From positions 139,599-203,598 of the forward strand of contig OY970327.1 in NCBI GenBank assembly GCA_963717365.1: a stretch of DNA of 64,000 nt, written 5' to 3'. Within the stretch, counting starts at the first letter, position 1. Each line of letters begins with the position of its first letter. The position numbers and the translations under genes were made by a program. Shown here one piece after another: positions 1 to 64,000 of this stretch. Under the pieces are notes generated by a model. The model saw only the letters and a program-made list of their open reading frames with translations, did no database searches and was not told where the DNA came from. This stretch comes from Candidatus Saccharimonadia bacterium. Lineage in GTDB: Bacteria; Patescibacteriota; Saccharimonadia; Saccharimonadales; 2-12-FULL-41-12.

Positions 1-28
1 CCCAGTTCGAGTCTGGGAGGAGCCACCA
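1..28 (+). tRNA. 3' fragment of a tRNA (T-arm, acceptor 3' strand, CCA), cut by the window edge
   Basis: cccag-ttcgagt-ctggg T-arm followed by aggagcc-acca. Confidence 0.6.
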
Positions 29-50
29 AGTTACAAATTAGTTTGTCGAG

Positions 51-115
51 GCGGGTGTAGCTCAGTTGCGCAGCTCTGCTGCAAAGTAATACATTTGCTC
101 TATCAACTGAGCGTG
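51..115. repeat. Duplicate of the first 18 nt of tRNA-Gly plus an inverted copy of its D-arm; not a foldable tRNA
   Basis: 51-68 gcgggtgtagctcagttg is identical to 143-160. 99-114 gctctatcaactgagc is the reverse complement of the tRNA D-arm. Confidence 0.5.
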
Positions 116-142
116 AACCTTAACAGTCAAGAATATGCACAT

Positions 143-218
143 GCGGGTGTAGCTCAGTTGATAGAGCGCATCCTTGCCAAGGATGAGGCCACGAGTTTGA
201 GTCTCGTCACCCGCACCA
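143..218 (+). tRNA. tRNA-Gly(GCC)
   Basis: Cloverleaf by eye: acceptor gcgggtg/cacccgc, D-arm gctc..gagc, anticodon stem catcc/ggatg with loop ttGCCaa, T-arm acgag-tttgagt-ctcgt, CCA. Confidence 0.9.
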
Positions 219-323
219 AATAAATTGCAGAACATGACCTCAAGAAAACGTCGAGTAAATCGGCGTTTTTTGCTTTCACCCAAACTAGGACTCTAACTAA
301 TATTATTTGATACACTTAAAGTA

Positions 324-680
324 ATGAAATTTATGTTAGCTATGTTCACTATTCCTGATGACGGCTCTGGCTTATCAGAGGCAGAAATTAAGGCTATTGA
401 AGACAAACATGCAATATTCCGTGATAAGCATGAAAAACAGAATATTTTGATTAACGGCTCTGGACTTGTGTATAGAAATATGAGCAAATCCGTAGAAATA
501 ATCGAAGGCAGCGTACATACCAATAGAGCGAGTGATGATGGAAGCAAACCGGAAATGACTGCATATTATATTGTTGAATGTATAGACCAAGAGCAAGCTG
601 AAACTATAGCTAAAGAATTATTAGATGACCATGTAATCCGCGTTGAGGTAAGAGAGATTCATCACTCAACCGGATTTTGA
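324..680 (+). CDS. Small protein, possibly YCII-related domain
   Basis: 118-aa ORF. The C-terminal pattern AYYIVEC..EQAETIAKEL...IRVEVREIH resembles YciI-like proteins. Confidence 0.4.
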   Translation: MKFMLAMFTIPDDGSGLSEAEIKAIEDKHAIFRDKHEKQNILINGSGLVYRNMSKSVEIIEGSVHTNRASDDGSKPEMTAYYIVECIDQEQAETIAKELLDDHVIRVEVREIHHSTGF

Positions 681-988
681 TAATAAGCTGTCGGATAAAT
701 TGAACTGATTTACGAGTTCTTTAAGTTTATAAACGTCTACTCCATCATCAGTGTTGGTTAGAAATATGCCAGCTATCCGGCACCATTCGCAACTTTGAGC
801 CCATTCAGGGCTCTTTTTTTTCTGTTAGTTTTCGGGTTTTAACATCTCCAATTCCTGAAAAAAGGAGATGAGACTAAAAAGCTAGAAAGCTAGCCATTTA
901 ACGGAGAGGTTAATTCTAATATGAATAGGTTTTAACATGCTTAGAAGCATTCAACCACCTCGTTTTAAGAGAATGTTATTATTGGGCT

Positions 989-1546
989 ATGCAAATTCTC
1001 ATATACGGCGCTCCTGGCGCAGGCAAAACTACTGCTAGCAAATTACTTAACAGTAAAACTGGCATTGAACTGTACGAGGGCGATTATTTGAGAGAGGTCA
1101 AACGACCAAACGAAGTTGGTGATTCCAAAGACCCGTTTTTATATATCGGTACAAAACAAGCATGGCGACTATTTGGCGGGCTGAATAGTGAGAATGCAGC
1201 CAAAGGTCTACGAGCCGTGCGTAAAAGCATGTGCCCGTATATAGACAAAGAGCTTGCAGAACGACCTAATGTGATTTTTGAAGCAGCCTTTTTAGACCCT
1301 AATGTACAACAAAATAGTGAATTATATCTTGTGGTTACAGATGATGAGTATAAACATCGGGAGCAGTTTTTTCGTGATAGGAAGTTTTTCCACCCACAAT
1401 ATGGGAGCACTGAACTTGAAGAAGGTTTCAGAGCAAGCAGGTTAATTCAAGACTATCTCATTGATGAATCAAAAAGACTTAAAGTGACGCTTATTTATAA
1501 TGACAAGAACCAGGAGGGGCTACTTAGCCAGTTTAAGAATCTCTAA
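989..1546 (+). CDS. P-loop NTPase / small-molecule kinase-like protein
   Basis: Walker A GAPGAGKTT at the N-terminus, 185 aa. Confidence 0.5.
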   Translation: MQILIYGAPGAGKTTASKLLNSKTGIELYEGDYLREVKRPNEVGDSKDPFLYIGTKQAWRLFGGLNSENAAKGLRAVRKSMCPYIDKELAERPNVIFEAAFLDPNVQQNSELYLVVTDDEYKHREQFFRDRKFFHPQYGSTELEEGFRASRLIQDYLIDESKRLKVTLIYNDKNQEGLLSQFKNL

Positions 1547-1547
1547 G

Positions 1548-1583
1548 AAGTAGCGTTTTAATTTCGTAGCTTAAAGCGCACCA
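1548..1583 (+). repeat. About 36-bp intergenic direct repeat, copy 1
   Basis: aagtagcgttttaatttcgtagcttaaagcgcacca differs from copy 2 at one position. Confidence 0.8.
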
Positions 1584-1596
1584 CGCTGAAACCAAA

Positions 1597-1621
1597 GAGA
1601 CGCTTATACGGCGTCTTTTTC
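1597..1621 (+). terminator. Intrinsic terminator
   Basis: gagacgc-ttatacg-gcgtctt hairpin followed by a T-run. Confidence 0.6.
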
Positions 1622-1721
1622 AATATATAACTATTTTTAACTACCTAACCACACAGGAATAATATAAATTGACATAAATATACAACGGTAGTATAATATA
1701 CCTAAATGTTTAGGAGATTTA

Positions 1722-1985
1722 ATGTTTGATGTTCTAAAAGACTCGCTTAATAGCTGGAATGTTCAAAAGAGCGAACGACAAAAGCTACAGCATGTTTATT
1801 TAGCTTTGACTGTATTTGTAGTATTGCTTGCAGGAACTATAAGCCTATTTGATGGTGAGTTGGGTCATAATATAGTACTTATAGCACTCGTTGCTATTGC
1901 AGCTTTTTTTATCAATTCGATTGTTTGGAATCTTTTACAGTCTTCACTCCTTGATAAGCTATCTACCAAGCCAAAAAGAAAATAA
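1722..1985 (+). CDS. Small membrane protein (2 predicted TM segments)
   Basis: 87-aa ORF with hydrophobic stretches, preceded by taggag. Confidence 0.4.
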   Translation: MFDVLKDSLNSWNVQKSERQKLQHVYLALTVFVVLLAGTISLFDGELGHNIVLIALVAIAAFFINSIVWNLLQSSLLDKLSTKPKRK

Positions 1986-2050
1986 GCTTACGCAGCTAAA
2001 TAGGAACGCAGGTGTTTTTATATTTCTGCAGATTTCTGGTATTTTCTAAT

Positions 2051-2086
2051 AAGTAGCGTTTTAATTTCGTAGCTTATAGCGCACCA
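2051..2086 (+). repeat. About 36-bp intergenic direct repeat, copy 2
   Basis: aagtagcgttttaatttcgtagcttatagcgcacca. Confidence 0.8.
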
Positions 2087-2112
2087 AAATTGTTCAAGAG
2101 AACCACTTCTGT

Positions 2113-2139
2113 AAAACGCTGAGAAAATCAGCGTTTTTT
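2113..2139 (+). terminator. Intrinsic terminator
   Basis: aaaacgctga-gaaaa-tcagcgtttttt. Confidence 0.6.
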
Positions 2140-2195
2140 CTTTATACACTAAGGAGGACGCTAACCCCAAGGTATTAAGTGATAATATAAAGCAT

Positions 2196-2654
2196 ATGAA
2201 ATCAAAAAAATCTAATCTAATAAGGATGGATAACGTCGGCATTGTGGTGGAATCCCTTGATGACGCCATTTCTTTTTTCACTGAGCTTGGCTTAAAGCTT
2301 GAAGGTCGTGCAATGATAGAAGGGGAATGGGCTGGACGTGTCACAGGATTAGGCGACCAGAAAGTGGAGATTGCTATGATGGTTACCCCCGATGGACATA
2401 GCAAATTGGAACTATCCCGTTTCATTAGTCCATCCGTTGTTGCCGACCATCGCAATGCTCACGTGAATGCTCTTGGCTATTTACGCACCATGTTTACCGT
2501 AGAAGACATTGACAACACGGTCTCCAGGTTACATAAGTACGGCGCAAAGCTTGTCGGTGAGATAGTTCAGTATGAGAACTCATATCGTCTGTGTTATATC
2601 CGTGGTCCTGAACAAATCCTGATTGGACTAGCAGAAGAACTAAGCGGGAAATAG
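2196..2654 (+). CDS. VOC (glyoxalase/bleomycin-resistance) family protein
   Basis: The N-terminal MDNVGIVVESLDDAISFFTELGL pattern is typical of VOC domains. Confidence 0.65.
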   Translation: MKSKKSNLIRMDNVGIVVESLDDAISFFTELGLKLEGRAMIEGEWAGRVTGLGDQKVEIAMMVTPDGHSKLELSRFISPSVVADHRNAHVNALGYLRTMFTVEDIDNTVSRLHKYGAKLVGEIVQYENSYRLCYIRGPEQILIGLAEELSGK

Positions 2655-2774
2655 GGATACGTAGGCTATTAATCAACCAATAAGGTTTTATACTCATCAA
2701 TAATGCTGCACCAAGCAAAAGCATCATCAACGAACTTTGTACCTTGTCCATTTTCTTCTGATATTATTAGTAGT

Positions 2775-3506
2775 ATGAAAACTCGGTCAACTGGAATAAG
2801 CGTAGAATCGTTTCTTGAGAGTGTAAGTGACAAAAGGCGTGAAGAAGCTCACACTTTAATTGATATGATGCAAAAAATATCCAATGAAAAACCGTATATG
2901 TGGGGGTCAAGTATAATTGGTTTTGGCTCAATGCATTATAAATATGACACAGGGCGTGAGGGAGATATGCCCCAGCTTGCTTTTAGCCCACGCAAAGCTA
3001 GCATAACGGTTTATTTTGAGGGATTTGATAGATATGCTGATGAGCTGGCAGCTTTAGGCAAACACAAGCATAGCGTATCGTGTTTATATATAAATAAGCT
3101 TGCTGATGTTAATCTCGATATTTTGCGCAAAATGCTCGAGCAATCATTTGCCCTTGCCACTAAGTCATCTATCAAACCGACAACTGTCGATCAATATATT
3201 GTTAGTGTTCCTGTGGCCTCGCGCCCAAAATTTGATGAACTGCGTCAGATAGTTAGAGATGCTGTGCCGAATGCAAAAGAGGTCTTAAGTTATGGAATAG
3301 TCGGTTACAAAATCGATGACAAACGAGCCCGTGTATTCATTTCAGGCTGGAAAGATCATGTGGCTATGTACCCCGTTCCTCGTGGCAAAGAGCTGCAAAC
3401 AACGCTAGCTCCTTACATAAAAGGCAAAGGTACTTTGTGGTTTAGACTAGATGAGCCTTTGCCAAAATCACTTGTAAAAAAGGCAGTTGAAGCGTTGGTA
3501 TCTTAA
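2775..3506 (+). CDS. Tandem DUF1801 (YdhG-like) domain protein
   Basis: MWGSSIIGFGSMHYKYDTGREGDMPQLAFSPRKASITVYF, plus a second DUF1801-like half. ATG at 2775 chosen over the upstream in-frame start. Confidence 0.55.
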   Translation: MKTRSTGISVESFLESVSDKRREEAHTLIDMMQKISNEKPYMWGSSIIGFGSMHYKYDTGREGDMPQLAFSPRKASITVYFEGFDRYADELAALGKHKHSVSCLYINKLADVNLDILRKMLEQSFALATKSSIKPTTVDQYIVSVPVASRPKFDELRQIVRDAVPNAKEVLSYGIVGYKIDDKRARVFISGWKDHVAMYPVPRGKELQTTLAPYIKGKGTLWFRLDEPLPKSLVKKAVEALVS

Positions 3507-3836
3507 ACAAATACATTTGGCTTGCGGGCTTATTAATAGAGCTAATTGTGTCTAGACATTTATTTCTATCTGTTTAATTATAAAAGATCCGGCGAGGTCA
3601 AAACCGGTTCGTTCGCTTGATGTAACTTTCTCCATCTTTAATTAGTTGTTGCATCTGTTATTGTATGCTTAAATACAGGTAAAGCGGTCGTCCCACTGCA
3701 ACCATGCGCTGCTCATTCGGCGAACAACATGGACGGACACACGGGACCACCGAAGACGAATGGGTAGGCTTGCGCCGCTCAGGGTATCGTCGAACCCAAG
3801 CGGCGACAGGCTCTTATCAATTAACAAAGGGACACT

Positions 3837-4025
3837 ATGCAAAAACAAGGCAAAAGTACCCAAGACTACGAAAAGGACTACGACTACAGTCACGAGAATA
3901 GCCTGAAACACTGGCGCTCGTGGGGTTCGTGGTTTAGCTGGGGCAGCCCAGTTGGTCTAGGCCTGTTCTTCATTTCCATCGCGGTAACGCTCTGGATTCT
4001 AAGCCAGGCCTTCGGTTGGAAGTAA
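3837..4025 (+). CDS. Small Trp-rich single-TM protein
   Basis: 62-aa ORF with aaggga RBS and a C-terminal TM segment, followed by a terminator at 4043-4075. Confidence 0.35.
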   Translation: MQKQGKSTQDYEKDYDYSHENSLKHWRSWGSWFSWGSPVGLGLFFISIAVTLWILSQAFGWK

Positions 4026-4042
4026 TACTTCCCAGAAGTCAA

Positions 4043-4075
4043 ACAGCACTGTCACCAAAGGCGGTGCTGTTTTTA
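4043..4075 (+). terminator. Intrinsic terminator
   Basis: acagcac-(14 nt)-gtgctgt followed by ttttt. Confidence 0.6.
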
Positions 4076-4160
4076 ATTATGTCAGAGCCCCATCCTTAGT
4101 TTAGCGTAAATATCCCCAACCTTCTTACGATAAACAGCTGTTAGCAAAAAGCGCAGATCA

Positions 4161-4952
4161 CTAAGCTTTATATTGGTGCATAGTAAGGCAAGCTTCGCCG
4201 AGTGCTACCGTCAGACCTCTAGTTTCAGCTAGTGATGCCAAACCATGTTGCAGCGCTTCGATAGGTGGTTCAGCCGGCTCTCCAGGAGCTAGGGTTCCTA
4301 CGGAGATATGGACTTGGTAGTTTAGTAGTCTTGATCTTTGTTTACCGAGCGCGGCTTGCAGATCGACAGTTTCAAATTCGGCGATATCGGCGTCTGTTCC
4401 TTGCAACTGGATGGCTAAAAATCTTTTACGCTTGGTGGCTTCATCATCTACGCCAAAGGTTATAACTTCACCAAGTGTAGGGTATAACACTGAACGATGT
4501 TCGTTAATGGCTTGCTGGTGGGCTGTCACAATATGATTAAATTGTGTCTCCTTACCAGCTGGCCGGTTAGCGTAGTTGCGCAGATAAAGCCACTCGGATT
4601 GCGAAGCTGTTAACAACGACGCACCTAGGTCAATATCGCGGGGCATGGCTCTGCGGCCATAGGGCGACAGAGCTTTCTTTGCTAATGCGGCCAGTACTAC
4701 GCTATCCTCTCTTCTTAAGCGACGCCTAAGAGAAGCAAACTCAAATGACCCTCTGCTGTGAGGCGTTGACGGTACGATGGATTGGCGTTTTCGTGAGCGC
4801 AATTCCTTCTTGGTTAGTTTGCCTGTATGGCGCTTTGCCGGATTTAAACCGTGCCTAGGATTTTGACTCGGGACAAATTTTTCATCTGGATCAAAACCCA
4901 TCTCCCCATAGTCGTTATCGTAACGGCTATCCAAATTTTCGTAATGAGCCAT
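4161..4952 (-). CDS. Hypothetical protein
   Basis: 263-aa ORF of intermediate GC. No motif recognised with confidence. Confidence 0.5.
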   Translation of the reverse strand: MAHYENLDSRYDNDYGEMGFDPDEKFVPSQNPRHGLNPAKRHTGKLTKKELRSRKRQSIVPSTPHSRGSFEFASLRRRLRREDSVVLAALAKKALSPYGRRAMPRDIDLGASLLTASQSEWLYLRNYANRPAGKETQFNHIVTAHQQAINEHRSVLYPTLGEVITFGVDDEATKRKRFLAIQLQGTDADIAEFETVDLQAALGKQRSRLLNYQVHISVGTLAPGEPAEPPIEALQHGLASLAETRGLTVALGEACLTMHQYKA

Positions 4953-5121
4953 ATTTATTCTGTCCTATAGTTTTACTTCACTGTTAAATCGATAAATAAT
5001 TATGAACTGCTGTCGCATAAAAGTCAAAATCTATTATAAGATATTATATTCTGTGGGTTAAACATAGATGTCTGCTTTAGAAAAAGAGGTTATTTGACCT
5101 TTCTTTGCTACCATTTAATAA

Positions 5122-5694
5122 ATGAATTTTGATCAAATTGTTAAAGCAATTGCGCAGCAGCCGGTTTCACACCGACCAATCATTATTGGCATAGATGGAT
5201 TTGGTGGGTCAGGTAAATCAACCTTTGCTGAAAAATTAAAAGTTGCTTTGGGCGACGCGTACGTCGTTCCTATTGATGATTTTTTCATTAAAGATAAGGC
5301 TACTGACGCTGATAAGTCTAATTTTGACAGAGACAGGCTGGAGCGCCAGGTGCTAATGCCTATCAGAGATGGCCAGCGCGCAGTGTATCATAAGCATAGC
5401 TCTAAAACAGACACGCCAGGTGAGTCTATTTCTGTTCCAGCTGCTACATATGTAATTATTGAAGGTGTGTCATCTTATCACCCAAACATTGAACATTATT
5501 ACGACTATAAGATCTTCATTGATACCCCAGCGGAGACCGCTAAACAAAGAGGCAGCTACCGCGATAAGAAGTTGGGGGATGGTAATGATACATTATGGCC
5601 TGTCTGGACTGCAACCTACGCAGAGTATAAAGAAATATATAAACCAGATGAAAGAGCTGACTTCATTTTAGATAACAAAAAGTCTGCAGCGTAA
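5122..5694 (+). CDS. Uridine kinase / PRK-family P-loop kinase-like protein
   Basis: IIIGIDGFGGSGKSTFAEKL P-loop, 190 aa. Confidence 0.55.
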   Translation: MNFDQIVKAIAQQPVSHRPIIIGIDGFGGSGKSTFAEKLKVALGDAYVVPIDDFFIKDKATDADKSNFDRDRLERQVLMPIRDGQRAVYHKHSSKTDTPGESISVPAATYVIIEGVSSYHPNIEHYYDYKIFIDTPAETAKQRGSYRDKKLGDGNDTLWPVWTATYAEYKEIYKPDERADFILDNKKSAA

Positions 5695-5864
5695 TCTCCT
5701 GTTCCTTACGTCGCCAGAAATACTCTTAACATAGACAGCTTCGGGTATTTTTCTATGCCAACTCACTACATCTCTAGCAGTACGATATTTTAAGAGCACT
5801 ATAATTGTAGTATTGTTAAATTAGTGATATAAATAACACTAGTTTTATTTTGGAGATTATTGGT

Positions 5865-6200
5865 ATGACCTACCTAGACATAAAAGGAAACGTAACAGCA
5901 GAATTTATACCTGAAAACCCAGGCACAGAGTTAAGTGCTGGCCGTCTAATTTTTAGATCACTTAGCTCCGAAGATAATACCTTTGCACATTTTGATCTGT
6001 TTTTTAAGGTAATGGCACGATATGCTTTAAACTGCGAGCCGCCAATTAGACTAGATCGTGGCGATACCAGACTGGTGTACTATGATGCCGATCAATCCGA
6101 AATGCACCCTAATACATTTGGGATCGAAGCCACCATTCCCGAGGGTCACTTAGTAAGCGCTGATTTTTATCGCCGCCAGCCAGAACCAAGTTTACGCTAA
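5865..6200 (+). CDS. Hypothetical protein
   Basis: ORF with ggag 9 nt upstream of the ATG at 5865. Confidence 0.4.
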   Translation: MTYLDIKGNVTAEFIPENPGTELSAGRLIFRSLSSEDNTFAHFDLFFKVMARYALNCEPPIRLDRGDTRLVYYDADQSEMHPNTFGIEATIPEGHLVSADFYRRQPEPSLR

Positions 6201-6219
6201 TTAGGAGACAAGTGAAACA

Positions 6220-7056
6220 ATGAAAGAATTAACGTCATTTTACGGTTTTCCAGAAAGAGAACGAGTCTTTGAATTTGTTAATCCCGACACATTTATTCGC
6301 AGAGCTTATGCGGAAACTGATTTAGCTGCTCTAGAACCAGATCCTGATACCTCAAAGTTTGTACTGTATGCTTCCCAACTAGCAATTGCAGTCCATCGCT
6401 CCCAAGAAGTTAGAGACCTAGAAGAAGTTAACGATGAAGACGAGACAGTACAGGATAGCGGAATACCCGAGGATACCGTAGACGTTGGAAACTTAAAAAT
6501 GCCTGTTTCTATATGGAGCCAACTTAACGAAGCCATGACCTGGCTTGACTCTATGCCTGTTATTGAAGACGATGTTCCCCAGGAGAAGCGGCCTGAGTGG
6601 TATAGAAACTCTAGTGGACGCCTCGTTTTAAATAACCCGGCGGTGTCTGCTCAAATTGCGGCCTGGGATAAAGAACCGGAGCCCTACCACCCATACAAAG
6701 GTTATTACCTGAGCATTGAACTTGAACACCTTGCAGCAGCAATTGCTGGTGATCCAAGAATGATTCAAAGCTGGGATGAAGGATTTGCATCCAGGCGAGC
6801 AACGCCCGATTACAGAGCTCGTTACGACGATTTTTTCGCTCCAGACTTTTACTTAAAAACTGCTGACGCCGACCTCCGACTAGACATGACGCAGTACGGC
6901 GAACAACGTCGTCGCATCGGACATCATGCGCTGACAGGGATTCTTGAGCAATATGGCCCCGGAACAAGGCAGAGACTGGCACGAGAAATACCCCGGCAGA
7001 TTAAAGCAGATGCTGAGCTAGCCCAACGAATTATATTTAGATCGCTTGATCCTTAA
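6220..7056 (+). CDS. Hypothetical protein
   Basis: 278-aa ORF with ggagac RBS. Confidence 0.5.
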   Translation: MKELTSFYGFPERERVFEFVNPDTFIRRAYAETDLAALEPDPDTSKFVLYASQLAIAVHRSQEVRDLEEVNDEDETVQDSGIPEDTVDVGNLKMPVSIWSQLNEAMTWLDSMPVIEDDVPQEKRPEWYRNSSGRLVLNNPAVSAQIAAWDKEPEPYHPYKGYYLSIELEHLAAAIAGDPRMIQSWDEGFASRRATPDYRARYDDFFAPDFYLKTADADLRLDMTQYGEQRRRIGHHALTGILEQYGPGTRQRLAREIPRQIKADAELAQRIIFRSLDP

Positions 7057-7179
7057 GAGTTTCGTACCATACCCATTGACTTCAATATTATCCGGCCAGA
7101 AGACTTTTTCTAGGTAAAGCCGTTAAGCTTTTTGCTTATGCTTGCAAATGCCTATAGTGTTCTTTATATTTGCTAGTCT

Positions 7180-7689
7180 ATGGCTGAAGCAAAAGAAGCT
7201 AGAAGGGGTAACATAATTATCCCAGACTTAATCGATGATTTTCGAGAACTCACAGAGCTCAATGCCTTTATGGAGGGTCATAATTTTAACGGTGCGACGG
7301 AGTTTAAGCGCAATGAATTATCAGACGCAATAGGAGCAAAAATAGTAGGGCGCACGATTGAAGTGGTTGAACTTCCTATTGCAAGAGAAACTAATGAACG
7401 AGCTATAGAACATATAACATTAGCTAATACATTACAGATTGAATCGTTAGCTAAAGCTGTAGGAAACTATAACTCCAGCAGACGCTTACACCCTGCCACG
7501 GGCAGAGAGTACGTCTGCCATGATTTTTTCAGATATCGACGGCATAGCCGCCAAAATAAAGTGGAAGCAATTGATAAAGTTCGAAGTAATATAGTGGCCC
7601 GGCCTCGAATAGCTTTGTTTGATAGGGCATGGATAAGACTGGTTAACGCTGATGGCGAACAGCTGGTCGACATAACAATTACGGATTAG
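7180..7689 (+). CDS. Hypothetical protein
   Basis: 169-aa ORF. Confidence 0.45.
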   Translation: MAEAKEARRGNIIIPDLIDDFRELTELNAFMEGHNFNGATEFKRNELSDAIGAKIVGRTIEVVELPIARETNERAIEHITLANTLQIESLAKAVGNYNSSRRLHPATGREYVCHDFFRYRRHSRQNKVEAIDKVRSNIVARPRIALFDRAWIRLVNADGEQLVDITITD

Positions 7690-7760
7690 GATTAGTCATC
7701 TCTTTACCTCACTACCACGAAATATAAAGGCTCTACCACCTCTTTTGTTACCATTAGATT

Positions 7761-8288
7761 ATGAAACCTTCCATTTACAACATTTCTATTCCCAAATATA
7801 AACCTGGCGAAGTCCCTGATCATACCGCTGTGGGTGCAAAACTGGATAGCTTGCTTGTACAACACTATATTGGCAGAGAAGTAGTGATCCGATGCATTGG
7901 TAGCCAAGATCACTCTGGCTTAACCTTGGATCAATTAACGGAAATCGTGGTTGAAACCGGAACCGATAAATACGATGTCTCGCTCATGGGAGTTGGCTAT
8001 GAGGAGTTTGTAAAGAGAGGCATCCACGTAGATTTTTACGGTGAAGAGGTAAAAATAACCGAAAATCTTAACTTTATGCCTCAACAAATCTGGGAAATGC
8101 ACCATAGCGCTATTGGTGACCGAGGCTATGGCGTGCATGTGGACCTTATCTTAATTTATGACGAAGCTCAACTTGATATGGTAATGAATTTATATACGCA
8201 TCATGAAACAAGTGACGGATATACGTTTAAAGACCCTGCTAATAAACCAGCTGCCTTGCTTGGGGTAATTAAAGTATCAACTGATTAA
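7761..8288 (+). CDS. Hypothetical protein
   Basis: 175-aa ORF. Confidence 0.45.
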   Translation: MKPSIYNISIPKYKPGEVPDHTAVGAKLDSLLVQHYIGREVVIRCIGSQDHSGLTLDQLTEIVVETGTDKYDVSLMGVGYEEFVKRGIHVDFYGEEVKITENLNFMPQQIWEMHHSAIGDRGYGVHVDLILIYDEAQLDMVMNLYTHHETSDGYTFKDPANKPAALLGVIKVSTD

Positions 8289-9147
8289 TACGCGCCAGGG
8301 TTTCGGCTGCTTCTTTTACTTCACCAGATTCTAGCTCCTCTACATAGTCGCTTAGTTCTTCAACGGCTCGCCACATTATGGCTTGGGCTATATCAACATG
8401 AATACCGGTCCTTTGCTCGTATAAGCCAGTAGCTTGGTGAAGCAAATTCCTTTGCATCAACTCGCTGGTTGCAAATTCACGAGCTAACGGAGCAATACAG
8501 ACGTCTGTCCAGTCAATAATCCCGCTAATCCTCTTTGAATCTGGGTCAACCAATAAATTATGAAACTGCAAATCGTTATGAATAAAGCGCTCCTGTAGTT
8601 TGATCTTATCAAGTGACTTAACTTGCTGGATTGTTGCTTGAGCGAAATCTAATATCTTCTGGTCAATACCCTTAAGTAATAATATTTTTTCAGCTGCACT
8701 GGTATCAAAACCATCAAAATCAGGCACGCCAAGCCGACGTGCTTCGTCAACAGTTATTGCCGTATGGATGGTGCTCGCGGCAGTAATCCAATCTTCTAGC
8801 AGATGCTCCCAATCATCCTTTTCAAAGTTTGCCGCTGCTTTCTCTAAGATTATGCCGTTAAGTTTTGGATAACCAAAGTAGGATTTATCTGGAGCAATAT
8901 ACTGTGGATCAGGAATAGTAATAGACAACTTGTTTTGCAGGCGGCGCAGTATCCCGGTTTCGTAGTGAACAGTGCTCGATAAGTCTTTAACATGTACTTC
9001 TCGCGGCAGCCTGAAAATAATAGTATCATTTACTTCCAGAGCTACATGGTGCCAGCCAACACCAATGAGTTGAATCGATTTTATATTAAGCGTAGAAAAA
9101 TCTGCCGCCAATTTTGATTTATATTTTTGAATTTGATCCTCATTCAT
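8269..9147 (-). CDS. Aminoglycoside/choline-kinase-type phosphotransferase (APH family)
   Basis: Catalytic motif HNDLQFHNLLV and IIDWTD. Confidence 0.7.
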   Translation of the reverse strand: MNEDQIQKYKSKLAADFSTLNIKSIQLIGVGWHHVALEVNDTIIFRLPREVHVKDLSSTVHYETGILRRLQNKLSITIPDPQYIAPDKSYFGYPKLNGIILEKAAANFEKDDWEHLLEDWITAASTIHTAITVDEARRLGVPDFDGFDTSAAEKILLLKGIDQKILDFAQATIQQVKSLDKIKLQERFIHNDLQFHNLLVDPDSKRISGIIDWTDVCIAPLAREFATSELMQRNLLHQATGLYEQRTGIHVDIAQAIMWRAVEELSDYVEELESGEVKEAAETLARINQLIL

Positions 9148-9369
9148 CGCCTACCATCATAGCAGGCGACTTGTGATATTTTGTATGTAAAAACGGACAG
9201 CTAGTACTTGTTCCTACTAGCCATATGAATAAACAAAGGCACTTATACCATGAGTGTATGTAAACTGATTAGCATCCCCCTGTTATTACCTGTAAGTATC
9301 TCGTAACCTTCCTACGATTCATACTTGGGTATTTACATTTCATTTCTACTGTGATAAAATTAAAATATT

Positions 9370-9828
9370 ATGAATAACATGATGTCGAGGGAAGCAGCTG
9401 AAGAAAATCTAAGGATGTTCTTTAAAAATACGTCAGCAAACGAAGTATCCGTAGAAGATGTCTATGCTGCCGCAGACCGACTTCAGTATCCCGAAGCCCA
9501 GAATAAGTCATGGTTGGGTAATAAGCTATGGTCAATGGGTTCTTATAACTTTATAAAGAGAAACTACGGCCTACGAAACAGTAAAAAGCAGCTTAAGAGC
9601 CTCTCATTGACTGAGGAAGGCATGAAAGTACTTCGACGACCTGGAACACCACAAGAGCTTTTCCCACCTGTAAATAACTTTAGAACTGTCCCTAGCGGTA
9701 ATTCTCAACCTGTAACTCTTCAGACTGTAACAGATATAGCAGATGAATTTCATAAGCAGAATCCTAGCTGGGTGATTAGAGTAATACCTGAGAGAGTTAA
9801 AGAGGAGGCGCCTAGATTAACAGAGTGA
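9370..9828 (+). CDS. Hypothetical protein
   Basis: 152-aa ORF. Confidence 0.4.
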   Translation: MNNMMSREAAEENLRMFFKNTSANEVSVEDVYAAADRLQYPEAQNKSWLGNKLWSMGSYNFIKRNYGLRNSKKQLKSLSLTEEGMKVLRRPGTPQELFPPVNNFRTVPSGNSQPVTLQTVTDIADEFHKQNPSWVIRVIPERVKEEAPRLTE

Positions 9829-10093
9829 TAATGTGCCTGTAAGTGCTGACGGGAGTGCTAGCCGGAATCTCTAGAGTGGCTACACGATGTTGCGCAACTG
9901 AGAACCGTCAGTACTTATAGATACATTATCAAGATACTCCTCTTATTATATATCATCTGATGTTATTTGTCAAAGTACGCTACTGATGTTGTAGCTAGCT
10001 GTTATAATGTGGTTATGAATAAGAAGGATAAACCTATTCCTCCTGTAACAAAAAATGAATTCTTTAGAGTGTTGAAGAAAGTTAGTCGTAAAA

Positions 10094-10948
10094 CTAAGAA
10101 GTCTTAGCTACTCTATTCATCAGTGACCAAAACATAGATTGACTTTTACGGTGAGAATACCTAAATGCATATTCATCAGCGTAAGCTTGTAGGTATTTAG
10201 CGTCAACATGCCTGTAAACACCTTTAATTCCACGCTTCATATTTGACCAGAGGTTCTCAACGTTCTGTGTATGAATATCACCGTGTACGTACTCTCTGTA
10301 TGAATGACGGATTTTACCATGTGTGTAGCCATGTTCTGAAAGTTTGCGGTATGAGCGATGTTCATCACTGTAGATCGTAGATTTTTCTTTTACTCCTGCC
10401 CAAATTAGAGGAGTTAAGACTTTTTCTTTAGCACTTTCTACATGTCGTACTTTAGCCTTACCCTCACGCTGTACCATTCCAAAAACAACTTGGTTATTTC
10501 CTGCTTTAACAGTACTCCGCCTAGAAGTATCGCCACCTATATACATCTCATCGACCTCAACCTCACCGAAAAGGCTATCACTATCATCGCTCATCATAGA
10601 GCGTATCTGGTGAAACATTCTCCAAGCAGTCTTATAAGTAACTCCTAGTGTTCTCTCAAGCTGCTTAGCGCTAACACCCGAGCGTGTGGCCGACATAATG
10701 AATATTGCTTCAAACCACAGCGTGAGTGGCGTAGAGGACTTATGGAAGATTGTGCTAGCTGTAGGATGGACATGGTGACCGCATATTTCACAAGAATAGC
10801 TTTTGCGTGTCTTCATAGCGTGGTGCGGGGTTATTTTTTTACATTTAACACATTCTATTCCTTCGGGATATATATAGTTAACAAGCCACTCTAAACAAGC
10901 TTCATCACTAGGGAAGTCGGTTCCTAGGTCTTTAATCGTATACTTCAT
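10094..10948 (-). CDS. IS1595-family (ISXO2-like) transposase
   Basis: N-terminal zinc ribbon CVKCKK...CEICGH, then the DDE region with EVDEMYIGG, 284 aa. Terminal inverted repeats were not identified. Confidence 0.7.
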   Translation of the reverse strand: MKYTIKDLGTDFPSDEACLEWLVNYIYPEGIECVKCKKITPHHAMKTRKSYSCEICGHHVHPTASTIFHKSSTPLTLWFEAIFIMSATRSGVSAKQLERTLGVTYKTAWRMFHQIRSMMSDDSDSLFGEVEVDEMYIGGDTSRRSTVKAGNNQVVFGMVQREGKAKVRHVESAKEKVLTPLIWAGVKEKSTIYSDEHRSYRKLSEHGYTHGKIRHSYREYVHGDIHTQNVENLWSNMKRGIKGVYRHVDAKYLQAYADEYAFRYSHRKSQSMFWSLMNRVAKTS

Positions 10949-11077
10949 ATTTACAGTATATACCCCTGATTACCTACTGTCAAGGGATAATTGCCTAAAC
11001 AAACAATATAAATATATTGTAAAACAATAAATAGTGTGCTAATAATAAAATCAACAATAAATACGAAAGGCACCCAA

Positions 11078-11548
11078 ATGAAACACGGATCAACACTTAT
11101 CTTACGGGTAGCTGTTATGCTTTTGGGACTTATAGTGTTGGCTATGTGTATTTTTGGTTTGCCGCATTTGATCAGTTCAGAGTTAAAAGGGGATTTTGAT
11201 TATGGCCCTATATTCCTAGGTTTATATGTAACGGCGATACCGTTTTTCTTTGCTCTGCATCAAACACTTAAACTACTGAGCTATATCGACAACAATAAAG
11301 CCTTTTCTGAAGTTTCAATAAAAGCTCTAAAGCATATAAAATATTGCGCACTCCTAATTAGTGGCCTATTTACAACTGGCATGCCATATATATTTTACGT
11401 AGCGGATAGAGACGATGCCCCTGGCGCCGCAGCGATCGGGTTTGTTATTATTGGTACTTCTTTTGTAATTGCAACTTCTGCTGCTGTGCTGCAAAAGCTG
11501 GTACAACATGCTGTTGATATAAAATCAGAAAACGAATTAACGGTTTAA
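11078..11548 (+). CDS. DUF2975-like multi-TM membrane protein
   Basis: 4-TM profile and synteny with the following short YozG-type HTH gene. Confidence 0.45.
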   Translation: MKHGSTLILRVAVMLLGLIVLAMCIFGLPHLISSELKGDFDYGPIFLGLYVTAIPFFFALHQTLKLLSYIDNNKAFSEVSIKALKHIKYCALLISGLFTTGMPYIFYVADRDDAPGAAAIGFVIIGTSFVIATSAAVLQKLVQHAVDIKSENELTV

Positions 11549-11555
11549 AGTTACT

Positions 11556-11777
11556 ATGGCAATAATCATCAACATTGACGTGATGCTGGCCAAGCGCAAA
11601 ATGAGCGTCACGGAACTAACAGAAAAGATTGGCATAACTATGGCTAATCTTTCCATACTGAAAAATGGGAAGGCTAAAGCGGTGCGATTATCAACGCTAG
11701 AAGCAATCTGTAAGGCTTTAGATTGCCAGCCTGGAGATATTTTGGAATATAAAAATGATAAAGTTCCGCGAAATTAA
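11556..11777 (+). CDS. XRE/YozG-type helix-turn-helix transcriptional regulator
   Basis: MLAKRKMSVTELTEKIGITMANLSILKNGKAKAVRLSTLEAICKALDCQPGDIL. Confidence 0.75.
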   Translation: MAIIINIDVMLAKRKMSVTELTEKIGITMANLSILKNGKAKAVRLSTLEAICKALDCQPGDILEYKNDKVPRN

Positions 11778-11779
11778 TT

Positions 11780-13276
11780 ATGTTTAAAAAGTCAAAAACA
11801 GCTCCGATTGTATTAGTTTCAGTATTTTTGGGATTAGGATTCGACTGGCTATTTTACGGTAAATTACCGGGTGTTTCTGTTTTTATATACACTTCCTTGA
11901 TTCTTGGCTTTATGTTTTATTTTGCTTATCGGTTTAAACAATCTCTTAATAAATCCATATTTTGGCTGGTTCCGGTCATTTTATTCTTTTCATTGATGGT
12001 CTTTGTCAGGGCAAATCCATTTTTGGCTTTCATAAATATTGTCCTGATAATCTATTTACTGATGCTAGTCGCGCGCTTGGCATATCAACCCAGCACCAAG
12101 CTAAGTCGGTATGAGGTGACTCAATATCTCAGCCCGATTAGCGGAGTGCCGTTGAGTGTCTGTAAAAAATTTCTTCAGGTCATCCAAAGCGTCTTTCGCA
12201 GTCGCAGTAAAAGCCAATCAAAATCGTCCTACCTGCCAATTATCCGAGGACTTATTCTCAGCCTACCTGTCTTATTCATTTTTTTAATACTTTTATCTTC
12301 GGCCGATTTAGTCTTTAAGGAGTATTTGGGCTCGCTAATTAACTTAAGTGTTAACCCCGAAACAGTCTTTAGGTGGGGACTTATTGGCTTTGTGGCCAGT
12401 TTGTTCACTGGCGCCTACGCTTTGATTTTTATGCCACCTTCAGTCTCTAAAACCCCAGTAAAAAGCAGTAAAAAATTTGATCTAGGGACAACCGAGTCGT
12501 CGATTATTTTAGGGTCAGTAAGTGTGTTGTTTTTAGCTTTTGTGCTGGTGCAGCTTACCTATCTTTTTGGAGGTTCGCAGCAGTTAGAGTCCACCGACTT
12601 TACCTACGCGGAATATGCCCGCAAAGGCTTTTTTGAGCTGATAGCGGTAGCTACTATCTCATTATTACTTATATGGATCATCAAGAAATGTACAAACTTT
12701 AAAACCCTCACCCAGACTACGATATTTAAATTGTTAAGCGGAGTGCTTCTAGTAGAGGTTATGCTCATTATGTTATCAGCTCACCTGAGACTAAATTTGT
12801 ATGAAGACACCTATGGTTTCACCACACTCAGGCTCATGAGTCATCTTTTCATTATCTGGTTGTCGGTCGCGTTTGTTTTACTTCTAATAAATATAGTAAA
12901 GGAAAAAAACGAAAATCAGTTTGCACTCCATATATTTGTAAGTGTTATAAGCTTTTTTGCGCTGTTTAATCTTATAAATCCAGACGCCTTTATCGCACAG
13001 CAAAATATTAATCGTTTTAATGACTCAGGTAAGCTTGATATTCATTATCTACGTAACTTATCGGAAGACGCCACTCCTAACCTGTCTAAGCTGCTTGATC
13101 ACCCCGATAAAGAAATACAAAGAAGCACCGCAGGTATTTTGTATGAGCAAAAAGAATTCTCGACCAATCAGTCATCACATTGGCAATCAGTTAACCTGGG
13201 AAGACACCAAGCCAACCAAATATTTCGTGATAAGTGGACCCAAATTGAGACCGGCAAGTTGTACATAGAATACTAA
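11780..13276 (+). CDS. Large polytopic membrane protein (DUF4153/DUF4173-like)
   Basis: 498 aa with many TM segments, third gene of the DUF2975-HTH operon. Confidence 0.45.
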   Translation: MFKKSKTAPIVLVSVFLGLGFDWLFYGKLPGVSVFIYTSLILGFMFYFAYRFKQSLNKSIFWLVPVILFFSLMVFVRANPFLAFINIVLIIYLLMLVARLAYQPSTKLSRYEVTQYLSPISGVPLSVCKKFLQVIQSVFRSRSKSQSKSSYLPIIRGLILSLPVLFIFLILLSSADLVFKEYLGSLINLSVNPETVFRWGLIGFVASLFTGAYALIFMPPSVSKTPVKSSKKFDLGTTESSIILGSVSVLFLAFVLVQLTYLFGGSQQLESTDFTYAEYARKGFFELIAVATISLLLIWIIKKCTNFKTLTQTTIFKLLSGVLLVEVMLIMLSAHLRLNLYEDTYGFTTLRLMSHLFIIWLSVAFVLLLINIVKEKNENQFALHIFVSVISFFALFNLINPDAFIAQQNINRFNDSGKLDIHYLRNLSEDATPNLSKLLDHPDKEIQRSTAGILYEQKEFSTNQSSHWQSVNLGRHQANQIFRDKWTQIETGKLYIEY

Positions 13277-13372
13277 TGCAATAATCTCCACATGACTGAA
13301 AAACTACTATAAAACTGGTAGATGATTGGGCAATATTTATTACCCTTCGTCTCTATTTGGTATAGTTGAGAT

Positions 13373-13615
13373 ATGAATACTCCTGATCCAGATTACGTAC
13401 CCACGCGTGCCTACTTCCTCCTTGGAGTTAAGGTAATAGTCGTAAATACGGAAAATAAGATACTACTGCTTCAACGCTCAGACAAGATTAGCAGGCCTCA
13501 CGGCTGGGAACATGAAAGTTTCCGCTGGGTAACCATAGTTGAACTAAAAAAGGTTAAGTTGCCGTCTGAACATACTGCTATTCTTGAAGCCTATGAACGT
13601 ATAGTAAGGACCTAA
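13373..13615 (+). pseudogene. NUDIX hydrolase remnant lacking the Nudix box
   Basis: The N-terminal VIVVNTENKILLLQRSDK...GW is followed directly by a C-terminal-like segment. No GX5EX7REUXEEXGU motif is present. Confidence 0.4.
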
Positions 13616-13654
13616 GAGACATGCCTTTGGGTTCTTTTGTTATGATAGTGAGAC

Positions 13655-14524
13655 ATGCCGGATAAAATAAGCAATCTTAAAATCGCCCTACTGCAAATTT
13701 TGCCGCCGATAATTGGTGATGAAGCGCATTTTATTGCTAAAGGTGAAGAATATTGCCGCAAGGCCGCTGAAGCGGGTGCTGATATTGTGCTGTTCCCGGA
13801 ACTTTGGAATATCGGGTATGAATTTCCAGCCGAAAAATCTAGAGATGCTATTAAGGTCTGGAATGATCGGGCCGTTACAAAAGATAGTAGTTTTGTTGCG
13901 GCATTCGCTGATCTTGCAAAAGAACTTGAAGTTGCAATCGCAATCACATATCTAGAAGACTTTGAGACAGGTCATCGACCGCGCAACTCTGTTACGATGT
14001 TTGATAGACATGGTATTGAGCGTTTGCACTATTCCAAGGTGCATATCTGTGATTTTACTGATGAAATTTTAACAGAACCTGGCGATACGTTTTCTGTTGG
14101 TACGTTGTCAACAAAGCATGGAGATATTGATATTGGCTTAATGATTTGTTTTGATAGAGAAATGCCCGAGAGTGCCCGAATTCTTGCGCTTAAGGGTGCC
14201 GAAATAGTATTAACGCCAAATGCTAGCAACTTGACCAAGCCTGCCACTGAGCAGTTCTCTACACGGGCGTTTGAAAATATGATGGGAGTCGCAATGGCTA
14301 ATTATCCAGCGCCAAAAAATAATGGCCGATCAATTGCCTTTAGCCCTATTGTCTTAGCTGAAGATAATTCCTCCCTTGATAACTGCCTAGTTGAAGCGGA
14401 TGACTCTGAAGGCGTGTTTATGTGTGAACTTGACTTGGACGCAATACGCACTTGGCGTAAAAAGATGATTTGGGGCAATAAATATCGTAAAGTATATACA
14501 TATGGCGAACTAACAAAGGATTAA
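13655..14524 (+). CDS. Carbon-nitrogen hydrolase (nitrilase superfamily)
   Basis: LFPELW, and the catalytic Cys context GLMICFDREMPE. Confidence 0.75.
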   Translation: MPDKISNLKIALLQILPPIIGDEAHFIAKGEEYCRKAAEAGADIVLFPELWNIGYEFPAEKSRDAIKVWNDRAVTKDSSFVAAFADLAKELEVAIAITYLEDFETGHRPRNSVTMFDRHGIERLHYSKVHICDFTDEILTEPGDTFSVGTLSTKHGDIDIGLMICFDREMPESARILALKGAEIVLTPNASNLTKPATEQFSTRAFENMMGVAMANYPAPKNNGRSIAFSPIVLAEDNSSLDNCLVEADDSEGVFMCELDLDAIRTWRKKMIWGNKYRKVYTYGELTKD

Positions 14525-14536
14525 ATAGTAAAACCT

Positions 14537-15121
14537 ATGAATGAAGCCACCATGCCAAAACAAGAATTTGATAAAAATCTAGTTACCATCGAACGGGCAG
14601 TACCGGCAGACGCCGAAACAATCTGCGATATTCGAGACAGAGCTTGGGTTGAAACTTATCCAAATGTTGAACTTGGTATTACAGCCGAAGACATTAAGTT
14701 GAACGCCCAGGGCCGCGACGGTGTGTTTGTCCCAAATAGAGTCGCTTACCTTAAGGAACAGTTAACAAAAGATGACGGCACAGGACTAACTACTTTTGTT
14801 GCAATATTAGACGACGAGACAATAGGTTATATTGAGCCAAAGATTGACGACGATAATCGACGTTGGATCAGTGCGCTCTACCTGTCACCGGACTGGCAGG
14901 GCATGGGCGTTGGTGGTAAGCTCATGAACTGTGCTTTAGACCAATTAGGTCGTGACCACGATATTTTTCTTGAAGTAGTCAGTTATAACCAAAACGCCAT
15001 AGATTTCTACAAACATTTTGGTTTTGAAAAAACTGATGCGGTTGTTCCGATTGACGACGATGCCCCAGATTACTTTAAGCATTTGCCACAAGTAGAAATG
15101 GTACTTAGGGCGCAAGAGTAA
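14537..15121 (+). CDS. GNAT family N-acetyltransferase
   Basis: YLSPDWQGMGVGGKLM acetyl-CoA binding motif. Confidence 0.7.
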   Translation: MNEATMPKQEFDKNLVTIERAVPADAETICDIRDRAWVETYPNVELGITAEDIKLNAQGRDGVFVPNRVAYLKEQLTKDDGTGLTTFVAILDDETIGYIEPKIDDDNRRWISALYLSPDWQGMGVGGKLMNCALDQLGRDHDIFLEVVSYNQNAIDFYKHFGFEKTDAVVPIDDDAPDYFKHLPQVEMVLRAQE

Positions 15122-15234
15122 AACAATAAAATTAATTAAGGTTTTCCGATTATCTTGTGGTGTTATGTAAAATCTATTTCCTATAATTGTGTCTGTTTTA
15201 GCTTTATGCTGGTTGTGTAACAAAAGGAGCCATC

Positions 15235-15567
15235 ATGGCACAAGGACACAATCCATAAGTATCAGTCGCACCAATTTCCCCAGAAGAAGTAACAAAGCTG
15301 CAAAAGGAATTACTACCAACTGAAGTCATAGAGACTTTCAATAGATTTATAGGCGAGACTGCCCTGAATGGCTACGCCGTAATACGGCAGGATGATGTAG
15401 TAAAAGAATTGGTCAAAAAAGGATTAAATCGGGGTGAAATTTATAAGAAGGGCTGGCTGAATATTGAAGAATTGTACATAGAAGCCGGCTGGAACGTAGA
15501 GTATGACAAGCCGGGCTATAACGAAACTTACCCCGCTACCTTCACCTTTAAAGCTCCTAGAAAATAG
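15235..15567 (+). pseudogene. Gene interrupted by an in-frame TAA at codon 8
   Basis: aaggag RBS, ATG at 15235, TAA at 15256-15258, then about 102 open codons in the same frame to TAG at 15565-15567. Confidence 0.5.
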
Positions 15568-15810
15568 CAAATGGAAATATATTGTATCCAATTTCTTACT
15601 TACAATAACAGTTAAGTCTGACTTACACTTTTACTCTGTTATATACTTGCAATATTATCCAATTTATGCTATCCTATATACTGCTTTGTAGCTTTTGCTT
15701 CAAATGCAACTTAAAAAGTAGGTAATCCAAGTTTTTTGCGCACTGATACCCGCGTACAACCCCCAACTTCGTAGTGCTCGCGCACCCAACGGCAACGTTA
15801 GGAGAAAGTG

Positions 15811-16368
15811 ATGGACGTACCGGAAGTACCGAAGTGGACGAAACGGCTGGCAGTCAAGATCGCCAAGTTCTTCATCCATATGACCATGAAGGTCAAGTGG
15901 CTGATCCTGGCGCTCTTTGTGACTCGCTTCGCCGCGGTCGTCATCTACCAGCCCATCGAGGACTGGAGCATGATCGACGCCTGGTGGTGGACGGAGGCTG
16001 CTTCGCAGACCATCGGCTACGGCGACGAAGCTCCTGCAACTGACCTCGGTCGCTTGCTGGCTGCTCCGTTCCACTACTTCTGGGTGTACTACACCGCACC
16101 GGCTCTGGTAGCCCACGTGGTGGCATACGTCTGGAAGAACAAGAACGAGTTCACCCATAACGAACAGGAGTGGTTGTTCAACACGATTGGCCGCATCTTC
16201 GAGTGGGTCCGCTGGCTGGTTCACGCCGTCCAGAAGATCGCCGAAGAGCGTGGCATCGTGCTTGACCCGCCGCCCAACGTCACGTCGGATGGCAGTCTCG
16301 AGACTCTCGCAGACCAAGCGCCCGACACTGACGACGGCAACCTCAACTTGCCGTATCCCGCCAAGTAG
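15811..16368 (+). CDS. Small potassium-channel protein (2-TM pore type), GC-rich block A
   Basis: Selectivity filter TIGYGD in WWWTEAASQTIGYGDEAP flanked by hydrophobic helices. aggaga RBS 5 nt before the ATG. Confidence 0.7.
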   Translation: MDVPEVPKWTKRLAVKIAKFFIHMTMKVKWLILALFVTRFAAVVIYQPIEDWSMIDAWWWTEAASQTIGYGDEAPATDLGRLLAAPFHYFWVYYTAPALVAHVVAYVWKNKNEFTHNEQEWLFNTIGRIFEWVRWLVHAVQKIAEERGIVLDPPPNVTSDGSLETLADQAPDTDDGNLNLPYPAK

Positions 16369-16426
16369 TTCCCCTCTCGTAACCACACCATCTACCCGGT
16401 TCATCTGAACCAGGAGGAGCACAAAC

Positions 16427-16768
16427 ATGCGTAAGTTCGGCATTTTCCTCGGCATCATCGTCATCCTGGCCATCATCGCCGCCATCGCTCTCGCCGCCAT
16501 GTCCAGTGGCATCAAGGGCACCGTCGTGGGCAAGACGTCCTCCAAGGGCACCGCCGTCTACAAGCAGAAGTGCAACAAGATGAAGGTCACGACGACCAAG
16601 AACGGCAAGAGGTCGACCAAGACCAAGAAGGTTTGCGGACCCAAGTCCTTCGCCGGCTACAAGACGAACTACCGGCTCCGCGTCAAGAACAAGAGCAAGG
16701 TCTCTACCGTCTCGGTCAGCCGCAGCACGTTCAACAAGAACCGCGTCGGGAGGAAGTACAAGAAGTAG
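16427..16768 (+). CDS. Small N-terminally membrane-anchored, Lys-rich protein, block A
   Basis: aggagg RBS, N-terminal TM segment, K-rich tail, G/C-ending codons. Confidence 0.5.
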   Translation: MRKFGIFLGIIVILAIIAAIALAAMSSGIKGTVVGKTSSKGTAVYKQKCNKMKVTTTKNGKRSTKTKKVCGPKSFAGYKTNYRLRVKNKSKVSTVSVSRSTFNKNRVGRKYKK

Positions 16769-16935
16769 CAACGCAGCAAGCTGGATCGCCAACTAAGTAG
16801 TCCTGACACAATCGGTGTCGGGCCGGCAGAGTGTCACAACATGAGCCCACGGACTCAAAGACACTCTGCCGAGGCAGGACTTTGTTAATTTGTTGATCCC
16901 CTGGATCCAAACCCAACTTACAAATTCCTGCCGCA

Positions 16936-16990
16936 TTTACCTACATAAATGTGTATTTATGCTGATGAGTCCAAAAGGACGAAAGGTAAA
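16936..16990 (+). ncRNA. Type III hammerhead ribozyme HHR1
   Basis: UUUACC-UA|CAUAAAU-GUGU-AUUUAUG-CUGAUGA-GUCC-AAAA-GGAC-GAA-A-GGUAAA. Predicted cleavage after 16943. Confidence 0.85.
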
Positions 16991-17028
16991 ATTACCAACA
17001 GAGTGTTCAATAAGGGGTTTATTTTTAT

Positions 17029-17080
17029 ACACTTTCGCCGTTTACGGCTCATCAGCATAGCTATAGTATCTATGGAGTGT
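17029..17080 (-). ncRNA. Type III hammerhead ribozyme HHR2 (divergent stems)
   Basis: Minus strand: ACAC-UC|CAUAGAUACUAUAGCUAUG-CUGAUGA-GCCG-UAAA-CGGC-GAA-A-GUGU. Stem I has one internal mismatch. Confidence 0.75.
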
Positions 17081-17260
17081 TGTACGGAAGAGCTGCATGT
17101 GTTTTTGTTGGTGGGTCGCTGGAATGCGATCCAAACACATGAGCCCTTCCGCAGGAGTTGATGGCTAACCTCCGAGCCAGTGTGATTTGTCTACTTCTCA
17201 GTAGAGAAGGACCTACTCACACGGTAGAATTTGTTGTACGTTATCCCGACTCAGACTGGA

Positions 17261-18340
17261 TCAGTCGAGGATGCGCGCTGCGTACAGGCCAGCCGGGACA
17301 TCCGGGTCATCCGCGTCGGGGACGAGCAGGACATCGATGCATCCCAGCGTGTGGTTGTACCGCGCGTCGACACCTTCGAGCTTGATGGACTGATCCTCAA
17401 GCGGTAGAAGCTTCACGAGGTTGCCCTCAGCGTCGATGACACCAACGATGCTGCCGGCGATCTGGCCCTTGATGGGTTCGAAATTCGCTTCGGCAGCTCC
17501 GGTGATGACCATGCGACCCTTGGGGTCCTCGTGCACCGAGTCGACATCGGTGAAATCCAGTTTCACCAAGTGACCTTCGTAGTCGGCGGAGCCGAGGTCG
17601 TACTGGCCGAGTTCTTCGAGCTCCAGCTGATCGATCTTGAGATCGGTGCAGAGACTCCACAGGAACTTGTCCAATGCGAGTCGGATCAGCATGTTCGGGG
17701 CAGGTGCACCGTCCTGGTCGAAGCTGTTGCCGCGCTGGGCGAGAACAAGCTGCGAGCCATGCACGGTGACTCCTTCGATGTTCAGCTCGCCGATGACGAT
17801 GTGCTCATCGAGGAACGTGTGCAGGCCTTCGAACGAGATCTTGGCGGGCAGGCCCCTGATGAGTCCGTTCTCGCCGAGCGAGTAGACCACACCAATCGAC
17901 CGGCGGACACCGCCCCAACTCATGCCACCCGATCCGACGATCAGGAGAAGGCCGTTCGGGAAACGTCTGGTCATCTCCATGCGAAGATTGCCATCGCTGA
18001 GGCGATTGATGTCGTCTCGCGTGATGATGGTCAGGGCCTCAAAATCGGCCTTGGCTTCGCTGCGTTCCCGGCCGCCAAGCGGCAGCACTTCGGGGATGAT
18101 GCGCTGCGCCGTGCCTGGCGACAGGATGTCGCGGTCTTCGCCGAGTCGCAATGCCTCTTGGACCTCTGTCCAGGCAATTGAAAACTCGGCCACCGCTGCC
18201 TGATCGTCACCGACCGAACGCAGAAGGCCCGATCGCGGCGACCATGCCACACCCGAGGCGGCTGACAGAAACGGCGGTTCGCCCGGATCCGGGTTAAGGA
18301 TGCGGTGCGTACCGAGTTGGATGAGTTTCAGCGATTGCAA
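17261..18340 (-). CDS. Hypothetical 359-aa protein, GC-rich block B
   Basis: TTG start preceded by aaggag-cacagc. G/C-ending codons. No family recognised. Confidence 0.6.
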   Translation of the reverse strand: MQSLKLIQLGTHRILNPDPGEPPFLSAASGVAWSPRSGLLRSVGDDQAAVAEFSIAWTEVQEALRLGEDRDILSPGTAQRIIPEVLPLGGRERSEAKADFEALTIITRDDINRLSDGNLRMEMTRRFPNGLLLIVGSGGMSWGGVRRSIGVVYSLGENGLIRGLPAKISFEGLHTFLDEHIVIGELNIEGVTVHGSQLVLAQRGNSFDQDGAPAPNMLIRLALDKFLWSLCTDLKIDQLELEELGQYDLGSADYEGHLVKLDFTDVDSVHEDPKGRMVITGAAEANFEPIKGQIAGSIVGVIDAEGNLVKLLPLEDQSIKLEGVDARYNHTLGCIDVLLVPDADDPDVPAGLYAARILD

Positions 18341-18403
18341 GCTGTGCTCCTTGATTGAGCGGGATAGGTACAGGAACTCTGCTTAGTGCAGCTCCATGAG
18401 AAA

Positions 18404-18432
18404 ATTATATAATTAAAGTGACTAAATATCAA
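18404..18432 (-). promoter_or_regulatory. Sigma70-like promoter facing block B
   Basis: Minus strand TTGATA, 17-nt spacer, TATAAT. Confidence 0.45.
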
Positions 18433-18469
18433 TGATGTAGTATTTATAAAAATATGGTATAATAATTTA

Positions 18470-19144
18470 ATGCACAGTAATCTTGAACATCTGCGTGTTC
18501 GCCATAGTACACCAGTCGGCGATGAATTATTGGCAAATAACGAAGTCCTGCAAACAGCAATGGGCTTATTTGCTGCCGCGCAGGAGCCGCATAAGGCCCA
18601 TGTTCCGGGCTCAAGGTTGTTAGGAGCAGGCGAGTTTGGTTTTACTTTTGAGATTGGTGGTATAGCCGTAAAAATAAGCAGCCCTACTTCTAGTCAGAAG
18701 TCTTTTGATCTAGGAAGACCACTTCCTCCAGAAGACTTACGTAAACAATTCCTAACCTTAGCCGCATTAAGAGAACACCTGCAAGGCAAAGAAGAGGGTA
18801 TTGTGACACCTGAACAATACTTTGTAGCAACAACACCATATAAAGCGTTCATACTTGCCCAGGAGTATATGAATGGCTGGGTATCGTATGAAGATCGTAC
18901 TTCTCAGGTATTTGGACCTGCTGTAGAGACAAACGCTACCGACAGGCAAGAAATCGCCCAAGTCTCAGCTGGCATACGTCAACGAATTTTCCGTGCCCTT
19001 GGTGGTTTTGCTTTAATTAATAACATAAATGATCTTGCCTTACATAAAGAATCAGGCGTTCACGGCGGCAACCTGTTAGTACCTGAAACAGCTAATTTCG
19101 ATACGAATATGCCGCTTTGCATAATTGATCAACCGGCACCCTAA
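18470..19144 (+). CDS. Protein-kinase-like protein (possibly a pseudokinase), low GC
   Basis: Gly-loop plus Lys LLGAGEFGFTFEIGGIAVKI and hinge EYMNG. The catalytic loop reads HGGNLLV, lacking the usual Asp. Confidence 0.45.
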   Translation: MHSNLEHLRVRHSTPVGDELLANNEVLQTAMGLFAAAQEPHKAHVPGSRLLGAGEFGFTFEIGGIAVKISSPTSSQKSFDLGRPLPPEDLRKQFLTLAALREHLQGKEEGIVTPEQYFVATTPYKAFILAQEYMNGWVSYEDRTSQVFGPAVETNATDRQEIAQVSAGIRQRIFRALGGFALINNINDLALHKESGVHGGNLLVPETANFDTNMPLCIIDQPAP

Positions 19145-19171
19145 AAAATAAATATAGTCTATAAAATACTA

Positions 19172-19201
19172 TTGACTAAATAGTACTAATTATGATATAA
19201 T
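19172..19201 (+). promoter_or_regulatory. Sigma70-like promoter facing block C
   Basis: TTGACT, 18-nt spacer, TATAAT, ending 4 nt before the GC-rich DNA starts. Confidence 0.45.
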
Positions 19202-19241
19202 CTTGCCGTGCACCACTGTCCAACAAACAAGGGAGAAGCAC

Positions 19242-19700
19242 ATGTCGGAGCATCAGAGGCACTGCCCAGATTGCGGCACGCCCATGCAGAAGTACAAGGA
19301 ACGCGGTGAGACGGTGGATCGCTGCCCGCGCGATGGCATCATCGTGCTGGATCACGGCGAACTGCCGCGGATCATCGCGTCCGTCGCCAGCCAGCCCGGC
19401 TTCCGCCCGCCGCCCCCGCAGCAGGTGAAGCGACGCCCGTTCCGAGGTCTCGGCGCCGGTGTGTTCCACCACAGCTCGTCCTCGGACAAGCACTCGAGTG
19501 GCCATCACGCGCAGGTGTTCCACCACCACAGCTCGTCGGGCCACCAGGTCCATCACGCGCCGGTGTTCCACCACGTCACCTCGGACCACCACGGTCACCA
19601 CGGCTCGCACCACCACAAGTCCCACGACAGCATCTTCGAGGACATCTTCGAGGGCTCGGAGGACGACGGCGGCGGCTGGGAGGACTCGGGCGACGAGTAG
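19242..19700 (+). CDS. Zinc-ribbon (zf-TFIIB-like) protein with His-rich, acidic C-terminus, block C
   Basis: CPDCGTPM...DRCPRDGIIVLDHGEL, then repeated VFHH/HHxxSS/HGHHGSHHHKSH. gggaga RBS. Confidence 0.6.
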   Translation: MSEHQRHCPDCGTPMQKYKERGETVDRCPRDGIIVLDHGELPRIIASVASQPGFRPPPPQQVKRRPFRGLGAGVFHHSSSSDKHSSGHHAQVFHHHSSSGHQVHHAPVFHHVTSDHHGHHGSHHHKSHDSIFEDIFEGSEDDGGGWEDSGDE

Positions 19701-19731
19701 CGACGCAGGCAACAGCCTGATACTCCGCGCA

Positions 19732-19771
19732 GGGGGCACCAGATTGAGTGGTAACACTCGCTGGTGCCCCC
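19732..19771 (+). terminator. GC-rich hairpin without U-tract (high-GC-style terminator)
   Basis: gggggcaccag-(18 nt)-ctggtgccccc. Confidence 0.5.
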
Positions 19772-19848
19772 ATCGGAGGTAAGAAAAGTAAAATTTGTTG
19801 TCCTAAATTGACTCCCAACACATTTTTTACAATTCTTACCTCCACATA

Positions 19849-19899
19849 TGCCTTCATGAATGTGTATTCATGCTGATGAGTCCTAAAGGACGAAAGGCA
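19849..19899 (+). ncRNA. Type III hammerhead ribozyme HHR3
   Basis: UGCC-UU|CAUGAAU-GUGU-AUUCAUG-CUGAUGA-GUCC-UAAA-GGAC-GAA-A-GGCA. Predicted cleavage after 19854. Confidence 0.85.
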
Positions 19900-20011
19900 A
19901 TGTAAAAACTTTTTAAAACATGCTACTACATCAAATTGATTTAATCCGCTCATGCTTGCAATCTATACAAGCCAGGTGTTAAATATTCTTTTAAAAGGGA
20001 CAGCTACACGT

Positions 20012-20440
20012 ATGGCAAATTATGAAGTAACTGATTGTAAATCGATATATAAAATCGTGGAAGTGGCATATACCGATGGACTCGAAGGTAGCTACGAAAC
20101 ACCCCAAGAGACAACCGTATACAAAGTGGAGCCACCGTTTAATCCTGGCGAAGGTTTTACAAAACTGGCACTCGGTGCGTTCTCGTTAGTAACTACATAC
20201 CGTGGGTGCCCTGAGTTCACTCATCTGGCCACAACAGACGAGGCAACCTATTTTGTCTATCGAAACACCGAAGATAGGCCGACACTTCGGATCCTAAGCG
20301 ATAGTTTTCATCTGCAATTAAGTGAATTGCTCGGAAAAGTTAGCAATGATGACCATAAAATGAATACCCTTAGTCTTGCTACGATCGCCGCAAGCAGTGA
20401 AGTTAGTAACGGACGTCCACATATCTCTAGACGTTTCTAA
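20012..20440 (+). CDS. Hypothetical protein (low GC)
   Basis: ORF. ATG at 20012 preferred over the upstream start. Confidence 0.4.
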   Translation: MANYEVTDCKSIYKIVEVAYTDGLEGSYETPQETTVYKVEPPFNPGEGFTKLALGAFSLVTTYRGCPEFTHLATTDEATYFVYRNTEDRPTLRILSDSFHLQLSELLGKVSNDDHKMNTLSLATIAASSEVSNGRPHISRRF

Positions 20441-20506
20441 GTAACAATTCTATATTGACCGTAACAGTTAATAACTTATACTTTATGGTAACTAATAAGG
20501 ATTATT

Positions 20507-21133
20507 ATGGATCAAGATTTTAATAGACAAAAAGCAACGCCTTCAAGCGATGAACCGCCGAAGTATACTCCAGAATCTGCAGTAACCCCTTCCGTACCGC
20601 CCTCAAAGTCAAAATTTTCTGCAACACCAAAATCTAGTCGGCGAAAGGTTTTTGCAATAGTTATAAGCATAACGGTCCTTCTGGCATTAGTTGTTGCAGT
20701 CGCAAGTCTTGTTATGGCAAATAATAAAGCTGACAAGGCTCTCCTGACTGCACAGACAACTAAGTCAGAAGACTTGGAAAAACGCTTGTTGGCCATTGAG
20801 GAAGCAGAAGCCTATAGCGAGAAACAGATCAACCAGAACCAGAATCAGGCGGTATTCCTAGAAGGCGGCCAGGTTTACTTTGGCAAAATTACCGAAATTA
20901 CCAAAGATACCATGAAACTCAAGGATATTTACTATCTTAAAACCGGATCGGTTGATAAAACTGGAAATGTAGTTGGTGGCGCTGATGTCAGCTTAGTAAA
21001 ACTAGGCAATGAATTACATGGACCGGAAGATGCTATGATTATCGAGCGTAAAAATGTGACATTTTGGGAGAATTTGAAGGACGACGGGGAAGTATCCAAG
21101 GCGATTGCTGAATATAAAAAAGCCGGTAGGTAA
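20507..21133 (+). CDS. Membrane-anchored hypothetical protein (low GC)
   Basis: 208 aa with a single TM segment after a Pro/Ser-rich N-terminus. Confidence 0.5.
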   Translation: MDQDFNRQKATPSSDEPPKYTPESAVTPSVPPSKSKFSATPKSSRRKVFAIVISITVLLALVVAVASLVMANNKADKALLTAQTTKSEDLEKRLLAIEEAEAYSEKQINQNQNQAVFLEGGQVYFGKITEITKDTMKLKDIYYLKTGSVDKTGNVVGGADVSLVKLGNELHGPEDAMIIERKNVTFWENLKDDGEVSKAIAEYKKAGR

Positions 21134-21382
21134 TTCGTTAAAATATTTCAAGAATTTTTACAATAATAATTACTTTCACATAAGCATTTTACCCTTGTTA
21201 ACCTATATTTTATTAGCATATAAACATTTCATGTAATTATGTAGCTTTAACAACAAAAAACTGTTAAAATTTTATTAGCTCTCAGAAGCTAGAGGTGAGA
21301 CCTAGTTAACTCCTTGGTTTGTAATTCCTTGAGTGGAAGTATCTGAGTGCACATTAACACTCTAGTCGATTGGAGATCGACG

Positions 21383-22417
21383 ATGATGGCTAACGCCAAC
21401 ATTCCGCAGTTCCCGGTGAACGTGTTCACCCAGCGTGGCGAAACGGTCTACTCGCTCGTCATGAGCGCAAGCGACCTGGCGAAGTACGCCCGAGTCGAGC
21501 GGTACGAAGACACGTCTGACGGCGTCAATCGCAAGCTTGACGAGCGGCACGCCATGAGGATCGCCGAGTACATGCTCGAGCCCAAGGCTGTCATGTTGGA
21601 CGCCATCTGCGGCGACCTGCGTGGCGACTGGCAGATCATCAACAACATGCTGGTCGGCGACGAGGACTCCTACCTGTCGATCGACGATGGCCAGCACCGG
21701 TGGTGGGCAGTAACCAACCTGTTGGTCCCGGAAGAGCGTTCGCGGTGGTCATTCCCGACCGTTGCGACGATGGGTCTCGACTACGAGACTCGCATGGCCA
21801 TCTTCCTGCAGCAGTCGCAGCGGAAGTCGGTCGACAGCAAGCTCAGCCTGGCCATGAAGCACGAACTGGGTCGCTGGAACAACGATGCCGAGCGCGAGTC
21901 CTACACCCTCCTGCTGGCGCTGAACTCCGAGACTGGCTCGCCCCTCCAGGGCAAGATCATCCTCGGAGAGACGCTCCGGCGTTCCTACGAGTCCAGGTAC
22001 CGTCCCGAGGGCATTAACGCCAACGGACTGTGGAACACGCTTCGGTCCGTCATGGGCTCGAAGTCGCCACTGGCGCAGCTGTCCATGGAGAAGCGGATCG
22101 AAGTCGTCCGCAACATCATCTGGGTGGCAAAGGAGACGTGGCCAAAGGACTGGGAGTCTGACCACAGCATCCTGACGACAGCACGGGGGATCAACTCGAT
22201 CATCACGATGATCAGACGGAGGCCGTCGGAGTTCCAGGTCGCCATCAACAACGACTTCAGCATCGACAACCTGCGTCGCGTGTTCCGCTACGCCAAGTCG
22301 TTCAAGTGGCACGCCAACGAGCACAAGAACGCCAGCGACAAGACCATCACCGAGGCGCTCGACAAGGCCATCGGTGCCGGTATGAGGCGTGACAGAAGCG
22401 TTCAGCTCGTCGCGTAA
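21383..22417 (+). CDS. DGQHR-domain (DndB-like, ParB/Srx-fold) protein, block D
   Basis: Literal DGQHRWWA motif. ggaga RBS before ATGATG. Confidence 0.7.
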   Translation: MMANANIPQFPVNVFTQRGETVYSLVMSASDLAKYARVERYEDTSDGVNRKLDERHAMRIAEYMLEPKAVMLDAICGDLRGDWQIINNMLVGDEDSYLSIDDGQHRWWAVTNLLVPEERSRWSFPTVATMGLDYETRMAIFLQQSQRKSVDSKLSLAMKHELGRWNNDAERESYTLLLALNSETGSPLQGKIILGETLRRSYESRYRPEGINANGLWNTLRSVMGSKSPLAQLSMEKRIEVVRNIIWVAKETWPKDWESDHSILTTARGINSIITMIRRRPSEFQVAINNDFSIDNLRRVFRYAKSFKWHANEHKNASDKTITEALDKAIGAGMRRDRSVQLVA

Positions 22418-22495
22418 TCCCAAACGCACTAGTACGGCACCTTCCTTCACGGATGAAGTAAGGTGTCTGTACTAGGGCATGAAAGAGGTAACTCT

Positions 22496-23800
22496 ATGGA
22501 GGAAACCAACGGAAAGGTGATGGCACGAAACTGGTTCTACCAGGATTACCTGCCATCCATCTTGAGCCCGCGGTCGCTTCGCGCGAGTAACTACCTCGTT
22601 CTACTTGGGGAAGACTTTCGCGAACTGCCGCTCTTTGAAGAGCTGGAGGTCCCACTGTACCGGATTTTCTCGGTAGAGAATGACCAAAAGATCTTCGCTC
22701 GTCAGCGTGCTCACGCTCGCCGCGAGGAACTGGATGTAGTCCTGCATCACGGTGCGCTCTCTGAGTACATCCAGGACTACCTCATGACCGACCACCGGAT
22801 CTCGGTGTTCAACCTAGATATCTGTGGCTCATACTTGAAGGGGATTGACCCAGTTCTTGGGAAACTCCTGCTGTTTGCCCGGCGCAATCCGAGCACAATT
22901 ATGGCCACCTACTCGAGCGCCGCCCGAGATCGTCCGCAGCTCATGGAAGGGCTGAAATCACTCGTGGTACTTCTCTGGCTTGCTCCGGAGGTGATCGACC
23001 GCTTGGTACGGCATCTGTACAGCCAGTATCGGACGGCGTCACTTTCGGATAGAGAACGGAGCAGGGACGAAGTCAGCGTCAATATGCTGCTTCGGCACCT
23101 GTTCTGGATGAGAAGTCACATGGAACACATCCTTGTCGGATCGTATACGTTGGGCATGACGTCCTACGAAACGCTCTGCCGGGTGATGACAGACCAGAAT
23201 AAGGTCTGGGAGGAGTTCCTGGCGGACGCCACATTCCCGTTGACGTACGAAGCGGTTGTGGAATGGATCCTGAGAAAGAAAGAACCCGATCTCAGGAAGG
23301 TCAGGATGGATGTCTCCTTCGGGGACGTGCAATTCCTGACCTATGCCGCCAATAGCGGTTTCTACCAGAACTGCTACTTCGCCACCTACGAGCATGACGG
23401 GTCAACCCTGTCGCTCAGTAACTGGCTGGTCGAATCGGCCAAGAACCTCCGTACCAACCGCATTGTCATCGTTGACACTAACGGTGAGCAGTACCCGACG
23501 ACCTTTGGTCGGATTGCGGTTGACACCGACAAAGCGGTGCTCTGGAGCAAGAATGATCTGACATCCGACCTACGTAATGTGGCAATTCCGCCTTCCTCCG
23601 TTCAGGAGCGCGTGGCAGATGAGTCACAAAACGGAGTGTCGAATGACATCATGGAGCTGACACCCGAAACGATCGAGCAGATTCATAAGCTCGCCCGTCT
23701 TGGACTGAACTCCAGGGAAATTAGCGAGAAACTCTCGCTGAAGCTTCCGATGCCACGGATCACTGCCCAGGTCGCTCTGGCCCGGAGAAAATCTCCATAG
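22496..23800 (+). CDS. Hypothetical partner protein with C-terminal HTH, block D
   Basis: About 434 aa. C-terminus IEQIHKLARLGLNSREISEKLSL resembles an HTH. The start could instead be 22463. Confidence 0.55.
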   Translation: MEETNGKVMARNWFYQDYLPSILSPRSLRASNYLVLLGEDFRELPLFEELEVPLYRIFSVENDQKIFARQRAHARREELDVVLHHGALSEYIQDYLMTDHRISVFNLDICGSYLKGIDPVLGKLLLFARRNPSTIMATYSSAARDRPQLMEGLKSLVVLLWLAPEVIDRLVRHLYSQYRTASLSDRERSRDEVSVNMLLRHLFWMRSHMEHILVGSYTLGMTSYETLCRVMTDQNKVWEEFLADATFPLTYEAVVEWILRKKEPDLRKVRMDVSFGDVQFLTYAANSGFYQNCYFATYEHDGSTLSLSNWLVESAKNLRTNRIVIVDTNGEQYPTTFGRIAVDTDKAVLWSKNDLTSDLRNVAIPPSSVQERVADESQNGVSNDIMELTPETIEQIHKLARLGLNSREISEKLSLKLPMPRITAQVALARRKSP

Positions 23801-23930
23801 ACAGGAGGTGTTAAGAAAACCCGCTACCCGTAACGGAAGCAACAAGGCACAAAGGGGCAAATGAGGACATGCCTACAACCTCCCGGGTGGAACAAGTTGA
23901 GCTATACGCTCCTTTTCCATCCGGTCCCTC

Positions 23931-23983
23931 GAATTTCGTAAAGTGTGTACTTTACCTGATGAGTCCAAAAGGACGAAAAATTC
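23931..23983 (+). ncRNA. Type III hammerhead ribozyme HHR4
   Basis: GAAUU-UC|GUAAAGU-GUGU-ACUUUAC-CUGAUGA-GUCC-AAAA-GGAC-GAA-A-AAUUC. Predicted cleavage after 23937. Confidence 0.85.
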
Positions 23984-24023
23984 CGCCCCAAGAAGCTTTT
24001 ACTATTACATCTATACTATACTA

Positions 24024-24052
24024 TTGACAATATAACTAAAATTTGCTATAAT
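24024..24052 (+). promoter_or_regulatory. Consensus sigma70 promoter
   Basis: TTGACA, 17-nt spacer, TATAAT, 40 nt after HHR4. Confidence 0.55.
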
Positions 24053-24159
24053 TATCAAATAAATCGCTCATGTTTATAGCGGGGCCTTTTAATGCAAGTT
24101 ATAATACATAGCGAAGGTATATATGAAATATAAATCCTTCAACAGAGTAAAACACCTAA

Positions 24160-26961
24160 ATGAATTTTGATCGTACCATTATGACCAACAGGGGTAAACC
24201 AGAACCAACCAATCGTGACGAAGAAATGGTGGTTCTTTTGTTGCAAGTCCCTCGTACGAACGACAAGAAAGAGCTGGCAGCCGAACAAATGTTTGCGTCG
24301 CTCCACGGCCTGTTAATGTTTCCGCCGCAAAAAAGATTCCAGGGTGCTAAGCGGGTACGTATTAGTTTTGAAATTGCCGTGCTACAAAAACGAATCGGCT
24401 TTTATGTTTGCGTTCCACAGTATCTTAAAGGCTTTGTAGAAGAGCAAATTTATGCGCAGTATCCAACCGTTCAAATTTCTGAAGTTATAGACTACTCTGT
24501 ACCAAACCAAGCCCACCAAAGCCGAACGCTTATGTCCGAGATGCGCCTGTCTAATAACGACGCTCTCCCAATAAAAACCTTCCAGAGTTTTGAAGTTGAC
24601 CCGCTTGCAGCCATCACTGCCACCTTGGCAAAATTTGAAGCCGGCGAAGAAGCCTGGATTCAATTAGTAATCCAGCCAGCTTCGAAGAACTGGCATAAAA
24701 AAAGCGAACGCTACATTGGTGGCTTACGCGAATCATCCGGCGGTACATCTTCCAAGGGACTTATTGCTGCACTATGGGCTCCACCGGAATACACTGCTTC
24801 TGGTTCAACAGCTGCAAAGCTAACCGAATATGAACAGTCACGAGCTAAAGGCGCCGAAGATAAAAGCCATAAACTATCGTTTGAAGCATCACTACGAATT
24901 GTCTATAAAGGTAACGTATCTCCGGATGAAGCTCGGTTGCGTCTTCAATCAATTGCGGCCAGCTTTAAGCAGTTCAATACCACTTATTTGAACGGTTTTG
25001 AACAAGGACGAATTAGCGAAGACTCAGCGGCATTATTACAGTATCAGGAACGCAAGTTAAACAAACGTCCTAACATCCTTAATATTGAAGAAATTGCTAC
25101 CTTATATCACTTACCCCACACTACCGTGGAAACCCCGTATATCTTATGGGCCTTGAGCCAGACGGCTGAGCCGCCGGCCAACCTGCCAATAGTGACAGAA
25201 AGCAATAAGGCCGACATTAGCCCTATTGCAGTTGCTAATTTCCGCGGCCATAACACCGCTTTTGGCATGCCGCGGTCTGATAGGGGACGTCACTTGTATA
25301 TCCTTGGACAGACCGGTGTTGGTAAGTCGGGTATGTTGGAACTACTGACTATTGCCGATATCGATAGTCCGTACGGCTTTGCCGTTATTGACCCTCACGG
25401 CGACTACGCTATTAATATTTTAAAACGCATTCCAGCGTCTCGTGCTAAAGATGTAATTTATTTCAACCCGTCTGATATGGACTTTCCAATTGCCTTTAAC
25501 CCAATGGAAGTATCAGATCCCAAGTTGCGCACTCACACCGTATCTGAGCTGATTGGCGTTTTAAAGCGTATGTTTGAGTCATGGGGACCACGCCTAGAAT
25601 ACATCCTGCGTTATAGTCTCTTGGCACTGCTCGAATATCCAAATGCTACTATGCTGGACATCACTAAGATCCTAACTGATAAAAACTTCCGCAAAGAAGT
25701 CCTAACTTACGTAAAAGATCCCGTAGTATATAACTTCTGGACGGTAGAGTTTGCCTCATGGAATGATAAGTTTGCCGCTGAAGCAGTTGCGCCAGTTTTG
25801 AATAAAGTCGGTGCCTTTACGGCCAACCCGATTATCCGCAATATTATCGGTCAGCCAAAAAGTAGCTTTAATATCCGTCAAATTATGGATGAACGCAAAA
25901 TCTTGATTGTAAACTTAAGCAGAGGACTGATTGGCGAAGACAATGCAGGACTACTGGGAGCACTACTTGTTACCAAGATCCAACTAGCAGCCATGAGCCG
26001 AGCCGATATCCCGGTAGAGGAACGTACCCCGTTCTACTTATATGTGGACGAATTTCAACATTTTGCTACCGACAGCTTTGCCACTATTTTGAGCGAGGCC
26101 CGAAAATACGGTCTTAACTTAACCGTGGCAAACCAATATATTGCCCAGATGTCCCAAGAAGTTAAAGATGCCGTCTTTGGCAACGTCGGCTCGATGATTG
26201 CCTTCCGTATGGGCGCCGATGATGCCCGCGGCATGCTGAAATACTTCGAACCAAAATTCCTGGAATACGACCTAGTACACATGCACAACCGCCACTTTGT
26301 TATTAATATGACCATTAATGGTGAAAAAACCCAAGCGTTCTCAGCCTTGAGTATTGACCTGCCCGACCGGCAGTTTGATGAAACGCTTACTATTATTGAT
26401 CATTCTCGCTCACAATACGCCCTGCATCGTGGTTCAGTAGAAGATCATATTGGCGGCCGCTATCTGCTTGAAAATAAACCTGCACCTGCCAAAATTACCG
26501 CGCAAGCTGGCACACCTGCGCCTAAGTCGGCGGCAACACGTAAAACGGTCGCCGCACAAAGCGAAGTTGCGCGTAAACCGGAAAGTCCTCAATCCGCTGC
26601 GCCGAAACTCGCCGAAACAAGTAAACCTCAAAAATCGTTAACAAACACCATCACCCTCAAAATGAAAGGCGCTGTTGCCAGTATGGGTCATGCCGCCTTA
26701 ATGAAGCCGACCGCCCTAAAACCTGCTATTAAGCCCAATCCCGTGATTGACGTTGTATCGGCTGAAACGGCAGTTGCAGAAGTTGCCGCCAAGCCGACCG
26801 ACATTGTTAAGCCGGAAATTCCAGTTCAAAAAGCAGCAACTCAACCCATCTCTGACGCCGAGCCAGCTCCTGAGAAAAAAAAGCGCAAACGAACCAGGCG
26901 AAAGAAAAAGAACTTTCAAAGTCTGGAAAATGACACTGAACATGTCATCTTCACAAGATAA
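24160..26961 (+). CDS. VirD4/TraD-like (type IV secretion coupling / DUF87-type) P-loop ATPase
   Basis: Walker A GQTGVGKSG, Walker B LYVDEFQHF, ARKYGLNLTVANQ. Low-complexity Ala/Pro/Lys tail. Confidence 0.6.
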   Translation: MNFDRTIMTNRGKPEPTNRDEEMVVLLLQVPRTNDKKELAAEQMFASLHGLLMFPPQKRFQGAKRVRISFEIAVLQKRIGFYVCVPQYLKGFVEEQIYAQYPTVQISEVIDYSVPNQAHQSRTLMSEMRLSNNDALPIKTFQSFEVDPLAAITATLAKFEAGEEAWIQLVIQPASKNWHKKSERYIGGLRESSGGTSSKGLIAALWAPPEYTASGSTAAKLTEYEQSRAKGAEDKSHKLSFEASLRIVYKGNVSPDEARLRLQSIAASFKQFNTTYLNGFEQGRISEDSAALLQYQERKLNKRPNILNIEEIATLYHLPHTTVETPYILWALSQTAEPPANLPIVTESNKADISPIAVANFRGHNTAFGMPRSDRGRHLYILGQTGVGKSGMLELLTIADIDSPYGFAVIDPHGDYAINILKRIPASRAKDVIYFNPSDMDFPIAFNPMEVSDPKLRTHTVSELIGVLKRMFESWGPRLEYILRYSLLALLEYPNATMLDITKILTDKNFRKEVLTYVKDPVVYNFWTVEFASWNDKFAAEAVAPVLNKVGAFTANPIIRNIIGQPKSSFNIRQIMDERKILIVNLSRGLIGEDNAGLLGALLVTKIQLAAMSRADIPVEERTPFYLYVDEFQHFATDSFATILSEARKYGLNLTVANQYIAQMSQEVKDAVFGNVGSMIAFRMGADDARGMLKYFEPKFLEYDLVHMHNRHFVINMTINGEKTQAFSALSIDLPDRQFDETLTIIDHSRSQYALHRGSVEDHIGGRYLLENKPAPAKITAQAGTPAPKSAATRKTVAAQSEVARKPESPQSAAPKLAETSKPQKSLTNTITLKMKGAVASMGHAALMKPTALKPAIKPNPVIDVVSAETAVAEVAAKPTDIVKPEIPVQKAATQPISDAEPAPEKKKRKRTRRKKKNFQSLENDTEHVIFTR

Positions 26962-27012
26962 CTCCATTGAAGTAATTGCGTTATAAAATTATATATGGTA
27001 TAATACACTTCT

Positions 27013-28218
27013 ATGCTTAGTAAATACTTTGACCGCGACCGGCGACCAGAAATTAACCGCGAACTTGAGCCCTATACAAATATGGCGGCCGATGCTGAAG
27101 TTGAGCAGAGACTTGATGCTATGCAGCAGGATCTAGAGCTATCAAACCGTAATTTATTAACTTCAAACGACCGCTATCAAGCCAGTGCCTGTTATCTGTC
27201 ATTAGCTCGTAATAAACATATCTTGATGGCTACTATTGCTGGGCGCGTTACTACCGAAGACGGTAATAAAGAACTCCGCAGCGAACCCCACAAAAAACAA
27301 ACAATAATTCAGTTTATGACCCAAGGCTTTCAATCAAGCCGTGACAGCTTGGAATTTGTAGATGAAATAGAAGGGCAGCCCGGTTTTAAGTTTAATGACG
27401 GTCACATGCAGGGAATTAGGACGGTTGCTTCATTGCAGTGGCCACCTGCCGAACAGATGCCCAAACAGGCTATCATTGGCATCGCCGAGGCAGCCGATAT
27501 TATTACCGCTCACGTCGCCACTCAATTTGGTGAACTTACTAAATCAAACTCTGTGCCAAACGACTTTAGAATGGCACTCAGAAAGCAAGTAGACCCGCTG
27601 CTGGCGCAGGTTAATGCCAAAGCCAAAGCTATTGAACGATCAACTGGCGGTATGCTTGACCGGATTGATTCCGCCGCGATACTCAAAGGTATATATGATG
27701 ATGCAAAACAAGCAATTATAAAATTAGATGAAATTACCGTTTGGGCCACCGCTCCAAAACTATATGACCGCCGCTTTGAACTTAGAAATCCGCTTGATGA
27801 AGTGAACCCTAATAAAAAATCGTTTGACGCGTCAGCTCTTGGCGGCCCGGTAGTACGTCAGCATACGCATCTATACATTACACCTAACCCAGTACCGGCG
27901 GCCCCGCCAAAGCCCAAAGCCAGGCCATTTAATGCCGCTGCGCTGCAGGCTGCCACACCGCTAACACCGCCAATTGAAACACGGGTTACCCGGCCATTTA
28001 ATCCTAGCATTCTCTCCACTCCTCCAACACCAAAAGCGCCCGTTTCTCAAAAAACAGCCGGTAGGCAGTTCAGTCTTGATAGTTTAGCTCCCAAACCACC
28101 GAAAGCTTCGCCGCCAAAACCGGTAAGACGCGAATTTAGTAACGAAGACCTAGGTCCAGCACAGCCGCCAAAGCCTGCCAGAAAAACATTTGATCCTGAG
28201 CATCTGAACAAGAACTAA
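27013..28218 (+). CDS. Hypothetical protein with Pro-rich C-terminal repeats
   Basis: 401 aa. Repeated PPKP...[RK]xF motifs. Confidence 0.5.
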   Translation: MLSKYFDRDRRPEINRELEPYTNMAADAEVEQRLDAMQQDLELSNRNLLTSNDRYQASACYLSLARNKHILMATIAGRVTTEDGNKELRSEPHKKQTIIQFMTQGFQSSRDSLEFVDEIEGQPGFKFNDGHMQGIRTVASLQWPPAEQMPKQAIIGIAEAADIITAHVATQFGELTKSNSVPNDFRMALRKQVDPLLAQVNAKAKAIERSTGGMLDRIDSAAILKGIYDDAKQAIIKLDEITVWATAPKLYDRRFELRNPLDEVNPNKKSFDASALGGPVVRQHTHLYITPNPVPAAPPKPKARPFNAAALQAATPLTPPIETRVTRPFNPSILSTPPTPKAPVSQKTAGRQFSLDSLAPKPPKASPPKPVRREFSNEDLGPAQPPKPARKTFDPEHLNKN

Positions 28219-28238
28219 GAATCTAAGCAATAAAAAAT

Positions 28239-28270
28239 AAATGACAGACTACATATGTCTGTCATTTTTA
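28239..28270 (+). terminator. Intrinsic terminator
   Basis: aatgacagac-tacatat-gtctgtcatt followed by ttt. Confidence 0.7.
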
Positions 28271-28282
28271 ATTATCAGGTTT

Positions 28283-28350
28283 TAAATTCGGGGGTTACTG
28301 GGGGATGACTTAATTTGGTGGCTGGATTGCCAGAAAAAAAGTCACCCCCC
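28283..28350 (-). repeat. Conserved hairpin element, copy 1 (3' of the vWA gene); left arm of an inverted pair
   Basis: Minus strand GGGGGGUGACUU...AAGUCAUCCCCC-AGUAACCCCCGAAUUUA, which aligns with 30110-30181. Confidence 0.6.
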
Positions 28351-28402
28351 ATGGGTTGTTGTTGGGACCCCGTGAGGGATCTCGTAATGCTGTTGTGCCT
28401 GG

Positions 28403-29224
28403 TTAGGCGGCGATGAGACCCTTCTGCTTGGCCGCCGCGAGATACGTTGGTACCTCGTCGAGCATGGCCTCGTAGAAGGCATTGTCCGACGTGCCGCCGA
28501 GCGATGCGAGCTGCTTGGCATCGACGTTGTCGATCAGGCGTCCGCCCTTGTCGTAGTCGACTCCGACCGGAATGTCGTCGTCGAGCGACTCCAGGTAGGC
28601 CCAGCCGCCGCGGTCGTTGCCGACGAAGATGAACTTCAGGAAGACCGCTCGGTAGCTGAGACGACGGATGACGTCGGTGGCTGCGTTCCGATCGTTGGGA
28701 GAGCCATCGGTGACGATGGTCACGAACGCCGGCGTCTGCATCGGTTTGATGGAGGGCTTGGGAGCTCCGCCACCGCGCTTCATGAAGCCACCGCCGCCGT
28801 TGGCGAAGAGGTCGCCGTTGCCGGTGATCTCCGCGACATGCTTCAGGGCGAGGGCCAGATCGGTCGAGCCGCGGGCGGTGATGCCGCTGCGCTTGACGTA
28901 CTGGTGGAAGTCGGTCAGCTTGACCAGCTTCTCCTCGATCTGATGGTCGAAGAAGATCGTTGGTACCTCGCCGTCGTCATCGACGATGACGGAGAAACCG
29001 AGCGTCCGGTCGACCGCGTCCTGTACGCTGCCGTCGCGGTACTCGTGGCTCATGGAGCCCGAGCGGTCGACGACGAGGATGCACTGCCACGCCTGGTTCG
29101 GGTTGACCTTGTTGGTCAGCATCACCTGGATGGCTGCGTTGACCTTCTTGGTCATCAAACCGCCGGTGTTCTGCTGGGCGTCAGCCGCGGCTGCCTTCTC
29201 TTTGATCGTCTTCATGTTGGCCAT
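28403..29224 (-). CDS. vWA-domain protein, TerY-like, block E
   Basis: MIDAS motif VVDRSGSMS. gaggag RBS before the ATG at 29224. Confidence 0.7.
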   Translation of the reverse strand: MANMKTIKEKAAAADAQQNTGGLMTKKVNAAIQVMLTNKVNPNQAWQCILVVDRSGSMSHEYRDGSVQDAVDRTLGFSVIVDDDGEVPTIFFDHQIEEKLVKLTDFHQYVKRSGITARGSTDLALALKHVAEITGNGDLFANGGGGFMKRGGGAPKPSIKPMQTPAFVTIVTDGSPNDRNAATDVIRRLSYRAVFLKFIFVGNDRGGWAYLESLDDDIPVGVDYDKGGRLIDNVDAKQLASLGGTSDNAFYEAMLDEVPTYLAAAKQKGLIAA

Positions 29225-29414
29225 GTGAATGGCTCCTCTCGACTTGGGAAACAGGTACAATTGTATGGATATTACCAACAACAATCTGTAAAATAACATA
29301 AACTAAGATAAATTACAATAATGTGTGAAAATGCTTGTAAAATATATAAAATAGTGTAAAATACCATTTGTATTCAGCATCCCGCTGCTTACAAAACAAA
29401 GGGGACAGATCTAC

Positions 29415-30041
29415 ATGTCACTCCAGACGAAGAAGATCCCGCTCGCCCAGGGCGACACCAAGGCACTCCCGACCAACAAGGGTCAGGTCTTCACCGCCGG
29501 TGTCGGCTGGGATCCCGCCGCGGGCCAGGACACGGTCGACCTCGACCTCTGGCTGATCCGGACGCAGAGCGACGGCAACGTCGAGTGCGCCTTCTGGGGC
29601 AACCAGAAGTGGCAGCGTCCCGATCTGGGCACCAACGGCTCCGGCAGCCCCTACATCGCGTCCCCCGAGGGAGACGTGGTCCACAAGGGCGACGACCTGA
29701 CCGGTGCCGAGTCGGACACGGGTTACGACGAGACCATCGCCCTCGACCTGTCGAAGGCGCCGGCCACCGTGACTCAGTACGCGCTGTTCGCCACGATCTA
29801 CAGCGACGCGAACGACAAGACGCTCGGCATGGCCACCAACGTCATCTGCGGCGTCAAGGAGGAGAACTCGGGCAACGAGTACACCACCGAGCTCGCCGAC
29901 GATCACGGCTTCGACCTCTCGGTCCTCATCTGCACCATCGACAACGTCGACGGCAAGTGGAAGATGACCAACAAGGACGAGGGCTACGACGACCCGATGC
30001 CGGAGATCGCCAAGAAGCTGGGCGTGGTCGGCTTCCCGTAG
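29415..30041 (+). CDS. terD: TerD-domain stress protein, block E
   Basis: GVGWD, DLDLWL, HKGDDLTGAESDTGYDETIALDL, GKWKM...GYDD. Collinear with the TerD family pattern. Confidence 0.8.
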   Translation: MSLQTKKIPLAQGDTKALPTNKGQVFTAGVGWDPAAGQDTVDLDLWLIRTQSDGNVECAFWGNQKWQRPDLGTNGSGSPYIASPEGDVVHKGDDLTGAESDTGYDETIALDLSKAPATVTQYALFATIYSDANDKTLGMATNVICGVKEENSGNEYTTELADDHGFDLSVLICTIDNVDGKWKMTNKDEGYDDPMPEIAKKLGVVGFP

Positions 30042-30109
30042 GGACGCAAGCGCTTCAGGTCTCCTGAAGAACTGCGGCGCCCTCGGTAGCTGACAAGTTC
30101 TGTCTCCTA

Positions 30110-30181
30110 GGGGGATGACTTATTTTTTTGGCCTTTCAGCCACCAATCTAAGTCATCCCCCGCTACCACCCCACGAATTTA
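30110..30181 (+). repeat. Conserved hairpin element, copy 2 (3' of terD); right arm of the inverted pair
   Basis: GGGGGAUGACUUA-(26 nt containing UGGC-N6-GCCA)-UAAGUCAUCCCCC-GCUACCACCCCACGAAUUUA. Confidence 0.6.
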
Positions 30182-30401
30182 TTCATTAATATTGATAATA
30201 TTACAAAAATACGGTACAATATCTCATGTGTGCCGTATTTTTTATGTGCACGTACCTTAACAGTGTGAGTAATAAACTACGTTTGTTGAGGAGGGTAAGC
30301 ACTTGCTATTGAGTAATATCAACTGCTTACCCTTTCCAAACTAGACAAATCTTTCTCTGACTTTCCATCTGAAGCAACGACCCAAAAGGAGCGCAGTTCC
30401 T

Positions 30402-31481
30402 GTGAGAAGCACCCTTTGGAAGTACTACAAGTACGACGTGCTGTTTGCCCTCGTGGTCACGATCGCGATCGGCTGGCAGTATGGCCTCCTGGCTGTACTC
30501 ACGTTGGGACTCGTTTCCGCCTTGGAGATCACTCTCTCTGGTGACAACGCGGTCGTCAACGCCCGAGTACTGGCCAAGATGAGCCCGTTCTGGCAGAAGA
30601 TGTTCATCACCATCGGCTACCTCATCGCCGTCGTTGGCATGCGGTTCGTCTTCCCAATCCTGATCGTGTCGCTGACCGCCGGACTTGGCTTCACCGAAGT
30701 CATCAACCTGGCATTCACCGACGTCGACACGTACGGAGACAAGCTGCATGACGCGCACGGCGAGATCGCCATGCTCGGCGGCATCTTCCTGTTGCTGGTC
30801 TTCCTGAACTACATGTTCGAAGAGAAGGAGACCACGTGGCTGGGACCGCTTGAGCGTCTGCTCGCACGCGGCGGCAAGCACGACAGTCTGTCGTACTTGA
30901 TCGCTGCGGTAGCGATTCTGGTGCTCAGCGCAACGCTCGGTGCAGACAAGCAGTATCCCGTGATGTTCGCTGGTTTCATCAGCTTGGCCGCCTTCATGGC
31001 AGTCAACATCTTCGCCGCGGCTTTCGAGCCAGAAGACGACGACGATGACATCGAGACGGTCAAGAGCAAGGTCGTTCAGAGGACGGGCATGGCGGCTTTC
31101 GGGCTGTTCATGTACCTGGAGTTTCAGGATGCTTCGTTCTCGTTCGACGGCGTGTCTGGCGCGTTCGCCATCACCGACAACATCGTCCTGATCACCGCTG
31201 GCCTGGCCATCGGCGCTCTGGCGGTTCGCTCGATGACGCTGCACCTGCTGCACACCAACAAGCTGGCCGAGTTCAAGTACCTCGAGCACGGCGCGCACTG
31301 GGCCATCGGCTCACTCGCCGTTTGTCAGCTGCTGACGATCCATTACCCGATCCCCGAGCCCCTCACCGGACTCATCGGCATCGTGTTCATCGGTCTCGCC
31401 ATCTGGTGGAGCAAGCGGGAAGAGAAGAAGGAAGCAGCCGAGCTGGCAGCAACTCCCGACCTGATGGTCGAGAAGGACTAG
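30402..31481 (+). CDS. DUF475 / TerC-like integral membrane protein, block F
   Basis: LEITLSGDNAVVNA and LEFQDASFSFDGVSGAFAIT paired motifs, multi-TM. Confidence 0.7.
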   Translation: MRSTLWKYYKYDVLFALVVTIAIGWQYGLLAVLTLGLVSALEITLSGDNAVVNARVLAKMSPFWQKMFITIGYLIAVVGMRFVFPILIVSLTAGLGFTEVINLAFTDVDTYGDKLHDAHGEIAMLGGIFLLLVFLNYMFEEKETTWLGPLERLLARGGKHDSLSYLIAAVAILVLSATLGADKQYPVMFAGFISLAAFMAVNIFAAAFEPEDDDDDIETVKSKVVQRTGMAAFGLFMYLEFQDASFSFDGVSGAFAITDNIVLITAGLAIGALAVRSMTLHLLHTNKLAEFKYLEHGAHWAIGSLAVCQLLTIHYPIPEPLTGLIGIVFIGLAIWWSKREEKKEAAELAATPDLMVEKD

Positions 31482-31508
31482 CCAGCCGCGGCTGACGAAA
31501 AGTGATGA

Positions 31509-31547
31509 GGGTGTGGTCTCTAATGCTCCGCAAAGGAGACCACACCC
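31509..31547 (+). terminator. GC-rich hairpin terminator
   Basis: gggtgtggtctc-(15 nt)-gagaccacaccc, flanked by gaaaag/cttttc. Confidence 0.5.
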
Positions 31548-31610
31548 CGCGCTTTTCGCCTTCTCAATTTTACTCACACTGTTATCTACCACCTTATTAC
31601 AACTAGTATC

Positions 31611-31652
31611 TAAACAAAAAAGAAGCCGTGCTGTATAGCCCGGCTTCTTTTT
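31611..31652. terminator. Bidirectional intrinsic terminator
   Basis: aaaaaa-agaagccg-(12 nt)-cggcttct-tttt. Confidence 0.6.
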
Positions 31653-31665
31653 AAGTCTGAGTATT

Positions 31666-31941
31666 TTACTCTTCTGTGTGTGGTTGGGGAACATCCGCAA
31701 CTAAGTACAATGTCTGTCTTCCTAGTTGATGAGTACCTCCGCCCATACTGTTTGTGCCCAGATTATTAATCTCTACTAGTGCGTGACTGCCAACTATTTT
31801 ACCGTCCTTGGCTGCTGCGTCTTCATAAGCTGCCTTAATATCAGCAGCTACATCTTCCGTGCTGCGTTCATCTATAGAATCATTTTCATCCCACTCTGCG
31901 AATAAGTGGGGACTCTTAATAACGTGTACTTCAAATGGCAT
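31666..31941 (-). CDS. Hypothetical small protein
   Basis: aggag RBS before the ATG at 31941. Confidence 0.4.
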   Translation of the reverse strand: MPFEVHVIKSPHLFAEWDENDSIDERSTEDVAADIKAAYEDAAAKDGKIVGSHALVEINNLGTNSMGGGTHQLGRQTLYLVADVPQPHTEE

Positions 31942-32130
31942 AGTAAATAAACTCCTAAAATTATGACTATAATTATAGCACATTGATATGATAGTGTCAA
32001 TATCAATATCATTATCGTCTAGGTTAGTCAAGCAGAAAAAACACGTAATAACTACTTGTATAGGAAAGAATATAATTTAGAAAACTATAATTGACAAATA
32101 TACAATACAATAATATAATGTAAGTTGATT

Positions 32131-32856
32131 ATGACTGAAAAATTAGTATCACCTCCAGAAGTGATGTTACGTTCACCCGACGTAGCAACGGTGAGTTTTG
32201 ACCTATGGCTGACCTTATTATCGTATCCTGATACAACTTTTCGGGATTGTCGTAATAAATTAGTGCAAGATATACTTGCGCCTGAGATGTCACCTGAAGA
32301 ATTTACCGCCACACTGCATACCCAAGATAAAATAGCCGATAATCTTGCTGAAGACCGAGAGTCAGACGTAACGTTTAACGAGCGCATCAATCGACTAGCC
32401 GCCGCGCTTGGAAAACCAGAACCAACACACGAAGAGCTAATATACTTATATTCTGAACAGGGTAAATTACTTGAAGAACATCCGCCGGTGCTGATTGAGC
32501 CGGAATTGCCGGATTATTTGGATGAGCTGGGTGAGAATCATGGTTTGGCTGTAATTAGCAACACGGGATTCTTACATGGTGACCAGATGAGAAAAGCACT
32601 TGGACAACTAGGTATTAGGGATATGTTTTCTGCTATTATCTTCTCTAATGAAGTTGGAAAGGCAAAACCGCATCCAGCAATTTTCCAAGAACTTACTAGC
32701 CTGAGTAACCAATCTCCTGAAAAAATTGTCCATATTGGCGATAATCGTAAAGCCGATTACCAAGGCGCCTTAGCGGCTGGCATGTCGGCAATACATATTC
32801 CTAGGCGCAGCGGAGTAATTACTGTTTTAAGGGAAACATTGCAACAGGAACACTAA
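32131..32856 (+). CDS. HAD-superfamily hydrolase-like protein
   Basis: VSFDLWLTLL (variant motif I), VISNTG, K...IGDNRKAD. Confidence 0.6.
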   Translation: MTEKLVSPPEVMLRSPDVATVSFDLWLTLLSYPDTTFRDCRNKLVQDILAPEMSPEEFTATLHTQDKIADNLAEDRESDVTFNERINRLAAALGKPEPTHEELIYLYSEQGKLLEEHPPVLIEPELPDYLDELGENHGLAVISNTGFLHGDQMRKALGQLGIRDMFSAIIFSNEVGKAKPHPAIFQELTSLSNQSPEKIVHIGDNRKADYQGALAAGMSAIHIPRRSGVITVLRETLQQEH

Positions 32857-32858
32857 TC

Positions 32859-33722
32859 ATGGATATTTATAAAGTTTCAACACATACCATAATCCCGCAA
32901 GAGGACGGTAGTCTTAGGCTGGAAAATGGCGATCCGTTTGATGCCGAAGCCTACAGTCTCATGAAATATGGCGATAGTCGGAGCGCCCAAATATATGGCA
33001 GTGAGCTCGGGCAAACTTTAATCGATGAAGTGACTGATTCGGTGAGCGGTGACCGCGCCGTATTTACTGTCCCTGCATTTACGTATGCTCCTAAACCAGC
33101 TCTAGCAATTGCCAGAGCAGCCTTAACTCATGTGAATGAATATCGTACCAGTAAGGGTCTAGAACCAGCCAGAATGATGCGTATGCATACCGATCAAATG
33201 GGAACTACAGCTTATGCACAGTCAAGTCTTGAAATGCGCGAAGCAGAAGTTAAGAAATGGCCTACCCAGCACCATATCCCCGCAAGTCTGGTAGAAGATG
33301 CCATTGTCTTTGCGGTTGACGACTGCGTTATTACAGGAGCAACAGAAAAAAAGCTTATTAACAGATTGTCCGCCTATAATCCTGGAACTATTGTGTGTGC
33401 ATATGCGCTCAAAGTCGACCCGGAAAAAGCACTCGAATTTCCGGGAATCGAGCATGTTTTAAATGTGGCTGCCAAGCCTGATCTTGGAACAGTGCTGGAG
33501 CTTATTAATGAGCGTCACTTTACCCTAAACTCACGCGTGCTTGACATGATTCTTGACACTGAGGATATAGATGAACTTAATACGTTTCTTAGAGATTGCC
33601 CGCAAGATATTAGAGCTGATATGTACGAAGCAACGATAAATAGCAGTCTTGAATTTATCGGACGATACCCTGACGCCATAGCCCTCCTCTCGCGGTATGT
33701 GTATGCAGCTGTAACAAACTAA
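32859..33722 (+). CDS. Phosphoribosyltransferase-like protein
   Basis: PRPP-loop-like AIVFAVDDCVITGAT. Confidence 0.5.
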   Translation: MDIYKVSTHTIIPQEDGSLRLENGDPFDAEAYSLMKYGDSRSAQIYGSELGQTLIDEVTDSVSGDRAVFTVPAFTYAPKPALAIARAALTHVNEYRTSKGLEPARMMRMHTDQMGTTAYAQSSLEMREAEVKKWPTQHHIPASLVEDAIVFAVDDCVITGATEKKLINRLSAYNPGTIVCAYALKVDPEKALEFPGIEHVLNVAAKPDLGTVLELINERHFTLNSRVLDMILDTEDIDELNTFLRDCPQDIRADMYEATINSSLEFIGRYPDAIALLSRYVYAAVTN

Positions 33723-33770
33723 CTATCCCAGTCTCATAACAAAAGGAGAGGCCAAGCTAGAGGTCAGTAT

Positions 33771-34754
33771 TTATAATACGGCCCTATCAAGTACTAAGTG
33801 AGTGGGTGCCAATTTTTCGGCAACTTGTTGGATGCGCCTTTGTCTGACTGATTGCTGCAAAGCGGTAAAGTTTTCAAAATATTCAGGTCGGGTATGATGG
33901 CCATCGCTAACTACACCGGCTAAGATAGCTCGTGCGTTAGCATAAGGGACGTTAGCAACGAATTCATGGATTTGCTCAGGAGTATGAGCTGCGTCCATGA
34001 TAAAACGACAGATACGGGCATTAACTTCAAAATCAGACCGTTTGGCAATGATTTCTAGTTCACTAAGGCCCGTAACATATACTTGGTTTAAATCTGACTC
34101 AATCTTTGGATAGCGGGCTGCCAGTTCCGGGTCAATTACCGCAGCGTAACAAAATACCATGCGTCCGACACCGGCGTCTGTGAGCGCTGCTGCAAATGAT
34201 CGCTCGTTGCTACCGGTGTTTCTAACGTCATCAAAGACAATAACCGTTTTATTTGCCACATCTTTGGCGTATACCGTCGGAACATGAACGTTATTATCTT
34301 CAATGTACGTTTTTCGGTCCGCTTCGGACATCGTGCTGTAATCGCCGCTTTTTATAACTGAGCGATCTATTCTAACTAGCCCCTTTGGTGGAAAGCCAGC
34401 TGATGCAAGCTCGCCTACCATCCGTCTGGTTACATAATACGCAGCAGTAGGAACGTGTTTGTAGGCAGAAGAGGTAATGTAGTAATCATCTAAAATATCT
34501 TCACCTTCACTTTCAAGGATGTTATCTCTCTCCACTAAAAGCTTGTCGGTTACCGAAAGAGCCATATCGTTAGCCGCTTCGCCACAACCGTATTTATATA
34601 AGCTGTAAGCATGGCCGTCAAAGGGTTGGCCTGACTCAAGATCCATTACCCGTTCATTAATAATTGCTAATTTAGCTACCGTGATTTCGCTATGTCTGGA
34701 ATTTTGGGCTGTACGTTCATACATAAAATTTATCCTTGTAATTTGGTGAAACAC
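33771..34754 (-). CDS. Phosphoribosyltransferase-like protein
   Basis: PRPP-loop-like TVIVFDDVRNTGSN. Confidence 0.55.
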   Translation of the reverse strand: MFHQITRINFMYERTAQNSRHSEITVAKLAIINERVMDLESGQPFDGHAYSLYKYGCGEAANDMALSVTDKLLVERDNILESEGEDILDDYYITSSAYKHVPTAAYYVTRRMVGELASAGFPPKGLVRIDRSVIKSGDYSTMSEADRKTYIEDNNVHVPTVYAKDVANKTVIVFDDVRNTGSNERSFAAALTDAGVGRMVFCYAAVIDPELAARYPKIESDLNQVYVTGLSELEIIAKRSDFEVNARICRFIMDAAHTPEQIHEFVANVPYANARAILAGVVSDGHHTRPEYFENFTALQQSVRQRRIQQVAEKLAPTHLVLDRAVL

Positions 34755-34813
34755 GAGTTTTTTTAATCAGGAGGGCCTGAAAGGAGAAAAACTCGCAAAA
34801 ACCTAATTCTGCC

Positions 34814-35488
34814 TTACTTCTTCGCCCTCAGGGTGAACTCATGCCAGTGCACGGAGTCGCCTTCGACGCCGGCGGTGTTCGTGACGCACTGGGCGTAGTC
34901 GATCACCTGGAAGCCGGCGGCTCGGAACAGTCGTTCGATGTCGGCGCGCTGCCAGAACACGAACAAACGTGTGCTCTCCATGCCGAGTGACCGCTTGTCC
35001 CACATGAGGCGGGAGCAGAAGGGGTTGTTCTCGGGATGGTGAGCGACCGTGCAGAACGCATGGGCGTCCGGCTCGAGCACCCGGTGGGTCTCGGTCATGA
35101 CGGCAGGCAGATGCTGGCGCTCGATGTGCTGAAGCACGTTGAGGGCAAGCCAGCCGCCGAAGCTCTCGTCTGCGAAGTCGAGGGCGTCTGCAGTCATGTT
35201 CAGGATCTCGAGACTGGGGTCTCGTTCCTGCGCGAGTTCCACGAAGTGGCTGCTGATGTCGGTGCCGACGTACGAGAAACCACGAGTGTGGAGCAGGTCA
35301 GCCGGATAGGCCTCGCCGCAGCCGATCTCGAGCACGCGTGCGCCAGGCGACAGGTACCTCATGAAACGCTTGACCCAGGGGTCCCAGTACCCAGGGGGGC
35401 GCTTCCAGTCCGTGTTGTTGTAGTACTCCACGGTCTGTGCTTCGTCTGCGGACAGCTGTGTGCCTACCGCTGGCGGAAGTATTGTCAT
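34814..35488 (-). CDS. Class I SAM-dependent methyltransferase, block G
   Basis: Motif I VLEIGCGEAY. gaggagagag RBS. Confidence 0.7.
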   Translation of the reverse strand: MTILPPAVGTQLSADEAQTVEYYNNTDWKRPPGYWDPWVKRFMRYLSPGARVLEIGCGEAYPADLLHTRGFSYVGTDISSHFVELAQERDPSLEILNMTADALDFADESFGGWLALNVLQHIERQHLPAVMTETHRVLEPDAHAFCTVAHHPENNPFCSRLMWDKRSLGMESTRLFVFWQRADIERLFRAAGFQVIDYAQCVTNTAGVEGDSVHWHEFTLRAKK

Positions 35489-35520
35489 CTCTCTCCTCTG
35501 TGGGGAAAAATACCTTTAAT

Positions 35521-35549
35521 ATCATACCAAATAATTGTAAAAAATACAA
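35521..35549 (-). promoter_or_regulatory. Sigma70-like promoter facing block G
   Basis: Minus strand TTGTAT, 17-nt spacer, TATGAT, 33 nt downstream of HHR5. Confidence 0.45.
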
Positions 35550-35582
35550 GTAAGTATAATATTATATTTTTTAGCCATTATT

Positions 35583-35635
35583 TTCACTTTCGTCCTTTTG
35601 GACTCATCAGCATAAATACGCATTTATGGAGTGAA
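35583..35635 (-). ncRNA. Type III hammerhead ribozyme HHR5
   Basis: Minus strand UUCAC-UC|CAUAAAU-GCGU-AUUUAUG-CUGAUGA-GUCC-AAAA-GGAC-GAA-A-GUGAA. Confidence 0.85.
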
Positions 35636-35983
35636 GAGAGGGTAGAAAAGAAAGATTAGGGAGTCAAAAAGACTCAGTAAAAATTAATTTCTACCCCTTA
35701 TCGGTAGAGTTAGGAAGAGGTAAGAGTCAAAAAAGACCCAAAACTATCCTGTCTCAACGGCCGGGTGACAACATGCGAGCATAGCTCACGAAGTTGACAA
35801 CCCGTGCCGGCCTGGGAACCCAGGGCTTTATCTAATCTAGGCATAGACTGCCTTGTTGCGGTCAGAACCACAGACCTTCGAGTAGAACGCTGATCACGAT
35901 CGAAATCCACCTTGACGGCAGAGATCAGCTGGCACTCGCTGACGTACAGTTCGCGTGAAGCGAGTCGACGTTAGCGTTTGTGC

Positions 35984-36691
35984 TTACCGCTCCTTACCAA
36001 CCGTGTATGACTGCATGGCCTTGATGATCTCCATGTAGGTGATGAGCGACATGTCGACTTCGTCAGCACTGCGAGGTGCCGGCGGATTGTCATCCGTGTC
36101 GTCATCCATCCACGCGTCGATGAACAGGTACATCAGGAACGGGTTGTTGCCCGGTCCGTAGAACCCGAAGTACTGGGGCCCGTAGGGATCCCGGTACAGG
36201 TACGTCGTTCCGCCGTGGCGGTACGAGCCCTTGCTCATCTTCCGGTAGTCCCGGTTGTAGTTCGCACCGCGAGGCACGTACTTCGGTCGGGTCTTCGGGT
36301 TGTTGTATCGCGCGATCTTTACCGGTGAGGCCTTGGGCACGAGCTTCGTGATTGGGGCCTTCAACGACGTGGGACCGCTGGTTGAGGTAGGAGTCCTGCT
36401 GGCACTCCGCGAGGGCGTGCTGGGACTGTTGCTCTTGCCGGAGCCACTGCTCTTGGTCGCGCTGCTGGGTGGGGTGCTGCTCTTGCCACCGAAACTGGCC
36501 GGCGGGGGAGTGACCTTCGTCGGATTCGAAGCCGGCGGCGGTGGGGGAGTGACTCTCACCGGCGGTGGCGGTGGCGGCGGACTGATCCTGACCGGCGGTG
36601 GCGGTGGCGGGCTGAACGCACCGAAGCTGACACCAGGGAATGCCACCAGTACTGCGATGAGCGACACTGCGAATGCACTACCGTGTCTCAT
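35984..36691 (-). CDS. Secreted proline-rich protein, block H
   Basis: Signal-peptide-like N-terminus, PPPPPPVRISPPPPPPPVRVTPPPPP repeats. gaggtg RBS overlaps the upstream stop. Confidence 0.55.
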   Translation of the reverse strand: MRHGSAFAVSLIAVLVAFPGVSFGAFSPPPPPPVRISPPPPPPPVRVTPPPPPASNPTKVTPPPASFGGKSSTPPSSATKSSGSGKSNSPSTPSRSASRTPTSTSGPTSLKAPITKLVPKASPVKIARYNNPKTRPKYVPRGANYNRDYRKMSKGSYRHGGTTYLYRDPYGPQYFGFYGPGNNPFLMYLFIDAWMDDDTDDNPPAPRSADEVDMSLITYMEIIKAMQSYTVGKER

Positions 36692-36701
36692 GTGTGTCAC
36701 C

Positions 36702-37145
36702 TCAGTACGCGTTGATGTTCCTGATGTGGCCGGCGATGGTCGTCTGGAGAGACTTGGTCGCGCGGGCGTAACCCTCGGGATCATCTCCGGGCGACTTCTG
36801 AACGAGGTCGGCGTAGTTCTTGATCGCCTGGCTCAGCTGCGCGGCCTCCGTCTCGAGCTCGGGCTCCGGCGCCTTGAGGGCGTCGATGTTCCGTGCTGTC
36901 TGGCGGAGGTTGTTGGCCACGGCCTGCATCGTCGAGACGTCTTCGCTGGACGAGGACGAGTCATTGGTGAGGGGGGCGAGCTTGGCGAGCTGAAGGCCGA
37001 ACTTGGCGTTCTGCTGGTTGATCTGCACCTTGAAGGTTCGCACCGGGTCGACGGCCGAGGCCACGTCCCTGACGGTGTCGCCACAGGCCGCGAGGCTTGC
37101 GGTGAGGGTGAAGATCAAAGCGGTGATGATGGTTCGACGGATCAT
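36702..37145 (-). CDS. Lipoprotein, block H
   Basis: Lipobox LTASLAAC, aggaga RBS. Confidence 0.6.
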   Translation of the reverse strand: MIRRTIITALIFTLTASLAACGDTVRDVASAVDPVRTFKVQINQQNAKFGLQLAKLAPLTNDSSSSSEDVSTMQAVANNLRQTARNIDALKAPEPELETEAAQLSQAIKNYADLVQKSPGDDPEGYARATKSLQTTIAGHIRNINAY

Positions 37146-37640
37146 TGGTTGTGTCTCCTGGTTCTATTTGAGCCGTGTATGGATGCACTGACGTCTTGCC
37201 GTATCGTCGTTGAACGATACAAAAAATCGATGGAAAGCGTGTTGCTAGGGGAGTTTACAAAGGCGTTGCCTTGTTACTCTCCTTTCTACTCTTGGGTTGT
37301 TAATGTTCAAGCTTATCAGTTTGAAAACTGACCGCTATACTCCTTTGTCGAGGTAATCGAATTACTGCTTCAGACAAAAAGCTATAAAATATTAACATAA
37401 AATTGATAAAAATGCAAGTATAAGCACTACTTTTTACATATTATTTGTATATCGATGAAGGCCGCCTGATTCTGCTAACCGTATGATACTAGTATGGCGA
37501 TATAACAGATGAAACGATAAATGTAATAGCGTAGACTAGTAGCTATGTAACGATACAAGATAATAAAAAACAAGCCAGATTAGTTCGAGCTTGATATACT
37601 CAGATTGAACCAGGGAATACACGTTAAATATTGCAATATC

Positions 37641-38435
37641 ATGCCAACTGATCCAAGAACCATTCAAGCCTACAATCAGCACGCTGAAGTCTATAATGCG
37701 CATGTACTGGATCCAGCAGATTCAATATTTCATGCTTACTATGAGAAACCTGCCTTACGGGCTGAACTACCCGACTTGCAAGGTCTAGATGTACTAAGTC
37801 TTGGCTGTGGCAGCGGCGTGGACGCACAATGGTTAGCTGATAACGACGCGGCGAACGTAACTGGCATAGATATATCAAGTGGCTTAATTGACATAGCCAA
37901 ACGCGAGCATACCGGTATAAATTTTCAGGTAATGGATATGGAAACGCTTGACTTGGCAAATAATAGCTTTGATGTTGCCTGTTCCAGTTTAGCCATCCAC
38001 TACCTGGACGATATGACCAAATCGCTCAAAGAAACATACCGAGTGCTAAAACCAAGCGGCTTATATGTATTTTCGTGTGGCCACCCGCTTAATACTGCTG
38101 TCGAGTATTATGACAACAACCAATCAAACGGTACCAGGCTAGGCAGAATAGTTATAAAGGAAACTGGTGAGCGGATTATTCACGGCGACTATATGGCTAC
38201 CACAGGCGGTGGAACAAGAATAGTTGAGGGTCATCTGGGTGATTTGGACGTGCAGGTGTACCACCGTACCTTCAGTGTTATGCTGGATCAGATCCAAGCT
38301 TCAGGTTTTACAATCGAAAAAATGGTGGAACCCCAACCAACCGAAGACATGAAACAAGCTAACATTGCGGTGTATGACCAGCTCATTAAAATTCCCAGCT
38401 TTATGATTTGGGTATTGCGCAAACAGCAAATATAA
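37641..38435 (+). CDS. Class I SAM-dependent methyltransferase
   Basis: VLSLGCGSGVDA motif I. Confidence 0.7.
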   Translation: MPTDPRTIQAYNQHAEVYNAHVLDPADSIFHAYYEKPALRAELPDLQGLDVLSLGCGSGVDAQWLADNDAANVTGIDISSGLIDIAKREHTGINFQVMDMETLDLANNSFDVACSSLAIHYLDDMTKSLKETYRVLKPSGLYVFSCGHPLNTAVEYYDNNQSNGTRLGRIVIKETGERIIHGDYMATTGGGTRIVEGHLGDLDVQVYHRTFSVMLDQIQASGFTIEKMVEPQPTEDMKQANIAVYDQLIKIPSFMIWVLRKQQI

Positions 38436-38483
38436 ATACATTAATTTCGCACGTCAACAATTGTAGTTTATAATCATCAGTAT

Positions 38484-39227
38484 ATGATGCCAAAAGAAGC
38501 TCGTTACTCCGCGGAAGTCTATCCAGCCTATAAAAGGGCAACAGAAACCCGTTTGCTAGTGGAAACCGACCCTGTTGCTTCACTGCTTATTAATCTGGCA
38601 ATAGAGACAATTGAAACTAAGTATGGCCCTGAAAGTCCAAACCCAAAACCCTACCATAATACTGAGCACACCATAGGTGTCATAAATGCTGCCAGCCATC
38701 TGGCAGACGCGGCATTACGTAAAAACATGATCCGTCCCCACGACAAAAATTTGCTACTTATCGCTGCTGCTTACCATGACACTGAGCAGGACAAAGGTAG
38801 TGGAGATAATGAACATGCCAGTGCTAAACTGGCCCTAGGGAGTATGAAGGAATTTGGAGATTTCTTGGCAGAAGACTGCCATCTTGTAAGAACGGCAATC
38901 ATGGGTACACAAGTTTATAGCGACGGCGCAGGCGTGATGCATCAGATGGCGAAATCTGGCAACTATCTTTCGCAGTTGTTAGCAGACGCAGATCTTGCCG
39001 CAATAGGACAGCCAACAGAAATATATCAAGCCACCGCTATCAACCTTTTTCGCGAATTGCATCCCGACGAGCTACTCGGTGGCGAAAGTTATAACCAATT
39101 TTTAGTTGGTCAATCTAACTTTCTAGCTAATCATAACTTTTTTACATCGATTGCCGACGAGCTGTTTCCTAATAAGTATGCCAATCAAACCACAGCTTTC
39201 CCAAACGTCTCAAACTTTGTAAACTAA
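38484..39227 (+). CDS. HD-domain phosphohydrolase
   Basis: YHNTEHT ... AAAYHDTEQ. Confidence 0.65.
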   Translation: MMPKEARYSAEVYPAYKRATETRLLVETDPVASLLINLAIETIETKYGPESPNPKPYHNTEHTIGVINAASHLADAALRKNMIRPHDKNLLLIAAAYHDTEQDKGSGDNEHASAKLALGSMKEFGDFLAEDCHLVRTAIMGTQVYSDGAGVMHQMAKSGNYLSQLLADADLAAIGQPTEIYQATAINLFRELHPDELLGGESYNQFLVGQSNFLANHNFFTSIADELFPNKYANQTTAFPNVSNFVN

Positions 39228-39250
39228 GCGTAGTAACTATAAGGAATACC

Positions 39251-39631
39251 ATGTCTGATTATACGATTATTAATTTGCGGGAACTCGAAAATATGGCGCT
39301 TCGCTATGGTCATGGTACAGATATGGAAGCTCGCTTCGCCACTAAGCCGTTACAGTTGAAAGAATCCGGACTTGGCTTTCAGAAGATTCATCCCGGCCGC
39401 ACTATCCCGTTCAAGCATAAACATGCCCATCAAGAAGAAGTATTTATTGTAGTAGCAGGCAGCGGCAAAATTCACCTGGACGATGAACCAGTTGAGCTGA
39501 AAGCCTGGGATGCTGTGCGCGTTCCGCCAGAAGTTGTCCGCACAATTGAAGCAGGGCCGGATGGACTTGAAATGATTATAGTCGGTGCGCCTTATGATGG
39601 TACCAACGACGCCATTATGATAAAGCAATAA
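39251..39631 (+). CDS. Cupin-domain protein
   Basis: HKHAHQEEVFIVVAGSG...WDAVRVPP. Confidence 0.65.
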   Translation: MSDYTIINLRELENMALRYGHGTDMEARFATKPLQLKESGLGFQKIHPGRTIPFKHKHAHQEEVFIVVAGSGKIHLDDEPVELKAWDAVRVPPEVVRTIEAGPDGLEMIIVGAPYDGTNDAIMIKQ

Positions 39632-39636
39632 ACTTT

Positions 39637-40470
39637 TTACGAGGTTTTTAGAGGAAGACGCTCAACAATAGTAACGGGTGTGTTCAGTTTAAAGGGCACG
39701 ATATAGCGCACCATGGTGCGGCCTTCGGTGCGGATGCAGCCATGGCTATCGCGGCCATTCGGATCAACCAGACCGGTATGAATAGCAATACCTGATTTAT
39801 GATTAATAAAATGTGCGTATGGCATGGCACCCAGAGGAGCTTGATAATTTTTTGGCTCTTCCCTTACGATCCTAAAGTTGCCGGTAGGAGTATCGCCGAC
39901 TTCACCGTCATCGCCATAAGGCAGTTCGGTACCGGTTGAGACCTTGAAGACATGAGTCGTTTTACCTTTATGCAAGGTGTACATTACCTGGTCTTCTTTA
40001 TCAACCAGTATCTTTTTCTTTTTCGTCCCGCTAGTATCTGGTGAAGGAACGTCAAGGCCAACCCCAAGTAAGACGCTTTTAGCAGTTCTAGGACCAACCA
40101 CGCCGTCAACACCACCGGGGACATTAGTAACCGCCTGATAAGCAGCCACACGAAGGGTCGTATCAGCATCATCAAATACAGAGTAATCAGTCAGTACGTT
40201 CATTACCAAGCCGCGACAGGTTGAGGTAAGGTTTTTACTGGTAATTTTATCGGGTTTTGGGCAAATCCCTTTTTTATCAATTACTGGAGTAGTTTCAGCA
40301 GTAACTGGGGCAACAGCAGAATTAGGTACGGCAGGTGCTGTAACGGGGGCAGGAGCATTATCAAAGGTTGCGCCGCCAGTTTGGGCTTCTGCAGTGCTGC
40401 TCATTACCAATGTCGCAACGAGGGCGCCAGCAGTAGCTATATGCCGATAGCGAGGTGTTCTTTCATACAT
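39637..40470 (-). CDS. L,D-transpeptidase (YkuD domain)
   Basis: IAIHTG...SHGCIRT catalytic motif, signal peptide. Confidence 0.75.
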   Translation of the reverse strand: MYERTPRYRHIATAGALVATLVMSSTAEAQTGGATFDNAPAPVTAPAVPNSAVAPVTAETTPVIDKKGICPKPDKITSKNLTSTCRGLVMNVLTDYSVFDDADTTLRVAAYQAVTNVPGGVDGVVGPRTAKSVLLGVGLDVPSPDTSGTKKKKILVDKEDQVMYTLHKGKTTHVFKVSTGTELPYGDDGEVGDTPTGNFRIVREEPKNYQAPLGAMPYAHFINHKSGIAIHTGLVDPNGRDSHGCIRTEGRTMVRYIVPFKLNTPVTIVERLPLKTS

Positions 40471-40548
40471 AACTATACACTATAGCATAAAATGTAAAAA
40501 AATGCAATAGCTACCGAATTCAAACAGGAAAATACTATATTCACATTA

Positions 40549-42240
40549 TCATTTAGTTGGCGCTTGTTTAACGCGGCCAAACTTCATGATGCTGGTAGAC
40601 GGATGGGTTTTGTAGTTAAAGTGTTTCATACCAACAGTGTCGCCGTTATAGTTCTGGCTATTGTCATCGCTAGTATTGCCCTCAATGGTTGTGATTATGT
40701 CACCGTCAACTTTAACTACTACACCGGTGTGGTTACCGCCGTACATAATGACGTCGCCAGCCTTAGGGCTGAATTCCTCTGACTGGGCGGTAAAATGTAT
40801 GCCGTTTTGGTCGAACCAAGCTGAAAGATTGTCAGTATGCGAGATGGTGCCATCTGGTCGAGCTAAATTACTACCTTCAAATGATAAACCGGCTTGATCA
40901 TATACATAGCTCACAAACCAGGCGCACCACGGAGCTCCCGGACCACTCTCGCCGTTAGTATATTTCTGCACCTGCGGTCCAGTATTTTCGCCGCCTGTTT
41001 CAAGGAACTTGCCGCCATTTTTGGCGTATTCTTTTTTAGCTGCTTCTACGATGTTGTCAGCAAAATTTTCACGAGCTTTAATCCTTGCTTCCTTGGCTTC
41101 CTTTTCAGCTTGTTTTTTCTCTTCAGCTTGAATACGCTTGGCTTCTGCTTCAGCCTTTTTCTTGATTTCAACAAAGGTACTCATTGCATTAACTAGCGGC
41201 TCCTCGGCAGTTGGGAGAATAGGCGATGTATCAGCTACAACCGGTAGCTGGTTATCAATATAATCCTCAATTTTAAATTCGCCATCGGCATCCCTGGTAA
41301 TAACGGTAGATAAGCCCTGGCTATGTCTTTGGCGTGCTATTTCCTGAATCTCATTGAGACTTAATTTTTTCTCAGGAGCTGCAACCGCTTCAGCCGGAAT
41401 TATCTCAGTATCAGCGACCGGTGTGGCTACTAATTCTGGCTGCTTTACAGTTTTAGTTTCAGTTTGGGGTTGTGTTGCTGGTGTCTGAAGATCGGAAATC
41501 AACTCTTTAAAAGTAAATTTATTGACCCTGTTTGCTCCTGTGGTGGGTGCTTCTGTTATTTTTTTAGTAGCGGAGGTCTGTTTCTGCTTACTCTCGGCTT
41601 TGGGACGAGTCGCATGCTTGGTTGATGAGGGCTTTTGTAAGGTAACTTTCTGGCCAGGTTTAATTTGATTCGGTTTATCACGGAACTGCGGGTTTAGTTT
41701 GAGTACTTTAGCCAGTGTTGTTTTATTGGTCTCGGCAATACCAATTAATGAGTCGCCATTCTTGACGATATATCGCTTTGGAGTTTGAGTTTTATCACTA
41801 TTTTTACTCCCAGCAGTATTTCTAACTGATAATACTATGCCTTTTTCAATGACATTAGGTGTAACTCGTTGCTTAGGATTCTTCTTAAGAAGCTGATTTA
41901 GGCTCATATCATGGCTCTCAGCAATCTGAGTTAGATTGTCACCACTGCGCACCTTATATGTGTCAGTGTCGGCTGAAGCGGTTGCAGTGAAAGCAAGGCT
42001 TCCAACTAATGCGGCTACTCCAATTACGCGACGACTTTTGTCTTTAATAATCTCTGCTGCGCTGCTAGCATAGGCAATTGCTGCTGCGACACGAGAAAAG
42101 CGGGCAGCTTCCTTCTCCGCTCGTTCTACATATTCTGTTGAAGCCACATTGCTAGATTGATGATTTGCGGCTAATTCATCATGCGCTGGTAATTGTCCAA
42201 TGGGGGGCATATTAGATGGGGATAAGCGATTCATTTTCAT
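40549..42240 (-). CDS. Peptidoglycan hydrolase with 2 LysM domains and a C-terminal CHAP domain
   Basis: YKVRSGDNLTQIA..., YIVKNGDSLIGIA..., CHAP Cys context PWCAWFVSYVY and HTGVVV. Confidence 0.75.
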   Translation of the reverse strand: MKMNRLSPSNMPPIGQLPAHDELAANHQSSNVASTEYVERAEKEAARFSRVAAAIAYASSAAEIIKDKSRRVIGVAALVGSLAFTATASADTDTYKVRSGDNLTQIAESHDMSLNQLLKKNPKQRVTPNVIEKGIVLSVRNTAGSKNSDKTQTPKRYIVKNGDSLIGIAETNKTTLAKVLKLNPQFRDKPNQIKPGQKVTLQKPSSTKHATRPKAESKQKQTSATKKITEAPTTGANRVNKFTFKELISDLQTPATQPQTETKTVKQPELVATPVADTEIIPAEAVAAPEKKLSLNEIQEIARQRHSQGLSTVITRDADGEFKIEDYIDNQLPVVADTSPILPTAEEPLVNAMSTFVEIKKKAEAEAKRIQAEEKKQAEKEAKEARIKARENFADNIVEAAKKEYAKNGGKFLETGGENTGPQVQKYTNGESGPGAPWCAWFVSYVYDQAGLSFEGSNLARPDGTISHTDNLSAWFDQNGIHFTAQSEEFSPKAGDVIMYGGNHTGVVVKVDGDIITTIEGNTSDDNSQNYNGDTVGMKHFNYKTHPSTSIMKFGRVKQAPTK

Positions 42241-42454
42241 AAGATATTTCCAACTAGTTATGCAAAAGCAGTATTTGCATTCTAGATGGAATTATAGCAT
42301 AATAAAGTATATTAGTCAATATAATAATGTATTTATAAAATATATTATATAAAATAATAACTAACTGGGGTAATAAGACGAACTGAATTTAAGTTACGTA
42401 TATTTAGAGAAATAGAACTAATCTGTTAAAATACGCAAGATACGGTGCCATTAA

Positions 42455-42541
42455 GCCGCGGTGGCGGAATTGGTAGACGCGCTAGTTTCAGGTACTAGTT
42501 GGGGCAACTCAGTGGAGGTTCAAGTCCTCTCCGCGGCACCA
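42455..42541 (+). tRNA. tRNA-Leu(CAG)
   Basis: Acceptor gccgcgg/ccgcggc, anticodon loop ttCAGgt, long variable arm, CCA. Confidence 0.9.
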
Positions 42542-42590
42542 TTGTTAGAATAATTATGAAATACATTAACTTATTAGGTAAAAACTTCTC

Positions 42591-43529
42591 ATGAATGAAC
42601 TAACTCCTTCTTGCGCAATTCTTTTTCCGGGCCAAGGGTCGCAGTATGCGGGTATGGCGGATAGCTGGGCTGAACACCCGGTGGGAAGAGCTGTTTTTGA
42701 AGAAGCTTCAGACATTATCGGTTACGATATTGAATTGGGTTGCCACGAAGAAACGCGGCTGGCAACCACGGATTTTGCACAACCGGCTATACTGGCATGT
42801 GAAGTAGCGGCTTTTCGAATTTTAGACGGCTTGGATATACCGTGCAAAGCTGTGGCCGGCCATTCGTTGGGCCAATTTAGTGCTCTGGTAGCAGCAGGCG
42901 TAATAACGTTGTCAGAGGCGTTAAACGTGGTCGGCATACGAGGTCTGGCTATGCAGCAGGCAGGCAAAGAACAGCCTGGAACCATGGCTGCGCTGCTGAG
43001 AGTAAATACAGAAGAGGCCAGAGAACTATGTAACGCGGCAGCCGATGATGACGTATTAATTGTTGCTAACGAAAATTCACCGACGCAAGTAGTAATTAGC
43101 GGATCCATTCCCGCAATTGAACGGGCTGAAGCTCTAGCACATAATAGAAACATTCGTGCCATTAGGCTGAATGTAGCGGGAGCCTTTCATTCGGTACTGA
43201 TGCAACCTGCAGTTCAGCCAATTATCGAAGCATTAAACAAGATAGAACTAAAAGAGCCGCGTTTTCCTATTGCCGAGAACGTAGCAGGCGTTTTAGTTAA
43301 TAATACTGTGAACATACGCTCGTTATTAGAGCGGCATGTTGTTTCGCCAGTTAAGTGGGAAGCATCCGTGAGGGCACTCGGTGCAATTGGGATTACTACA
43401 TTTATCGAAGCCGGACCAGGCAAAGCGTTAACTGGGCTTACTAAGCGCATACTTACCGATGTTCGACTATTAAATGTCGATTCGCCGCAAGCGGCTGTAT
43501 CGGTTGCTGCCGCTATCCGTGAGGGCTGA
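42591..43529 (+). CDS. fabD: Malonyl-CoA:ACP transacylase
   Basis: FPGQGSQ and GHSLGQFSA. Confidence 0.85.
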   Translation: MNELTPSCAILFPGQGSQYAGMADSWAEHPVGRAVFEEASDIIGYDIELGCHEETRLATTDFAQPAILACEVAAFRILDGLDIPCKAVAGHSLGQFSALVAAGVITLSEALNVVGIRGLAMQQAGKEQPGTMAALLRVNTEEARELCNAAADDDVLIVANENSPTQVVISGSIPAIERAEALAHNRNIRAIRLNVAGAFHSVLMQPAVQPIIEALNKIELKEPRFPIAENVAGVLVNNTVNIRSLLERHVVSPVKWEASVRALGAIGITTFIEAGPGKALTGLTKRILTDVRLLNVDSPQAAVSVAAAIREG

Positions 43530-43579
43530 GCCGGTATTGATCTGAGTTGATATAGTTCGTAATGGTAGGTGATCAAATA

Positions 43580-43653
43580 TGGAGGCGCGGACGAGATTCG
43601 CACTCGTGTACAAAGTTTTGCAGACTTTTGCCTAACTCCTCGGCCACCGCGCC
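43580..43653 (-). tRNA. tRNA-Cys(GCA)
   Basis: Minus strand ggcgcgg...ctGCAaa...acgag-tgcgaat-ctcgt-ccgcgcc-tcca. Confidence 0.9.
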
Positions 43654-43810
43654 GTTTCGATACCATTTAAACTGTTCAGCTGTTCTTATTTTGTGACAGT
43701 TGGCACATACTATTCTACACTTTTTTATCCCTTCTCGTAACCGATTAAAATATGTACACTTTCGTGCTAGATTTAATGATTCGTTAATCTTTAAGTTTTA
43801 TAATTTAAAT

Positions 43811-44296
43811 ATGGCAAAACTGAGATCATGGACCAACGAAGAACTGATAGATGCAGTCAAATATTCGCATAGCGTGCGAGCTGTAATCCAGAAGCTTAGG
43901 TTAGTCCCCGCAGGAGGGAATTACCGACATATTAACGAGACAATCAAGCGTCTGGGAGTAAGTACTGAGCATTTTTCAGGAAAAGGCTGGAATAGTGGGT
44001 GGTCGTTTGATCCGCGTGTTCCACGTAAGGAACTAGTTGAAATTTTAGTAAAAGATAGACTAACCCAAAGCCATAAACTTAGATTACGGCTTATTGCGGA
44101 AGGTTTAAAAAAGCCAGAATGCGAGTTTTGCTGCTGGCAAAAACTTTCGGCTGATGGTCGTTTACCGCTCGAGCTTGATCACATTAATGGTGATCATCGC
44201 GATAATCGTATCGAGAATTTACGTATATTATGTCCAAACTGTCATAGTTTGCAGCCAACTCACCGTGGTAAAAATAAGCGAATACGGTTAAAATAG
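43811..44296 (+). CDS. Free-standing HNH endonuclease
   Basis: LELDHINGDHRDNRIENLRILCPNCH. Confidence 0.75.
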   Translation: MAKLRSWTNEELIDAVKYSHSVRAVIQKLRLVPAGGNYRHINETIKRLGVSTEHFSGKGWNSGWSFDPRVPRKELVEILVKDRLTQSHKLRLRLIAEGLKKPECEFCCWQKLSADGRLPLELDHINGDHRDNRIENLRILCPNCHSLQPTHRGKNKRIRLK

Positions 44297-44303
44297 ATTA
44301 AAT

Positions 44304-44389
44304 GCGCGAGTGTTGGAACTGGTAGACAATCGACACTTAAAATGTCGTGCCCACAAGGCGTGCGGGTTCGAGTCCCGCCTCGCGCACCA
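44304..44389 (+). tRNA. tRNA-Leu(UAA)
   Basis: Acceptor gcgcgag/ctcgcgc, anticodon loop ctTAAaa, long variable arm, CCA. Confidence 0.9.
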
Positions 44390-44398
44390 TTTATGAAC

Positions 44399-45220
44399 TT
44401 AGACTACCTGATTTAGCTCTGGCAAGGGATAGTCGTGCTTTTTGCTTAATTCTTCTCGATAGAACTGCAGATACTTAAGCATATCATCGGCGGCTTTCTC
44501 GACTACATCGTTTTTACCCAGCACTTCGCCTATTTGAGATTCACTAATAAATTTATATAACACTGCGCCATCAGCCTTACACAATGCTAAATCGTAAATG
44601 TAAAATTCTGGCTGTGCACCGGGATTACCGGGAGGGGGTTGAACTAGTTCTGTAGCTTCAATAATGTACTTTTGTTCTCGATGAGCTGTTAATAGAGCAT
44701 CTAGCAACACAAAAATATTATGGCTCGCATATGTATTTACAGTAGCCCTAAATTCAGAAATGTCTTTATAGTCATTCAAGAAGGTGTTAATTTTTTCAAA
44801 TTCTACGATACAGCCAACAGAGTAGTTGTAGTCAAGTTTATCTGTGAATCGCTTTCCAAGTATTGTGCTTGGTAATACGTCTTTCCACGATGAAACATAT
44901 CGATTAACGGTGACTATTCGTGATGACATTTCTTGCGCAACTGCTTCATTTTGGAAGAGACCACTATATGAAGTGTCTCGTAGATACCAAGACGTATCAA
45001 AAGTGCCCAGATATTGCCCAGTAATAAAACCGACATTACTATTAAAATCTTCATTTTTAGCTAAAATTTTCTTGGCATCACTTACTAATCTCTGAAGAAA
45101 TTCATCTCTGTCGTTAAATTCTTGTGGCCGAGCCGAAATATCCCTCACAGAAAGAATTTTATTAGCTAAAGTATCAATATCGTGCTTGCTTGCGAGACCA
45201 AGCGTAATGTCATATCCCAT
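44399..45220 (-). CDS. Hypothetical protein
   Basis: 273-aa ORF. Confidence 0.5.
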   Translation of the reverse strand: MGYDITLGLASKHDIDTLANKILSVRDISARPQEFNDRDEFLQRLVSDAKKILAKNEDFNSNVGFITGQYLGTFDTSWYLRDTSYSGLFQNEAVAQEMSSRIVTVNRYVSSWKDVLPSTILGKRFTDKLDYNYSVGCIVEFEKINTFLNDYKDISEFRATVNTYASHNIFVLLDALLTAHREQKYIIEATELVQPPPGNPGAQPEFYIYDLALCKADGAVLYKFISESQIGEVLGKNDVVEKAADDMLKYLQFYREELSKKHDYPLPELNQVV

Positions 45221-45358
45221 ATATCTACAGAGTATATCGTAAAGCGCTTAATTTGTATTATCAGCTGGTTTTGATGCCGCATTTTACTTTGGCCATAATC
45301 GTATTCAAACCTGGTTATTACTGCTATAATATAGGGAATAACTAACGAGGAAAGACAT

Positions 45359-45925
45359 ATGACAGGTTTATTTATACTACTGGGAATTGTGGCGCTTATC
45401 GTCATTTTTGGAATTGTAATCTACAACAGCTTAGTACAAAGTAAAGTACGAGTTGAAGAAGCCTGGAGCGATATTACGGTTCAGCTTAAGCGCCGGTATG
45501 ATTTGATCCCTAATCTTATCAACACCGTAAAAGGCTATGCGGTGCATGAAAAAGATACATTGCAAAATGTGACTGAAGCTCGCACGAATGCCATGAACAC
45601 TCAGGGCAACCCCAAAGAGCAAGCTCAGGCTGAAAATGTTTTCCAAGACACGCTTAAAAGCTTGTTTGCTGTCAGTGAAAATTACCCAGACCTAAAAGCC
45701 GATGCAAACTTTAAGGCATTACAAGACGAACTGGTTGATACTGAAGACAAGATTCAAGCTGCTCGACGCTTCTATAACGGTTCTGCTCGTGATCTAAATA
45801 TTAAGATCAAGACATTTCCTAACATCCTTTTTGCTGGCCCGCTCGGCTTTAAAACTCGTGAATTCTTTGAAGTTGATGACTCAGAAACAGCTGCTATTGC
45901 CAAGCCAACTGAAGTAAAATTCTAG
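45359..45925 (+). CDS. lemA: LemA family protein
   Basis: N-terminal TM segment plus YNSLV...EAWSDI...QLKRRYDLIPNL pattern. Confidence 0.8.
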   Translation: MTGLFILLGIVALIVIFGIVIYNSLVQSKVRVEEAWSDITVQLKRRYDLIPNLINTVKGYAVHEKDTLQNVTEARTNAMNTQGNPKEQAQAENVFQDTLKSLFAVSENYPDLKADANFKALQDELVDTEDKIQAARRFYNGSARDLNIKIKTFPNILFAGPLGFKTREFFEVDDSETAAIAKPTEVKF

Positions 45926-45951
45926 TAACGAACAGGGAAGGCAAGTAGTAC

Positions 45952-46824
45952 ATGTACTCAAACATAGCCGCGAATAAACGCAAAACCGTATATATTTTCA
46001 TATTTTTTATCCTGCTGGTTGGCGGTCTTGGCTACCTTGTTGCTGCTTATTTAGGACATCCGGTAATTACGCCGTTTATTCTGGTAGGTGCCTTAATTTA
46101 TGCGATGGTTACCTACTACTCAGGGGCCAAGATGGCCTTGGCTGTGAATGGTGCCCAAGAAATACAGAAAAAAGACAACCCGCGTCTGTACCGAATTGTT
46201 GAAAACTTAGCTATTACTAACGGTTTGCCTATGCCTAAGGTATATATCATGCAAGACCCGGCACCAAACGCGTTTGCAACTGGCCGCGATCCTAAGCATT
46301 CAGCCGTTTGTGCCACCACTGGCTTGCTAGATATTATGACCGATACTGAACTAGAGGGCGTTATGGCCCACGAGCTAGGTCATGTTAAAAACTATGATAT
46401 CCGCGTATCAATGTATGCTTTCGCGTTGGTAGCAGTTATTTCACTTTTAGCTGACGTCATTTTACACATGACTTTCTTTAGTAATAACGATAATCGCAAT
46501 CCTTACGTCTTGGTGTTGGCCATAGTCGCTATTATTATCGCTCCGATAGCCGCTGGCTTAACTCAGGCCGCTATTTCACGTAAACGGGAATATCTTGCTG
46601 ACGCTACCGGTGCCTTAACTACCCGCTATCCGGAAGGTCTGGCCAGCGCACTTGAGAAGATTGGCCAGTACGGCGGTGGGACGTTGAAAAAGCAAAATTC
46701 TTCGACTGCTCACTTATTTTTTGCTAATCCGCTTAAAAAAGGTTCGTTCACTGCTATGTTCAGCACACATCCACCGCTTGAAGAGCGGGTACGTGTCTTA
46801 AGAGATATGGGCAGAAGCGAATAA
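45952..46824 (+). CDS. htpX: M48 zinc metalloprotease HtpX-like
   Basis: HELGHVKNYD, 4 TM segments. Confidence 0.8.
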   Translation: MYSNIAANKRKTVYIFIFFILLVGGLGYLVAAYLGHPVITPFILVGALIYAMVTYYSGAKMALAVNGAQEIQKKDNPRLYRIVENLAITNGLPMPKVYIMQDPAPNAFATGRDPKHSAVCATTGLLDIMTDTELEGVMAHELGHVKNYDIRVSMYAFALVAVISLLADVILHMTFFSNNDNRNPYVLVLAIVAIIIAPIAAGLTQAAISRKREYLADATGALTTRYPEGLASALEKIGQYGGGTLKKQNSSTAHLFFANPLKKGSFTAMFSTHPPLEERVRVLRDMGRSE

Positions 46825-46841
46825 GTCGTACTGAATAAGCA

Positions 46842-49813
<2,972 letters not shown>

Positions 49814-49837
49814 TTTAATGATTCGTTAATCTTTTGT

Positions 49838-50554
49838 TTGTACCTTGGGGGTATGTACACGCTAGCATTAAAGAAAAAAATCAGAAACCTCAGATCTAGC
49901 GGCTTTATGTATGCTGAAATTCAGCTTGAAGTTAATAGAAAAATCCCCAGAAGTTCACTGAATTATATCTGTAAAGGCATAGTCCTTTCCGATGAACAAA
50001 AAATACGCGTTGACGGTGTGGCCAAAGCTGGTCTGGTACGAGCTAGAAAAAAAGCACTAATCGTTAATAAGGCAATTTTCGATGCAAAAATTGCACAATA
50101 CAGAAAAAATAATCAAAATTTAAGGATCTTTATGCAGTCTCGAGAGGCTAAACTTGTTGCGCTTGCTATTCTTTATCTTGGAGAAGGGGCAAAATGGCAA
50201 GGTCATAGAGGTTTACATTTGGGTAGTACCAGCCCGCAGATTATACAACTTTATATACGGCTGCTGAATGATTACTTTGGGGTTGAAGTAAATAGTATGA
50301 AAGGTCGTATCCAGCATAGAGCCGACCAGAATCCCAATGAACTACTTAATTATTGGTCAAAAATAACAGGTATTAACGGAAGTAATTTTTATCCTTCTTA
50401 TTTCGATAAACGTACCGTAGGCAAGCCTACAGAAAAAGCTAACTACATGGGAGTATGTAAGATTAGTTGTGCTGGTGCTCATTTCCAACTTGAGCTAGCA
50501 GAAATTGCTGATATCATATATGAGTCGGTTTGGGGCATTGGCGCAGCTGGCTAG
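49838..50554 (+). CDS. LAGLIDADG-type homing-endonuclease-like protein
   Basis: LAILYLGEGAK motif. The 3' end overlaps tRNA-Ala by 23 nt. Confidence 0.5.
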   Translation: MYLGGMYTLALKKKIRNLRSSGFMYAEIQLEVNRKIPRSSLNYICKGIVLSDEQKIRVDGVAKAGLVRARKKALIVNKAIFDAKIAQYRKNNQNLRIFMQSREAKLVALAILYLGEGAKWQGHRGLHLGSTSPQIIQLYIRLLNDYFGVEVNSMKGRIQHRADQNPNELLNYWSKITGINGSNFYPSYFDKRTVGKPTEKANYMGVCKISCAGAHFQLELAEIADIIYESVWGIGAAG

Positions 50555-50608
50555 CGCGCTTCCGTGGCACGGAAGAGGTCATCGGTTCGAGTCCGATATG
50601 CTCCACCA
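50532..50608 (+). tRNA. tRNA-Ala(GGC)
   Basis: Acceptor ggggcat/atgctcc with G3:U70, anticodon loop gtGGCac, CCA. Confidence 0.85.
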
Positions 50609-50638
50609 TTTGTAGTAAATAGTTGTATAATACGCCCG

Positions 50639-52000
50639 ATGACTGAGTTGAGTTCTGATTGGTGGATGTCTGAGGCAACGGCCTTACGGGCACCGAAACA
50701 AGAGATAGGTGACTATGTAGAGTCGCAAGGCTTTGATGTGCCTCGACGTTTTGGCACGTTAGACGAAGCCCTTGACGTAGTTCGAGCTGATGGAGGCATT
50801 GTCATTCGTAGCGAACACCGCGAAGAGTATGATGGTCCGAGCGGCCTCTTGCAGACATATGTTATAGACGAACGCTCAGCAGATGATAGCACACGGGTAT
50901 TTGAGCAATATGGCAATTTTGATATTGATGAAGAAGTCTACGCCTCTCAAAATCGTTGTGCGGTTACCGCCTGGAGACAAGGCGACGGCCCAGGCTATCG
51001 CACGATGGCAGATGTTGTTTTAGGAGTAGCACTAAACACCCCGACAGACCTCACTATCCAGAGACTTATGCAGCTTACCAGTCAAGAATATATGGTGCGC
51101 CGCTATGCCCATCTGACAGACCGTGAGGTGCCAGAACTTATGCAAGAAGCTCAATTTTCGTTCTGGGAACATATACCAGGTAGTAATGTGACTGTTATTG
51201 CAGATAGCGCCATTGATGACCGTTACCATGTTTTAGCTAACAGCCCGAAACGGAAAAATATGCCGAGCTATTGCGGATGGCAAATTGCCGACGAGAGAGG
51301 TAACTCCATGATAGGCACAGAGAATGACAATGTCTTGACCCCCGAAGCTACAGAAAACTTAATAAAGACTTATGAAGCCATCCGGAATTTGCCACGCTTC
51401 GCTTCCGAACATTGCCCAATTATGGAGTTACAGTTAGACGAAAAAGGTCAAATCTGGTTTTTACAGTACCATAGAGCTCGAGACTTCCAAGCGGCAGGCG
51501 CTCCTCTCAATCCTGATGATTTTTCAGCCAAGGAAGGCTGGCAAAAAGTTGATGGTGTTCGGGGCGCTATCGATACTCCTAGCACGCTCAAGACAGCGCT
51601 TTGGTATCCTGACCATTATGGCTCCCGAAGGCGTGTGGCTAGACAGCTTCCTGAAGTTGAAGAGGGCTCAGCCGACTGGCATTATGACTGGTCATTAAGT
51701 GAAATATTATCCCGTCGTCGTCTAGGTTATATTGCTCAAGATAGCTATGCGAGGCACTACGACACAATGGCTGCCGCTCATGCTGCCCGTAGCAAATGGT
51801 TTAAGCCACTCGTAGCTGTTGCCTGCAACGATAGAGGCTTAGAAAATCTTATTCCAAAGATGGTCAAGAAAGAAATACTAAATACTGTTTATAGAGAAGG
51901 TGATTTCTCCCAAGTAGTTATAGACCTGGCCGCCGATGGTAATACTGGATATGTACGCCTCAATCCCGACAGCGAACAGCCATATTACGAGGCGTACTAG
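50639..52000 (+). CDS. Hypothetical protein
   Basis: ATG at 50639 chosen because the longer ORF start lies inside the tRNA. Confidence 0.5.
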   Translation: MTELSSDWWMSEATALRAPKQEIGDYVESQGFDVPRRFGTLDEALDVVRADGGIVIRSEHREEYDGPSGLLQTYVIDERSADDSTRVFEQYGNFDIDEEVYASQNRCAVTAWRQGDGPGYRTMADVVLGVALNTPTDLTIQRLMQLTSQEYMVRRYAHLTDREVPELMQEAQFSFWEHIPGSNVTVIADSAIDDRYHVLANSPKRKNMPSYCGWQIADERGNSMIGTENDNVLTPEATENLIKTYEAIRNLPRFASEHCPIMELQLDEKGQIWFLQYHRARDFQAAGAPLNPDDFSAKEGWQKVDGVRGAIDTPSTLKTALWYPDHYGSRRRVARQLPEVEEGSADWHYDWSLSEILSRRRLGYIAQDSYARHYDTMAAAHAARSKWFKPLVAVACNDRGLENLIPKMVKKEILNTVYREGDFSQVVIDLAADGNTGYVRLNPDSEQPYYEAY

Positions 52001-52113
52001 TCCGAGAGCTAGACTGTGGGTAGGCTCAGTTTTAAAAATATCCATCAAGTTCATTATATTTGCAAATTGATTACGGGAACCGCTGAGCGGTTCTTTTTGC
52101 TATAGTATCGGTA

Positions 52114-53229
52114 ATGAACAAGTCAAAACAAATAGTGGAGCAATTGTTAGCGTCGGGCGGCATAACAGTTAACGGTAACCAACCATTTGATATCCAGGTT
52201 CATGATGATCGATTTTACAAACGAGCGCTCGCCGACCGTGAAGTCGGTATCGGCGAATCCTATATGGATGGTTGGTGGACCAGTCGGCAGCTGGACGAGA
52301 CAGTCTCACGGTTACTCAGCGTCAATGTTCGTGAAGCCTTAAAACTTTCACCTTCTCTGGCTAAGACAGTTATTCTAGCAAATTTAACAAATCCTCAAAA
52401 TACCAACAAGGCATACAAAAACGCCTCAGCTCATTACGACATAGGAAATGATCTGTACGAACGTATGCTCGATCCCCTCATGATCTATAGCTGTGGTTAC
52501 TGGCAAAATGCTCAAACACTCGAAGATTCCCAGACTGCAAAACTTGACCGGATTTGCAAAAAACTACATCTCGAAAAAGGCATGACACTTCTGGATATTG
52601 GCTGTGGGTGGGGTGGGTTTAGTAAGTTCGCGGCAGAAAATTACGACGTCAAAGTAACCGGTATATCACCTGCCGCAGAACAAGTTAAGCTTGCTAAACA
52701 ACGCACAAAACATCTTGAAATAGAAATTTTGCAAAAGGATTTTAGGGAAATTACCGGAAAGTATGACCGCATCGTTTCAATTGGAATGCTGGAGCATGTT
52801 GGTCCTAAGAATTATCAAAAATTCTTTGAACTTTGCAACCAACATTTGAACGATGACGGTAGTATGCTCCATCATACGATTGGAAATATTCGCTCAACAA
52901 AGGCTGTAGACCCATGGACAAACAAATATATTTTTCCTGGCGGCGTAATTCCCTCCCTTACACAAATTTCTCAAGCCATAGAGGGTCTTCTTATCATAGA
53001 AGATTTGGAAAATTTTGGACCCGACTACGATAAAACACTTGTTGCCTGGTATGAAAACTTCAAAAGACATTACCCTGAAATCAAGGATAAATATGATCAA
53101 AGATTTTATCGAATGTGGGAATATTATTTGCTATCGTGCGCCGGAGCATTTAGAGCTAGAAAACTACAGTTGTGGCAGATAGTATTTACCAAGATAAGAC
53201 CTTCAGAAAAATATATTCCATATCGTTAA
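52114..53229 (+). CDS. cfa: Cyclopropane-fatty-acyl-phospholipid synthase family methyltransferase
   Basis: HYDIGNDLY, LLDIGCGWGGF, SIGMLEHVG. Confidence 0.8.
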   Translation: MNKSKQIVEQLLASGGITVNGNQPFDIQVHDDRFYKRALADREVGIGESYMDGWWTSRQLDETVSRLLSVNVREALKLSPSLAKTVILANLTNPQNTNKAYKNASAHYDIGNDLYERMLDPLMIYSCGYWQNAQTLEDSQTAKLDRICKKLHLEKGMTLLDIGCGWGGFSKFAAENYDVKVTGISPAAEQVKLAKQRTKHLEIEILQKDFREITGKYDRIVSIGMLEHVGPKNYQKFFELCNQHLNDDGSMLHHTIGNIRSTKAVDPWTNKYIFPGGVIPSLTQISQAIEGLLIIEDLENFGPDYDKTLVAWYENFKRHYPEIKDKYDQRFYRMWEYYLLSCAGAFRARKLQLWQIVFTKIRPSEKYIPYR

Positions 53230-53278
53230 AGACGGGCAGCTATATTCGTTGCACGTCGAAGCGTAGTACAATACATCT

Positions 53279-54235
53279 ATGAAAAATTCCATTTCCCGAT
53301 CCGGTGCCAAAATCAAAAGTGTAAATACACAAAAAACAGGCGCAAAACTAAGTTTTGGTCAATCAATCTTTTTATTGGTGGTTGCCAGCGTTGGCTTACT
53401 TGGCGGTAGTGGTTGGTACTGGTACCAGAGTGTCTTTACTGACCCTCAGCGAATTTTGAGCGATATGCTGGATAAAAGTATGCAAACTTCTAGTGTCTAT
53501 CGGACGGTCAGCCAGGCGAGTGACGATAGCAGAGTCAATCAATCAGTTTATTTGGCATTCACTCCTGTTACCGCCGCACAATCAAGTACTAAACTTGAAG
53601 AAAGATCTAACGATGGGGCGATTACCTCTGTGACCACCGAAACTATCGGTACAGCATCAACTGACTTCGTGCGGTATTCCGCCGTTAATATATCCGGAAA
53701 GAATGCTGACCAAAATTTTGAAAGTGTCCTGAACACTTGGGGCAAGCGGGAAACAGATCTGGAAACGGGCCAGCAAGTTTCCTTTCTAAATGACGCACTT
53801 TTTGTGGTTGTACCGTTTGGTAACCTTAACTCGCAGCAACGGGCTGATCTGAAACAAGAAATTCGTAACGTAAAGCTTTACGATAATTCTCAAGTTCAGA
53901 CAGATTTCAAAAACGGCCGCCCAACAACTAGCTATGATATTAATTTGGAGCCCAGTGCCTTGGTACGAGTACTGGCAAAGTACGTTAAATTAACAGGGGC
54001 GGGCGCTATGTCAGAACTTAACCCAGAGCAATATGAAGGTGCCCCTCCGATTCAGGTAAAAATTGAAGTTGATATGTTATCGCGACACATTAATTCAATA
54101 GCCTTTTCAGGTAGTGGTCGTCTAGAAACTTACAAAGGCTATAACGCAAAGCGTGAAATAACACTTCCTGCCCAAACCATCAGCGTAGATGAGTTGCAGG
54201 AACGTTTGACCAAAGTTGAAGAACAGCTGCAGTAA
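53279..54235 (+). CDS. Membrane-anchored hypothetical protein
   Basis: 318-aa ORF with one N-terminal TM segment. Confidence 0.5.
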   Translation: MKNSISRSGAKIKSVNTQKTGAKLSFGQSIFLLVVASVGLLGGSGWYWYQSVFTDPQRILSDMLDKSMQTSSVYRTVSQASDDSRVNQSVYLAFTPVTAAQSSTKLEERSNDGAITSVTTETIGTASTDFVRYSAVNISGKNADQNFESVLNTWGKRETDLETGQQVSFLNDALFVVVPFGNLNSQQRADLKQEIRNVKLYDNSQVQTDFKNGRPTTSYDINLEPSALVRVLAKYVKLTGAGAMSELNPEQYEGAPPIQVKIEVDMLSRHINSIAFSGSGRLETYKGYNAKREITLPAQTISVDELQERLTKVEEQLQ

Positions 54236-54295
54236 AATAACCACGGTAGTCCGATGTTTAGAAACCGTTAAACTCCTATATACTGATATATATCT

Positions 54296-55066
54296 ATGCA
54301 AATTATCGTTGAGAAACTTCTCACCAATTACTCACTCGTTGGGAGCGGCCCCAAAACCATTCTTTTTTTACATGGATGGGCTGATAATGCGCAGTCGTTT
54401 CAAGAGCTGGCAACAGAGTTAAATAAAACGGGGGATTACCAGGCCATATTGATTGATTTGCCCGGCTTTGGCGGTACACAAACACCAGATACAGCTTGGG
54501 ATCTACCGGATTATGCTGTTTTCTTGGCAGGTTTTTTAAAAAAAATAAACAAACGACCATCGATAATTATTGCCCATTCTAATGGCGGAGCTATTGCAAT
54601 CAATGGATTGGCAAATAATGTCATAAGCACAGATAAGCTAATTTTAATCGGCTCAGCCGGTATTAGAAGTAGCAGCTCAAAAAAACAAGCGCTGCGCCTG
54701 CTTGCTAAACCAGCTAAATTGGCGATCAAAGCAGCACCAAAGGCAACCCAAAAACGAATCAAACAAAAACTTTACTCAGCAATCGGGTCGGATTATTTAA
54801 TTGCCGACCACATGCTGGATACATTTAAGCGCATCGTCGCTTACGACGTCCGCACAGAAGCAGCTCACGTTACTGTGCCGGTTTGCTTAATTTATGGAGA
54901 AGATGATCAGTCTACGCCGCTGTCTTACGGCAAGGCGTTTGCGGAAATAATGCCGCATGCAACACTGCACATCATTCCCTTGGCCGCCCATTTTGTTCAC
55001 CATGAACAGCTCTACAAAGTGGCGCGCATAAGTAGTAAATTTATGGCTGAAACGGATGGTTCATGA
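54296..55066 (+). CDS. Alpha/beta hydrolase
   Basis: LHGW, nucleophile elbow AHSNGG. Confidence 0.7.
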   Translation: MQIIVEKLLTNYSLVGSGPKTILFLHGWADNAQSFQELATELNKTGDYQAILIDLPGFGGTQTPDTAWDLPDYAVFLAGFLKKINKRPSIIIAHSNGGAIAINGLANNVISTDKLILIGSAGIRSSSSKKQALRLLAKPAKLAIKAAPKATQKRIKQKLYSAIGSDYLIADHMLDTFKRIVAYDVRTEAAHVTVPVCLIYGEDDQSTPLSYGKAFAEIMPHATLHIIPLAAHFVHHEQLYKVARISSKFMAETDGS

Positions 55067-56475
55067 AACGCTACCTGACTTTTTTTCATCCCAAGTTGCC
55101 TATATTTCTTGTTTACATGTTGCAGCAAGTTGAATATAACCCTCACAAATTCTTACGTTGGGTAATGAGGGTATCAGATATTAGTAAGGTCATGCATCGC
55201 CAAAAACTGGTCTGGACGCTGAAAGCCCGCCTACTGGTACTAGTAATTGGTTTTCTGTGGTTAATTTATATTGCGTTAAGCGTCATAAATCTTATCCTGA
55301 ATCCATTGGCTGGCCTGTTGACCGCGCTGGTGTCGCCATTTATTCTGGCGCTGCTTACTTACTTGATGGTCTTAACGGCTTGGCTGTATATTGAAGAGCC
55401 GCGCCGTAGCAGCTTAATCAGGCGTGCTACAAAGGATTTTAAAGCCCATCCGGCCATAAAAATTGCCATCACTGGTAGTTACGGAAAAACTACAATGAAG
55501 GAATTGCTCCATATCGTACTGTCCGAAGGGCGGAATGTGGCCGCCACGCCAGGTAACCGAAATGTGCCAATTAGTCATGCGGCCTGGATTCAGAAGCTGA
55601 GCGGTGAAGAAGATATTTTATTGGTTGAATACGGCGAAGGTGCCCCTGGCGATATCAAAAAACTGGCTAAATTGAGTCAGCCGAAATTCGGCATTATTAC
55701 TGGTTTGGCTCCAAATCACCTGGGTGAATACAAGAGCTTGGACGCAGTTGCCAAAGATTTGCTAACATTAACTGATTTTGTTGAGGACGGTAGACTGTTT
55801 ATTAATGCTGATTCGGCGGCTTTTAAGAAATATGATACTCACGATACGACACCATATTCCAGTACTGCTGCACTTGGCTGGTCAATTAGCCGCGCCGCCG
55901 TAAATTATGAAGGTACTTCCTTTGTAATGAAAAAAGGAAACCTGACCATCAAAGTTATCAGTGGCTTACTGGGGGCGCATCAAGTAGGCCCGCTAGCCTT
56001 ATCTGCTGCCCTGGCTGACCGCCTTGGTCTGTCAATAAAGCAAATTGAAGCTGGTTTAGCTAAAACCAAAGCCTTTGAGCATCGCATGCAGGCTCGTCAC
56101 CTGCACGGTGCTTGGATCATTGACGATACTTACAACGGCAGCCTAGAAGGCTTGAGGGCAGGTCTAGAGTTGATGCAGGCACTTCCTGCAAAGCGCAAAA
56201 TCTATGTCACGCCAGGACTGGTTGACCAAGGTCATGAAACCGAGCGGGTTCATTTAGAAATTGGCGAACTGATTGGCAAAGCTAATCCTGAGCGAGCGGT
56301 ATTGATGCAAAATTCGACCACCCAATACATTATCAAAGGTATTGAAAATACCAATTATCAAGGCGATCTCCAGATCCAAGCCGATCCGCTGGCATTTTAT
56401 ACAAATCTAGAACACGTGGTCGCCGCCGGTGATTTAGTGGTGATGCAAAATGACTGGACCGATAATTATAGTTAA
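55063..56475 (+). CDS. Mur ligase family protein (MurF-like)
   Basis: ITGSYGKTTMKE P-loop, adjacent to ddl. Confidence 0.6.
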   Translation: MKRYLTFFHPKLPIFLVYMLQQVEYNPHKFLRWVMRVSDISKVMHRQKLVWTLKARLLVLVIGFLWLIYIALSVINLILNPLAGLLTALVSPFILALLTYLMVLTAWLYIEEPRRSSLIRRATKDFKAHPAIKIAITGSYGKTTMKELLHIVLSEGRNVAATPGNRNVPISHAAWIQKLSGEEDILLVEYGEGAPGDIKKLAKLSQPKFGIITGLAPNHLGEYKSLDAVAKDLLTLTDFVEDGRLFINADSAAFKKYDTHDTTPYSSTAALGWSISRAAVNYEGTSFVMKKGNLTIKVISGLLGAHQVGPLALSAALADRLGLSIKQIEAGLAKTKAFEHRMQARHLHGAWIIDDTYNGSLEGLRAGLELMQALPAKRKIYVTPGLVDQGHETERVHLEIGELIGKANPERAVLMQNSTTQYIIKGIENTNYQGDLQIQADPLAFYTNLEHVVAAGDLVVMQNDWTDNYS

Positions 56476-56531
56476 TTGTATGCCTTAATTGTATTATTGA
56501 ATTGTAATGCAGTTAATGATACGCTTATGGC

Positions 56532-57702
56532 ATGAAAACAATCGCAGTTATTTTTGGAGGACGCTCAACCGAGCACGATGTATCAGTTGTTACAGCGCTT
56601 GCGAGTATTGTCAAGCCGCTCGAACTTACCAAACAATATAAAGTCGAGGCGGTTTACATTGCAAAAGACGGTGCCTGGTATTGGGATGACAAATTAAAAG
56701 ATATTTTACTGTTCAGCTCTGGCCAGATTCAGGACTTTCTACATAAGACGCAGCCAGTCAGTGTGCAGTTTGACGGCGGTATGACACTGGTTAAAGCCAG
56801 CGGTATCGCCGGCCGCAAAACTGCCCGTCAGGTCGATATTGTATTCCCGGCCACCCATGGTACCTATGGAGAAGACGGCAGCTTAATGGGCTTGCTTAGA
56901 ATGGCCAACGTGCCGTTTGTTGGCTGCGATATGGATGCCAGCGTACTGGCAATGGATAAAGTCCTCGCCAAGTTAATTGTTGAGTCGCATGGCATTGCAA
57001 CACCAACCATGCAATTTGCCATCAAATCAGAATACTCGCGTCAGCCGCATCATTTTATAAAAGCCATCGAAGATAAGCTCGCCTACCCGTTATTTGTAAA
57101 ACCTGCCCACCTAGGTTCCAGTATCGGAATTGCTCAAGTAACAAATGCAAAAGATTTGGAAAATGCTCTGGAAGTAGCCTTTCACTACGACCAAAAAGTG
57201 TTAGTAGAAGAAGGCGGTCGGCAACTTGATTGAGGTGACCTTGCCCATTTTAGGCAATGACCAGCCCCGGCCGGCACTGCTAGAGCGTCCCATGACACAG
57301 CCAGAAGACTTCTTTGATTTTGAAACTAAATATATGCAGGGTGGTAAAAAAGGCGGCAAGAAGGGCGGTGGCATTAAGGGTGCTCAAGGCTACAGCGAAT
57401 TACCGGCTGATTTAGATGAAGATTTATATAAAAAAGCCGAACAAATCGGCCTTGATGTCTATAAGGCGTTGGGCTGCAGCGGTACAGCAAGAGTCGACTT
57501 GCTGATAGATAGCAGTACCAAAACTATATACTTTAACGAGGTAAACCCATTGCCTGGTAGTCTCTACGCCCATAATTGGCGCGCTGCGGGCGTGTCAAGT
57601 GTCGAGCTGGTGGAAACCCTGGTTCGGCTGGCAGAAGAGCGCTGGCAGCACCAGCAGCGTCAGAATACGGTCTTTTCTACCAACTATTTGCAGCAATTCT
57701 AG
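56532..57702 (+). pseudogene. ddl: D-alanine--D-alanine ligase split by a 1-nt frameshift near 57212-57233
   Basis: N-terminal part (56532-57233) ends VLVEEGGRQLD*. The continuation LIEVTLPILGN... (to 57702) is in another frame. Confidence 0.7.
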
Positions 57703-57705
57703 ATT

Positions 57706-58641
57706 ATGAAGCTGGAATTAGAAAAGACAGAAGTCTTTTTCAGAACTGATTTCGTGCCCTTTAATCAAGCTAATGTAAGCGTAGCTAGCTCGCCAGTATT
57801 GTATGGTCTGTCGGTTTATACCGTGTTTCCAGTTTGCTGGGATGTTCAGGCTCAAAAACTGTACATGTACCGTCTAAAAGATCATTATAAACGGCTGATA
57901 AGTTCCGCCAAGATTATGGACTTTCATAGCTTTGCTGAAGAGTGGAGCTATGAAAAATTTGAAAAGACGATGAACCAGCTGCTAACGCGTAACAATGTAC
58001 AGGAGGACGCGCTAGTACGCGTAACAATTTTTATTGATGAACTATGCGCTGGTACTAAAATCCATGGGCTAAATAATTCTGTGAGCGCTTATGTCTACCC
58101 ACTGGGCGAAATTTTGCCGCGCTCTGGCATACATGCTTGCGTTTCCAGCTGGCAGCGGACGCCTGACAATAGCCTGCCTTCACGGGCTAAAATCAACGGC
58201 AGCTACGTTAATGCCAGTTTAATGAAAAACGAGGCGCTGCTCAATGGTTATGACGAAGCAATTGCCCTCGATCAGCACGGGCATGTCAGCGAGGGCACAG
58301 TCGCCAATCTATTTATTGTAAGAGATGGCATGCTCGTAACTCCGGCCGATTCAAGTGATGTGTTAGAGGGAATTACCAGGCGCAGTGTATTGGAGATAGC
58401 CGGCTCGCTGGAGTTAACGTGTGATAGACGAAGTATTGACCGCAGCGAACTCTATATGGCGGACGAAGTCTTTATGTGCGGTAGCAGTGCTTGCATTACA
58501 CCAGTCTTATCAATTGATAAACGGCCGGTAGGTGATGGCCAAGCCGGGGAGTTGACAAAGCGACTATTAAAAGTCTACGAATCAATTCAATATGGTCATA
58601 ATCCAGACTTTAAGCACTGGTTACAGGAAGTTGACTGGTAG
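57706..58641 (+). CDS. Class IV aminotransferase (D-amino-acid/branched-chain type)
   Basis: EGTVANLFIV and the overall class IV pattern. Confidence 0.7.
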   Translation: MKLELEKTEVFFRTDFVPFNQANVSVASSPVLYGLSVYTVFPVCWDVQAQKLYMYRLKDHYKRLISSAKIMDFHSFAEEWSYEKFEKTMNQLLTRNNVQEDALVRVTIFIDELCAGTKIHGLNNSVSAYVYPLGEILPRSGIHACVSSWQRTPDNSLPSRAKINGSYVNASLMKNEALLNGYDEAIALDQHGHVSEGTVANLFIVRDGMLVTPADSSDVLEGITRRSVLEIAGSLELTCDRRSIDRSELYMADEVFMCGSSACITPVLSIDKRPVGDGQAGELTKRLLKVYESIQYGHNPDFKHWLQEVDW

Positions 58642-58813
58642 CGTTTGTGCTTTTCTGGCAAAGGGTGCTATAGTTTATGACTATGAAACGTGCCACGGCC
58701 CTAGCAGCCCTCACCACACTTATTCTACTCGCCCAGTAGGGCACTTTTACGTATACTAGATATATCTCTACTAATTTTTCCGCATATCCTATTGCAAAAG
58801 GACCTTTATTTCA

Positions 58814-61276
58814 ATGAAACGCTACAATCCAAAGGAAATCGAGCCGAAGTGGCAGAAGATTTGGGACGAACAAAAATTATTCCAGGCGGTTAATGATTCC
58901 AATAAGCCTAAGAAATATATAACCGATATGTTTCCGTACCCGTCAGGGGCGGCAATGCATGTTGGCCATGTCCGTAACTTCACAATAAGTGATGTACTGA
59001 GTCAGTACCACCGACAAAAGGGCTATAATGTGCTGCATACCATGGGCTGGGACACCTTTGGGTTACCTGCTGAAAACTTTGCCATAAAAACGGGGGTACC
59101 ACCTGCGATTTCTACCAAGCAAAACGTAGCCATGTTTAAATCCCAATTACAACGTTTAGGTATGAGCTACGACTGGGACCGTGAAATTAACACGAGTGAC
59201 CCAGAATATTATCGCTGGACCCAGTGGATATTTGCAAAATTGTTTGAAAACGGACTGGCCTATCAAAAAGAAAGTGGGCAGTGGTGGTGCGAAGAATGTA
59301 AGACAGTGCTCGCTAACGAGCAGGTAGTAAACGGCTGCTGTTGGCGCCACGAAGACCTACCGGTTATTAAAAAGAGTTTAAATCAGTGGTTCTTCAAGAT
59401 CACCGATTATGCCGACCGTTTGCTTGACGGCATAGATGCCCTTGATTGGCCTGAAAAAATTAAGACCATGCAGCGCAACTGGATCGGACGCAGCGAGGGC
59501 GTGGTTTATAAAAATAAAGTTCGTGATACTGGTCATGAGATAGAGTCATTTTCAGCTCACTTTGAAGCTTTTACCGCCAATACATTTGTAGTTATCGCAC
59601 CCGATCATCCGCGTCTGGCAGAATTGCTCGATGGTTTAAATAACAAAGATGATATTTTGACTCAGGCTCATGAAATGCTGATGCGCCGCGATGCTCTGGG
59701 GCAAAAAGGCTCAGATACACTGGAAGGCATTTTTACCGACCGCTATGCCATCGATGCGTTTGGTGATGAAGATTTACCGATCTGGATTGCTAGCTACGCC
59801 TTGGCAGATTATGGAACTGGCATTGTGTTATGTTCGGCGCATGATGACCGAGACTTTGCCTTTGCAAAAAAATACAACATTCGATTGAAGCCAACCATGG
59901 TGCCACCAGATCCAGTTGAAGCAGAAAAAGTAAAAAACCTTGAATACTGCTATAACGACATGAAACATGGTGTTTTGATTGAGCCAGCCGAGTTTGCAGG
60001 AAAGAACGCCCACGATAATCGTCAGATAATAGCCAACTACATGTTTGAACATAGCTTTGCTAGTCCTCAGGTCAGCTATAAAATTCATGACTGGCTGATA
60101 AGCCGTCAGCGTTACTGGGGCGCGCCGATACCTATTATTCATTGTCCTGATCATGGTGCGGTGGTTGTTGCGGAAGACCAGCTGCCCGTAATTTTGCCAG
60201 AAGTTGAAAACTATCAACCAAAAGGCGGCAGCGTATTAGCTAGTGTCACCGATTGGGTTAATACAACTTGTCCCACTTGCGGCGGTCCGGCTAAGCGTGA
60301 AACTGATACCATGGACGGCTACGCCTGCAGCAGTTGGTACTTCTTGCGCTATACTGATCCGCATAATAATAAACAAGCCTGGGATCCTGAGATTGCCAAT
60401 AAGTGGATGCCAATTGACTATTACTGCGGCGGTGATCATGCCGTCTCACATCTGCTATATGCTCGATTTTGGAGTTATTTCTTCGCCGACCAAGGCTGGA
60501 TAGCTGAAAAGGCGAAAGAACCAGTTAATAAACTTGTTTATAACGGCTATATTCTGGCGCCAGACGGCAATAAAATGAGCAAAAGCAAGGGCAACGTGGT
60601 TAACCCTGATGAACTCATTAGCCAAGGTTACGGTGCTGATGCGCTGCGCGTTTATGAAATGTTTATCGCTCCCTATGAACAGGGAACAAGCTGGAATACC
60701 ACCGGCGTACCCGGCTGCTATCGATTCTTGAACCGGTTGTGGACGTTAACTCAGGAATATCTGGAGCCCGCGGCCGACATGTCAACAAGCAACAACGATG
60801 TAATGCGCACCGCGCACAAAGCCATAAAGAAAGTAAGCAGCGATCTTGATAAACTGCAGTTTAATACGGCAGTATCAGCACTCATGGAAGCAGTTAATGA
60901 GCTCTATAAAATCAAGGCCAGTGATGGCTATGGCGCTCGCCAAGATTGGCTTTTTGCTCTATCAAGTTTAACGCAGCTGACAGCGCCATTCGCGCCGCAT
61001 ATTAGCGAGGAATTATGGCATGATCTGGGCAATGAAAGTTCGGTTCACGTTGCAAAATGGCCACAGTATGACGAAAAGCACCTAATATCAGATGAAATTA
61101 TAATCGTAGTCCAAGTAAATGGAAAAGTCAGAGCTAATTTAAAAGTTGCGGTTGATGCTGATAAAGATACGATTATAAATGCCGCTCAGACTGATGAAAA
61201 CGTTGCATCGTATTTAGTAAATGGCGCAAAGAAAACAGTGTATGTGCCGGGCAAATTAGTTAACTTTGTCGCATAG
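58814..61276 (+). CDS. leuS: Leucine--tRNA ligase
   Basis: HVGH and KMSKS signatures, 820 aa. Confidence 0.95.
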   Translation: MKRYNPKEIEPKWQKIWDEQKLFQAVNDSNKPKKYITDMFPYPSGAAMHVGHVRNFTISDVLSQYHRQKGYNVLHTMGWDTFGLPAENFAIKTGVPPAISTKQNVAMFKSQLQRLGMSYDWDREINTSDPEYYRWTQWIFAKLFENGLAYQKESGQWWCEECKTVLANEQVVNGCCWRHEDLPVIKKSLNQWFFKITDYADRLLDGIDALDWPEKIKTMQRNWIGRSEGVVYKNKVRDTGHEIESFSAHFEAFTANTFVVIAPDHPRLAELLDGLNNKDDILTQAHEMLMRRDALGQKGSDTLEGIFTDRYAIDAFGDEDLPIWIASYALADYGTGIVLCSAHDDRDFAFAKKYNIRLKPTMVPPDPVEAEKVKNLEYCYNDMKHGVLIEPAEFAGKNAHDNRQIIANYMFEHSFASPQVSYKIHDWLISRQRYWGAPIPIIHCPDHGAVVVAEDQLPVILPEVENYQPKGGSVLASVTDWVNTTCPTCGGPAKRETDTMDGYACSSWYFLRYTDPHNNKQAWDPEIANKWMPIDYYCGGDHAVSHLLYARFWSYFFADQGWIAEKAKEPVNKLVYNGYILAPDGNKMSKSKGNVVNPDELISQGYGADALRVYEMFIAPYEQGTSWNTTGVPGCYRFLNRLWTLTQEYLEPAADMSTSNNDVMRTAHKAIKKVSSDLDKLQFNTAVSALMEAVNELYKIKASDGYGARQDWLFALSSLTQLTAPFAPHISEELWHDLGNESSVHVAKWPQYDEKHLISDEIIIVVQVNGKVRANLKVAVDADKDTIINAAQTDENVASYLVNGAKKTVYVPGKLVNFVA

Positions 61277-61376
61277 GAGTAATACCTATTGCCTTGAGAA
61301 AAACTCTAAAATTTGCTATACTCAGAGCCAACTGTAAGTTTAGAGTAATTTTAATATCCAGAGAGGATGTATTTGT

Positions 61377-61532
61377 ATGGGTAAACCCAAGAAACAAACC
61401 AGTCATCGCCGGACAGGTGCGCGGCGTAGCCATTTAGTGCTAAAGCTGGCACGGGCGGTTAATGGAAAAAGTCCGGTTAAGGTGTATACCACGCGCCGAG
61501 AATCGGGCGCTATAAAAGTAGCCGCAAAGTAA
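61377..61532 (+). CDS. rpmF: 50S ribosomal protein L32
   Basis: MGKPKKQTSHRRTGARRSH..., 51 aa (below the ORF-track cutoff), gagagg RBS. Confidence 0.8.
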   Translation: MGKPKKQTSHRRTGARRSHLVLKLARAVNGKSPVKVYTTRRESGAIKVAAK

Positions 61533-61628
61533 ATTGCGGTAATTTTAAAAACCTGTCAGGGAATCATACGAAAGTACGATATACTTTGAGACAGGATTAC
61601 TAACTTTATCACTTAACAATATAGACAT

Positions 61629-62153
61629 ATGGCATCAAATCGACACCTAGGACGCATAGTAGTACTGCAAACGCTGTATGAATTAACCTTCCGTGAGGAA
61701 TGCGGCGATACAACGGTTCAAATTAGCGACATAATGCACCGTAATATCGGGCGCTATAAGGCGACGCTGGATGATATTACCTTCGTTGAATCTCTAGCTA
61801 ACGGTGTTGTTGCAAAATCAAAGGAACTTGATGACGCTATTCGGCCGCTGGCACCAGAGTGGCCACTTGAACAAATTGCTCGAATTGACCACTTGCTGTT
61901 AAAAATCGGTGCTTACGAATTGATGAACCATGACGATGTTCCACCAAAGGTAGTGATCAATGAGGCCGTAGAGTTGGCTAAGAATTTTGGTAACGATAAC
62001 TCCTCGAAATTTGTAAATGGTGTTTTGGGAACGCTTCTTCGTAAGCTCCACCCAGAACAGGCAGCCGCTCTAGATGCCGCACATAATCTTAAAAAGTCCC
62101 AAGCACAGAACGAAACAGATGAATCTCCAAAGAAAGAAGCAGCCAAAGAATGA
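61629..62153 (+). CDS. nusB: Transcription antitermination factor NusB
   Basis: RIVVLQTLYE..., ...NEAVELAKNFG..SSKFVNGVLG. Confidence 0.8.
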   Translation: MASNRHLGRIVVLQTLYELTFREECGDTTVQISDIMHRNIGRYKATLDDITFVESLANGVVAKSKELDDAIRPLAPEWPLEQIARIDHLLLKIGAYELMNHDDVPPKVVINEAVELAKNFGNDNSSKFVNGVLGTLLRKLHPEQAAALDAAHNLKKSQAQNETDESPKKEAAKE

Positions 62154-62650
62154 AAAAACCTAAACCAATCCAGGGCTTTAAGAAGTTTCTGCCTCGCCGT
62201 AAGCCAACAATAAGCGAGGTTGTTCGCGAACCTACCAGTGGTGGTATGGTATTTCGGCGTAATGTTAAGACCAAGCAGATTGAAATCCTATTAATTCAAG
62301 ACGCTAAAGACCGCTGGACTATTCCCAAAGGCCACATTGAAGAGGGTGAAACCGCTAAAGAAACTGCCGAGCGTGAAATTCGCGAAGAAACCGGCCTGCA
62401 AGAAATGTCCGTTATGAACTGGCTCGGTAAAATCAATTTCCGTTACCGTCGTGCCACTAGTCTGGTGCTAATGACTACTGAGATATTCTTGGTACAAGCT
62501 AAAGGTGATACCGATAAGCTACAGCCCGAAGATTGGATGAACGGTATTAAGTGGTTTAGTGCCAATGAAGCGCTTGATAAGATTGAGTATGAAGATATAG
62601 GTAAAATAATTCTGTTAGGACTCAAAAAAATCCGCCACGCCGGTCTGTAA
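62150..62650 (+). CDS. NUDIX hydrolase
   Basis: Nudix box GHIEEGETAKETAEREIREETGL. Confidence 0.75.
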   Translation: MKKPKPIQGFKKFLPRRKPTISEVVREPTSGGMVFRRNVKTKQIEILLIQDAKDRWTIPKGHIEEGETAKETAEREIREETGLQEMSVMNWLGKINFRYRRATSLVLMTTEIFLVQAKGDTDKLQPEDWMNGIKWFSANEALDKIEYEDIGKIILLGLKKIRHAGL

Positions 62651-62654
62651 CTAT

Positions 62655-63377
62655 ATGCAAGACGTATCAAAATACCAGCTATTTGCTAAAGAAGTACTAG
62701 GCGTAGAGTTCAACGATATTACCCTGCTAGTGACCGCCTTTACACATCGTTCCTATGTAAACGAACACAAAAAGACCGTTCGGGTTCATAACGAGCGTAT
62801 GGAGTTCTTGGGAGATGCTGTCCTTGAGCTGGCAGTGACCGAGTATCTGTACGCGACCTATGACGAACAAGAGGGCATACTAACAAACTGGCGCAGCGCC
62901 TTAGTGCGCACCGAAAGTATTGGCGCAGCTGCCGCTAAACACAACTTTGAACCGTTATTACGGCTAAGTCGCGGTGAAAAACACGGCACCCAACGTGCTC
63001 GCCTGCAGATTTTGGCTAACTGCTATGAGGCAGTTATTGGTGCTCTTTTTCTTGATCAAGGCTTTGAAGCGGCCCGCGATTTTATTAAGCAAAGCTTGCT
63101 TAGTACCTTACCTGAAATTTTAGAAACCGGTTCATGGATGGATCCAAAGAGCCATTTACAAGAATTGGCACAAAGTATAGAAGGTTTTACCCCCATCTAT
63201 AAAGTTCTGGAAGAAGACGGTCCAGACCACGACAAGATGTTTGTGATCGGTGCATTTGTAAATGGGGTTTTACGAGGCAAAGGCGAAGGCCCAAGTAAAC
63301 AAATTGGTCAACAGCAAGCCGCCGAACGGGCTTTAGCGTACTATAAAGCCCAATCAATTGAAAAGCTTGCTCAATAG
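62655..63377 (+). CDS. rnc: Ribonuclease III
   Basis: ERMEFLGDAVL signature, C-terminal dsRBD. Confidence 0.9.
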   Translation: MQDVSKYQLFAKEVLGVEFNDITLLVTAFTHRSYVNEHKKTVRVHNERMEFLGDAVLELAVTEYLYATYDEQEGILTNWRSALVRTESIGAAAAKHNFEPLLRLSRGEKHGTQRARLQILANCYEAVIGALFLDQGFEAARDFIKQSLLSTLPEILETGSWMDPKSHLQELAQSIEGFTPIYKVLEEDGPDHDKMFVIGAFVNGVLRGKGEGPSKQIGQQQAAERALAYYKAQSIEKLAQ

Positions 63378-63488
63378 AGTCCAGATTGACAACAGGGATG
63401 GCTGTACGTTATAATAAGTTCAAATTAAGTCAAAAAGACTATATTAATTGTAAAAATTTGGTTTTAAGAAAGTGAGAGTTATTTATAT

Positions 63489-64000
63489 ATGTTAGCAATT
63501 CGTATGCAGCGCTTAGGCCGTAAGGGCCACCCAACTTACCGTGTTGTAGTTCAAGATGTGCGTCAGACGCCAACCAGCGGTAAATACGTTGCTATGCTAG
63601 GAAGCTATGATCCTCACTCTAAGGCCACTACATTAGTCAAAGACAAGGCTGAATTCTATCTCACACATGGCGCTCAACCATCAGAGCGAGTAGCTCGTCT
63701 GTTTACAAGCGAGGGTATCACTTTACCATCATGGGTTAAACAGCCAAGCGACCATACGCGAACTATTCGTACACCAGATAAGTTGCGTAAAAATCGTCCG
63801 GCTGAAGAAAAGCCTGCTGAAGAACCGGCCGCAGAAACTACCGAGGAACCGGCAGCAGTTGAAAGTGCTGAAACAGAAACAGCTGTGGAAGAACCAGCTG
63901 AAGTCGCTGAATCCAACTCAGAAACAGACATAAGTTCTAATCCAACCGAAGAAACAGCTGCCGAAGTGCCATCAGAAGAATCAGCCGAAGTTGGTCCTGA
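63489..64000 (+). CDS. rpsP: 30S ribosomal protein S16 with an acidic C-terminal extension (runs off the window)
   Basis: MLAIRMQRLGRKGHPTYRVVVQD. A TTGACA / 18-nt spacer / TATAAT promoter lies upstream. Confidence 0.85.
   Translation, partial: MLAIRMQRLGRKGHPTYRVVVQDVRQTPTSGKYVAMLGSYDPHSKATTLVKDKAEFYLTHGAQPSERVARLFTSEGITLPSWVKQPSDHTRTIRTPDKLRKNRPAEEKPAEEPAAETTEEPAAVESAETETAVEEPAEVAESNSETDISSNPTEETAAEVPSEESAEVGP

Follow-up and report, generated by a model that had tools for sequence, protein, structure and literature searches.

Between about 15.7 and 37.3 kb of the 64,000-nt stretch of DNA analysed here (the window; 45.6% GC overall), GC-rich genes alternate with AT-rich DNA, which raises the question of whether this mosaic records foreign genes taken up recently or a composition that the host lineage maintains. 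An earlier note on this DNA favoured the former, namely repeated, recent, gene-sized acquisition from a high-GC donor into promoter-bearing slots. The window would be a variable accessory-gene stretch of the ~1.19-Mb chromosome of a member of Ca. Saccharimonadales (TM7, Patescibacteria). We assigned this host because homologs 70–84% identical to a DUF8128/DUF87/TrwB-type ATPase, encoded by a low-GC core gene (24160..26961, plus strand; GC3 0.44), carry that name.

The two-class mosaic is real. In 100-nt and 500-nt profiles, GC content shifted abruptly between ~25–45% and 55–73% at the block edges proposed earlier, and four hand counts of 60-nt lines (36, 37, 25 and 11 of 60) were exact on recount. 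The reported preference of the blocks for G/C-ending codons was evident as a GC3 of 0.68–0.94 in 12 genes between 15.8 and 37.1 kb (pooled, 0.81), compared with a mean of 0.389 (sd 0.048, maximum 0.53) in the baseline set of 51 non-block genes of at least 100 aa; the lowest block gene lay 6.1 sd above the non-block mean. Long antisense shadow ORFs were concentrated in the blocks, as had been described. GC1/GC2 was almost equal between the classes (0.58/0.42 in block and 0.54/0.38 in other genes), as was amino acid make-up, and the composition of block proteins (Ala 8.6%, Lys 5.0%, Ile 5.6%, Arg 5.7%) is native-like. Two-fold codon families of block genes were near fixation (AAG 0.93, TAC 0.92, TTC 0.90), with GGT, CGT and GCT tolerated.

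The enriched unit tracks the transcript, running from an AT-rich promoter through a dip at the first codons and a GC-rich coding sequence to stable 3' hairpins, and it terminates at a terminator or a type III hammerhead ribozyme. The start-codon edge was sharp, and GC3 was 0.61 over codons 2–11 compared with 0.83 for later codons. The AT-rich 5' flanks did not differ significantly in GC (38% for GC3-rich genes, 32% for others), and the 3' flanks were 52% GC for GC3-rich genes compared with 36% for others (P ~1e-5). Near-consensus sigma70 promoters were found in AT-rich spacers 5' of several blocks (for example, 19172-19201 ahead of the gene at 19203, 30192-30220 ahead of that at 30402, and 18432-18404 ahead of a minus-strand gene whose start is at 18340). 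Equally good promoters precede low-GC genes (for example, 24024-24052, 32000-31972 and 32091-32119), and the Shine-Dalgarno-like sequence ascribed to each block was present upstream of most block genes. The units are gene-sized and lie between native AT-rich promoter-bearing spacers, as claimed. Further, a comparison of 20 ORFs of the region with Pfam revealed no integrase, reverse transcriptase or transposase domain, and the IS1595 transposase reported upstream was located at 10094-10948.

Chimeric assembly, against which the earlier note had cautioned, is effectively excluded. Gene order over window positions ~17.2–31.3 kb is the same in a 14,352-bp contig from a separate Logan assembly (ERR12037361), which crosses more than 10 junctions in ~14 kb; because this assembly covers most junctions, the window is not a chimera. 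Further, gene-by-gene GC3 alternation was seen again in independent assemblies of other genomes (NCBI, ENA, JGI and Logan), and the junctions are non-random, falling at start codons and 3' tails. The mixing of a high-GC organism's reads into a TM7 contig, for which the compositional contrast is the sole support, is extremely improbable.

The leftmost block genes encode a small K+ channel-like protein with a TIGYGD filter (15808..16368, plus strand; GC3 0.81; Pfam Ion_trans_2, E 5.8e-8) and a 113-aa Lys-rich membrane-anchored protein (16427..16768, plus; GC3 0.94), whose gene has a GC-rich hairpin tail to ~16915. A DUF6910/DUF6929 protein identified with Pfam follows (17261..18340, minus; GC3 0.75); its nearest relatives were at most 62% identical and all metagenome sequences, and its plasmid matches were from Rhizobiales (~29% identity). 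An interleaved low-GC gene (18470..19144, plus; GC3 0.34) precedes that of a TFIIB-type zinc-ribbon protein carrying a His-rich repeat tail (19203..19700, plus; GC3 0.87), and two more low-GC genes (19952..21133, plus; the first at 19952-20440; GC3 0.37 and 0.38) precede that of a DndB-like DGQHR-domain protein (21347..22417, plus; GC3 0.86; Pfam DndB, E 2.8e-11), for which PADLOC, plasmid and viral searches yielded no relative. The gene of a 445-aa protein (22463..23800, plus; GC3 0.68) is probably co-transcribed with the latter. Downstream of the ATPase gene lies a low-GC gene (27013..28218, plus; GC3 0.40) of a family that accompanies vWA-TerF in the loci compared. The Ter-type cluster comprises a vWA-TerF-like protein (28403..29299, minus; GC3 0.84; Pfam, E 9e-32; true start likely near 29224), TerD of a TM7-specific subfamily (29415..30041, plus; GC3 0.94; from Pfam, subfamily and loci comparison), a DUF475/TerC-family membrane protein (30402..31481, plus; GC3 0.83; Pfam, E 9e-103, with homologs and a tree), a low-GC HAD hydrolase (32125-32856, plus), two low-GC PRTase_3 genes (32859-33722, plus; 33771-34754, minus; GC3 0.35–0.38 for these three genes) and a SAM-dependent methyltransferase found by Pfam scan (34814..35488, minus; GC3 0.82). 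A Pro-rich secreted/membrane protein (35984-36784, minus; GC3 0.74) and a lipoprotein-like protein (36702-37145, minus; GC3 0.88) are encoded further right.

Five candidate type III hammerhead ribozymes, which had escaped the earlier note, were found in the window, compared with 0.03 matches to the core pattern expected. HH-a (16935..16992, plus), 167 nt past the stop of 16427-16768, matches the core pattern; it was sub-threshold with Rfam Hammerhead_3, scored 81.9 bits with model R1 and is supported by covariation. HH-b (17025..17083, minus), 178 nt past the stop of the DUF6910 gene, has GCCG/CGGC as stem II in place of GUCC/GGAC. HH-c (19846..19903, plus; Rfam Hammerhead_3, 34.3 bits, E 5e-4) lies 146 nt past the stop of 19203-19700 and 49 nt ahead of the low-GC gene 19952-20440. 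The core pattern and a model search also located HH-d (23929..23986, plus), 129 nt past the stop of 22463-23800 and 174 nt ahead of the ATPase start, and HH-e (35580..35637, minus), ~350 nt past the stop of 35984-36784 and 92 nt ahead of the methyltransferase start. The block end formerly placed at 23930 falls on HH-d. Across six genomes there were 11 distinct copies, all 3' of a same-strand gene at 63–315 nt (~350 nt for HH-e). In the covariation test, 90.8% of cells were paired and 11 of 18 pairs were compensatory, and none of 500 shuffles scored as high. All five window copies follow GC3-rich genes, though such genes account for 12 of 63. Covariation supports these hammerheads, which lie 3' of GC-rich genes and are predicted to cleave there.

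Other 3' elements were found in the cluster. A ~50-nt imperfect palindrome in the vWA gene tail (28290..28338, minus; inverted repeat I3, 80% complementary) and its partner copy in the TerD tail (30123..30171, plus) both fold. Past DUF475, at approximately 31497..31585 (plus), a conserved element consisting of the hairpin GGTCTC...GGAGACC and ACTCACACTGTT is common to the window, L093 and L095. Stable 3' hairpins occurred in every genome (−30 to −49 kcal/mol per 70 nt).

We compared four of the 12 block families (vWA-TerF, TerD, DUF475 and the methyltransferase) in the genomic context of relatives. Lineage-specific families, cluster synteny and a common hammerhead family suggest that L091, L094, L095, L001 and L004 are TM7. 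GC3 was 0.71–0.94 in all eight TerD loci, 0.67–0.91 in all ten vWA-TerF loci (orthologs 50–60% identical), 0.60–0.89 in all seven DUF475 loci and 0.85–0.93 in all four copies of the small gene after TerD; the methyltransferase homolog of L095, within the Ter cluster, was also GC3-rich. Block families were thus GC3-rich (0.6–0.96) in at least six other genomes, in which ribosomal/translation genes were at ~0.4; in L091 and L095 the adjoining S2, EF-Ts, RRF, L31 and RF-1 genes had a GC3 of 0.40–0.50. The family of 27013-28218 was always alongside vWA-TerF and was GC3-poor (0.38–0.51) in all five genomes having it, and in L093 and L094 it was flanked on both sides by GC3-rich genes. The compositional dichotomy is conserved across genomes. 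Recent segmental import fails because these families are GC3-rich, and the interleaved gene GC3-poor, across several TM7-type genomes. The PRTase and HAD families were GC3-rich in L091, L094 and L095 and at baseline in L093, L001 and L004, a variation that a simple model of the same selection everywhere does not predict. The loci compared contained no homolog of the K+ channel, Lys-rich, DUF6910, Zn-ribbon, DndB-like, 445-aa, Pro-rich or lipoprotein genes, which may represent older horizontal transfer; because four of 12 block genes were examined in this context, we extrapolate when we extend the class to every block.

The syntenic genomes L091 and L095 indicate how persistent the composition is. 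Their housekeeping genes differed at 43–63% of conserved-residue codons and their vWA genes at 31% (close to the 36–41% of deeply diverged vWA pairs), with vWA GC3 0.88–0.89 in both copies and G/C endings in both at 78–90% of conserved-residue codons. Thus, G/C endings persist across heavy synonymous turnover. Synonymous divergence of TerD was lower (13%), which could reflect a more recent common origin in place of constraint.

The block genes tested are of TM7 affinity. The window TerD subfamily has 26 members (best identity 62%), of which the sole named one is a Ca. Saccharimonadales MAG, and plasmid-borne TerDs, including actinobacterial ones, were at most 31% identical (Nocardia and Prescottella, 27%). 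The window DUF475 fell in a TM7/metagenome clade set off from Actinomycetota (95% bootstrap); its named relatives, at 42–50% identity, were mostly Actinomycetota. Recent import from a high-GC donor was not supported for vWA-TerF, TerD, DUF475 or the methyltransferase: their nearest relatives, at most 62% identical, were in TM7-type genomes, and for every block placed the closest homologues belong to the lineage of the core genes. No block protein tested had a relative of at least 90% identity among ~15 billion proteins. TerD, DUF475 and DUF6910 had no relative over 62% identity among 5.8–15 billion proteins, and viral contigs yielded no close relatives of DUF6910, the DndB-like protein, the 445-aa protein or the methyltransferase. 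What stands of the earlier interpretation, which is partly supported, is gene-by-gene exchange. Between L091 and L095, DUF475 was 39% and HAD 37% identical beside a TerD 85% identical, and the window DUF475 differs in type from that of genomes with its TerD/vWA type; gene-sized replacement thus takes place between TM7 lineages. Transfer therefore contributes, as the different chromosomal sites of the Ter cluster and an actinobacterial-type DUF475 in L098 (100% bootstrap) also show.

Our preferred reading, to which as a whole we give about an even chance, is that the GC-rich blocks are a lineage-wide, old and maintained class of TM7 stress/accessory genes; the contrast would be old, not fresh foreign DNA, because the same genes show it in distant TM7 relatives. 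The blocks would be transcript bodies, from start codon through structured 3' tail, and the native scaffold around them, which is AT-rich, would supply sigma70 promoters, U-tract terminators and type III hammerhead ribozymes. The class, best documented by vWA-TerF, TerD, DUF475/TerC and the associated methyltransferase, would be actively kept at GC3 0.7–0.95, with the remaining genes, those for ribosomal proteins and translation factors among them, near 0.4, and its members would also be swapped singly among TM7 lineages. We infer from sequence that the maintaining force is selection on mRNA: stable 3' hairpins, together with a coding body rich in GC, would yield long-lived, insulated transcripts with a 3' end fixed by ribozyme cleavage or a terminator, and the AT-rich 5' region would, like the first codons, remain unstructured for initiation.

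Composition would instead mirror origin, not function, if the genes came from a flexible accessory pool with a GC-rich home (Saccharimonadales of uniformly high GC, L090 among them, or a GC-rich mobile element of TM7 that is as yet unsampled) and entered low-GC genomes singly, so frequently that amelioration never finishes. L090 is such a TM7 genome (60% GC, housekeeping GC3 ~0.8, ATPase 78–81% identical to that of the window), and the replacement of DUF475 and HAD, the varied chromosomal location of the Ter cluster, the uneven PRTase/HAD GC3 and the usual setting of bacterial hammerheads in mobile or prophage-like regions (PMC3088659) are consistent with this pool. However, the codon dialect of L090 is unlike that of the blocks, the window TerD subfamily occurred in no uniformly high-GC genome among the sampled loci, and the protein searches (TerD, DUF475 and DUF6910) and viral-contig searches (four block proteins) returned no close relatives; moreover, the 27013-28218 family, although it moves along with the cluster, has low GC3 wherever it occurs, and vWA GC3 is retained despite near-saturated synonymous change. 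We consider this origin rather unlikely. Recent single-gene uptake, as first proposed, is quite unlikely. Its most plausible donors would be the actinobacterial hosts of TM7, which live as epibionts of Actinomycetota (PMC10973392), and the named DUF475 relatives, the L098 gene and the similarity of codon dialect to Streptomyces fit such donors; the context comparison, moreover, covered four block genes. For those four, the model is already contradicted by high GC3 of the same genes across many TM7 genomes. It is further opposed by native-like amino acid composition, the affinities of TerD, DUF475 and DUF6910, the absence of plasmid matches for the DndB-like protein and of cluster-mates at 90% identity or above, and hammerheads of the TM7 type, along with conserved 3' elements of TM7, within and bordering the blocks.

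GC-biased gene conversion would raise GC3 through biased repair if block genes were recombination hot spots in naturally competent TM7 populations. Recombination and replacement within the cluster are evident, and the enrichment reaches non-coding 3' tails, which is unexpected under translational selection; yet Lassalle and co-workers reportedly described, in 2015, bacterial effects far below a shift from 0.4 to 0.9, and neither a GC3-poor gene flanked by GC3-rich genes in both L093 and L094 nor a sharp start-codon boundary with AT-rich 5' flanks favours this process, which we judge very unlikely. Classical translational selection, with the blocks as the most highly expressed genes using optimal codons, would account for the GC3 rank order being consistent across genomes with TerD at the top, for the reduced TerD divergence and for the near-fixed and tolerated codons. 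It is nevertheless highly unlikely, given that in the same genomes the genes of ribosomal proteins and of elongation or release factors have a baseline GC3, and given the enriched 3' untranslated tails.

High GC3 is not inherent to the DUF475 family: in control loci from Psychrobacter and Moraxella, which have a similar GC content, the GC3 range was narrow and the common DUF475 gene was at baseline. The codon dialect of the window blocks was also near that of Streptomyces (r 0.976) and differed from that of the uniformly 60%-GC TM7 genome L090 (r 0.88, distance 1.05; AAG 0.93 in the blocks versus 0.59), and its closest match was the dialect of the GC3-rich genes in other TM7 genomes (r 0.98, distance 0.41).

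The GC content of the window was 45.6%. Between 15.7 and 37.3 kb it switched sharply between approximately 25-45% and 55-73%; the switches fell where the earlier note had placed them, and its four hand counts of G+C per line were all exact on recount. That composition and codon usage are atypical for the host was borne out by a frame-resolved analysis, in which the G/C share at third codon positions (GC3) was 0.68-0.94 in 12 genes (pooled, 0.81; hereafter, block genes) and 0.389 ± 0.048 (mean ± sd; maximum, 0.53) in the remaining 51 genes. The least extreme block gene lay 6.1 sd from the mean of the other genes. GC1 and GC2 were nearly equal between the classes (0.58/0.42 in block genes vs. 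0.54/0.38), and amino-acid composition was almost identical. Thus, the contrast was essentially synonymous. We rejected these values as a disproof of foreign origin, as they exclude the proteome of a donor of ~70% GC but not that of a donor of ~60% GC; they serve as supporting evidence.

A 14.3-kb contig of a separate Logan assembly (ERR12037361) agreed with the window in gene order from DUF6910 through DUF475, and exact window proteins were also present on a 1,191,543-bp NCBI/ENA contig. Because the independent Logan contig has an identical gene order, assembly chimerism is effectively excluded as the source of the mosaic. On the Logan contig, the gene caller took a 178-aa antisense shadow ORF (19176-19757, minus strand) over the GC3-rich zinc-ribbon gene at 19203-19700 (plus strand). 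Automated annotation of GC-rich blocks in AT-rich genomes can therefore choose the wrong strand.

The GC3-rich genes encode a small K+ channel (15808-16368; 186 aa, a single Ion_trans_2 pore domain with the canonical selectivity filter TIGYGD), a Lys-rich membrane protein, a DUF6910/DUF6929 protein, the His-rich zinc-ribbon protein, a DndB-like DGQHR protein with an adjoining 445-aa protein, a vWA-TerF-like protein (Pfam E 9e-32), TerD (Pfam E 1.3e-17), DUF475/TerC (Pfam DUF475 E 9e-103), a SAM methyltransferase, a Pro-rich protein and a lipoprotein-like protein. For a K+ channel of bacterial type, this is an unusually small protein. The C-terminal half of the zinc-ribbon protein is a His/Ser-rich repeat (variations of VFHH..SSS..H), with direct repeats of ~33 nt at 19461-19583 inside the gene; this neighbor of Ter-type stress genes may be a metal-binding protein. 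Interleaved low-GC genes include those for a DUF8128/DUF87/TrwB-type ATPase, a HAD hydrolase and two PRTase_3 proteins. Together, vWA-TerF, TerD, DUF475, HAD and the two PRTase_3 genes form a Ter-type stress cluster. Its core trio (TerD, the TerC/DUF475 membrane protein and the TerY/TerF-type vWA protein) is complete in the window; the metabolite module is represented by HAD and the two PRTase_3 genes, and ATP-grasp, C-C lyase and TelA were found only in relatives. Since HAD and PRTase_3 are low in GC and vWA, TerD and DUF475 are GC3-rich, one functional cluster spans both compositional classes.

The DNA of the window is chromosomal and belongs to TM7. Homologs of the ATPase at 70-84% identity number in the hundreds, and all source-named ones belong to Candidatus Saccharimonadales or Patescibacteria. 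The genes flanking the mosaic are ordinary housekeeping genes (LigA, LeuS, MurF, FabD and Cfa). Among them, FabD (malonyl-CoA:ACP transacylase, 42591-43529) and cyclopropane-fatty-acyl-phospholipid synthase (52114-53229) share the low GC of the native genes; genes for lipid synthesis are generally reported to be scarce in CPR/Patescibacteria. Just upstream of the mosaic lie an APH-family phosphotransferase-like gene (8269-9147), which matches aminoglycoside and macrolide kinases weakly, and an IS1595-family transposase gene (10094-10948), both of native composition. PADLOC found no defence system. As the earlier note had stated, mobility genes were missing: integrase and transposase Pfam domains were absent from the 20 scanned ORFs of the region. 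Further, there was no flanking tRNA within 15-38 kb, and the repeats found there were hammerhead ribozymes and 3' hairpins.

In TM7 genomes, the Ter-cluster genes carry a conserved, gene-specific and largely synonymous GC enrichment. We compared the loci in which the nearest relatives of TerD and DUF475 are encoded (L001-L005 and L091-L101), several of which are of presumed TM7 identity. The fetched loci shared the order vWA(-), TerD(+), small gene, DUF475(+), followed by HAD, PRTase, C-C lyase, ATP-grasp and TelA. GC3 was 0.71-0.94 for TerD in 8/8 loci, 0.67-0.91 for vWA-TerF in 10/10, 0.60-0.89 for DUF475 in 7/7 and 0.85-0.93 for the small gene after TerD in 4/4; TelA had 0.69-0.80. The Ter cluster of L095 (a 1.07-Mb contig) occupies a chromosomal site identical to that in L091. 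In both, it is flanked by S2/EF-Ts/RRF and L31/RF-1, and Ter genes at GC3 0.85-0.96 lie beside these translation genes at 0.40-0.50. Conversely, the homolog of the low-GC window gene at 27013-28218 had a GC3 of 0.38-0.51 in all five carrier genomes; in two of them (L093 and L094) it has GC3-rich genes on either side, an arrangement that segmental import cannot yield. In Psychrobacter and Moraxella control loci (41-45% GC), DUF475 was at baseline GC3, so the protein family as such does not account for the enrichment.

The earlier note had read the blocks as gene-sized units placed in a native promoter scaffold through recent acquisition from a high-GC donor. The gene-sized units, the native scaffold and gene replacement stood; recent acquisition from a high-GC donor was contradicted in those blocks that could be tested. 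For TerD, vWA and DUF475, the closest relatives reside in TM7-type genomes rather than in a donor lineage. TerD had 26 relatives at E ≤ 1e-10 (best identity, 61-62%), the sole organism-named one being a Saccharimonadales MAG. Against 72,556 plasmids its best identity was 31%, actinobacterial TerDs included (Nocardia and Prescottella, 27%). The best DUF475 matches were 57-60% identical, and source-named matches at 42-50% were mostly from Actinomycetota. In a bootstrapped NJ tree, the window DUF475 clustered with TM7-type and metagenome sequences, and 95% support separated this group from all Actinomycetota, Psychrobacter/Moraxella and Deinococcus. A scan of species-representative genomes with the DUF475 alignment supplied comparators only; the matches listed, at least 600 (Streptomyces, Nocardia, Psychrobacter, Deinococcus), were all 42-49% identical and included neither the source genome nor its siblings. 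A methyltransferase homolog was present in the Ter cluster of L095, and eight of the 12 block genes had no homolog in the fetched comparison loci. For DUF6910, an exhaustive search of 1.84 billion representatives gave a best match of 62% and nine matches below 1e-30; its plasmid matches were from Rhizobiales (~29% identity). The DndB-like protein had no plasmid match, and viral contigs held no close relative of DUF6910, the DndB-like protein, the 445-aa protein or the methyltransferase.

Recency fared no better. None of the seven window proteins looked up exactly, block and native, had a foreign full-length cluster-mate at 90% identity or more among ~15 billion proteins; best identities were 60-62%, and the Ter genes were GC3-rich in many relatives. 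The neighborhood of the ATPase was variable between genomes. We had also considered L001-L005 as siblings showing vertical inheritance, given their synteny and similar GC3. This was rejected, as their TerD, PRTase and HAD proteins are only 24-38% identical to those of the window; these loci are distant from it and carry little weight with respect to recency.

The age of the enrichment was examined by comparing L091 with L095. In housekeeping genes, 43-63% of conserved-residue codons differed, which is near saturation, and in vWA 31% differed, close to the value for deeply diverged vWA pairs (36-41%), with vWA GC3 remaining at 0.88-0.89 in both genomes. Across the Ter genes, 78-90% of conserved-residue codons were G/C-ending in both. 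Thus, G/C endings were kept through about one substitution per synonymous site, which speaks for a force that maintains them rather than for a recent arrival yet to ameliorate. TerD was less diverged (13% of conserved-residue codons), which could reflect constraint or a later shared origin.

TerD is 85% identical between L091 and L095, yet DUF475 (L091, 11666-12841; L095, 11993-13102) is 39% and HAD (L091, 13184-13897; L095, 14911-15663) 37% identical. Judged from these sequences, the difference is a gene-sized xenologous replacement within a conserved cluster. Further, the window DUF475 is of the L001/L004 type (57-59%), whereas TerD and vWA in the window belong to the L091/L093 type. The mixed gene types and the L091/L095 mismatch together argue that single genes were swapped for distant homologs, the replacements being GC3-rich too. 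In L098 (OFQZ01000038.1), which also carries a TM7-subfamily TerD, DUF475 (14937-16163) nests in Actinomycetota near Cryobacterium and Nocardia with 100% bootstrap. The gene may be a genuine import from that phylum, or the contig may belong to another lineage; given its actinobacterial type and bootstrap value, imports from Actinomycetota do seem to occur somewhere.

The GC enrichment was polar and transcript-shaped. The 5' flanks of block genes were AT-rich like those of other genes (38% vs. 32% GC, not significant), near-consensus sigma70 promoters lay upstream of both GC3-rich and GC3-poor genes, and GC3 in codons 2-11 was 0.61, compared with 0.83 in the rest of the block genes. The 3' untranslated flanks had 52% GC in block genes vs. 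36% in the others (P about 1e-5) and contained hairpins of very high stability (-30 to -49 kcal/mol per 70 nt), which recurred at equivalent positions, with differing sequences, in every genome compared. Each unit ended in a U-tract terminator (vWA, TerD and DUF475) or a hammerhead.

An imperfect palindrome of ~50 nt (GGGGGATGACTTA...TAAGTCATCCCCC, inner GGC/GCC stem) lies in the vWA tail (28290-28338) and the TerD tail (30123-30171). Because vWA and TerD are divergent, a 49-nt inverted repeat brackets this 1.9-kb gene pair; in relatives, hairpins of equal stability and other sequence occupy both tail positions. We rejected the idea that such 3' palindromes mark integron cassettes or TIR-bounded modules, as no integrase is present, units on both strands carry promoters of their own, and relatives show equivalent hairpins of other sequence. 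Downstream of DUF475, a non-coding element (hairpin GGTCTC(C)...GGAGACC plus ACTCACACTGTT) was common to the window (~31497-31585), L093 (~8715-8800) and L095 (~13125-13200), despite DUF475 coding sequences that are only 40-48% identical; no Rfam family matched it. This sharing of the DUF475 element is consistent with coding bodies having been swapped inside a conserved scaffold.

A repeat scan revealed a ~58-nt element with the core CUGAUGA-stem II-GAAA. Candidate type III hammerheads lie in the window at 16935-16992(+), 17025-17083(-), 19846-19903(+), 23929-23986(+) and 35580-35637(-), and in relatives in L088 (12711-12768(-) and 15415-15472(-)), L086 (12455-12512(-)), L093 (3235-3295(+)), L001 (7849-7908(-)) and L004 (3173-3233(-)). 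The core pattern matched five times in the window vs. 0.03 expected, each time inside the 15.7-37.3 kb region. All five copies have the exact catalytic core CUGAUGA...GAAA, and their cleavage-site residues, read from the sequences, are A, C, U, C and C (all non-G). On the plus strand, the predicted cleavage sites follow 16942, 19854 and 23939. By hand reading they are complete type III hammerheads with three helices, open at stem III. They are shorter than the Rfam seed consensus, with a loop II of 4 nt; against Rfam (RF00008 for the type III family) they scored 20.9-34.3 bits, below gathering, four as Hammerhead_3 (cut-off 48.5) and one as Hammerhead_1 (cut-off 34), and gathering mode gave no hammerhead match in the window. 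When eight copies were fitted to the three-stem structure, 90.8% of cells were paired, compared with 35-41% in slid controls, and compensatory changes occurred in 11 of the 18 pairs, a number reached by none of 500 shuffles. A covariance model recovered 11 distinct copies in six genomes, three outside its training set (L001, L086 and L093). This compact type III hammerhead family, which the earlier note overlooked, has strong covariation support and a predicted self-cleaving role.

All 11 copies lie downstream of a same-strand gene, at 63-315 nt, or about 350 nt for the copy at 35580-35637, measured from the stop of the minus-strand Pro-rich gene (35984-36784). In three genomes the upstream gene is TelA. 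The five window copies all follow GC3-rich genes (chance about 2.5e-4, with 12/63 genes GC3-rich), a count that takes the Pro-rich gene as upstream of the last copy and regards a 66-aa ORF in the tail of that gene as non-coding. Of the block ends proposed earlier, four were within ~60 nt of a hammerhead. A literature search found no paper tying hammerheads, Ter genes or GC3 heterogeneity to Saccharibacteria, nor hammerheads to Patescibacteria; searches for Saccharibacteria with codon usage/HGT or tellurium resistance found nothing relevant.

Taken together, the Ter-cluster block genes have TM7 affinity, have undergone gene-sized exchange within the lineage and are associated with hammerheads. 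We infer that the maintaining force is selection on mRNA, which would act via stability, insulation and processing, with the 5' end of the mRNA kept unstructured. Carrying this conclusion to the other eight block genes is an extrapolation. Classical translational selection for high expression is an unlikely cause, because ribosomal and translation-factor genes are unenriched (S2, EF-Ts, RRF, L31 and RF-1 of L091 and L095 at GC3 0.40-0.50) and because the enrichment extends beyond the translated region into the 3' flanks. GC-biased gene conversion is a possible contributor, as is a GC-rich TM7 gene pool. With regard to such a pool, genome-wide GC ranges widely in Saccharimonadales (45-60% among close relatives). 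The 22-kb Saccharimonadales locus L090 (ENA ERZ1759910, contig ZJ_forest2900105) has ~60% GC, an ATPase 78-81% identical to that of the window and a GC3 near 0.8 in all its genes, including RF, CTP synthase, L27 and RecO; RF-1 of L091/L095 was 37% identical to its counterpart there, a comparison probably of RF-1 with RF-2. In codon usage, the block genes most resembled the GC3-rich genes of other TM7 genomes (r 0.98, distance 0.41); Streptomyces was also close (r 0.976, distance 0.64), and L090 was dissimilar (r 0.88, distance 1.05; AAG 0.93 vs. 0.59). Thus, high-GC TM7 genomes exist, but the codon dialect rules out L090-like ones as donors. L098 was likewise rejected as a high-GC reservoir: its non-Ter genes have a GC3 of only 0.6-0.7, its DUF475 is actinobacterial-type and its lineage is uncertain.

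As a tentative proposal, which we regard as doubtful though worth stating, Saccharimonadales may possess a dedicated and modular mRNA class, comprising stress and accessory genes with G/C-ending codons, stable 3' hairpins and hammerhead release from read-through. Such a class would provide a minimal genome that is otherwise AT-rich with a set of transcripts of unusual stability or special translation. Its coding bodies would be swapped between lineages, and the AT-rich scaffold of promoter, ribozyme and terminator, with some 3' elements, would stay. More speculatively, the host-like (actinobacterial) codon dialect might itself be adaptive in the epibiont-host relationship. It is routine to take anomalies of GC content and codon usage for signs of recent horizontal transfer, a reading on which island-prediction tools depend. 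Here, the anomaly is extreme (GC3 0.9 beside 0.4), yet its gene-by-gene conservation extends to distant members of an order of ultra-small episymbiotic bacteria; it outlasts heavy synonymous turnover and tracks the transcript rather than the DNA segment. If this holds genome-wide, TM7 genomes would contain a selectively maintained second codon regime, offering a new handle on expression in hard-to-culture organisms and a warning against inferring host-to-symbiont transfer by composition alone; bacterial hammerheads would gain a concrete, testable role in 3'-end or inter-gene processing.

Compositionally atypical islands from horizontal transfer are reportedly covered by the amelioration framework of Lawrence and Ochman. 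The window resembles such islands in its sharp departure of GC and codon usage, its accessory, stress and defence-type genes, its variable region and gene replacement. It differs in that mobility genes and island borders are absent, the units are single transcript bodies and the nearest relatives are in the same order; because the atypical composition is kept in distant orthologs through synonymous turnover, it is not the decaying signature of a recent arrival. Gene-sized atypical units, each with an imperfect 3' palindrome and set between expression signals, also recall integron cassette arrays. However, no integron integrase (IntI) or integrase-type domain was found in the scanned ORFs of the region, the units lie on both strands with their own near-consensus promoters, and their 3' palindromes differ in sequence, show no shared attC-type core and resemble transcript 3' hairpins. 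The bldA/TTA genes of Streptomyces are a codon-defined regulon. Like them, the block genes are a functionally biased subset marked by codon choice that could gate or tune expression; unlike them, no dedicated tRNA was identified for the GC3-rich class, and the shift covers the whole coding body and the 3' untranslated tails, not one rare codon.

Ter clusters, as reportedly described by Anantharaman, Iyer and Aravind in 2012, comprise TerD, TerC/DUF475, TerY/TerF-type vWA, TelA, PRTase, HAD phosphatase, ATP-grasp and C-C lyase. The window matches this with vWA-TerF, TerD, DUF475, HAD and two PRTase_3 genes, to which relatives add TelA, ATPgrasp_Ter and C-C_Bond_Lyase. It departs from known clusters in that its TerD belongs to a divergent TM7-specific subfamily and the cluster is split into two codon-usage classes; we know of no previous description of two such classes in the Ter cluster of one genome. 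[quoted passage not shown] Similarly, the window has several consensus-core hammerheads within a few kb, which are intergenic and bracket genes of varied identity. In contrast to that pattern, their setting is a TM7 chromosome, with neither integrase nor phage genes close by, every copy is of compact type III form, has a stem I that is short and closed and scores below the Rfam cut-off, and they are located specifically downstream of GC3-rich genes, following TelA in three genomes.

Follow-up and report, generated by a model that had tools for sequence, protein, structure and literature searches.

Gene layout and features at the convergent junction

The stretch of DNA analyzed here (the window) is 64 kb long. 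Two blocks of GC-rich genes, block A on the plus strand and block B on the minus strand, converge on a spacer at positions 16769–17260, a gene layout that is as claimed in the original prediction. The spacer has a GC content of 46.5% overall and its core (positions 16882–17085) has 37.7%; the flanking genes display 58%–61%. The features are listed in Table 1. The translation of block A gene 1 shows the filter motif TIGYGD, and block A gene 2 is the last gene ahead of the first ribozyme, HHR1.

Table 1. Genes, structures and hammerhead ribozymes of the junction and of the remainder of the window.
Feature	Position	Strand	Remarks
Block A gene 1, K+ channel-like, 186 aa	15808–16368	+	Pfam Ion_trans_2, E 5.8e-8; GC3 0.81
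Block A gene 2, membrane-anchored lysine-rich protein, 113 aa	16427–16768	+	Open reading frame list; GC3 0.94
GC-rich Y-shaped 3′UTR structure	16799–16881	+	Outer stem AGUCCUG/CAGGACU; hairpins GACAC/GUGUC and CGGCAGAGUGUC/GACACUCUGCCG
Long hairpin GGCAGGA...UCCUGCC	16873–16932	+	3′ arm stops 3 nt ahead of HHR1 stem III
HHR1, type III hammerhead	16936–16990	+	Family model 76.2 bits, E 2.8e-20; Rfam Hammerhead_3 22.1 bits
Inter-ribozyme spacer, AT-rich, 38 nt	16991–17028		29% GC; without terminator-like site
HHR2, type III hammerhead	17029–17080	-	Family model 53.3 bits, E 2.3e-13; Rfam Hammerhead_3 26.9 bits
Long imperfect hairpin, block B 3′UTR	17084–17152	-	3′ arm stops 3 nt ahead of HHR2 stem III
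Block B gene, DUF6910/DUF6929 protein, 359 aa	17261–18340	-	Pfam; GC3 0.75
Block B sigma-70-like promoter, TTGATA-17-TATAAT	18404–18432	-	11/12 positions match
HHR3	19849–19899	+	Family model 70.7 bits; after GC-rich Zn-ribbon gene 19203–19700; cleavage between 19854 and 19855
HHR4	23931–23983	+	Family model 69.7 bits; cleavage between 23937 and 23938
HHR5	35583–35635	-	Family model 75.9 bits; after GC-rich minus-strand genes 37145–35984; cleavage between 35629 and 35628

Structure of HHR1 and HHR2

HHR1 reads UUUACCU-A/CAUAAA-UGUGUA-UUUAUG-CUGAUGA-GUCC-AAAA-GGAC-GAA-AGGUAAA on the plus strand, where the slash marks the predicted cleavage site (between 16943 and 16944, after A16943, and 175 nt past the stop codon). 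HHR2 reads ACACU-C/CAUAG-AUACUAUAG-CUAUG-CUGAUGA-GCCG-UAAA-CGGC-GAA-AGUGU on the minus strand, with cleavage predicted between 17075 and 17074, after C17075 and 186 nt past the stop codon. As isolated sequences, each folds to a three-way junction. Judged by sequence, neither junction motif lacks any part of a type III hammerhead, both are catalytically canonical, and self-cleavage is predicted for both.

The gap between the two ribozymes has exactly the length originally given, and each ribozyme lies, as proposed, in the sense orientation of the gene that reads into it. It had also been stated that HHR2 is unlike the other four copies. This is borne out: stem II of HHR2 (GCCG/CGGC) is divergent, its loop 1 has 9 nt, its stem III differs as well, and only a 28-nt core is common to it and the other copies. 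The pair therefore did not originate as a simple inverted duplication.

Five hammerhead copies in the window

The window has exactly five hammerhead copies, and the next-best score with the family model is 10.8 bits. The core pattern occurs six times where 0.92 occurrences are expected. The sixth match, at positions 38445–38480 (minus strand), has no support from the family model and was rejected as a hammerhead. The catalytic core C3-U4-G5-A6-N7-G8-A9 with G12-A13-A14 is intact in all five copies (CUGAUGA ... GAA, without a substitution), and all five have the A15.1-U16.1 pair that closes stem III. The cleavage-site residue H17 (non-G) is A, C, U, C and C in HHR1 to HHR5, respectively. A chance occurrence of the motif is ruled out by E-values of 1e-13 to 1e-20, together with covariation in both free stems (see below).

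The best-matching Rfam hammerhead model is Hammerhead_3 (RF00008, clan CL00010), i.e. the type III topology, in which stems I and II are closed by loops and stem III is open. This junction is the minimum-energy structure in four of the five isolated window sequences. The Hammerhead_3 scores of the window copies (22.1–34.3 bits) are below the curated gathering threshold of 48.5 bits, which is a database criterion and not a biochemical one. Close relatives in the family reach 49.6–49.7 bits with the same model, and a family-specific model gives the window copies 53–76 bits.

Hairpins and 3′UTR folds ahead of the ribozymes

The 3′UTR of block A had been described as folding into a Y-shaped structure. 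The Y is indeed the minimum-energy fold of the segment taken alone (positions 16795–16885; -40.5 kcal/mol, z = -4.63), but its outer stem is displaced when a longer sequence is folded. In the longer fold, positions 16873–16879 pair with 16926–16932, and the resulting hairpin replaces the outer stem of the Y and abuts HHR1. HHR3 is likewise preceded by a hairpin (positions 19775–19843) with 24-nt arms, and in all five window copies a hairpin ends 3–6 nt upstream of stem III. Across the family, the 10 nt preceding stem III are paired at 0.59, vs 0.46 in controls. A C-rich, rut-like tract was not found upstream of the ribozymes; family-wide only the last 20 nt are pyrimidine-rich.

No intrinsic terminator (a G+C-rich hairpin followed by a U-tract) was found in positions 16882–17160, which include the surroundings of both ribozymes. 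The sole terminator-like sites between the convergent genes are weak 5-bp ones at 16865–16878 and 17162–17179, both on the plus strand, and the number of such sites across the convergent region is below the shuffle expectation. Terminator-like or GC-rich hairpins upstream of ribozymes are present at 16865–16878, 35708–35690 and 35675–35661, and such hairpins may stop many transcripts before the ribozymes are reached.

Foreign GC-rich genes in a Saccharimonadales backbone

The LeuRS of the backbone is 85% identical to that of a Saccharimonadales MAG and, on such sequence comparison, the backbone is Saccharimonadales (Saccharibacteria, CPR). Backbone genes have GC3 values of 0.34–0.44, whereas the genes upstream of the window ribozymes have 0.68–0.94. 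All five ribozymes are sense-oriented and follow GC-rich genes, with stop-to-cleavage distances of 175, 186, 154, 137 and 355 nt for HHR1 to HHR5. HHR4, for example, is preceded by a GC-rich DndB-like gene (positions 21347–22417) and then a 445-aa gene (22463–23800). A ribozyme is found at 5 of 9 ends of GC-rich units vs none of approximately 50 backbone gene ends (Fisher p = 2.5e-5, the backbone count being an estimate). In the four GC-rich units without a hammerhead, its place is taken by a shared hairpin element or by ordinary terminators. A search with permissive E-values for other ribozyme classes near the hammerhead-less GC-rich genes, and in relatives with multiple copies, yielded none.

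The donor lineage was traced for one foreign gene, that of block B. Its homologues show 58%–67% identity, and the named ones are from Acidimicrobiales, Patulibacter and Solirubrobacterales. The closest homologues, from high-GC Actinomycetota, are on contigs of 71%–74% GC and have no ribozyme downstream; the ribozyme therefore did not arrive with the gene.

Each of the nine GC-rich blocks has AT-rich promoters and native-type 3′ elements around it. They are separate blocks of 0.5–2.5 kb on a contig of 1.19 Mb, which makes an assembly chimera an unlikely source. Promoter-like sites of the GC-rich cassettes include 18432–18404 and 19172–19201 (each with 11/12 matching positions). The region borders on a T4SS coupling-protein gene and an IS1595 transposase gene, and three relatives have none of the window cassettes at a distance of up to 10 kb from the VirD4-like gene. 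The transposase, 6 kb away, is the only integrase or recombinase among the scanned open reading frames, which speaks against integron-like cassettes. Concerning cargo, PADLOC gave only one weak methyltransferase match to a defense system, and a search for plasmid relatives of the DndB-like gene found none.

A large hammerhead family of Patescibacteria

The window copies are members of a very large family that occurs for the most part in Patescibacteria (CPR), with further members on phage contigs. In species-representative genomes, most matches to the exact motif are from Patescibacteria. In an alignment of 80 family sequences, stem I is 97% paired and stem III 77% paired (89% of all cells). 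Changes on both sides are found in 11 of the 13 pairs of stems I and III (6/6 and 5/7, respectively) and in 14 of 17 pairs overall; stem II is fixed by the search pattern and is thus uninformative for covariation. The covariation score of the 80 sequences is 0.70, vs 0.17 in shuffles and 0.11 or less with slid partners. The A15.1-U16.1 pair is kept in 77 of the 80.

The median distance from the stop codon to the cleavage site is 88 nt at the GTDB loci (interquartile range 62–120), and the distance to the downstream start is broad (30–223 nt). At the same loci the GC3 of the upstream same-strand open reading frame is 0.14 above the locus background vs 0.04 for downstream open reading frames, and the GC content of the 600 nt upstream of the ribozymes exceeds the locus mean by 3–6 points. 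At the family level the effects on GC3 and pairing are of moderate size, and they depend on crude calls of open reading frames. These family-wide statistics echo the association with high-GC upstream genes.

The upstream proteins are mutually unrelated and no common protein partner was found: 126 upstream open reading frames fall into clusters of three or fewer, and most are without a Pfam match. In the literature library searched, no paper was found that links hammerheads with Patescibacteria or Saccharibacteria.

Proposed explanation

HHR1 and HHR2 are best read as the 3′ modules of two promoter-xenogene-hairpin-ribozyme cassettes that by chance lie tail to tail in a variable region; we put the probability of this reading at about 0.58. 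The reason for reading the pair as two cassettes is that no close convergent pair of family members was found anywhere else. Each cassette would begin with an AT-rich promoter of the sigma-70 type, followed by one or two high-GC, horizontally acquired genes. It would end in a structured 3′UTR with a long hairpin and, 3–6 nt further on, a type III hammerhead.

Transcripts that run past the hairpins of the foreign gene would fold the ribozyme and self-cleave. The cleaved mRNA would end in the hairpin and a 10–14 nt tail with a 2′,3′-cyclic phosphate, and RNA beyond the cut, including that antisense to the opposing gene, would become a separate 5′-OH fragment. Self-cleavage of read-through RNA would thus set the 3′ end without a need for termination. 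A side effect at the junction would be that the two mRNAs never bear complementary tails. The analysis shows the ribozymes and where and in which orientation they lie, covariation throughout the family, upstream genes of foreign composition and hairpins next to the ribozymes; from these we infer transcription through the ribozymes, cleavage in vivo and a stabilizing or insulating effect. [quoted passage not shown] It is not obvious that a downstream fragment with a 5′-OH end would be degraded rapidly, so that the degree of insulation is uncertain.

The cassettes resemble the morons of phage genomes, i.e. autonomous promoter-gene-terminator units of atypical base composition. Like morons, they are small, self-contained transcription units between resident genes, with their own promoter, foreign base composition and their own 3′-end signal. 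Unlike morons, which have intrinsic terminators, the window units end in a hairpin and a hammerhead and are located in a CPR chromosome.

Other explanations

One alternative is that the hammerheads derive from a small selfish mobile element, as parts or relics of it, or belong to gene-plus-ribozyme cassettes spread by phages or conjugative elements; they would accumulate in a variable island, with no function for the flanking genes. Near-identical copies in one genome (HHR1 and HHR5 show 92% identity over 52 nt) fit such an element. Of 80 matches in viral contigs of IMG/VR, 59 have the same architecture, the region flanking the T4SS coupling-protein and transposase genes is absent from relatives, and homologous gene-plus-ribozyme units (L074/L019 and L034/L056) are found in non-syntenic contexts. 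However, no repeat unit extends beyond ~59 nt, and there are no terminal repeats or duplications around the copies. All five copies are sense-oriented, with a constrained distance from the gene before them and a hairpin directly ahead, and the actinobacterial relatives of the block B gene are without the ribozyme. In addition, the intact catalytic core and the stems maintained by compensatory changes point to selection on cleavage. This alternative is considered unlikely.

The original prediction interpreted the pair as a bidirectional RNA-level insulator between the two transcription units. Its basis stands: both hammerheads are canonical and sense-oriented within a short distance, and the predicted ends of the cleaved mRNAs, 16943 (plus) and 17075 (minus), are 131 nt apart, do not overlap and share no complementary sequence. 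Thus each mRNA would lose its antisense extension. Antisense RNA could still be present after cleavage, merely unlinked from the mRNA. About one third of the family members also face a convergent open reading frame, often within a few tens of nt, and in two relatives family ribozymes follow accessory genes that are encoded on the minus strand and are convergent with the conserved VirD4-like gene.

A dedicated, co-selected module is nevertheless quite improbable. The junctions in the relatives have a single ribozyme and no pair, and no second close convergent pair was found among 144 family members in 100 loci. Two metagenome scans gave no convergent pairs at a gap of 20–50 nt and two matches at 50–80 nt, both from one unrelated element with hammerheads of both polarities. 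Convergent junctions make up 32% of ribozyme-bearing ends vs a baseline of 46%, i.e. there is no enrichment, in a comparison that relies on crude open reading frame calls and is too noisy to be decisive. HHR1 and HHR2 are of different subtypes of a dispersed element which, in the window as in hundreds of other genomes, is found after single genes. Moreover, RNA polymerase is not halted by self-cleavage, and the spacer is without a terminator. Insulation is a plausible by-product of the arrangement, not the task of a dedicated paired module.

The arrangement is also distinct from a bidirectional intrinsic terminator, which acts on the polymerase by a hairpin and a U-tract on both strands. Both are found between convergent genes and are expected to limit antisense read-through, but the window ribozymes act on RNA only, and the spacer has no site of the terminator type. 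A viroid-like or retrozyme-type element with both polarities was considered and rejected, as each ribozyme follows its own protein-coding gene and the region is not bounded by direct repeats. L200/L201, the sole pair in which both polarities were found, is of different sequence and architecture.

Very unlikely is a role as 5′ processing elements for downstream genes (leader insulation or a structured 5′-OH end, in the manner of RiboJ): although 52 nt without a promoter-like site separate the end of HHR3 from an ATG at 19952, the type III topology leaves the ribozyme body on the downstream fragment, and 65 of ~100 copies have a downstream same-strand open reading frame (a quarter of these at 30 nt or less), the sequence downstream of HHR1 and HHR2 is antisense only, HHR4 precedes a consensus promoter (12/12, positions 24024–24052) of the next gene, HHR5 appears by eye to precede the promoter of the gene that follows it (a site not listed by the promoter scan), and across the family it is the distance to the upstream stop that is tight and the upstream gene that carries the GC3 anomaly. 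With no sense gene downstream of HHR1 and HHR2, and with HHR4 ahead of a promoter, the ribozymes are therefore regarded as gene-end elements and not leaders. RiboJ itself is an engineered hammerhead insulator placed in the 5′UTR. It likewise uncouples a coding unit from neighboring transcribed sequence, but the window copies are natural and at the 3′ end.

Relation to known ribozymes and significance

Clusters of hammerheads that flank prophage genes have been described in bacteria, and mRNA processing was proposed for them (Perreault et al. 2011, PMC3088659). As in the window, a few kb contain several canonical copies there, next to single genes or short gene blocks whose identity varies, and it was proposed that long transcripts are cut to gene-length mRNAs. 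The window differs in its setting, which is a Saccharimonadales chromosome and not a recognized prophage, and in that each cassette has its own promoter. It also differs in that its copies are found specifically after high-GC xenologs and directly next to a hairpin, and in that two of them, on opposite strands, are tail to tail.

Work on bacterial 3′UTR ribozymes by Felletti, Bieber and Hartig (2017; summarized in PMC6765202) used twister ribozymes and engineered reporters. These ribozymes are also downstream of the stop codon, with a proposed 3′-end processing that alters stability or expression; unlike the twister reporters, the window copies are natural hammerheads. The mammalian Clec2 3′UTR hammerhead, as described in PMC6765202, is similarly placed between the stop codon and the normal 3′-end signal, and its cleavage redefines the end. 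The Clec2 ribozyme, however, is a discontinuous, eukaryotic one that cuts off the polyadenylation signal and reduces expression; the window copies are bacterial and compact, with a protective hairpin ahead of them.

The role of self-cleaving ribozymes in bacteria, including the hammerhead, has been called “largely elusive” (PMC6765202). The tail-to-tail locus is a clean natural test case in that its arrangement ties each copy to the upstream gene and to no downstream feature. The exclusive association with strongly foreign, high-GC genes of a Saccharimonadales genome suggests that the job of these ribozymes is to define and protect the 3′ ends of acquired genes. Genetic manipulation of Saccharibacteria is now possible (PMC10633639), and the 3′-end role is therefore directly testable.

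A wider reading is offered tentatively, namely that the hairpin-plus-hammerhead could be a standard 3′ module for the domestication of acquired, often high-GC and possibly host-derived genes in Saccharibacteria and the wider CPR. A foreign gene would be set between a native AT-rich promoter and a ribozyme, and the ribozyme would replace termination in defining the end of the mRNA and would shield the streamlined genome from read-through. The gene-plus-ribozyme cassettes themselves may be the units exchanged among CPR genomes. If true, domestication of this kind would provide a concrete and general function for bacterial hammerheads.

The Convergent Junction

The plus-strand genes of block A face the minus-strand gene of block B across a 492-nt spacer (positions 16769–17260), which contains two complete type III hammerheads, HHR1 and HHR2. 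As originally predicted, each has the sense orientation of the block upstream of it and the gap between them is exactly 38 nt (16991–17028). HHR2 is of a different subtype from HHR1. A terminator scan found no terminator-like site between the two.

The hexamer ACACUC, i.e. the 5′ strand of stem III of HHR2 plus the cleavage nucleotide, is repeated 22 nt past the 3′ strand of that stem (17001–17010, minus strand). Thus an inactive hairpin, AGUGU...ACACU, could compete with the active fold.

Positions of the hammerheads (HHR1–HHR5) and other features in the window; a slash marks the predicted cleavage site
Feature	Position	Strand	Stop codon to predicted cleavage (nt)	Description
IS1595-family transposase	10094–10948
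Block A gene 1	15808–16368	+		Pfam Ion_trans_2 match; TIGYGD filter
Block A gene 2	16427–16768	+		encodes 113-aa protein
HHR1	16936–16990	+	175	UUUACCU-A/CAUAAA-UGUGUA-UUUAUG-CUGAUGA-GUCC-AAAA-GGAC-GAA-AGGUAAA
HHR2	17080–17029	−	186	ACACU-C/CAUAG-AUACUAUAG-CUAUG-CUGAUGA-GCCG-UAAA-CGGC-GAA-AGUGU
Block B gene	17261–18340	−		DUF6910/DUF6929 match
HHR3	19849–19899	+	154
HHR4	23931–23983	+	137
VirD4-like gene	24160–26961			T4SS coupling protein (DUF87/TrwB)
TerF-vWA 3′ element	28290–28338	−
Ter-type stress cluster	28403–34754
TerD 3′ element	30123–30171	+
PRTase_3 gene	33771–34754			one of two in the Ter cluster; GC3 0.38, backbone-like
HHR5	35583–35635	−	355
Rejected core match	38445–38480			not a full ribozyme

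Identity of the Ribozymes

Six matches to the hammerhead core pattern were found in the window (0.92 expected), five of them full ribozymes. These score 22–34 bits with the Rfam Hammerhead_3 model, below its curated threshold of 48.5, and routine annotation would therefore overlook them; some relatives exceed the threshold (49.6–49.7 bits). An exact search for CTGATGAGTCCNAAAGGACGAAA, using one genome per GTDB species, matched at least 118 contigs, which among the matches listed are mostly from Saccharibacteria and other Patescibacteria.

Pairs were counted in an alignment of 75 GTDB relatives and the five window copies (n = 80). Stem I is paired at 97% and shows two-sided changes in all six pairs (a five-pair helix and an adjacent single pair). 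Six of the seven stem III pairs are variable, five with two-sided changes, and A15.1–U16.1 is kept in 77 of 80 sequences, the only departures being three unpaired cells. The covariation score is 0.70, versus 0.17 for shuffles and 0.11 or less for slid partners; stem II was preset by the search pattern and is thus uninformative on covariation. A covariance model made from the alignment finds exactly five matches in the window (53–76 bits; next best 10.8 bits) and gives no support to the sixth core match. Folded in isolation, four of the five window sequences take the three-way junction as their minimum-energy structure.

The same architecture is present in 59 of 80 matches from IMG/VR viral contigs, so that this is the type III hammerhead long familiar from bacteria and phages, not a new ribozyme. 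Those in the window add new, hitherto unannotated members to a known class.

Placement and 3′UTR Structure

Each of the five ribozymes follows a GC-rich gene, in that gene's own sense. Five of nine GC-rich unit ends have a ribozyme versus none of about 50 backbone gene ends, the latter number being an estimate (Fisher p = 2.5e-5). The GC-rich sequence ends 50–100 nt short of each ribozyme, and the blocks are preceded by AT-rich promoters that resemble sigma-70 sites (e.g. 18432–18404 and 19172–19201, both matching at 11/12 positions). By these sequence properties the ribozyme and promoter look native and the cargo foreign.

A long hairpin precedes every window copy, its 3′ arm ending 3–6 nt before stem III. 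At HHR1 this hairpin, in which 16873–16879 of the foreign 3′UTR pair with 16926–16932 of the AT-rich part, competes with the outer stem of a Y-shaped structure proposed in the original prediction. Taken by itself, 16795–16885 has the Y as its minimum-energy fold (−40.5 kcal/mol, z −4.6); the longer 3′UTR does not. The 3′UTRs of blocks A and B are both strongly structured (z −5.8 and −4.6).

Within 16799–16932 of the block A 3′UTR there are three mutually complementary segments, AGUCCUG (16799–16805), GGCAGGACU (16873–16881) and UCCUGCC (16926–16932). These allow two exclusive folds, the Y or a hairpin ending 3 nt before HHR1; the alternative may reflect a conformational switch or may have arisen by chance. 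The 3′UTR before HHR5 (35640–35720, minus strand) carries a short direct duplication, GGGUCUUUUUUGACUC / GAGUCUUUUUGACUC, with two terminator-like hairpins immediately 5′ of the ribozyme (35708–35690 and 35675–35661).

TerF-vWA and TerD, two divergent genes of high GC content, have in their 3′ regions, in sense, a common element of about 50 nt, the two copies being 80% identical. It consists of a 13-bp stem, GGGGGAUGACUUA/UAAGUCAUCCCCC, around a small UGGC...GCCA hairpin, and the two regions fold with z values of −4.7 and −6.3. Neither a U-tract nor an Rfam match was found for it. From its sequence it has the look of another common 3′ module, employed where the hammerhead is absent.

Origin of the GC-rich Blocks

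The window, whose proteins map to a contig of 1,191,543 bp, has a backbone of about 42% GC, and its LeuRS has 85% identity to that of a Candidatus Saccharimonadales MAG. Nine blocks of about 60% GC break up the backbone between 15.7 and 37.3 kb. Their genes have a GC3 of 0.68–0.94, versus 0.34–0.44 in adjacent backbone genes, and encode a K+ channel, DUF6910, a Zn-ribbon protein, a methyltransferase, two unknowns, a DndB-like protein with a 445-aa partner, TerF-vWA, TerD and TerC. The nearest homologues of the DUF6910 gene show 58–67% identity, those named being from Acidimicrobiales, Patulibacter and Solirubrobacterales; the two closest retrievable ones are on contigs of 71% and 74% GC and have no hammerhead downstream. 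Composition and homologues together indicate that the blocks are foreign genes from high-GC donors, which for the DUF6910 gene, the sole case tested, would be Actinomycetota. This is the host phylum of cultivated Saccharibacteria (PMC10633639).

Three relatives, with VirD4 proteins 80–83% identical to that of the window, have none of the window cassettes (promoter, high-GC acquired gene or genes, hairpin-ended 3′UTR and hammerhead) up to 10 kb from the conserved VirD4-like gene; the region is thus variable. Hypervariable accessory DNA borders this gene when the window is compared with relatives L202–L204, and the MurF-like gene downstream of it is at 4 kb in L202 versus 28 kb in the window. 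An IS1595-family transposase gene is also present. The Ter cluster has a mosaic composition: GC3 is 0.83–0.94 in TerF-vWA, TerD and TerC/DUF475, and the 32–34.8 kb stretch with the PRTase and functionally linked HAD hydrolase genes is 37–46% GC.

Tendencies in Other Genomes

Family-wide statistics were taken from GTDB loci in which ORFs were called crudely. GC content exceeds the locus mean by 3–6 points in the 600 nt before the cleavage site and falls 3.8 points short of it in the 200 nt that begin at this site and include the ribozyme. GC3 of the nearest upstream same-strand ORF is +0.14 relative to the locus background (above zero in 82% of cases), versus +0.04 for downstream ORFs. The stop-to-cleavage distance is tight (median 88 nt, interquartile range 62–120); that to the downstream start is broad (30–223 nt). 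Pairing in the last 10 nt ahead of stem III is 0.59, versus 0.46 in control windows, and the 120 nt upstream of the ribozymes fold better than controls. The upstream proteins are mutually unrelated (126 ORFs, clusters of three or fewer), most having no Pfam match. Homologous gene-plus-ribozyme units are found in surroundings that otherwise share no homology (L074/L019 and L034/L056), and two relatives have family ribozymes after minus-strand accessory genes convergent on the VirD4-like gene.

Subfamily-specific conserved flanks were also seen: a CTGCTTGTC-like motif about 15–25 nt upstream of cleavage in many Saccharibacteria copies (e.g. L009, L039, L051, L102, L115), and a GTTCTTTGA-like motif immediately 3′ of stem III in numerous copies of Parcubacteria type (e.g. 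L002, L003, L018, L070, L081). Some Parcubacteria-type contigs display same-strand arrays, with at least 11 hammerheads in L032 (2470–3830 and 5886–6530), seven in L007 and five in L079, spaced only ~130–900 nt apart. No convincing ORFs are seen in the intervening segments, which share repeated sequence (recurring translated fragment LSKESA); these could be tandem repeat units or small RNAs set free by the ribozymes.

Near-identical copies, a phage distribution and the variable island setting would suit a selfish mobile element or its relic. This is unlikely, however, as no element boundaries extend past ~59 nt, orientation and spacing are strict, and the pattern of change is purifying and compensatory.

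Proposed Mechanism and the Convergent Pair

What is observed is foreign cargo followed, after gene and hairpin, by a ribozyme in sense orientation with a complete catalytic core and covarying stems. RNA polymerase would pass through the foreign gene's own hairpins, which here are without good U-tracts (terminator scan), and the ribozyme would then fold and cut. The mRNA would be left with a long hairpin and a 10–14 nt tail bearing a 2′,3′-cyclic phosphate, and the downstream RNA would become a separate 5′-OH fragment carrying the ribozyme body. This role agrees with suggestions that clustered bacterial hammerheads cut long transcripts to gene-length mRNAs (PMC3088659) and that bacterial 3′UTR ribozymes influence expression (PMC6765202); the roles of bacterial ribozymes are largely elusive (reviewed in PMC6765202).

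The original prediction saw the pair as a bidirectional RNA-level insulator. Its observation is confirmed and its interpretation partly supported: with predicted 3′ ends at 16943 and 17075, the mature mRNAs of the two blocks would have no complementary sequence in common, which would be the kernel of truth in the idea. Transcription would go on despite cleavage, however, and antisense RNA could still arise. Nor was the arrangement seen to recur: there are no other close convergent pairs among 144 model matches in 100 loci and none at a 20–50 nt gap in 241 million metagenome records, and a rough census showed no enrichment of ribozyme-bearing gene ends at convergent junctions. A dedicated insulator is thus rather improbable, and the simplest reading is that HHR1 and HHR2 belong to two independent cassettes, tail to tail. 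A 5′ leader-processing role is less probable again, since HHR3 is the only copy that it would suit, and HHR1, HHR2 and HHR4 contradict it.

At a 50–80 nt gap the metagenome scan showed one unrelated both-polarity hammerhead element, seen twice (metagenome contigs L200, 3519–3635, and L201, 2038–2154). Its hammerheads are ~70 nt apart and in sequence it bears no relation to the CPR family; a viroid-like or ambisense agent caught in a metagenome is one possibility.

Gene-flanking hammerhead clusters are already known. A search of a literature library found no publications linking hammerheads with Patescibacteria or Saccharibacteria, and the strong representation of the family in Patescibacteria, its placement after high-GC xenologs and the hairpin abutting the ribozyme all appear to be unreported so far. 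The part worth pursuing is the cassette pattern at large.

Follow-up and report, generated by a model that had tools for sequence, protein, structure and literature searches.

Hairpin-abutted type III hammerhead ribozymes downstream of GC3-rich genes in a Saccharimonadia genome, with a possible role in forming mRNA 3' ends

The biological role of bacterial hammerhead ribozymes is still open (PMC6765202). Five loci in a Candidatus Saccharimonadia genome raise the question of what such RNAs might do, and their position there hints at an answer. The window analyzed here, the whole stretch of 64,000 nt, carries hammerhead 1 at 16935..16991 on the plus strand (stem III UUUACC/GGUAAA, triplet CUA, predicted cut after A16943), hammerhead 2 at 17026..17083 on the minus strand (ACAC/GUGU, CUC, between 17075 and 17074), hammerhead 3 at 19846..19902 on the plus strand (UGCC/GGCA, CUU, after U19854), hammerhead 4 at 23929..23985 on the plus strand (GAAUU/AAUUC, UUC, after C23937), and hammerhead 5 at 35581..35637 on the minus strand (UUCAC/GUGAA, CUC, after C at 35629). 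The core is free of mutations in all five copies, U16.1 is present, and base 17 is A, C, U, C and C in hammerheads 1 to 5, never G. The stems vary among the copies yet remain paired. Hammerhead 2 is a divergent copy with stem II GCCG-UAAA-CGGC, a GCCG/CGGC variant also present in an array of another locus, L032, and with a longer stem I loop, whereas hammerheads 5 and 1 share 92% identity over 52 nt (inverted repeat I1). The original prediction had placed a full type III consensus at these five loci, and all of them read as it described; its cleavage triplets and cut positions, none with G at the H position, agree with the position rulers on recheck, and its pairings of stems I, II and III were confirmed. 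Judged from their sequence, we are highly confident that the five sites are true type III hammerheads of the cis-cleaving type.

To assess the sites independently of the window, a covariance model, R1, was trained solely on 96 relatives from other genomes, without window sequences. R1 retrieved exactly five sites in the window at 43–76 bits (E = 5e-24 to 2e-12): hammerhead 1 at 75.3 bits (E = 6.6e-24), hammerhead 2 at 42.9 bits (E = 2.4e-12), and hammerheads 3, 4 and 5 at 70.8, 70.4 and 75.6 bits. The sixth-ranked match reached 14.7 bits; its stem I is broken and it falls within an ORF. The pattern CTGATGA-N6-30-GAAA occurs 8 times in the window against 0.94 expected. An Rfam scan of the window at the curated threshold reported no hammerhead; in E-value mode, RF00008 (cutoff 48.5 bits) gave 22.1, 26.9 and 27.8 bits for hammerheads 1, 2 and 5 and 34.3 bits, spanning the full model, for hammerhead 3, and hammerhead 4 was matched by RF00163 alone at 20.9 bits. 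The Rfam comparison proposed with the original prediction is thus formally a refutation, but relatives of the same architecture exceed the RF00008 cutoff (L100, 54.0; L079, 49.6; L193, 48.6 bits), and the window copies fall short because the model penalizes a 4-nt loop 2 and a longer stem I. The minimum free energy (MFE) structure is the three-way hammerhead junction in four of the five copies, including hammerheads 1 (z = -3.1), 2 (z = -0.9, no better than shuffles) and 4, and the remaining copy retains stems II and III; stem I of hammerhead 5 has a competing fold.

Across the family set of 132 instances, U16.1 is present in 129 of the 130 that could be parsed, and G at position 17 in none. 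Stem III reaches at least 3 bp in 124 of 130 instances, as against about 16 with shuffled partners; its inner pairs are 97–100% paired with 4–5 pair types each, and the covariation score is 0.694, compared with 0.189 for shuffled and at most 0.127 for slid partners. Conservation of loop 1 (apical U, then G) and of loop 2 (NAAA) is what a tertiary contact under maintenance would predict. Inactive relics or chance look-alikes, matching the consensus without cleaving in vivo through misfolding with the hairpins or lack of loop–loop contact, would be consistent with the Rfam scores below the cutoff, the competing stem I fold in copy 5 and the z-score of copy 2; against the R1 E-values, the absence of core mutations in any copy, the exclusion of G at position 17, the compensatory changes throughout and the loop conservation, we consider this very improbable. 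The independent model scores, frozen cores and covarying stems support the view that these are real type III hammerheads rather than chance matches.

The design of a 7-bp stem I, a GUGU loop and a GUCC-NAAA-GGAC stem II was found in more than 100 genomes, mostly Patescibacteria/CPR, on 68 phage-like contigs out of 80 viral contigs that matched, and in virusoid-sized RNAs; the window hammerheads are thus members of a known large family in Patescibacteria (CPR) genomes and phage-like contigs. Five copies in about 19 kb had been regarded as unusually dense, which does not hold: other genomes carry 11 copies within 4 kb, 7 within 3 kb and 5 within 5 kb, and clustering of bacterial hammerheads near genes was published in 2011 (PMC3088659). 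An engineered origin was rejected, the locus being present in a public metagenome assembly and the family natural and widespread.

The novelty lies not in the kind of ribozyme but in its position. With coding strands decided by Pfam and GC3 periodicity, all five hammerheads lie 131–349 nt 3' of a same-strand, GC3-rich gene. Hammerhead 1 follows an ion-channel-like ORF (15808-16368, plus strand; Ion_trans_2, E = 5.8e-8; GC3 0.81) and a 113-aa ORF (16427-16768, plus strand; GC3 0.94), and hammerhead 2 a DUF6910/DUF6929 gene (17261..18340, minus strand; Pfam E = 1e-27; GC3 0.75) with a promoter-like site at 18432-18404 (minus strand, 11/12 consensus matches). Upstream of hammerhead 3 is a Zn-ribbon ORF (19203..19700, plus strand; Zn_ribbon_TFIIB, E = 4e-7; GC3 0.87) with a promoter-like site at 19172-19201 (plus strand); the overlapping minus-strand ORF has an antisense GC3 pattern, yet was chosen by a public gene caller. 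Hammerhead 4 is preceded by a DndB-like gene and a 445-aa ORF (21347..23800, plus strand; DndB, E = 2.8e-11; GC3 0.86 and 0.68), and hammerhead 5 by a GC-rich coding block (35984..37145, minus strand) that had no Pfam match; its frames 36702-37145 (GC3 0.88) and 35984-36784 (GC3 0.74) may be one frameshifted gene or two genes, and the plus-strand ORF shows an antisense GC3 pattern. By their sequence, the genes ahead of the five hammerheads are foreign-looking, putatively imported accessory genes.

Folding of the upstream stretches placed the end of a hairpin 3–7 nt ahead of stem III, and 1–7 nt ahead of the ribozyme, at all five sites. Three stacked hairpins at 16800..16932 (plus strand; MFE -61.2 kcal/mol, z = -7.7) separate the stop codon of ORF 16427-16768 from hammerhead 1, with 3 nt left between the last of them (16873-16932) and stem III. 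A hairpin domain 3' of the DUF6910 gene (17084..17224, minus strand; MFE -62.1 kcal/mol, z = -7.3) includes a long hairpin, 17152-17084, with 3 nt between its end and the stem III of hammerhead 2. The ORF 19203-19700 is followed on the plus strand by two long hairpins at 19732..19843 (19732-19771 and 19775-19843; MFE -65.8 kcal/mol, z = -9.1; inverted repeat I12), the second ending 5 nt short of the stem III in hammerhead 3. At hammerhead 4, the hairpin CCGGGUGGAA...UUCCAUCCGG (23884..23923, plus strand) ends 7 nt before stem III, the z-score of the whole 128-nt upstream stretch being only -1.2. At hammerhead 5, the long hairpin GGGGUAGAAA...UUUCUACCCU (35639..35697, minus strand; z = -3.2) ends 3 nt before stem III and contains a small hairpin with a U-rich run after it, with terminator-like matches at 35708-35690 and 35675-35661. 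Across the family, 70% of instances have a stable domain whose end is no more than 6 nt from stem III, compared with 44–46% of controls, and on viral contigs the share is 83%; with controls already at this level, the statistic is noisy. Instead of serving an mRNA 3' end, the abutting hairpin may aid ribozyme folding, perhaps through stacking with the short stem III.

The family shows the same asymmetry between the two sides, with gene context taken from crude longest-ORF calls (26 of 134 instances fell within a called ORF). The upstream gene is on the strand of the ribozyme in 74 cases versus 25, ending a median of 77 nt before it. GC content is 0.521 in the upstream 500 nt versus a locus mean of 0.461 (p = 4.5e-13) and equals the locus mean in the downstream 500 nt; ORFs of similar length have a GC3 of 0.58 upstream versus 0.47 downstream; and 8 Pfam families were matched in 72 upstream ORFs versus 56 in 54 downstream ORFs. 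Convergent and divergent arrangements (22 vs 12) did not differ significantly (p = 0.12).

We favor the explanation that each hammerhead lies at the tail of a transcription unit of foreign-looking accessory genes, placed directly after a long stable hairpin. Among the roles considered, mRNA 3'-end formation with insulation of transcription units ranks first, at about even odds. In the proposed mechanism, RNA polymerase would pass the hairpin, the 57-nt ribozyme would fold next, with stem III closing last, and the RNA would cut itself after position 17. From hammerhead chemistry, the upstream mRNA would be released with the hairpin, 6–9 nt and a 2',3'-cyclic phosphate at its end, the two products could separate because stem III is short, and the ribozyme body with a 5'-OH would remain on any downstream RNA. 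Such a module could provide a defined, exonuclease-resistant mRNA 3' end and uncouple the imported gene's transcript from neighboring genes or antisense read-through, working as the ribozyme equivalent of an intrinsic terminator or as its back-up. Cleavage would not stop RNA polymerase, which leaves insulation at the level of transcription without explanation. Gene-flanking hammerheads of bacteria do self-cleave, and a part in mRNA processing has been suggested (PMC3088659; PMC6765202).

Alternatively, the hammerhead could serve the gene downstream as a natural RiboJ, trimming a variable 5' leader so that the mRNA begins with a 5'-OH and a hairpin cap and is defined in its translation and stability. 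The type III topology keeps the ribozyme body on the downstream RNA, same-strand genes start 52 nt after hammerhead 3, which could equally serve that gene, and 93 nt after hammerhead 5, and the genes downstream are ordinary conserved ones. Hammerheads 1 and 2, however, point towards each other across a 38-nt gap between convergent genes, which leaves neither with a same-strand downstream gene to serve. A consensus sigma-70 promoter, TTGACA-17-TATAAT with TG (24024..24052, plus strand; 12/12 matches), lies between hammerhead 4 and the gene of a 933-aa ATPase, and thus hammerhead 4 is outside the 5' UTR made from it; the same probably applies to hammerhead 5, which is followed by an extended -10 element, called by eye, and a Shine-Dalgarno sequence, so that two of the five hammerheads are upstream of the next gene's predicted promoter. 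In the family, the downstream gene is on the same strand in 59 of 95 cases (62%), about the usual level for neighboring bacterial genes, and the asymmetry of composition and hairpins favors the upstream side. Leader processing therefore appears quite unlikely.

A somewhat better, though still unlikely, alternative is that hairpin and hammerhead make up the end of mobile gene cassettes, or of transcripts from phages or integrative elements, that cleavage serves the element (long-transcript processing, excision of an RNA segment, possibly circularization) rather than host mRNA metabolism, and that the five copies mark five acquisition events. This would fit the same layout on the viral contigs, the compositionally foreign genes preceding all five copies, and arrays such as L032, which border short, structured RNAs that are non-coding. 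Relatives of the 933-aa ATPase are found in phages (phrog_5156, E = 2e-75; Bacillus phage G), homologs lie near hammerheads in four other genomes, and bacterial hammerheads have been tied to prophages (PMC3088659; PMC6765202). The island, in contrast, has neither integrase nor phage structural genes, and 9 of its 10 proteins had no PHROG match; comparison of the five sites found nothing repeated beyond the ribozyme body of about 45 nt, neither a terminal repeat nor a cassette boundary in common; and 4.1 kb of coding DNA separates hammerheads 3 and 4, unlike retrozyme- or viroid-like units. The mobile-element and 3'-end explanations overlap, and the former does not exclude the latter.

Among known systems, the virusoid and satellite-RNA type III hammerheads of RF00008 share the core, the topology (stem III open, stems I and II closed), a GUCC-GAAA-GGAC stem II and a 7-bp stem I with a GUGU or GCGU cap. 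The same design occurs on virusoid-sized contigs (L139, 366 nt; L148, 377 nt; and the above-mentioned L193, 322 nt), which, going by their lengths, are putatively sobemovirus satellites. The window copies differ in residing in a cellular DNA genome, singly at gene ends, rather than in a rolling-circle RNA replicon, in a family loop 2 that is mostly AAAA instead of GAAA, and in a short stem III (4–6 bp) with a large hairpin ahead. Synthetic ribozyme insulators (RiboJ, LtsvJ and similar), reportedly described by Lou et al. in 2012, likewise use a type III hammerhead to remove upstream RNA, so that neighboring parts do not influence each other; they sit between promoter and ribosome-binding site, whereas at least four of the five window copies are at the 3' side of a unit.

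In prophages, several hammerheads lie close together around individual genes or short gene blocks whose functions vary and are often unknown, and Perreault et al. 2011 (PMC3088659) proposed that long transcripts are thereby processed into mRNAs of gene length. Those clusters combine hammerheads of types I, II and III in the neighborhood of integrases or prophage genes (PMC3088659), whereas the window copies are all members of a single compact type III subfamily, the genome is of CPR type, their island is not a recognizable prophage, and the convergent pair is a poor fit to simple polycistron processing. Intrinsic terminators and 3' stabilizing hairpins are likewise found directly behind genes, where a strong hairpin would come to lie at the RNA 3' end; here, however, that end would arise by RNA self-cleavage instead of polymerase release, and a U-rich run follows a hairpin at copy 5 only. 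The organism uses classic terminators too, as illustrated by the bidirectional one at 28239..28267 (11-bp hairpin, T-runs on both sides), which ends a neighboring unit without a hammerhead. Ribozymes in 3' UTRs, such as the mammalian Clec2 hammerhead and twister in bacterial 3' UTR reporters, alter mRNA fate (PMC6765202) and share with the window copies the location 3' of a coding region; their cleavage generally lowers expression by removing a stabilizing tail, whereas the hairpin at the window sites suggests a protected cut end.

The five compact type III hammerheads of the window, numbered here as copies 1 to 5, are located at 16935-16991 (+), 17026-17083 (-), 19846-19902 (+), 23929-23985 (+) and 35581-35637 (-). 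Each locus was read directly on the sequence, and all five proved to be complete, as the original prediction had claimed. Every copy runs from the stem III 5' strand through U16.1, H17, the stem I hairpin, CUGAUGA, the stem II hairpin, GAA and A15.1 to the stem III 3' strand, and the stems, cleavage triplets and cut positions first proposed were all correct when checked against position rulers. The predicted cuts fall after 16943 (copy 1), 19854 (copy 3) and 23937 (copy 4) on the plus strand, and between 17075 and 17074 (copy 2) and after the C at 35629 (copy 5) on the minus strand. The core (C3 U4 G5 A6 N7 G8 A9 with G12 A13 A14) is represented by exact CUGAUGA and GAA motifs in 5/5 copies; the A15.1:U16.1 pair is retained throughout, and H17 is A, C, U, C and C in copies 1 to 5, never G. 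The model alignment, with three helices, an open stem III that carries both ends and G10.1-C11.1 closing stem II, fits all five, and the MFE fold is the three-way hammerhead junction in four of them, the remaining copy retaining stems II and III. The loose pattern CTGATGA-N6-30-GAAA occurs eight times in the window vs 0.94 expected. On this evidence from sequence, the five are almost certainly true hammerheads. Two further CTGATGA...GAAA matches (355-387 and 38445-38480) were rejected as hammerheads, being at chance level, and neither Rfam in E-value mode nor a family covariance model revealed any further hammerhead, or a ribozyme of another class, in the window. A degenerate hammerhead-like match at 23594-23638 (+; 14.7 bits, E = 0.029) lies inside a 445-aa ORF; its stem I is broken and its core altered, and it is probably a chance match or possibly a decayed copy.

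At curated thresholds, Rfam detected five tRNAs in the window and no hammerhead. In E-value mode, all five copies were matched and were the window's sole hammerhead-clan matches, but every one was low-scoring and below the curated RF00008 cutoff of 48.5 bits (34.3, 27.8, 26.9 and 22.1 bits for four copies, the other being matched by RF00163 alone at 20.9 bits), a gathering cutoff that is an operational criterion and neither a structural nor a biochemical definition of a hammerhead. Low covariance-model scores were an outcome that the original prediction had named as counting against it. The alignments attribute the shortfall to the model, which penalizes the 4-nt loop 2 (as a 4-nt deletion), the longer stem I (as an insertion) and the AU-rich stem III. 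Relatives of the same architecture in other genomes or viral contigs do clear the RF00008 cutoff, namely L100 (54.0 bits) and L079 (49.6 bits), both from CPR bacteria, and L193 (48.6 bits). A family covariance model was trained on 96 non-window sequences, with the window sequences excluded, and was run on the window with filters off; it matched exactly five sites, at 75.6, 75.3, 70.8, 70.4 and 42.9 bits, the next match scoring 14.7.

A search for the exact core CTGATGAGTCCNAAAGGACGAAA, with one genome per species, returned more than 118 stretches. Among the 80 loci listed, 61 are labelled Patescibacteria (CPR), comprising 38 Saccharibacteria and 23 from other CPR groups; a further 12 bear labels of other phyla, and 7 have no classification. 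Among the matches listed, 132 instances were parsed for features not fixed by the search pattern. Stem I forms a perfect hairpin abutting CUGAUGA in 130 of the 132, with 7 bp in 111 and a 4-nt loop in 106, and this loop is GUGU in 62/130. U16.1 is found in 129/130, and H17 is C in 94, U in 26, A in 10 and G in none. Stem III reaches at least 3 bp in 124/130 (16.5 expected with shuffled partners, maximum 24), and the family holds 87 distinct stem I and 93 distinct stem III sequences. In an ungapped alignment of 57 columns and 96 non-window members, in which stem I pairing is imposed by selection of the sequences and stem III pairing is not, each inner pair of stem III is formed in 97-100% of the sequences, by 4-5 different pair types, and the covariation score is 0.694, compared with 0.189 for shuffled and at most 0.127 for slid partners. 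This stem III covariation, together with the variety of the stems, upholds the earlier claim of compensatory stem changes around a frozen core. Stem II covaries in copy 2 and in L032, a Parcubacteria locus. The two loops that could form the tertiary contact of fast natural hammerheads are conserved at the sequence level, with an invariant apical U, G in at least 90% and NAAA as loop 2, and the helices are fixed at 7 bp and 4 bp. The window copies are genuine members of a genuine RNA family under selection. That they are inactive relics is one rival to a functional role; the low RF00008 scores could be read that way, and the exact cores and covarying stems speak for maintained RNAs.

The exact core is also present on 78 viral contigs; it gives 80 matches on these, and 68 share the compact layout. 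Three of the contigs, of 366, 377 and 322 nt, combine a stem I of 7 bp with a GUGU or GCGU loop and GUCC-GAAA-GGAC; the shortest, L193, clears the RF00008 cutoff at 48.6 bits, and a hairpin ribozyme also occurs on a 457-nt contig. By their size, the small contigs (322-377 nt) are presumably akin to the virusoids or satellite RNAs of plants, the RNAs that provided the first type III hammerheads. At L120, a phage-like contig, the DUF805b RNA motif (3733-3765; Rfam RF02914, 42.7 bits) sits ~540 nt downstream of a family hammerhead. The compact design of the window copies is the classic type III design.

The original prediction further described five copies in about 19 kb as unusually dense, which did not hold across the family: five in 18.7 kb is typical clustering. 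The family model, run across 100 loci, gave 145 matches, and denser arrays include L032 (11 in ~4 kb), L007 (7 in ~3 kb) and L079 (5 in ~5 kb). The first of these, at L032:2342-6530 in a Parcubacteria MAG (JANLIU010000041.1), contains at least 10 same-strand hammerheads whose spacers alternate between ~80 nt and 215-250 nt. Each long spacer encodes the same three-hairpin RNA (GGUCGGRRC..GYYCCGAC, CUUAAGU..UUUAAGG and CAGUGCUUUCGAAAGAGAGUGCUG), with compensatory changes among copies and MFE values of -76 to -86 kcal/mol. The array has no tRNAs and no Rfam match apart from hammerheads, and the stretches between its copies contain no credible ORFs; its spacer RNA looks like a ribozyme-excised small RNA of an unrecognised kind, possibly circular. 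The idea that hammerhead arrays flank tRNAs or small ORFs was rejected for L032, L079 and L012, in which no tRNA was detected; both tRNAs of L007 lie outside its array.

In the window, the five hammerheads delimit blocks of one to four genes. A same-strand gene rich in GC at third codon positions (GC3) lies upstream of all five, with gaps of 168, 181, 149, 131 and ~349 nt for copies 1 to 5. Copies 1 and 2 face each other, 38 nt apart, between convergent genes, and neither has a same-strand gene downstream; this convergent pair therefore cannot serve a downstream gene. Copy 4 is followed by a promoter with a 12/12 consensus match (24024-24052) ahead of an ATPase gene; the unit starting at this promoter contains no hammerhead and ends in a bidirectional terminator at 28239-28267. 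Copy 5 is followed by an extended -10 promoter (TGgTATGAT, called by eye) and an SD sequence before a methyltransferase start, so that it too probably lies upstream of the next gene's promoter. Copy 3 lies 52 nt from the next same-strand gene start and could as well serve the gene after it, as in the rival reading of a 5'-leader role. The promoter-ribozyme-RBS order of a 5'-UTR insulator is absent at copies 1 and 2, which have no such gene to serve, at copy 4, which is upstream of the promoter, and probably at copy 5.

The ~145 nt preceding copies 1, 2 and 3 are very strongly structured, with MFE values of -61 to -66 kcal/mol (z = -7.7, -7.3 and -9.1), with z = -3.2 at copy 5 and -1.2 at copy 4. 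Every copy is preceded by a long hairpin, its 5' arm rich in purines and its 3' arm in pyrimidines, that stops 3-7 nt short of stem III; the five regions have no sequence in common beyond the ribozyme body. The hairpins of copies 1-4 lack the U-tract that follows the GC-rich hairpin of an intrinsic terminator, a U-rich run being present at copy 5 only; terminator-like sites in 15.5-24.5 kb number 5 vs 9.0 expected. Across 193 family instances, 70% have a stable domain (dG <= -8 kcal/mol) ending at most 6 nt from stem III, compared with 44% at positions shifted 150 nt upstream and 46% in shuffled sequence; on viral contigs the figure is 83%.

Two subfamilies carry additional flanking motifs. 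In a mainly Saccharibacteria subfamily, a hairpin, a U/C-rich tract and TGTCTGCTTGTCAT come, in this order, before a hammerhead with a conserved stem III (UUCGC/GCGAA), the site lying ~45 nt upstream of it. This module occurs in unrelated genomic contexts (L039, L115, L088, L102, L008, L009, L094, L051, L048, L055, L103, L084, L108 and L073), and copy 1 of the window has a weak version of its motif, CCTGCCGCAT. Reading TGTCTGCTTGTCAT as the 3' end of 5S rRNA was rejected, since Rfam detected no rRNA in 16 such loci, as was reading it as an opposite-strand gene start (ATGACAAGCAG), the opposite-strand ORFs there being just 7-36 aa. In many Parcubacteria-type members, a hammerhead with stem III CUGUC/GAAACAG is followed within ~10 nt by GTTCTTTRAAA (for example L002:3070-3090, L002:7161-7181, L003, L007, L015, L070, L079, L096 and L097), which we take to resemble the boxA antitermination element. 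A place for this subfamily in rRNA operons is unsupported, with no rRNA in 18 loci of 8 kb and with N-masking in few loci (5/119).

The gene context is asymmetric across the family, as judged from crude longest-ORF gene calls: the upstream neighbour is on the same strand in 74 cases vs 25 on the opposite strand, and the downstream neighbour in 59 vs 36, with the upstream gene ending a median of 77 nt before the ribozyme and the downstream gene starting 122 nt after it. Against a locus mean of 0.461, the GC content of the 500 nt upstream is 0.521 (p = 4.5e-13) and that of the 500 nt downstream 0.467; for the adjacent 100 nt the values are 0.497 and 0.391. Upstream ORFs have a GC3 of 0.58 vs 0.47 downstream (p = 1e-5) and a median length of 185 vs 168 aa; they matched 8 Pfam families in 72 ORFs, vs 56, many of them housekeeping, in 54 downstream ORFs. 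Convergent vs divergent placement as a family-level test gave 22 vs 12, in the expected direction and not significant (p = 0.12). A literature search covering few subscription journals found no work linking hammerheads with Patescibacteria, CPR, Saccharibacteria or Parcubacteria, or containing this core sequence, and the three family-wide patterns, namely Patescibacteria enrichment, GC-rich upstream genes without Pfam matches and the abutting upstream hairpin, were likewise not found in it.

All five ribozymes lie in an island (15.6-37.2 kb) of patchy GC content (0.38-0.57) that encodes an ion-channel-like protein, DUF6910, a Zn-ribbon protein, a DndB-like protein, methyltransferases and a 933-aa HerA/TraG-like ATPase (24160-26961; mad8-like in PADLOC, phrog_5156). 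It also holds a Ter cluster of vWA-TerF, TerD, a TerC-family membrane protein (matching DUF475 and TerC), two PRTases and HAD. A housekeeping block at 46-50 kb (M48 peptidase, a 321-aa protein and LigA) shows synteny with a contig of Saccharibacteria, the proteins being 50-73% identical in amino-acid sequence, and one island protein is also found on a contig longer than 1 Mb; the host is therefore probably a CPR bacterium of Saccharibacteria type. Island genes have a GC3 of 0.68-0.94 vs 0.34-0.48 for host-like genes (LigA, LeuS and the ORFs at 18470, 19952 and 20507). GC3 periodicity, calibrated on Pfam-supported genes, settled ambiguous coding strands at 16427-16768 (+), 19203-19700 (+), 22463-23800 (+) and 36702-37145 (-); at 19203-19700 it favours plus, whereas a public gene caller took a minus-strand ORF. 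Between 15600 and 37200, GC3-rich and host-like genes alternate, at times in one apparent operon, as where ORFs 19952 and 20507 (0.37-0.38) precede the DndB-like gene (0.86). This alternation suggests repeated gene imports from high-GC donors; a tblastn search of the DUF6910 protein against plasmids for a donor gave only Rhizobiales matches below 30% identity.

Such imports would also suit another rival to the 3'-end role, in which the ribozymes mark mobile elements or cassettes; the island yielded neither an integrase nor a phage structural protein. A prophage is unsupported, given this lack, a PHROG match in only 1/10 island proteins and no nucleotide match of the island to phage records. 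An engineered construct with RiboJ-type insulators, an idea raised by the patchy GC, was rejected because the Ter, DndB-like and ATPase island is natural, the locus comes from a public metagenome assembly and the motif is widespread in uncultured genomes. Homologues of the 933-aa ATPase, also present in Bacillus phage G, lie no more than a few kb from family hammerheads in four further genomes (L008:3-397, L009:7615-7992, L037:5819-7582 and L045:6378-7496). A hammerhead comes after the ATPase operon in L008 and L009; in the window a classic terminator occupies that place. A 49-nt inverted repeat, 80% complementary (28290-28338 and 30123-30171), brackets the GC-rich vWA-TerF and TerD pair, each arm overlapping or adjoining a terminator-like hairpin. 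Near-identical strong promoters of the TATTGACA-N17-TGCTATAAT type precede island genes at 24022-24055, 31969-32002 (-), 32091-32119 and 19158-19201; some are very near the ORF start, and leaderless mRNAs may result. Outside the island, an IS1595-family transposase (10094-10948, -) and an HNH endonuclease ORF (43700-44296, +) wedged between tRNA genes (43583-43653 and 44304-44386) are signs of a plastic region.

Hammerhead cleavage 3' of position 17 leaves the upstream product with a 2',3'-cyclic phosphate and the downstream product with a 5'-OH; in the type III topology, the latter retains the ribozyme body. The upstream mRNA would then end in the hairpin, 6-9 nt and the cyclic phosphate, an end that should resist 3' exonucleases; the short stem III would let the products separate, and the imported gene's transcript would be uncoupled from downstream genes and antisense read-through. 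A further or alternative role of the hairpin may be to stack on the short stem III and so help it form. We hypothesize, with evenly divided confidence, that the ribozymes make hairpin-protected mRNA 3' ends that insulate imported genes. A broader and rather doubtful proposal is that the hairpin plus compact type III hammerhead is a portable 3'-end and insulation module in CPR bacteria and their phages, travelling with or installed behind acquired GC-rich genes, a ribozyme alternative to the intrinsic terminator for delimiting gene cassettes. If true, it would give bacterial hammerheads a first concrete, general function and would explain their clustering in accessory islands. The window is a clean natural case in which position argues for one role, and its value lies in unusually clear positional evidence that, with the family patterns, points to a function open to testing. 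If the 3'-end proposal is wrong, the copies are still ordinary new members of a well-known ribozyme class.

Compared with known systems, window copies 1-4 differ from intrinsic terminators in that no U-tract follows their hairpins, and copies 1, 2 and 4 differ from RiboJ-like 5'-UTR insulators in not lying between the promoter and RBS of a gene. A retrozyme or viroid-like unit, with two same-strand hammerheads around a short non-coding unit, usually with repeated ends, is absent from the window, where the only adjacent copies on one strand, 3 and 4, have 4.1 kb of coding DNA between them and repeats do not extend beyond the ribozyme body; such a layout around a short non-coding unit is found in L032. 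Bacterial genomes have been known to carry hammerheads since 2010-2011. Reviews from 2017 and 2019 (one being PMC6765202) describe hammerheads flanking small non-conserved ORFs, consider mRNA processing or a 3' UTR role possible and call their purpose undefined. Perreault et al. 2011 (PMC3088659) reported bacterial hammerheads by the hundred, many of them close to integrases or prophages. Often several of them surround one gene or a short block of genes; cleavage was demonstrated for three arrangements of this kind, and a role in processing long transcripts was proposed. The window island differs from these prophage clusters in having no prophage or integrase setting, and resembles them in its several close hammerheads flanking genes or short blocks; its ribozymes add members to a known class, and their arrangement too is of a known kind.
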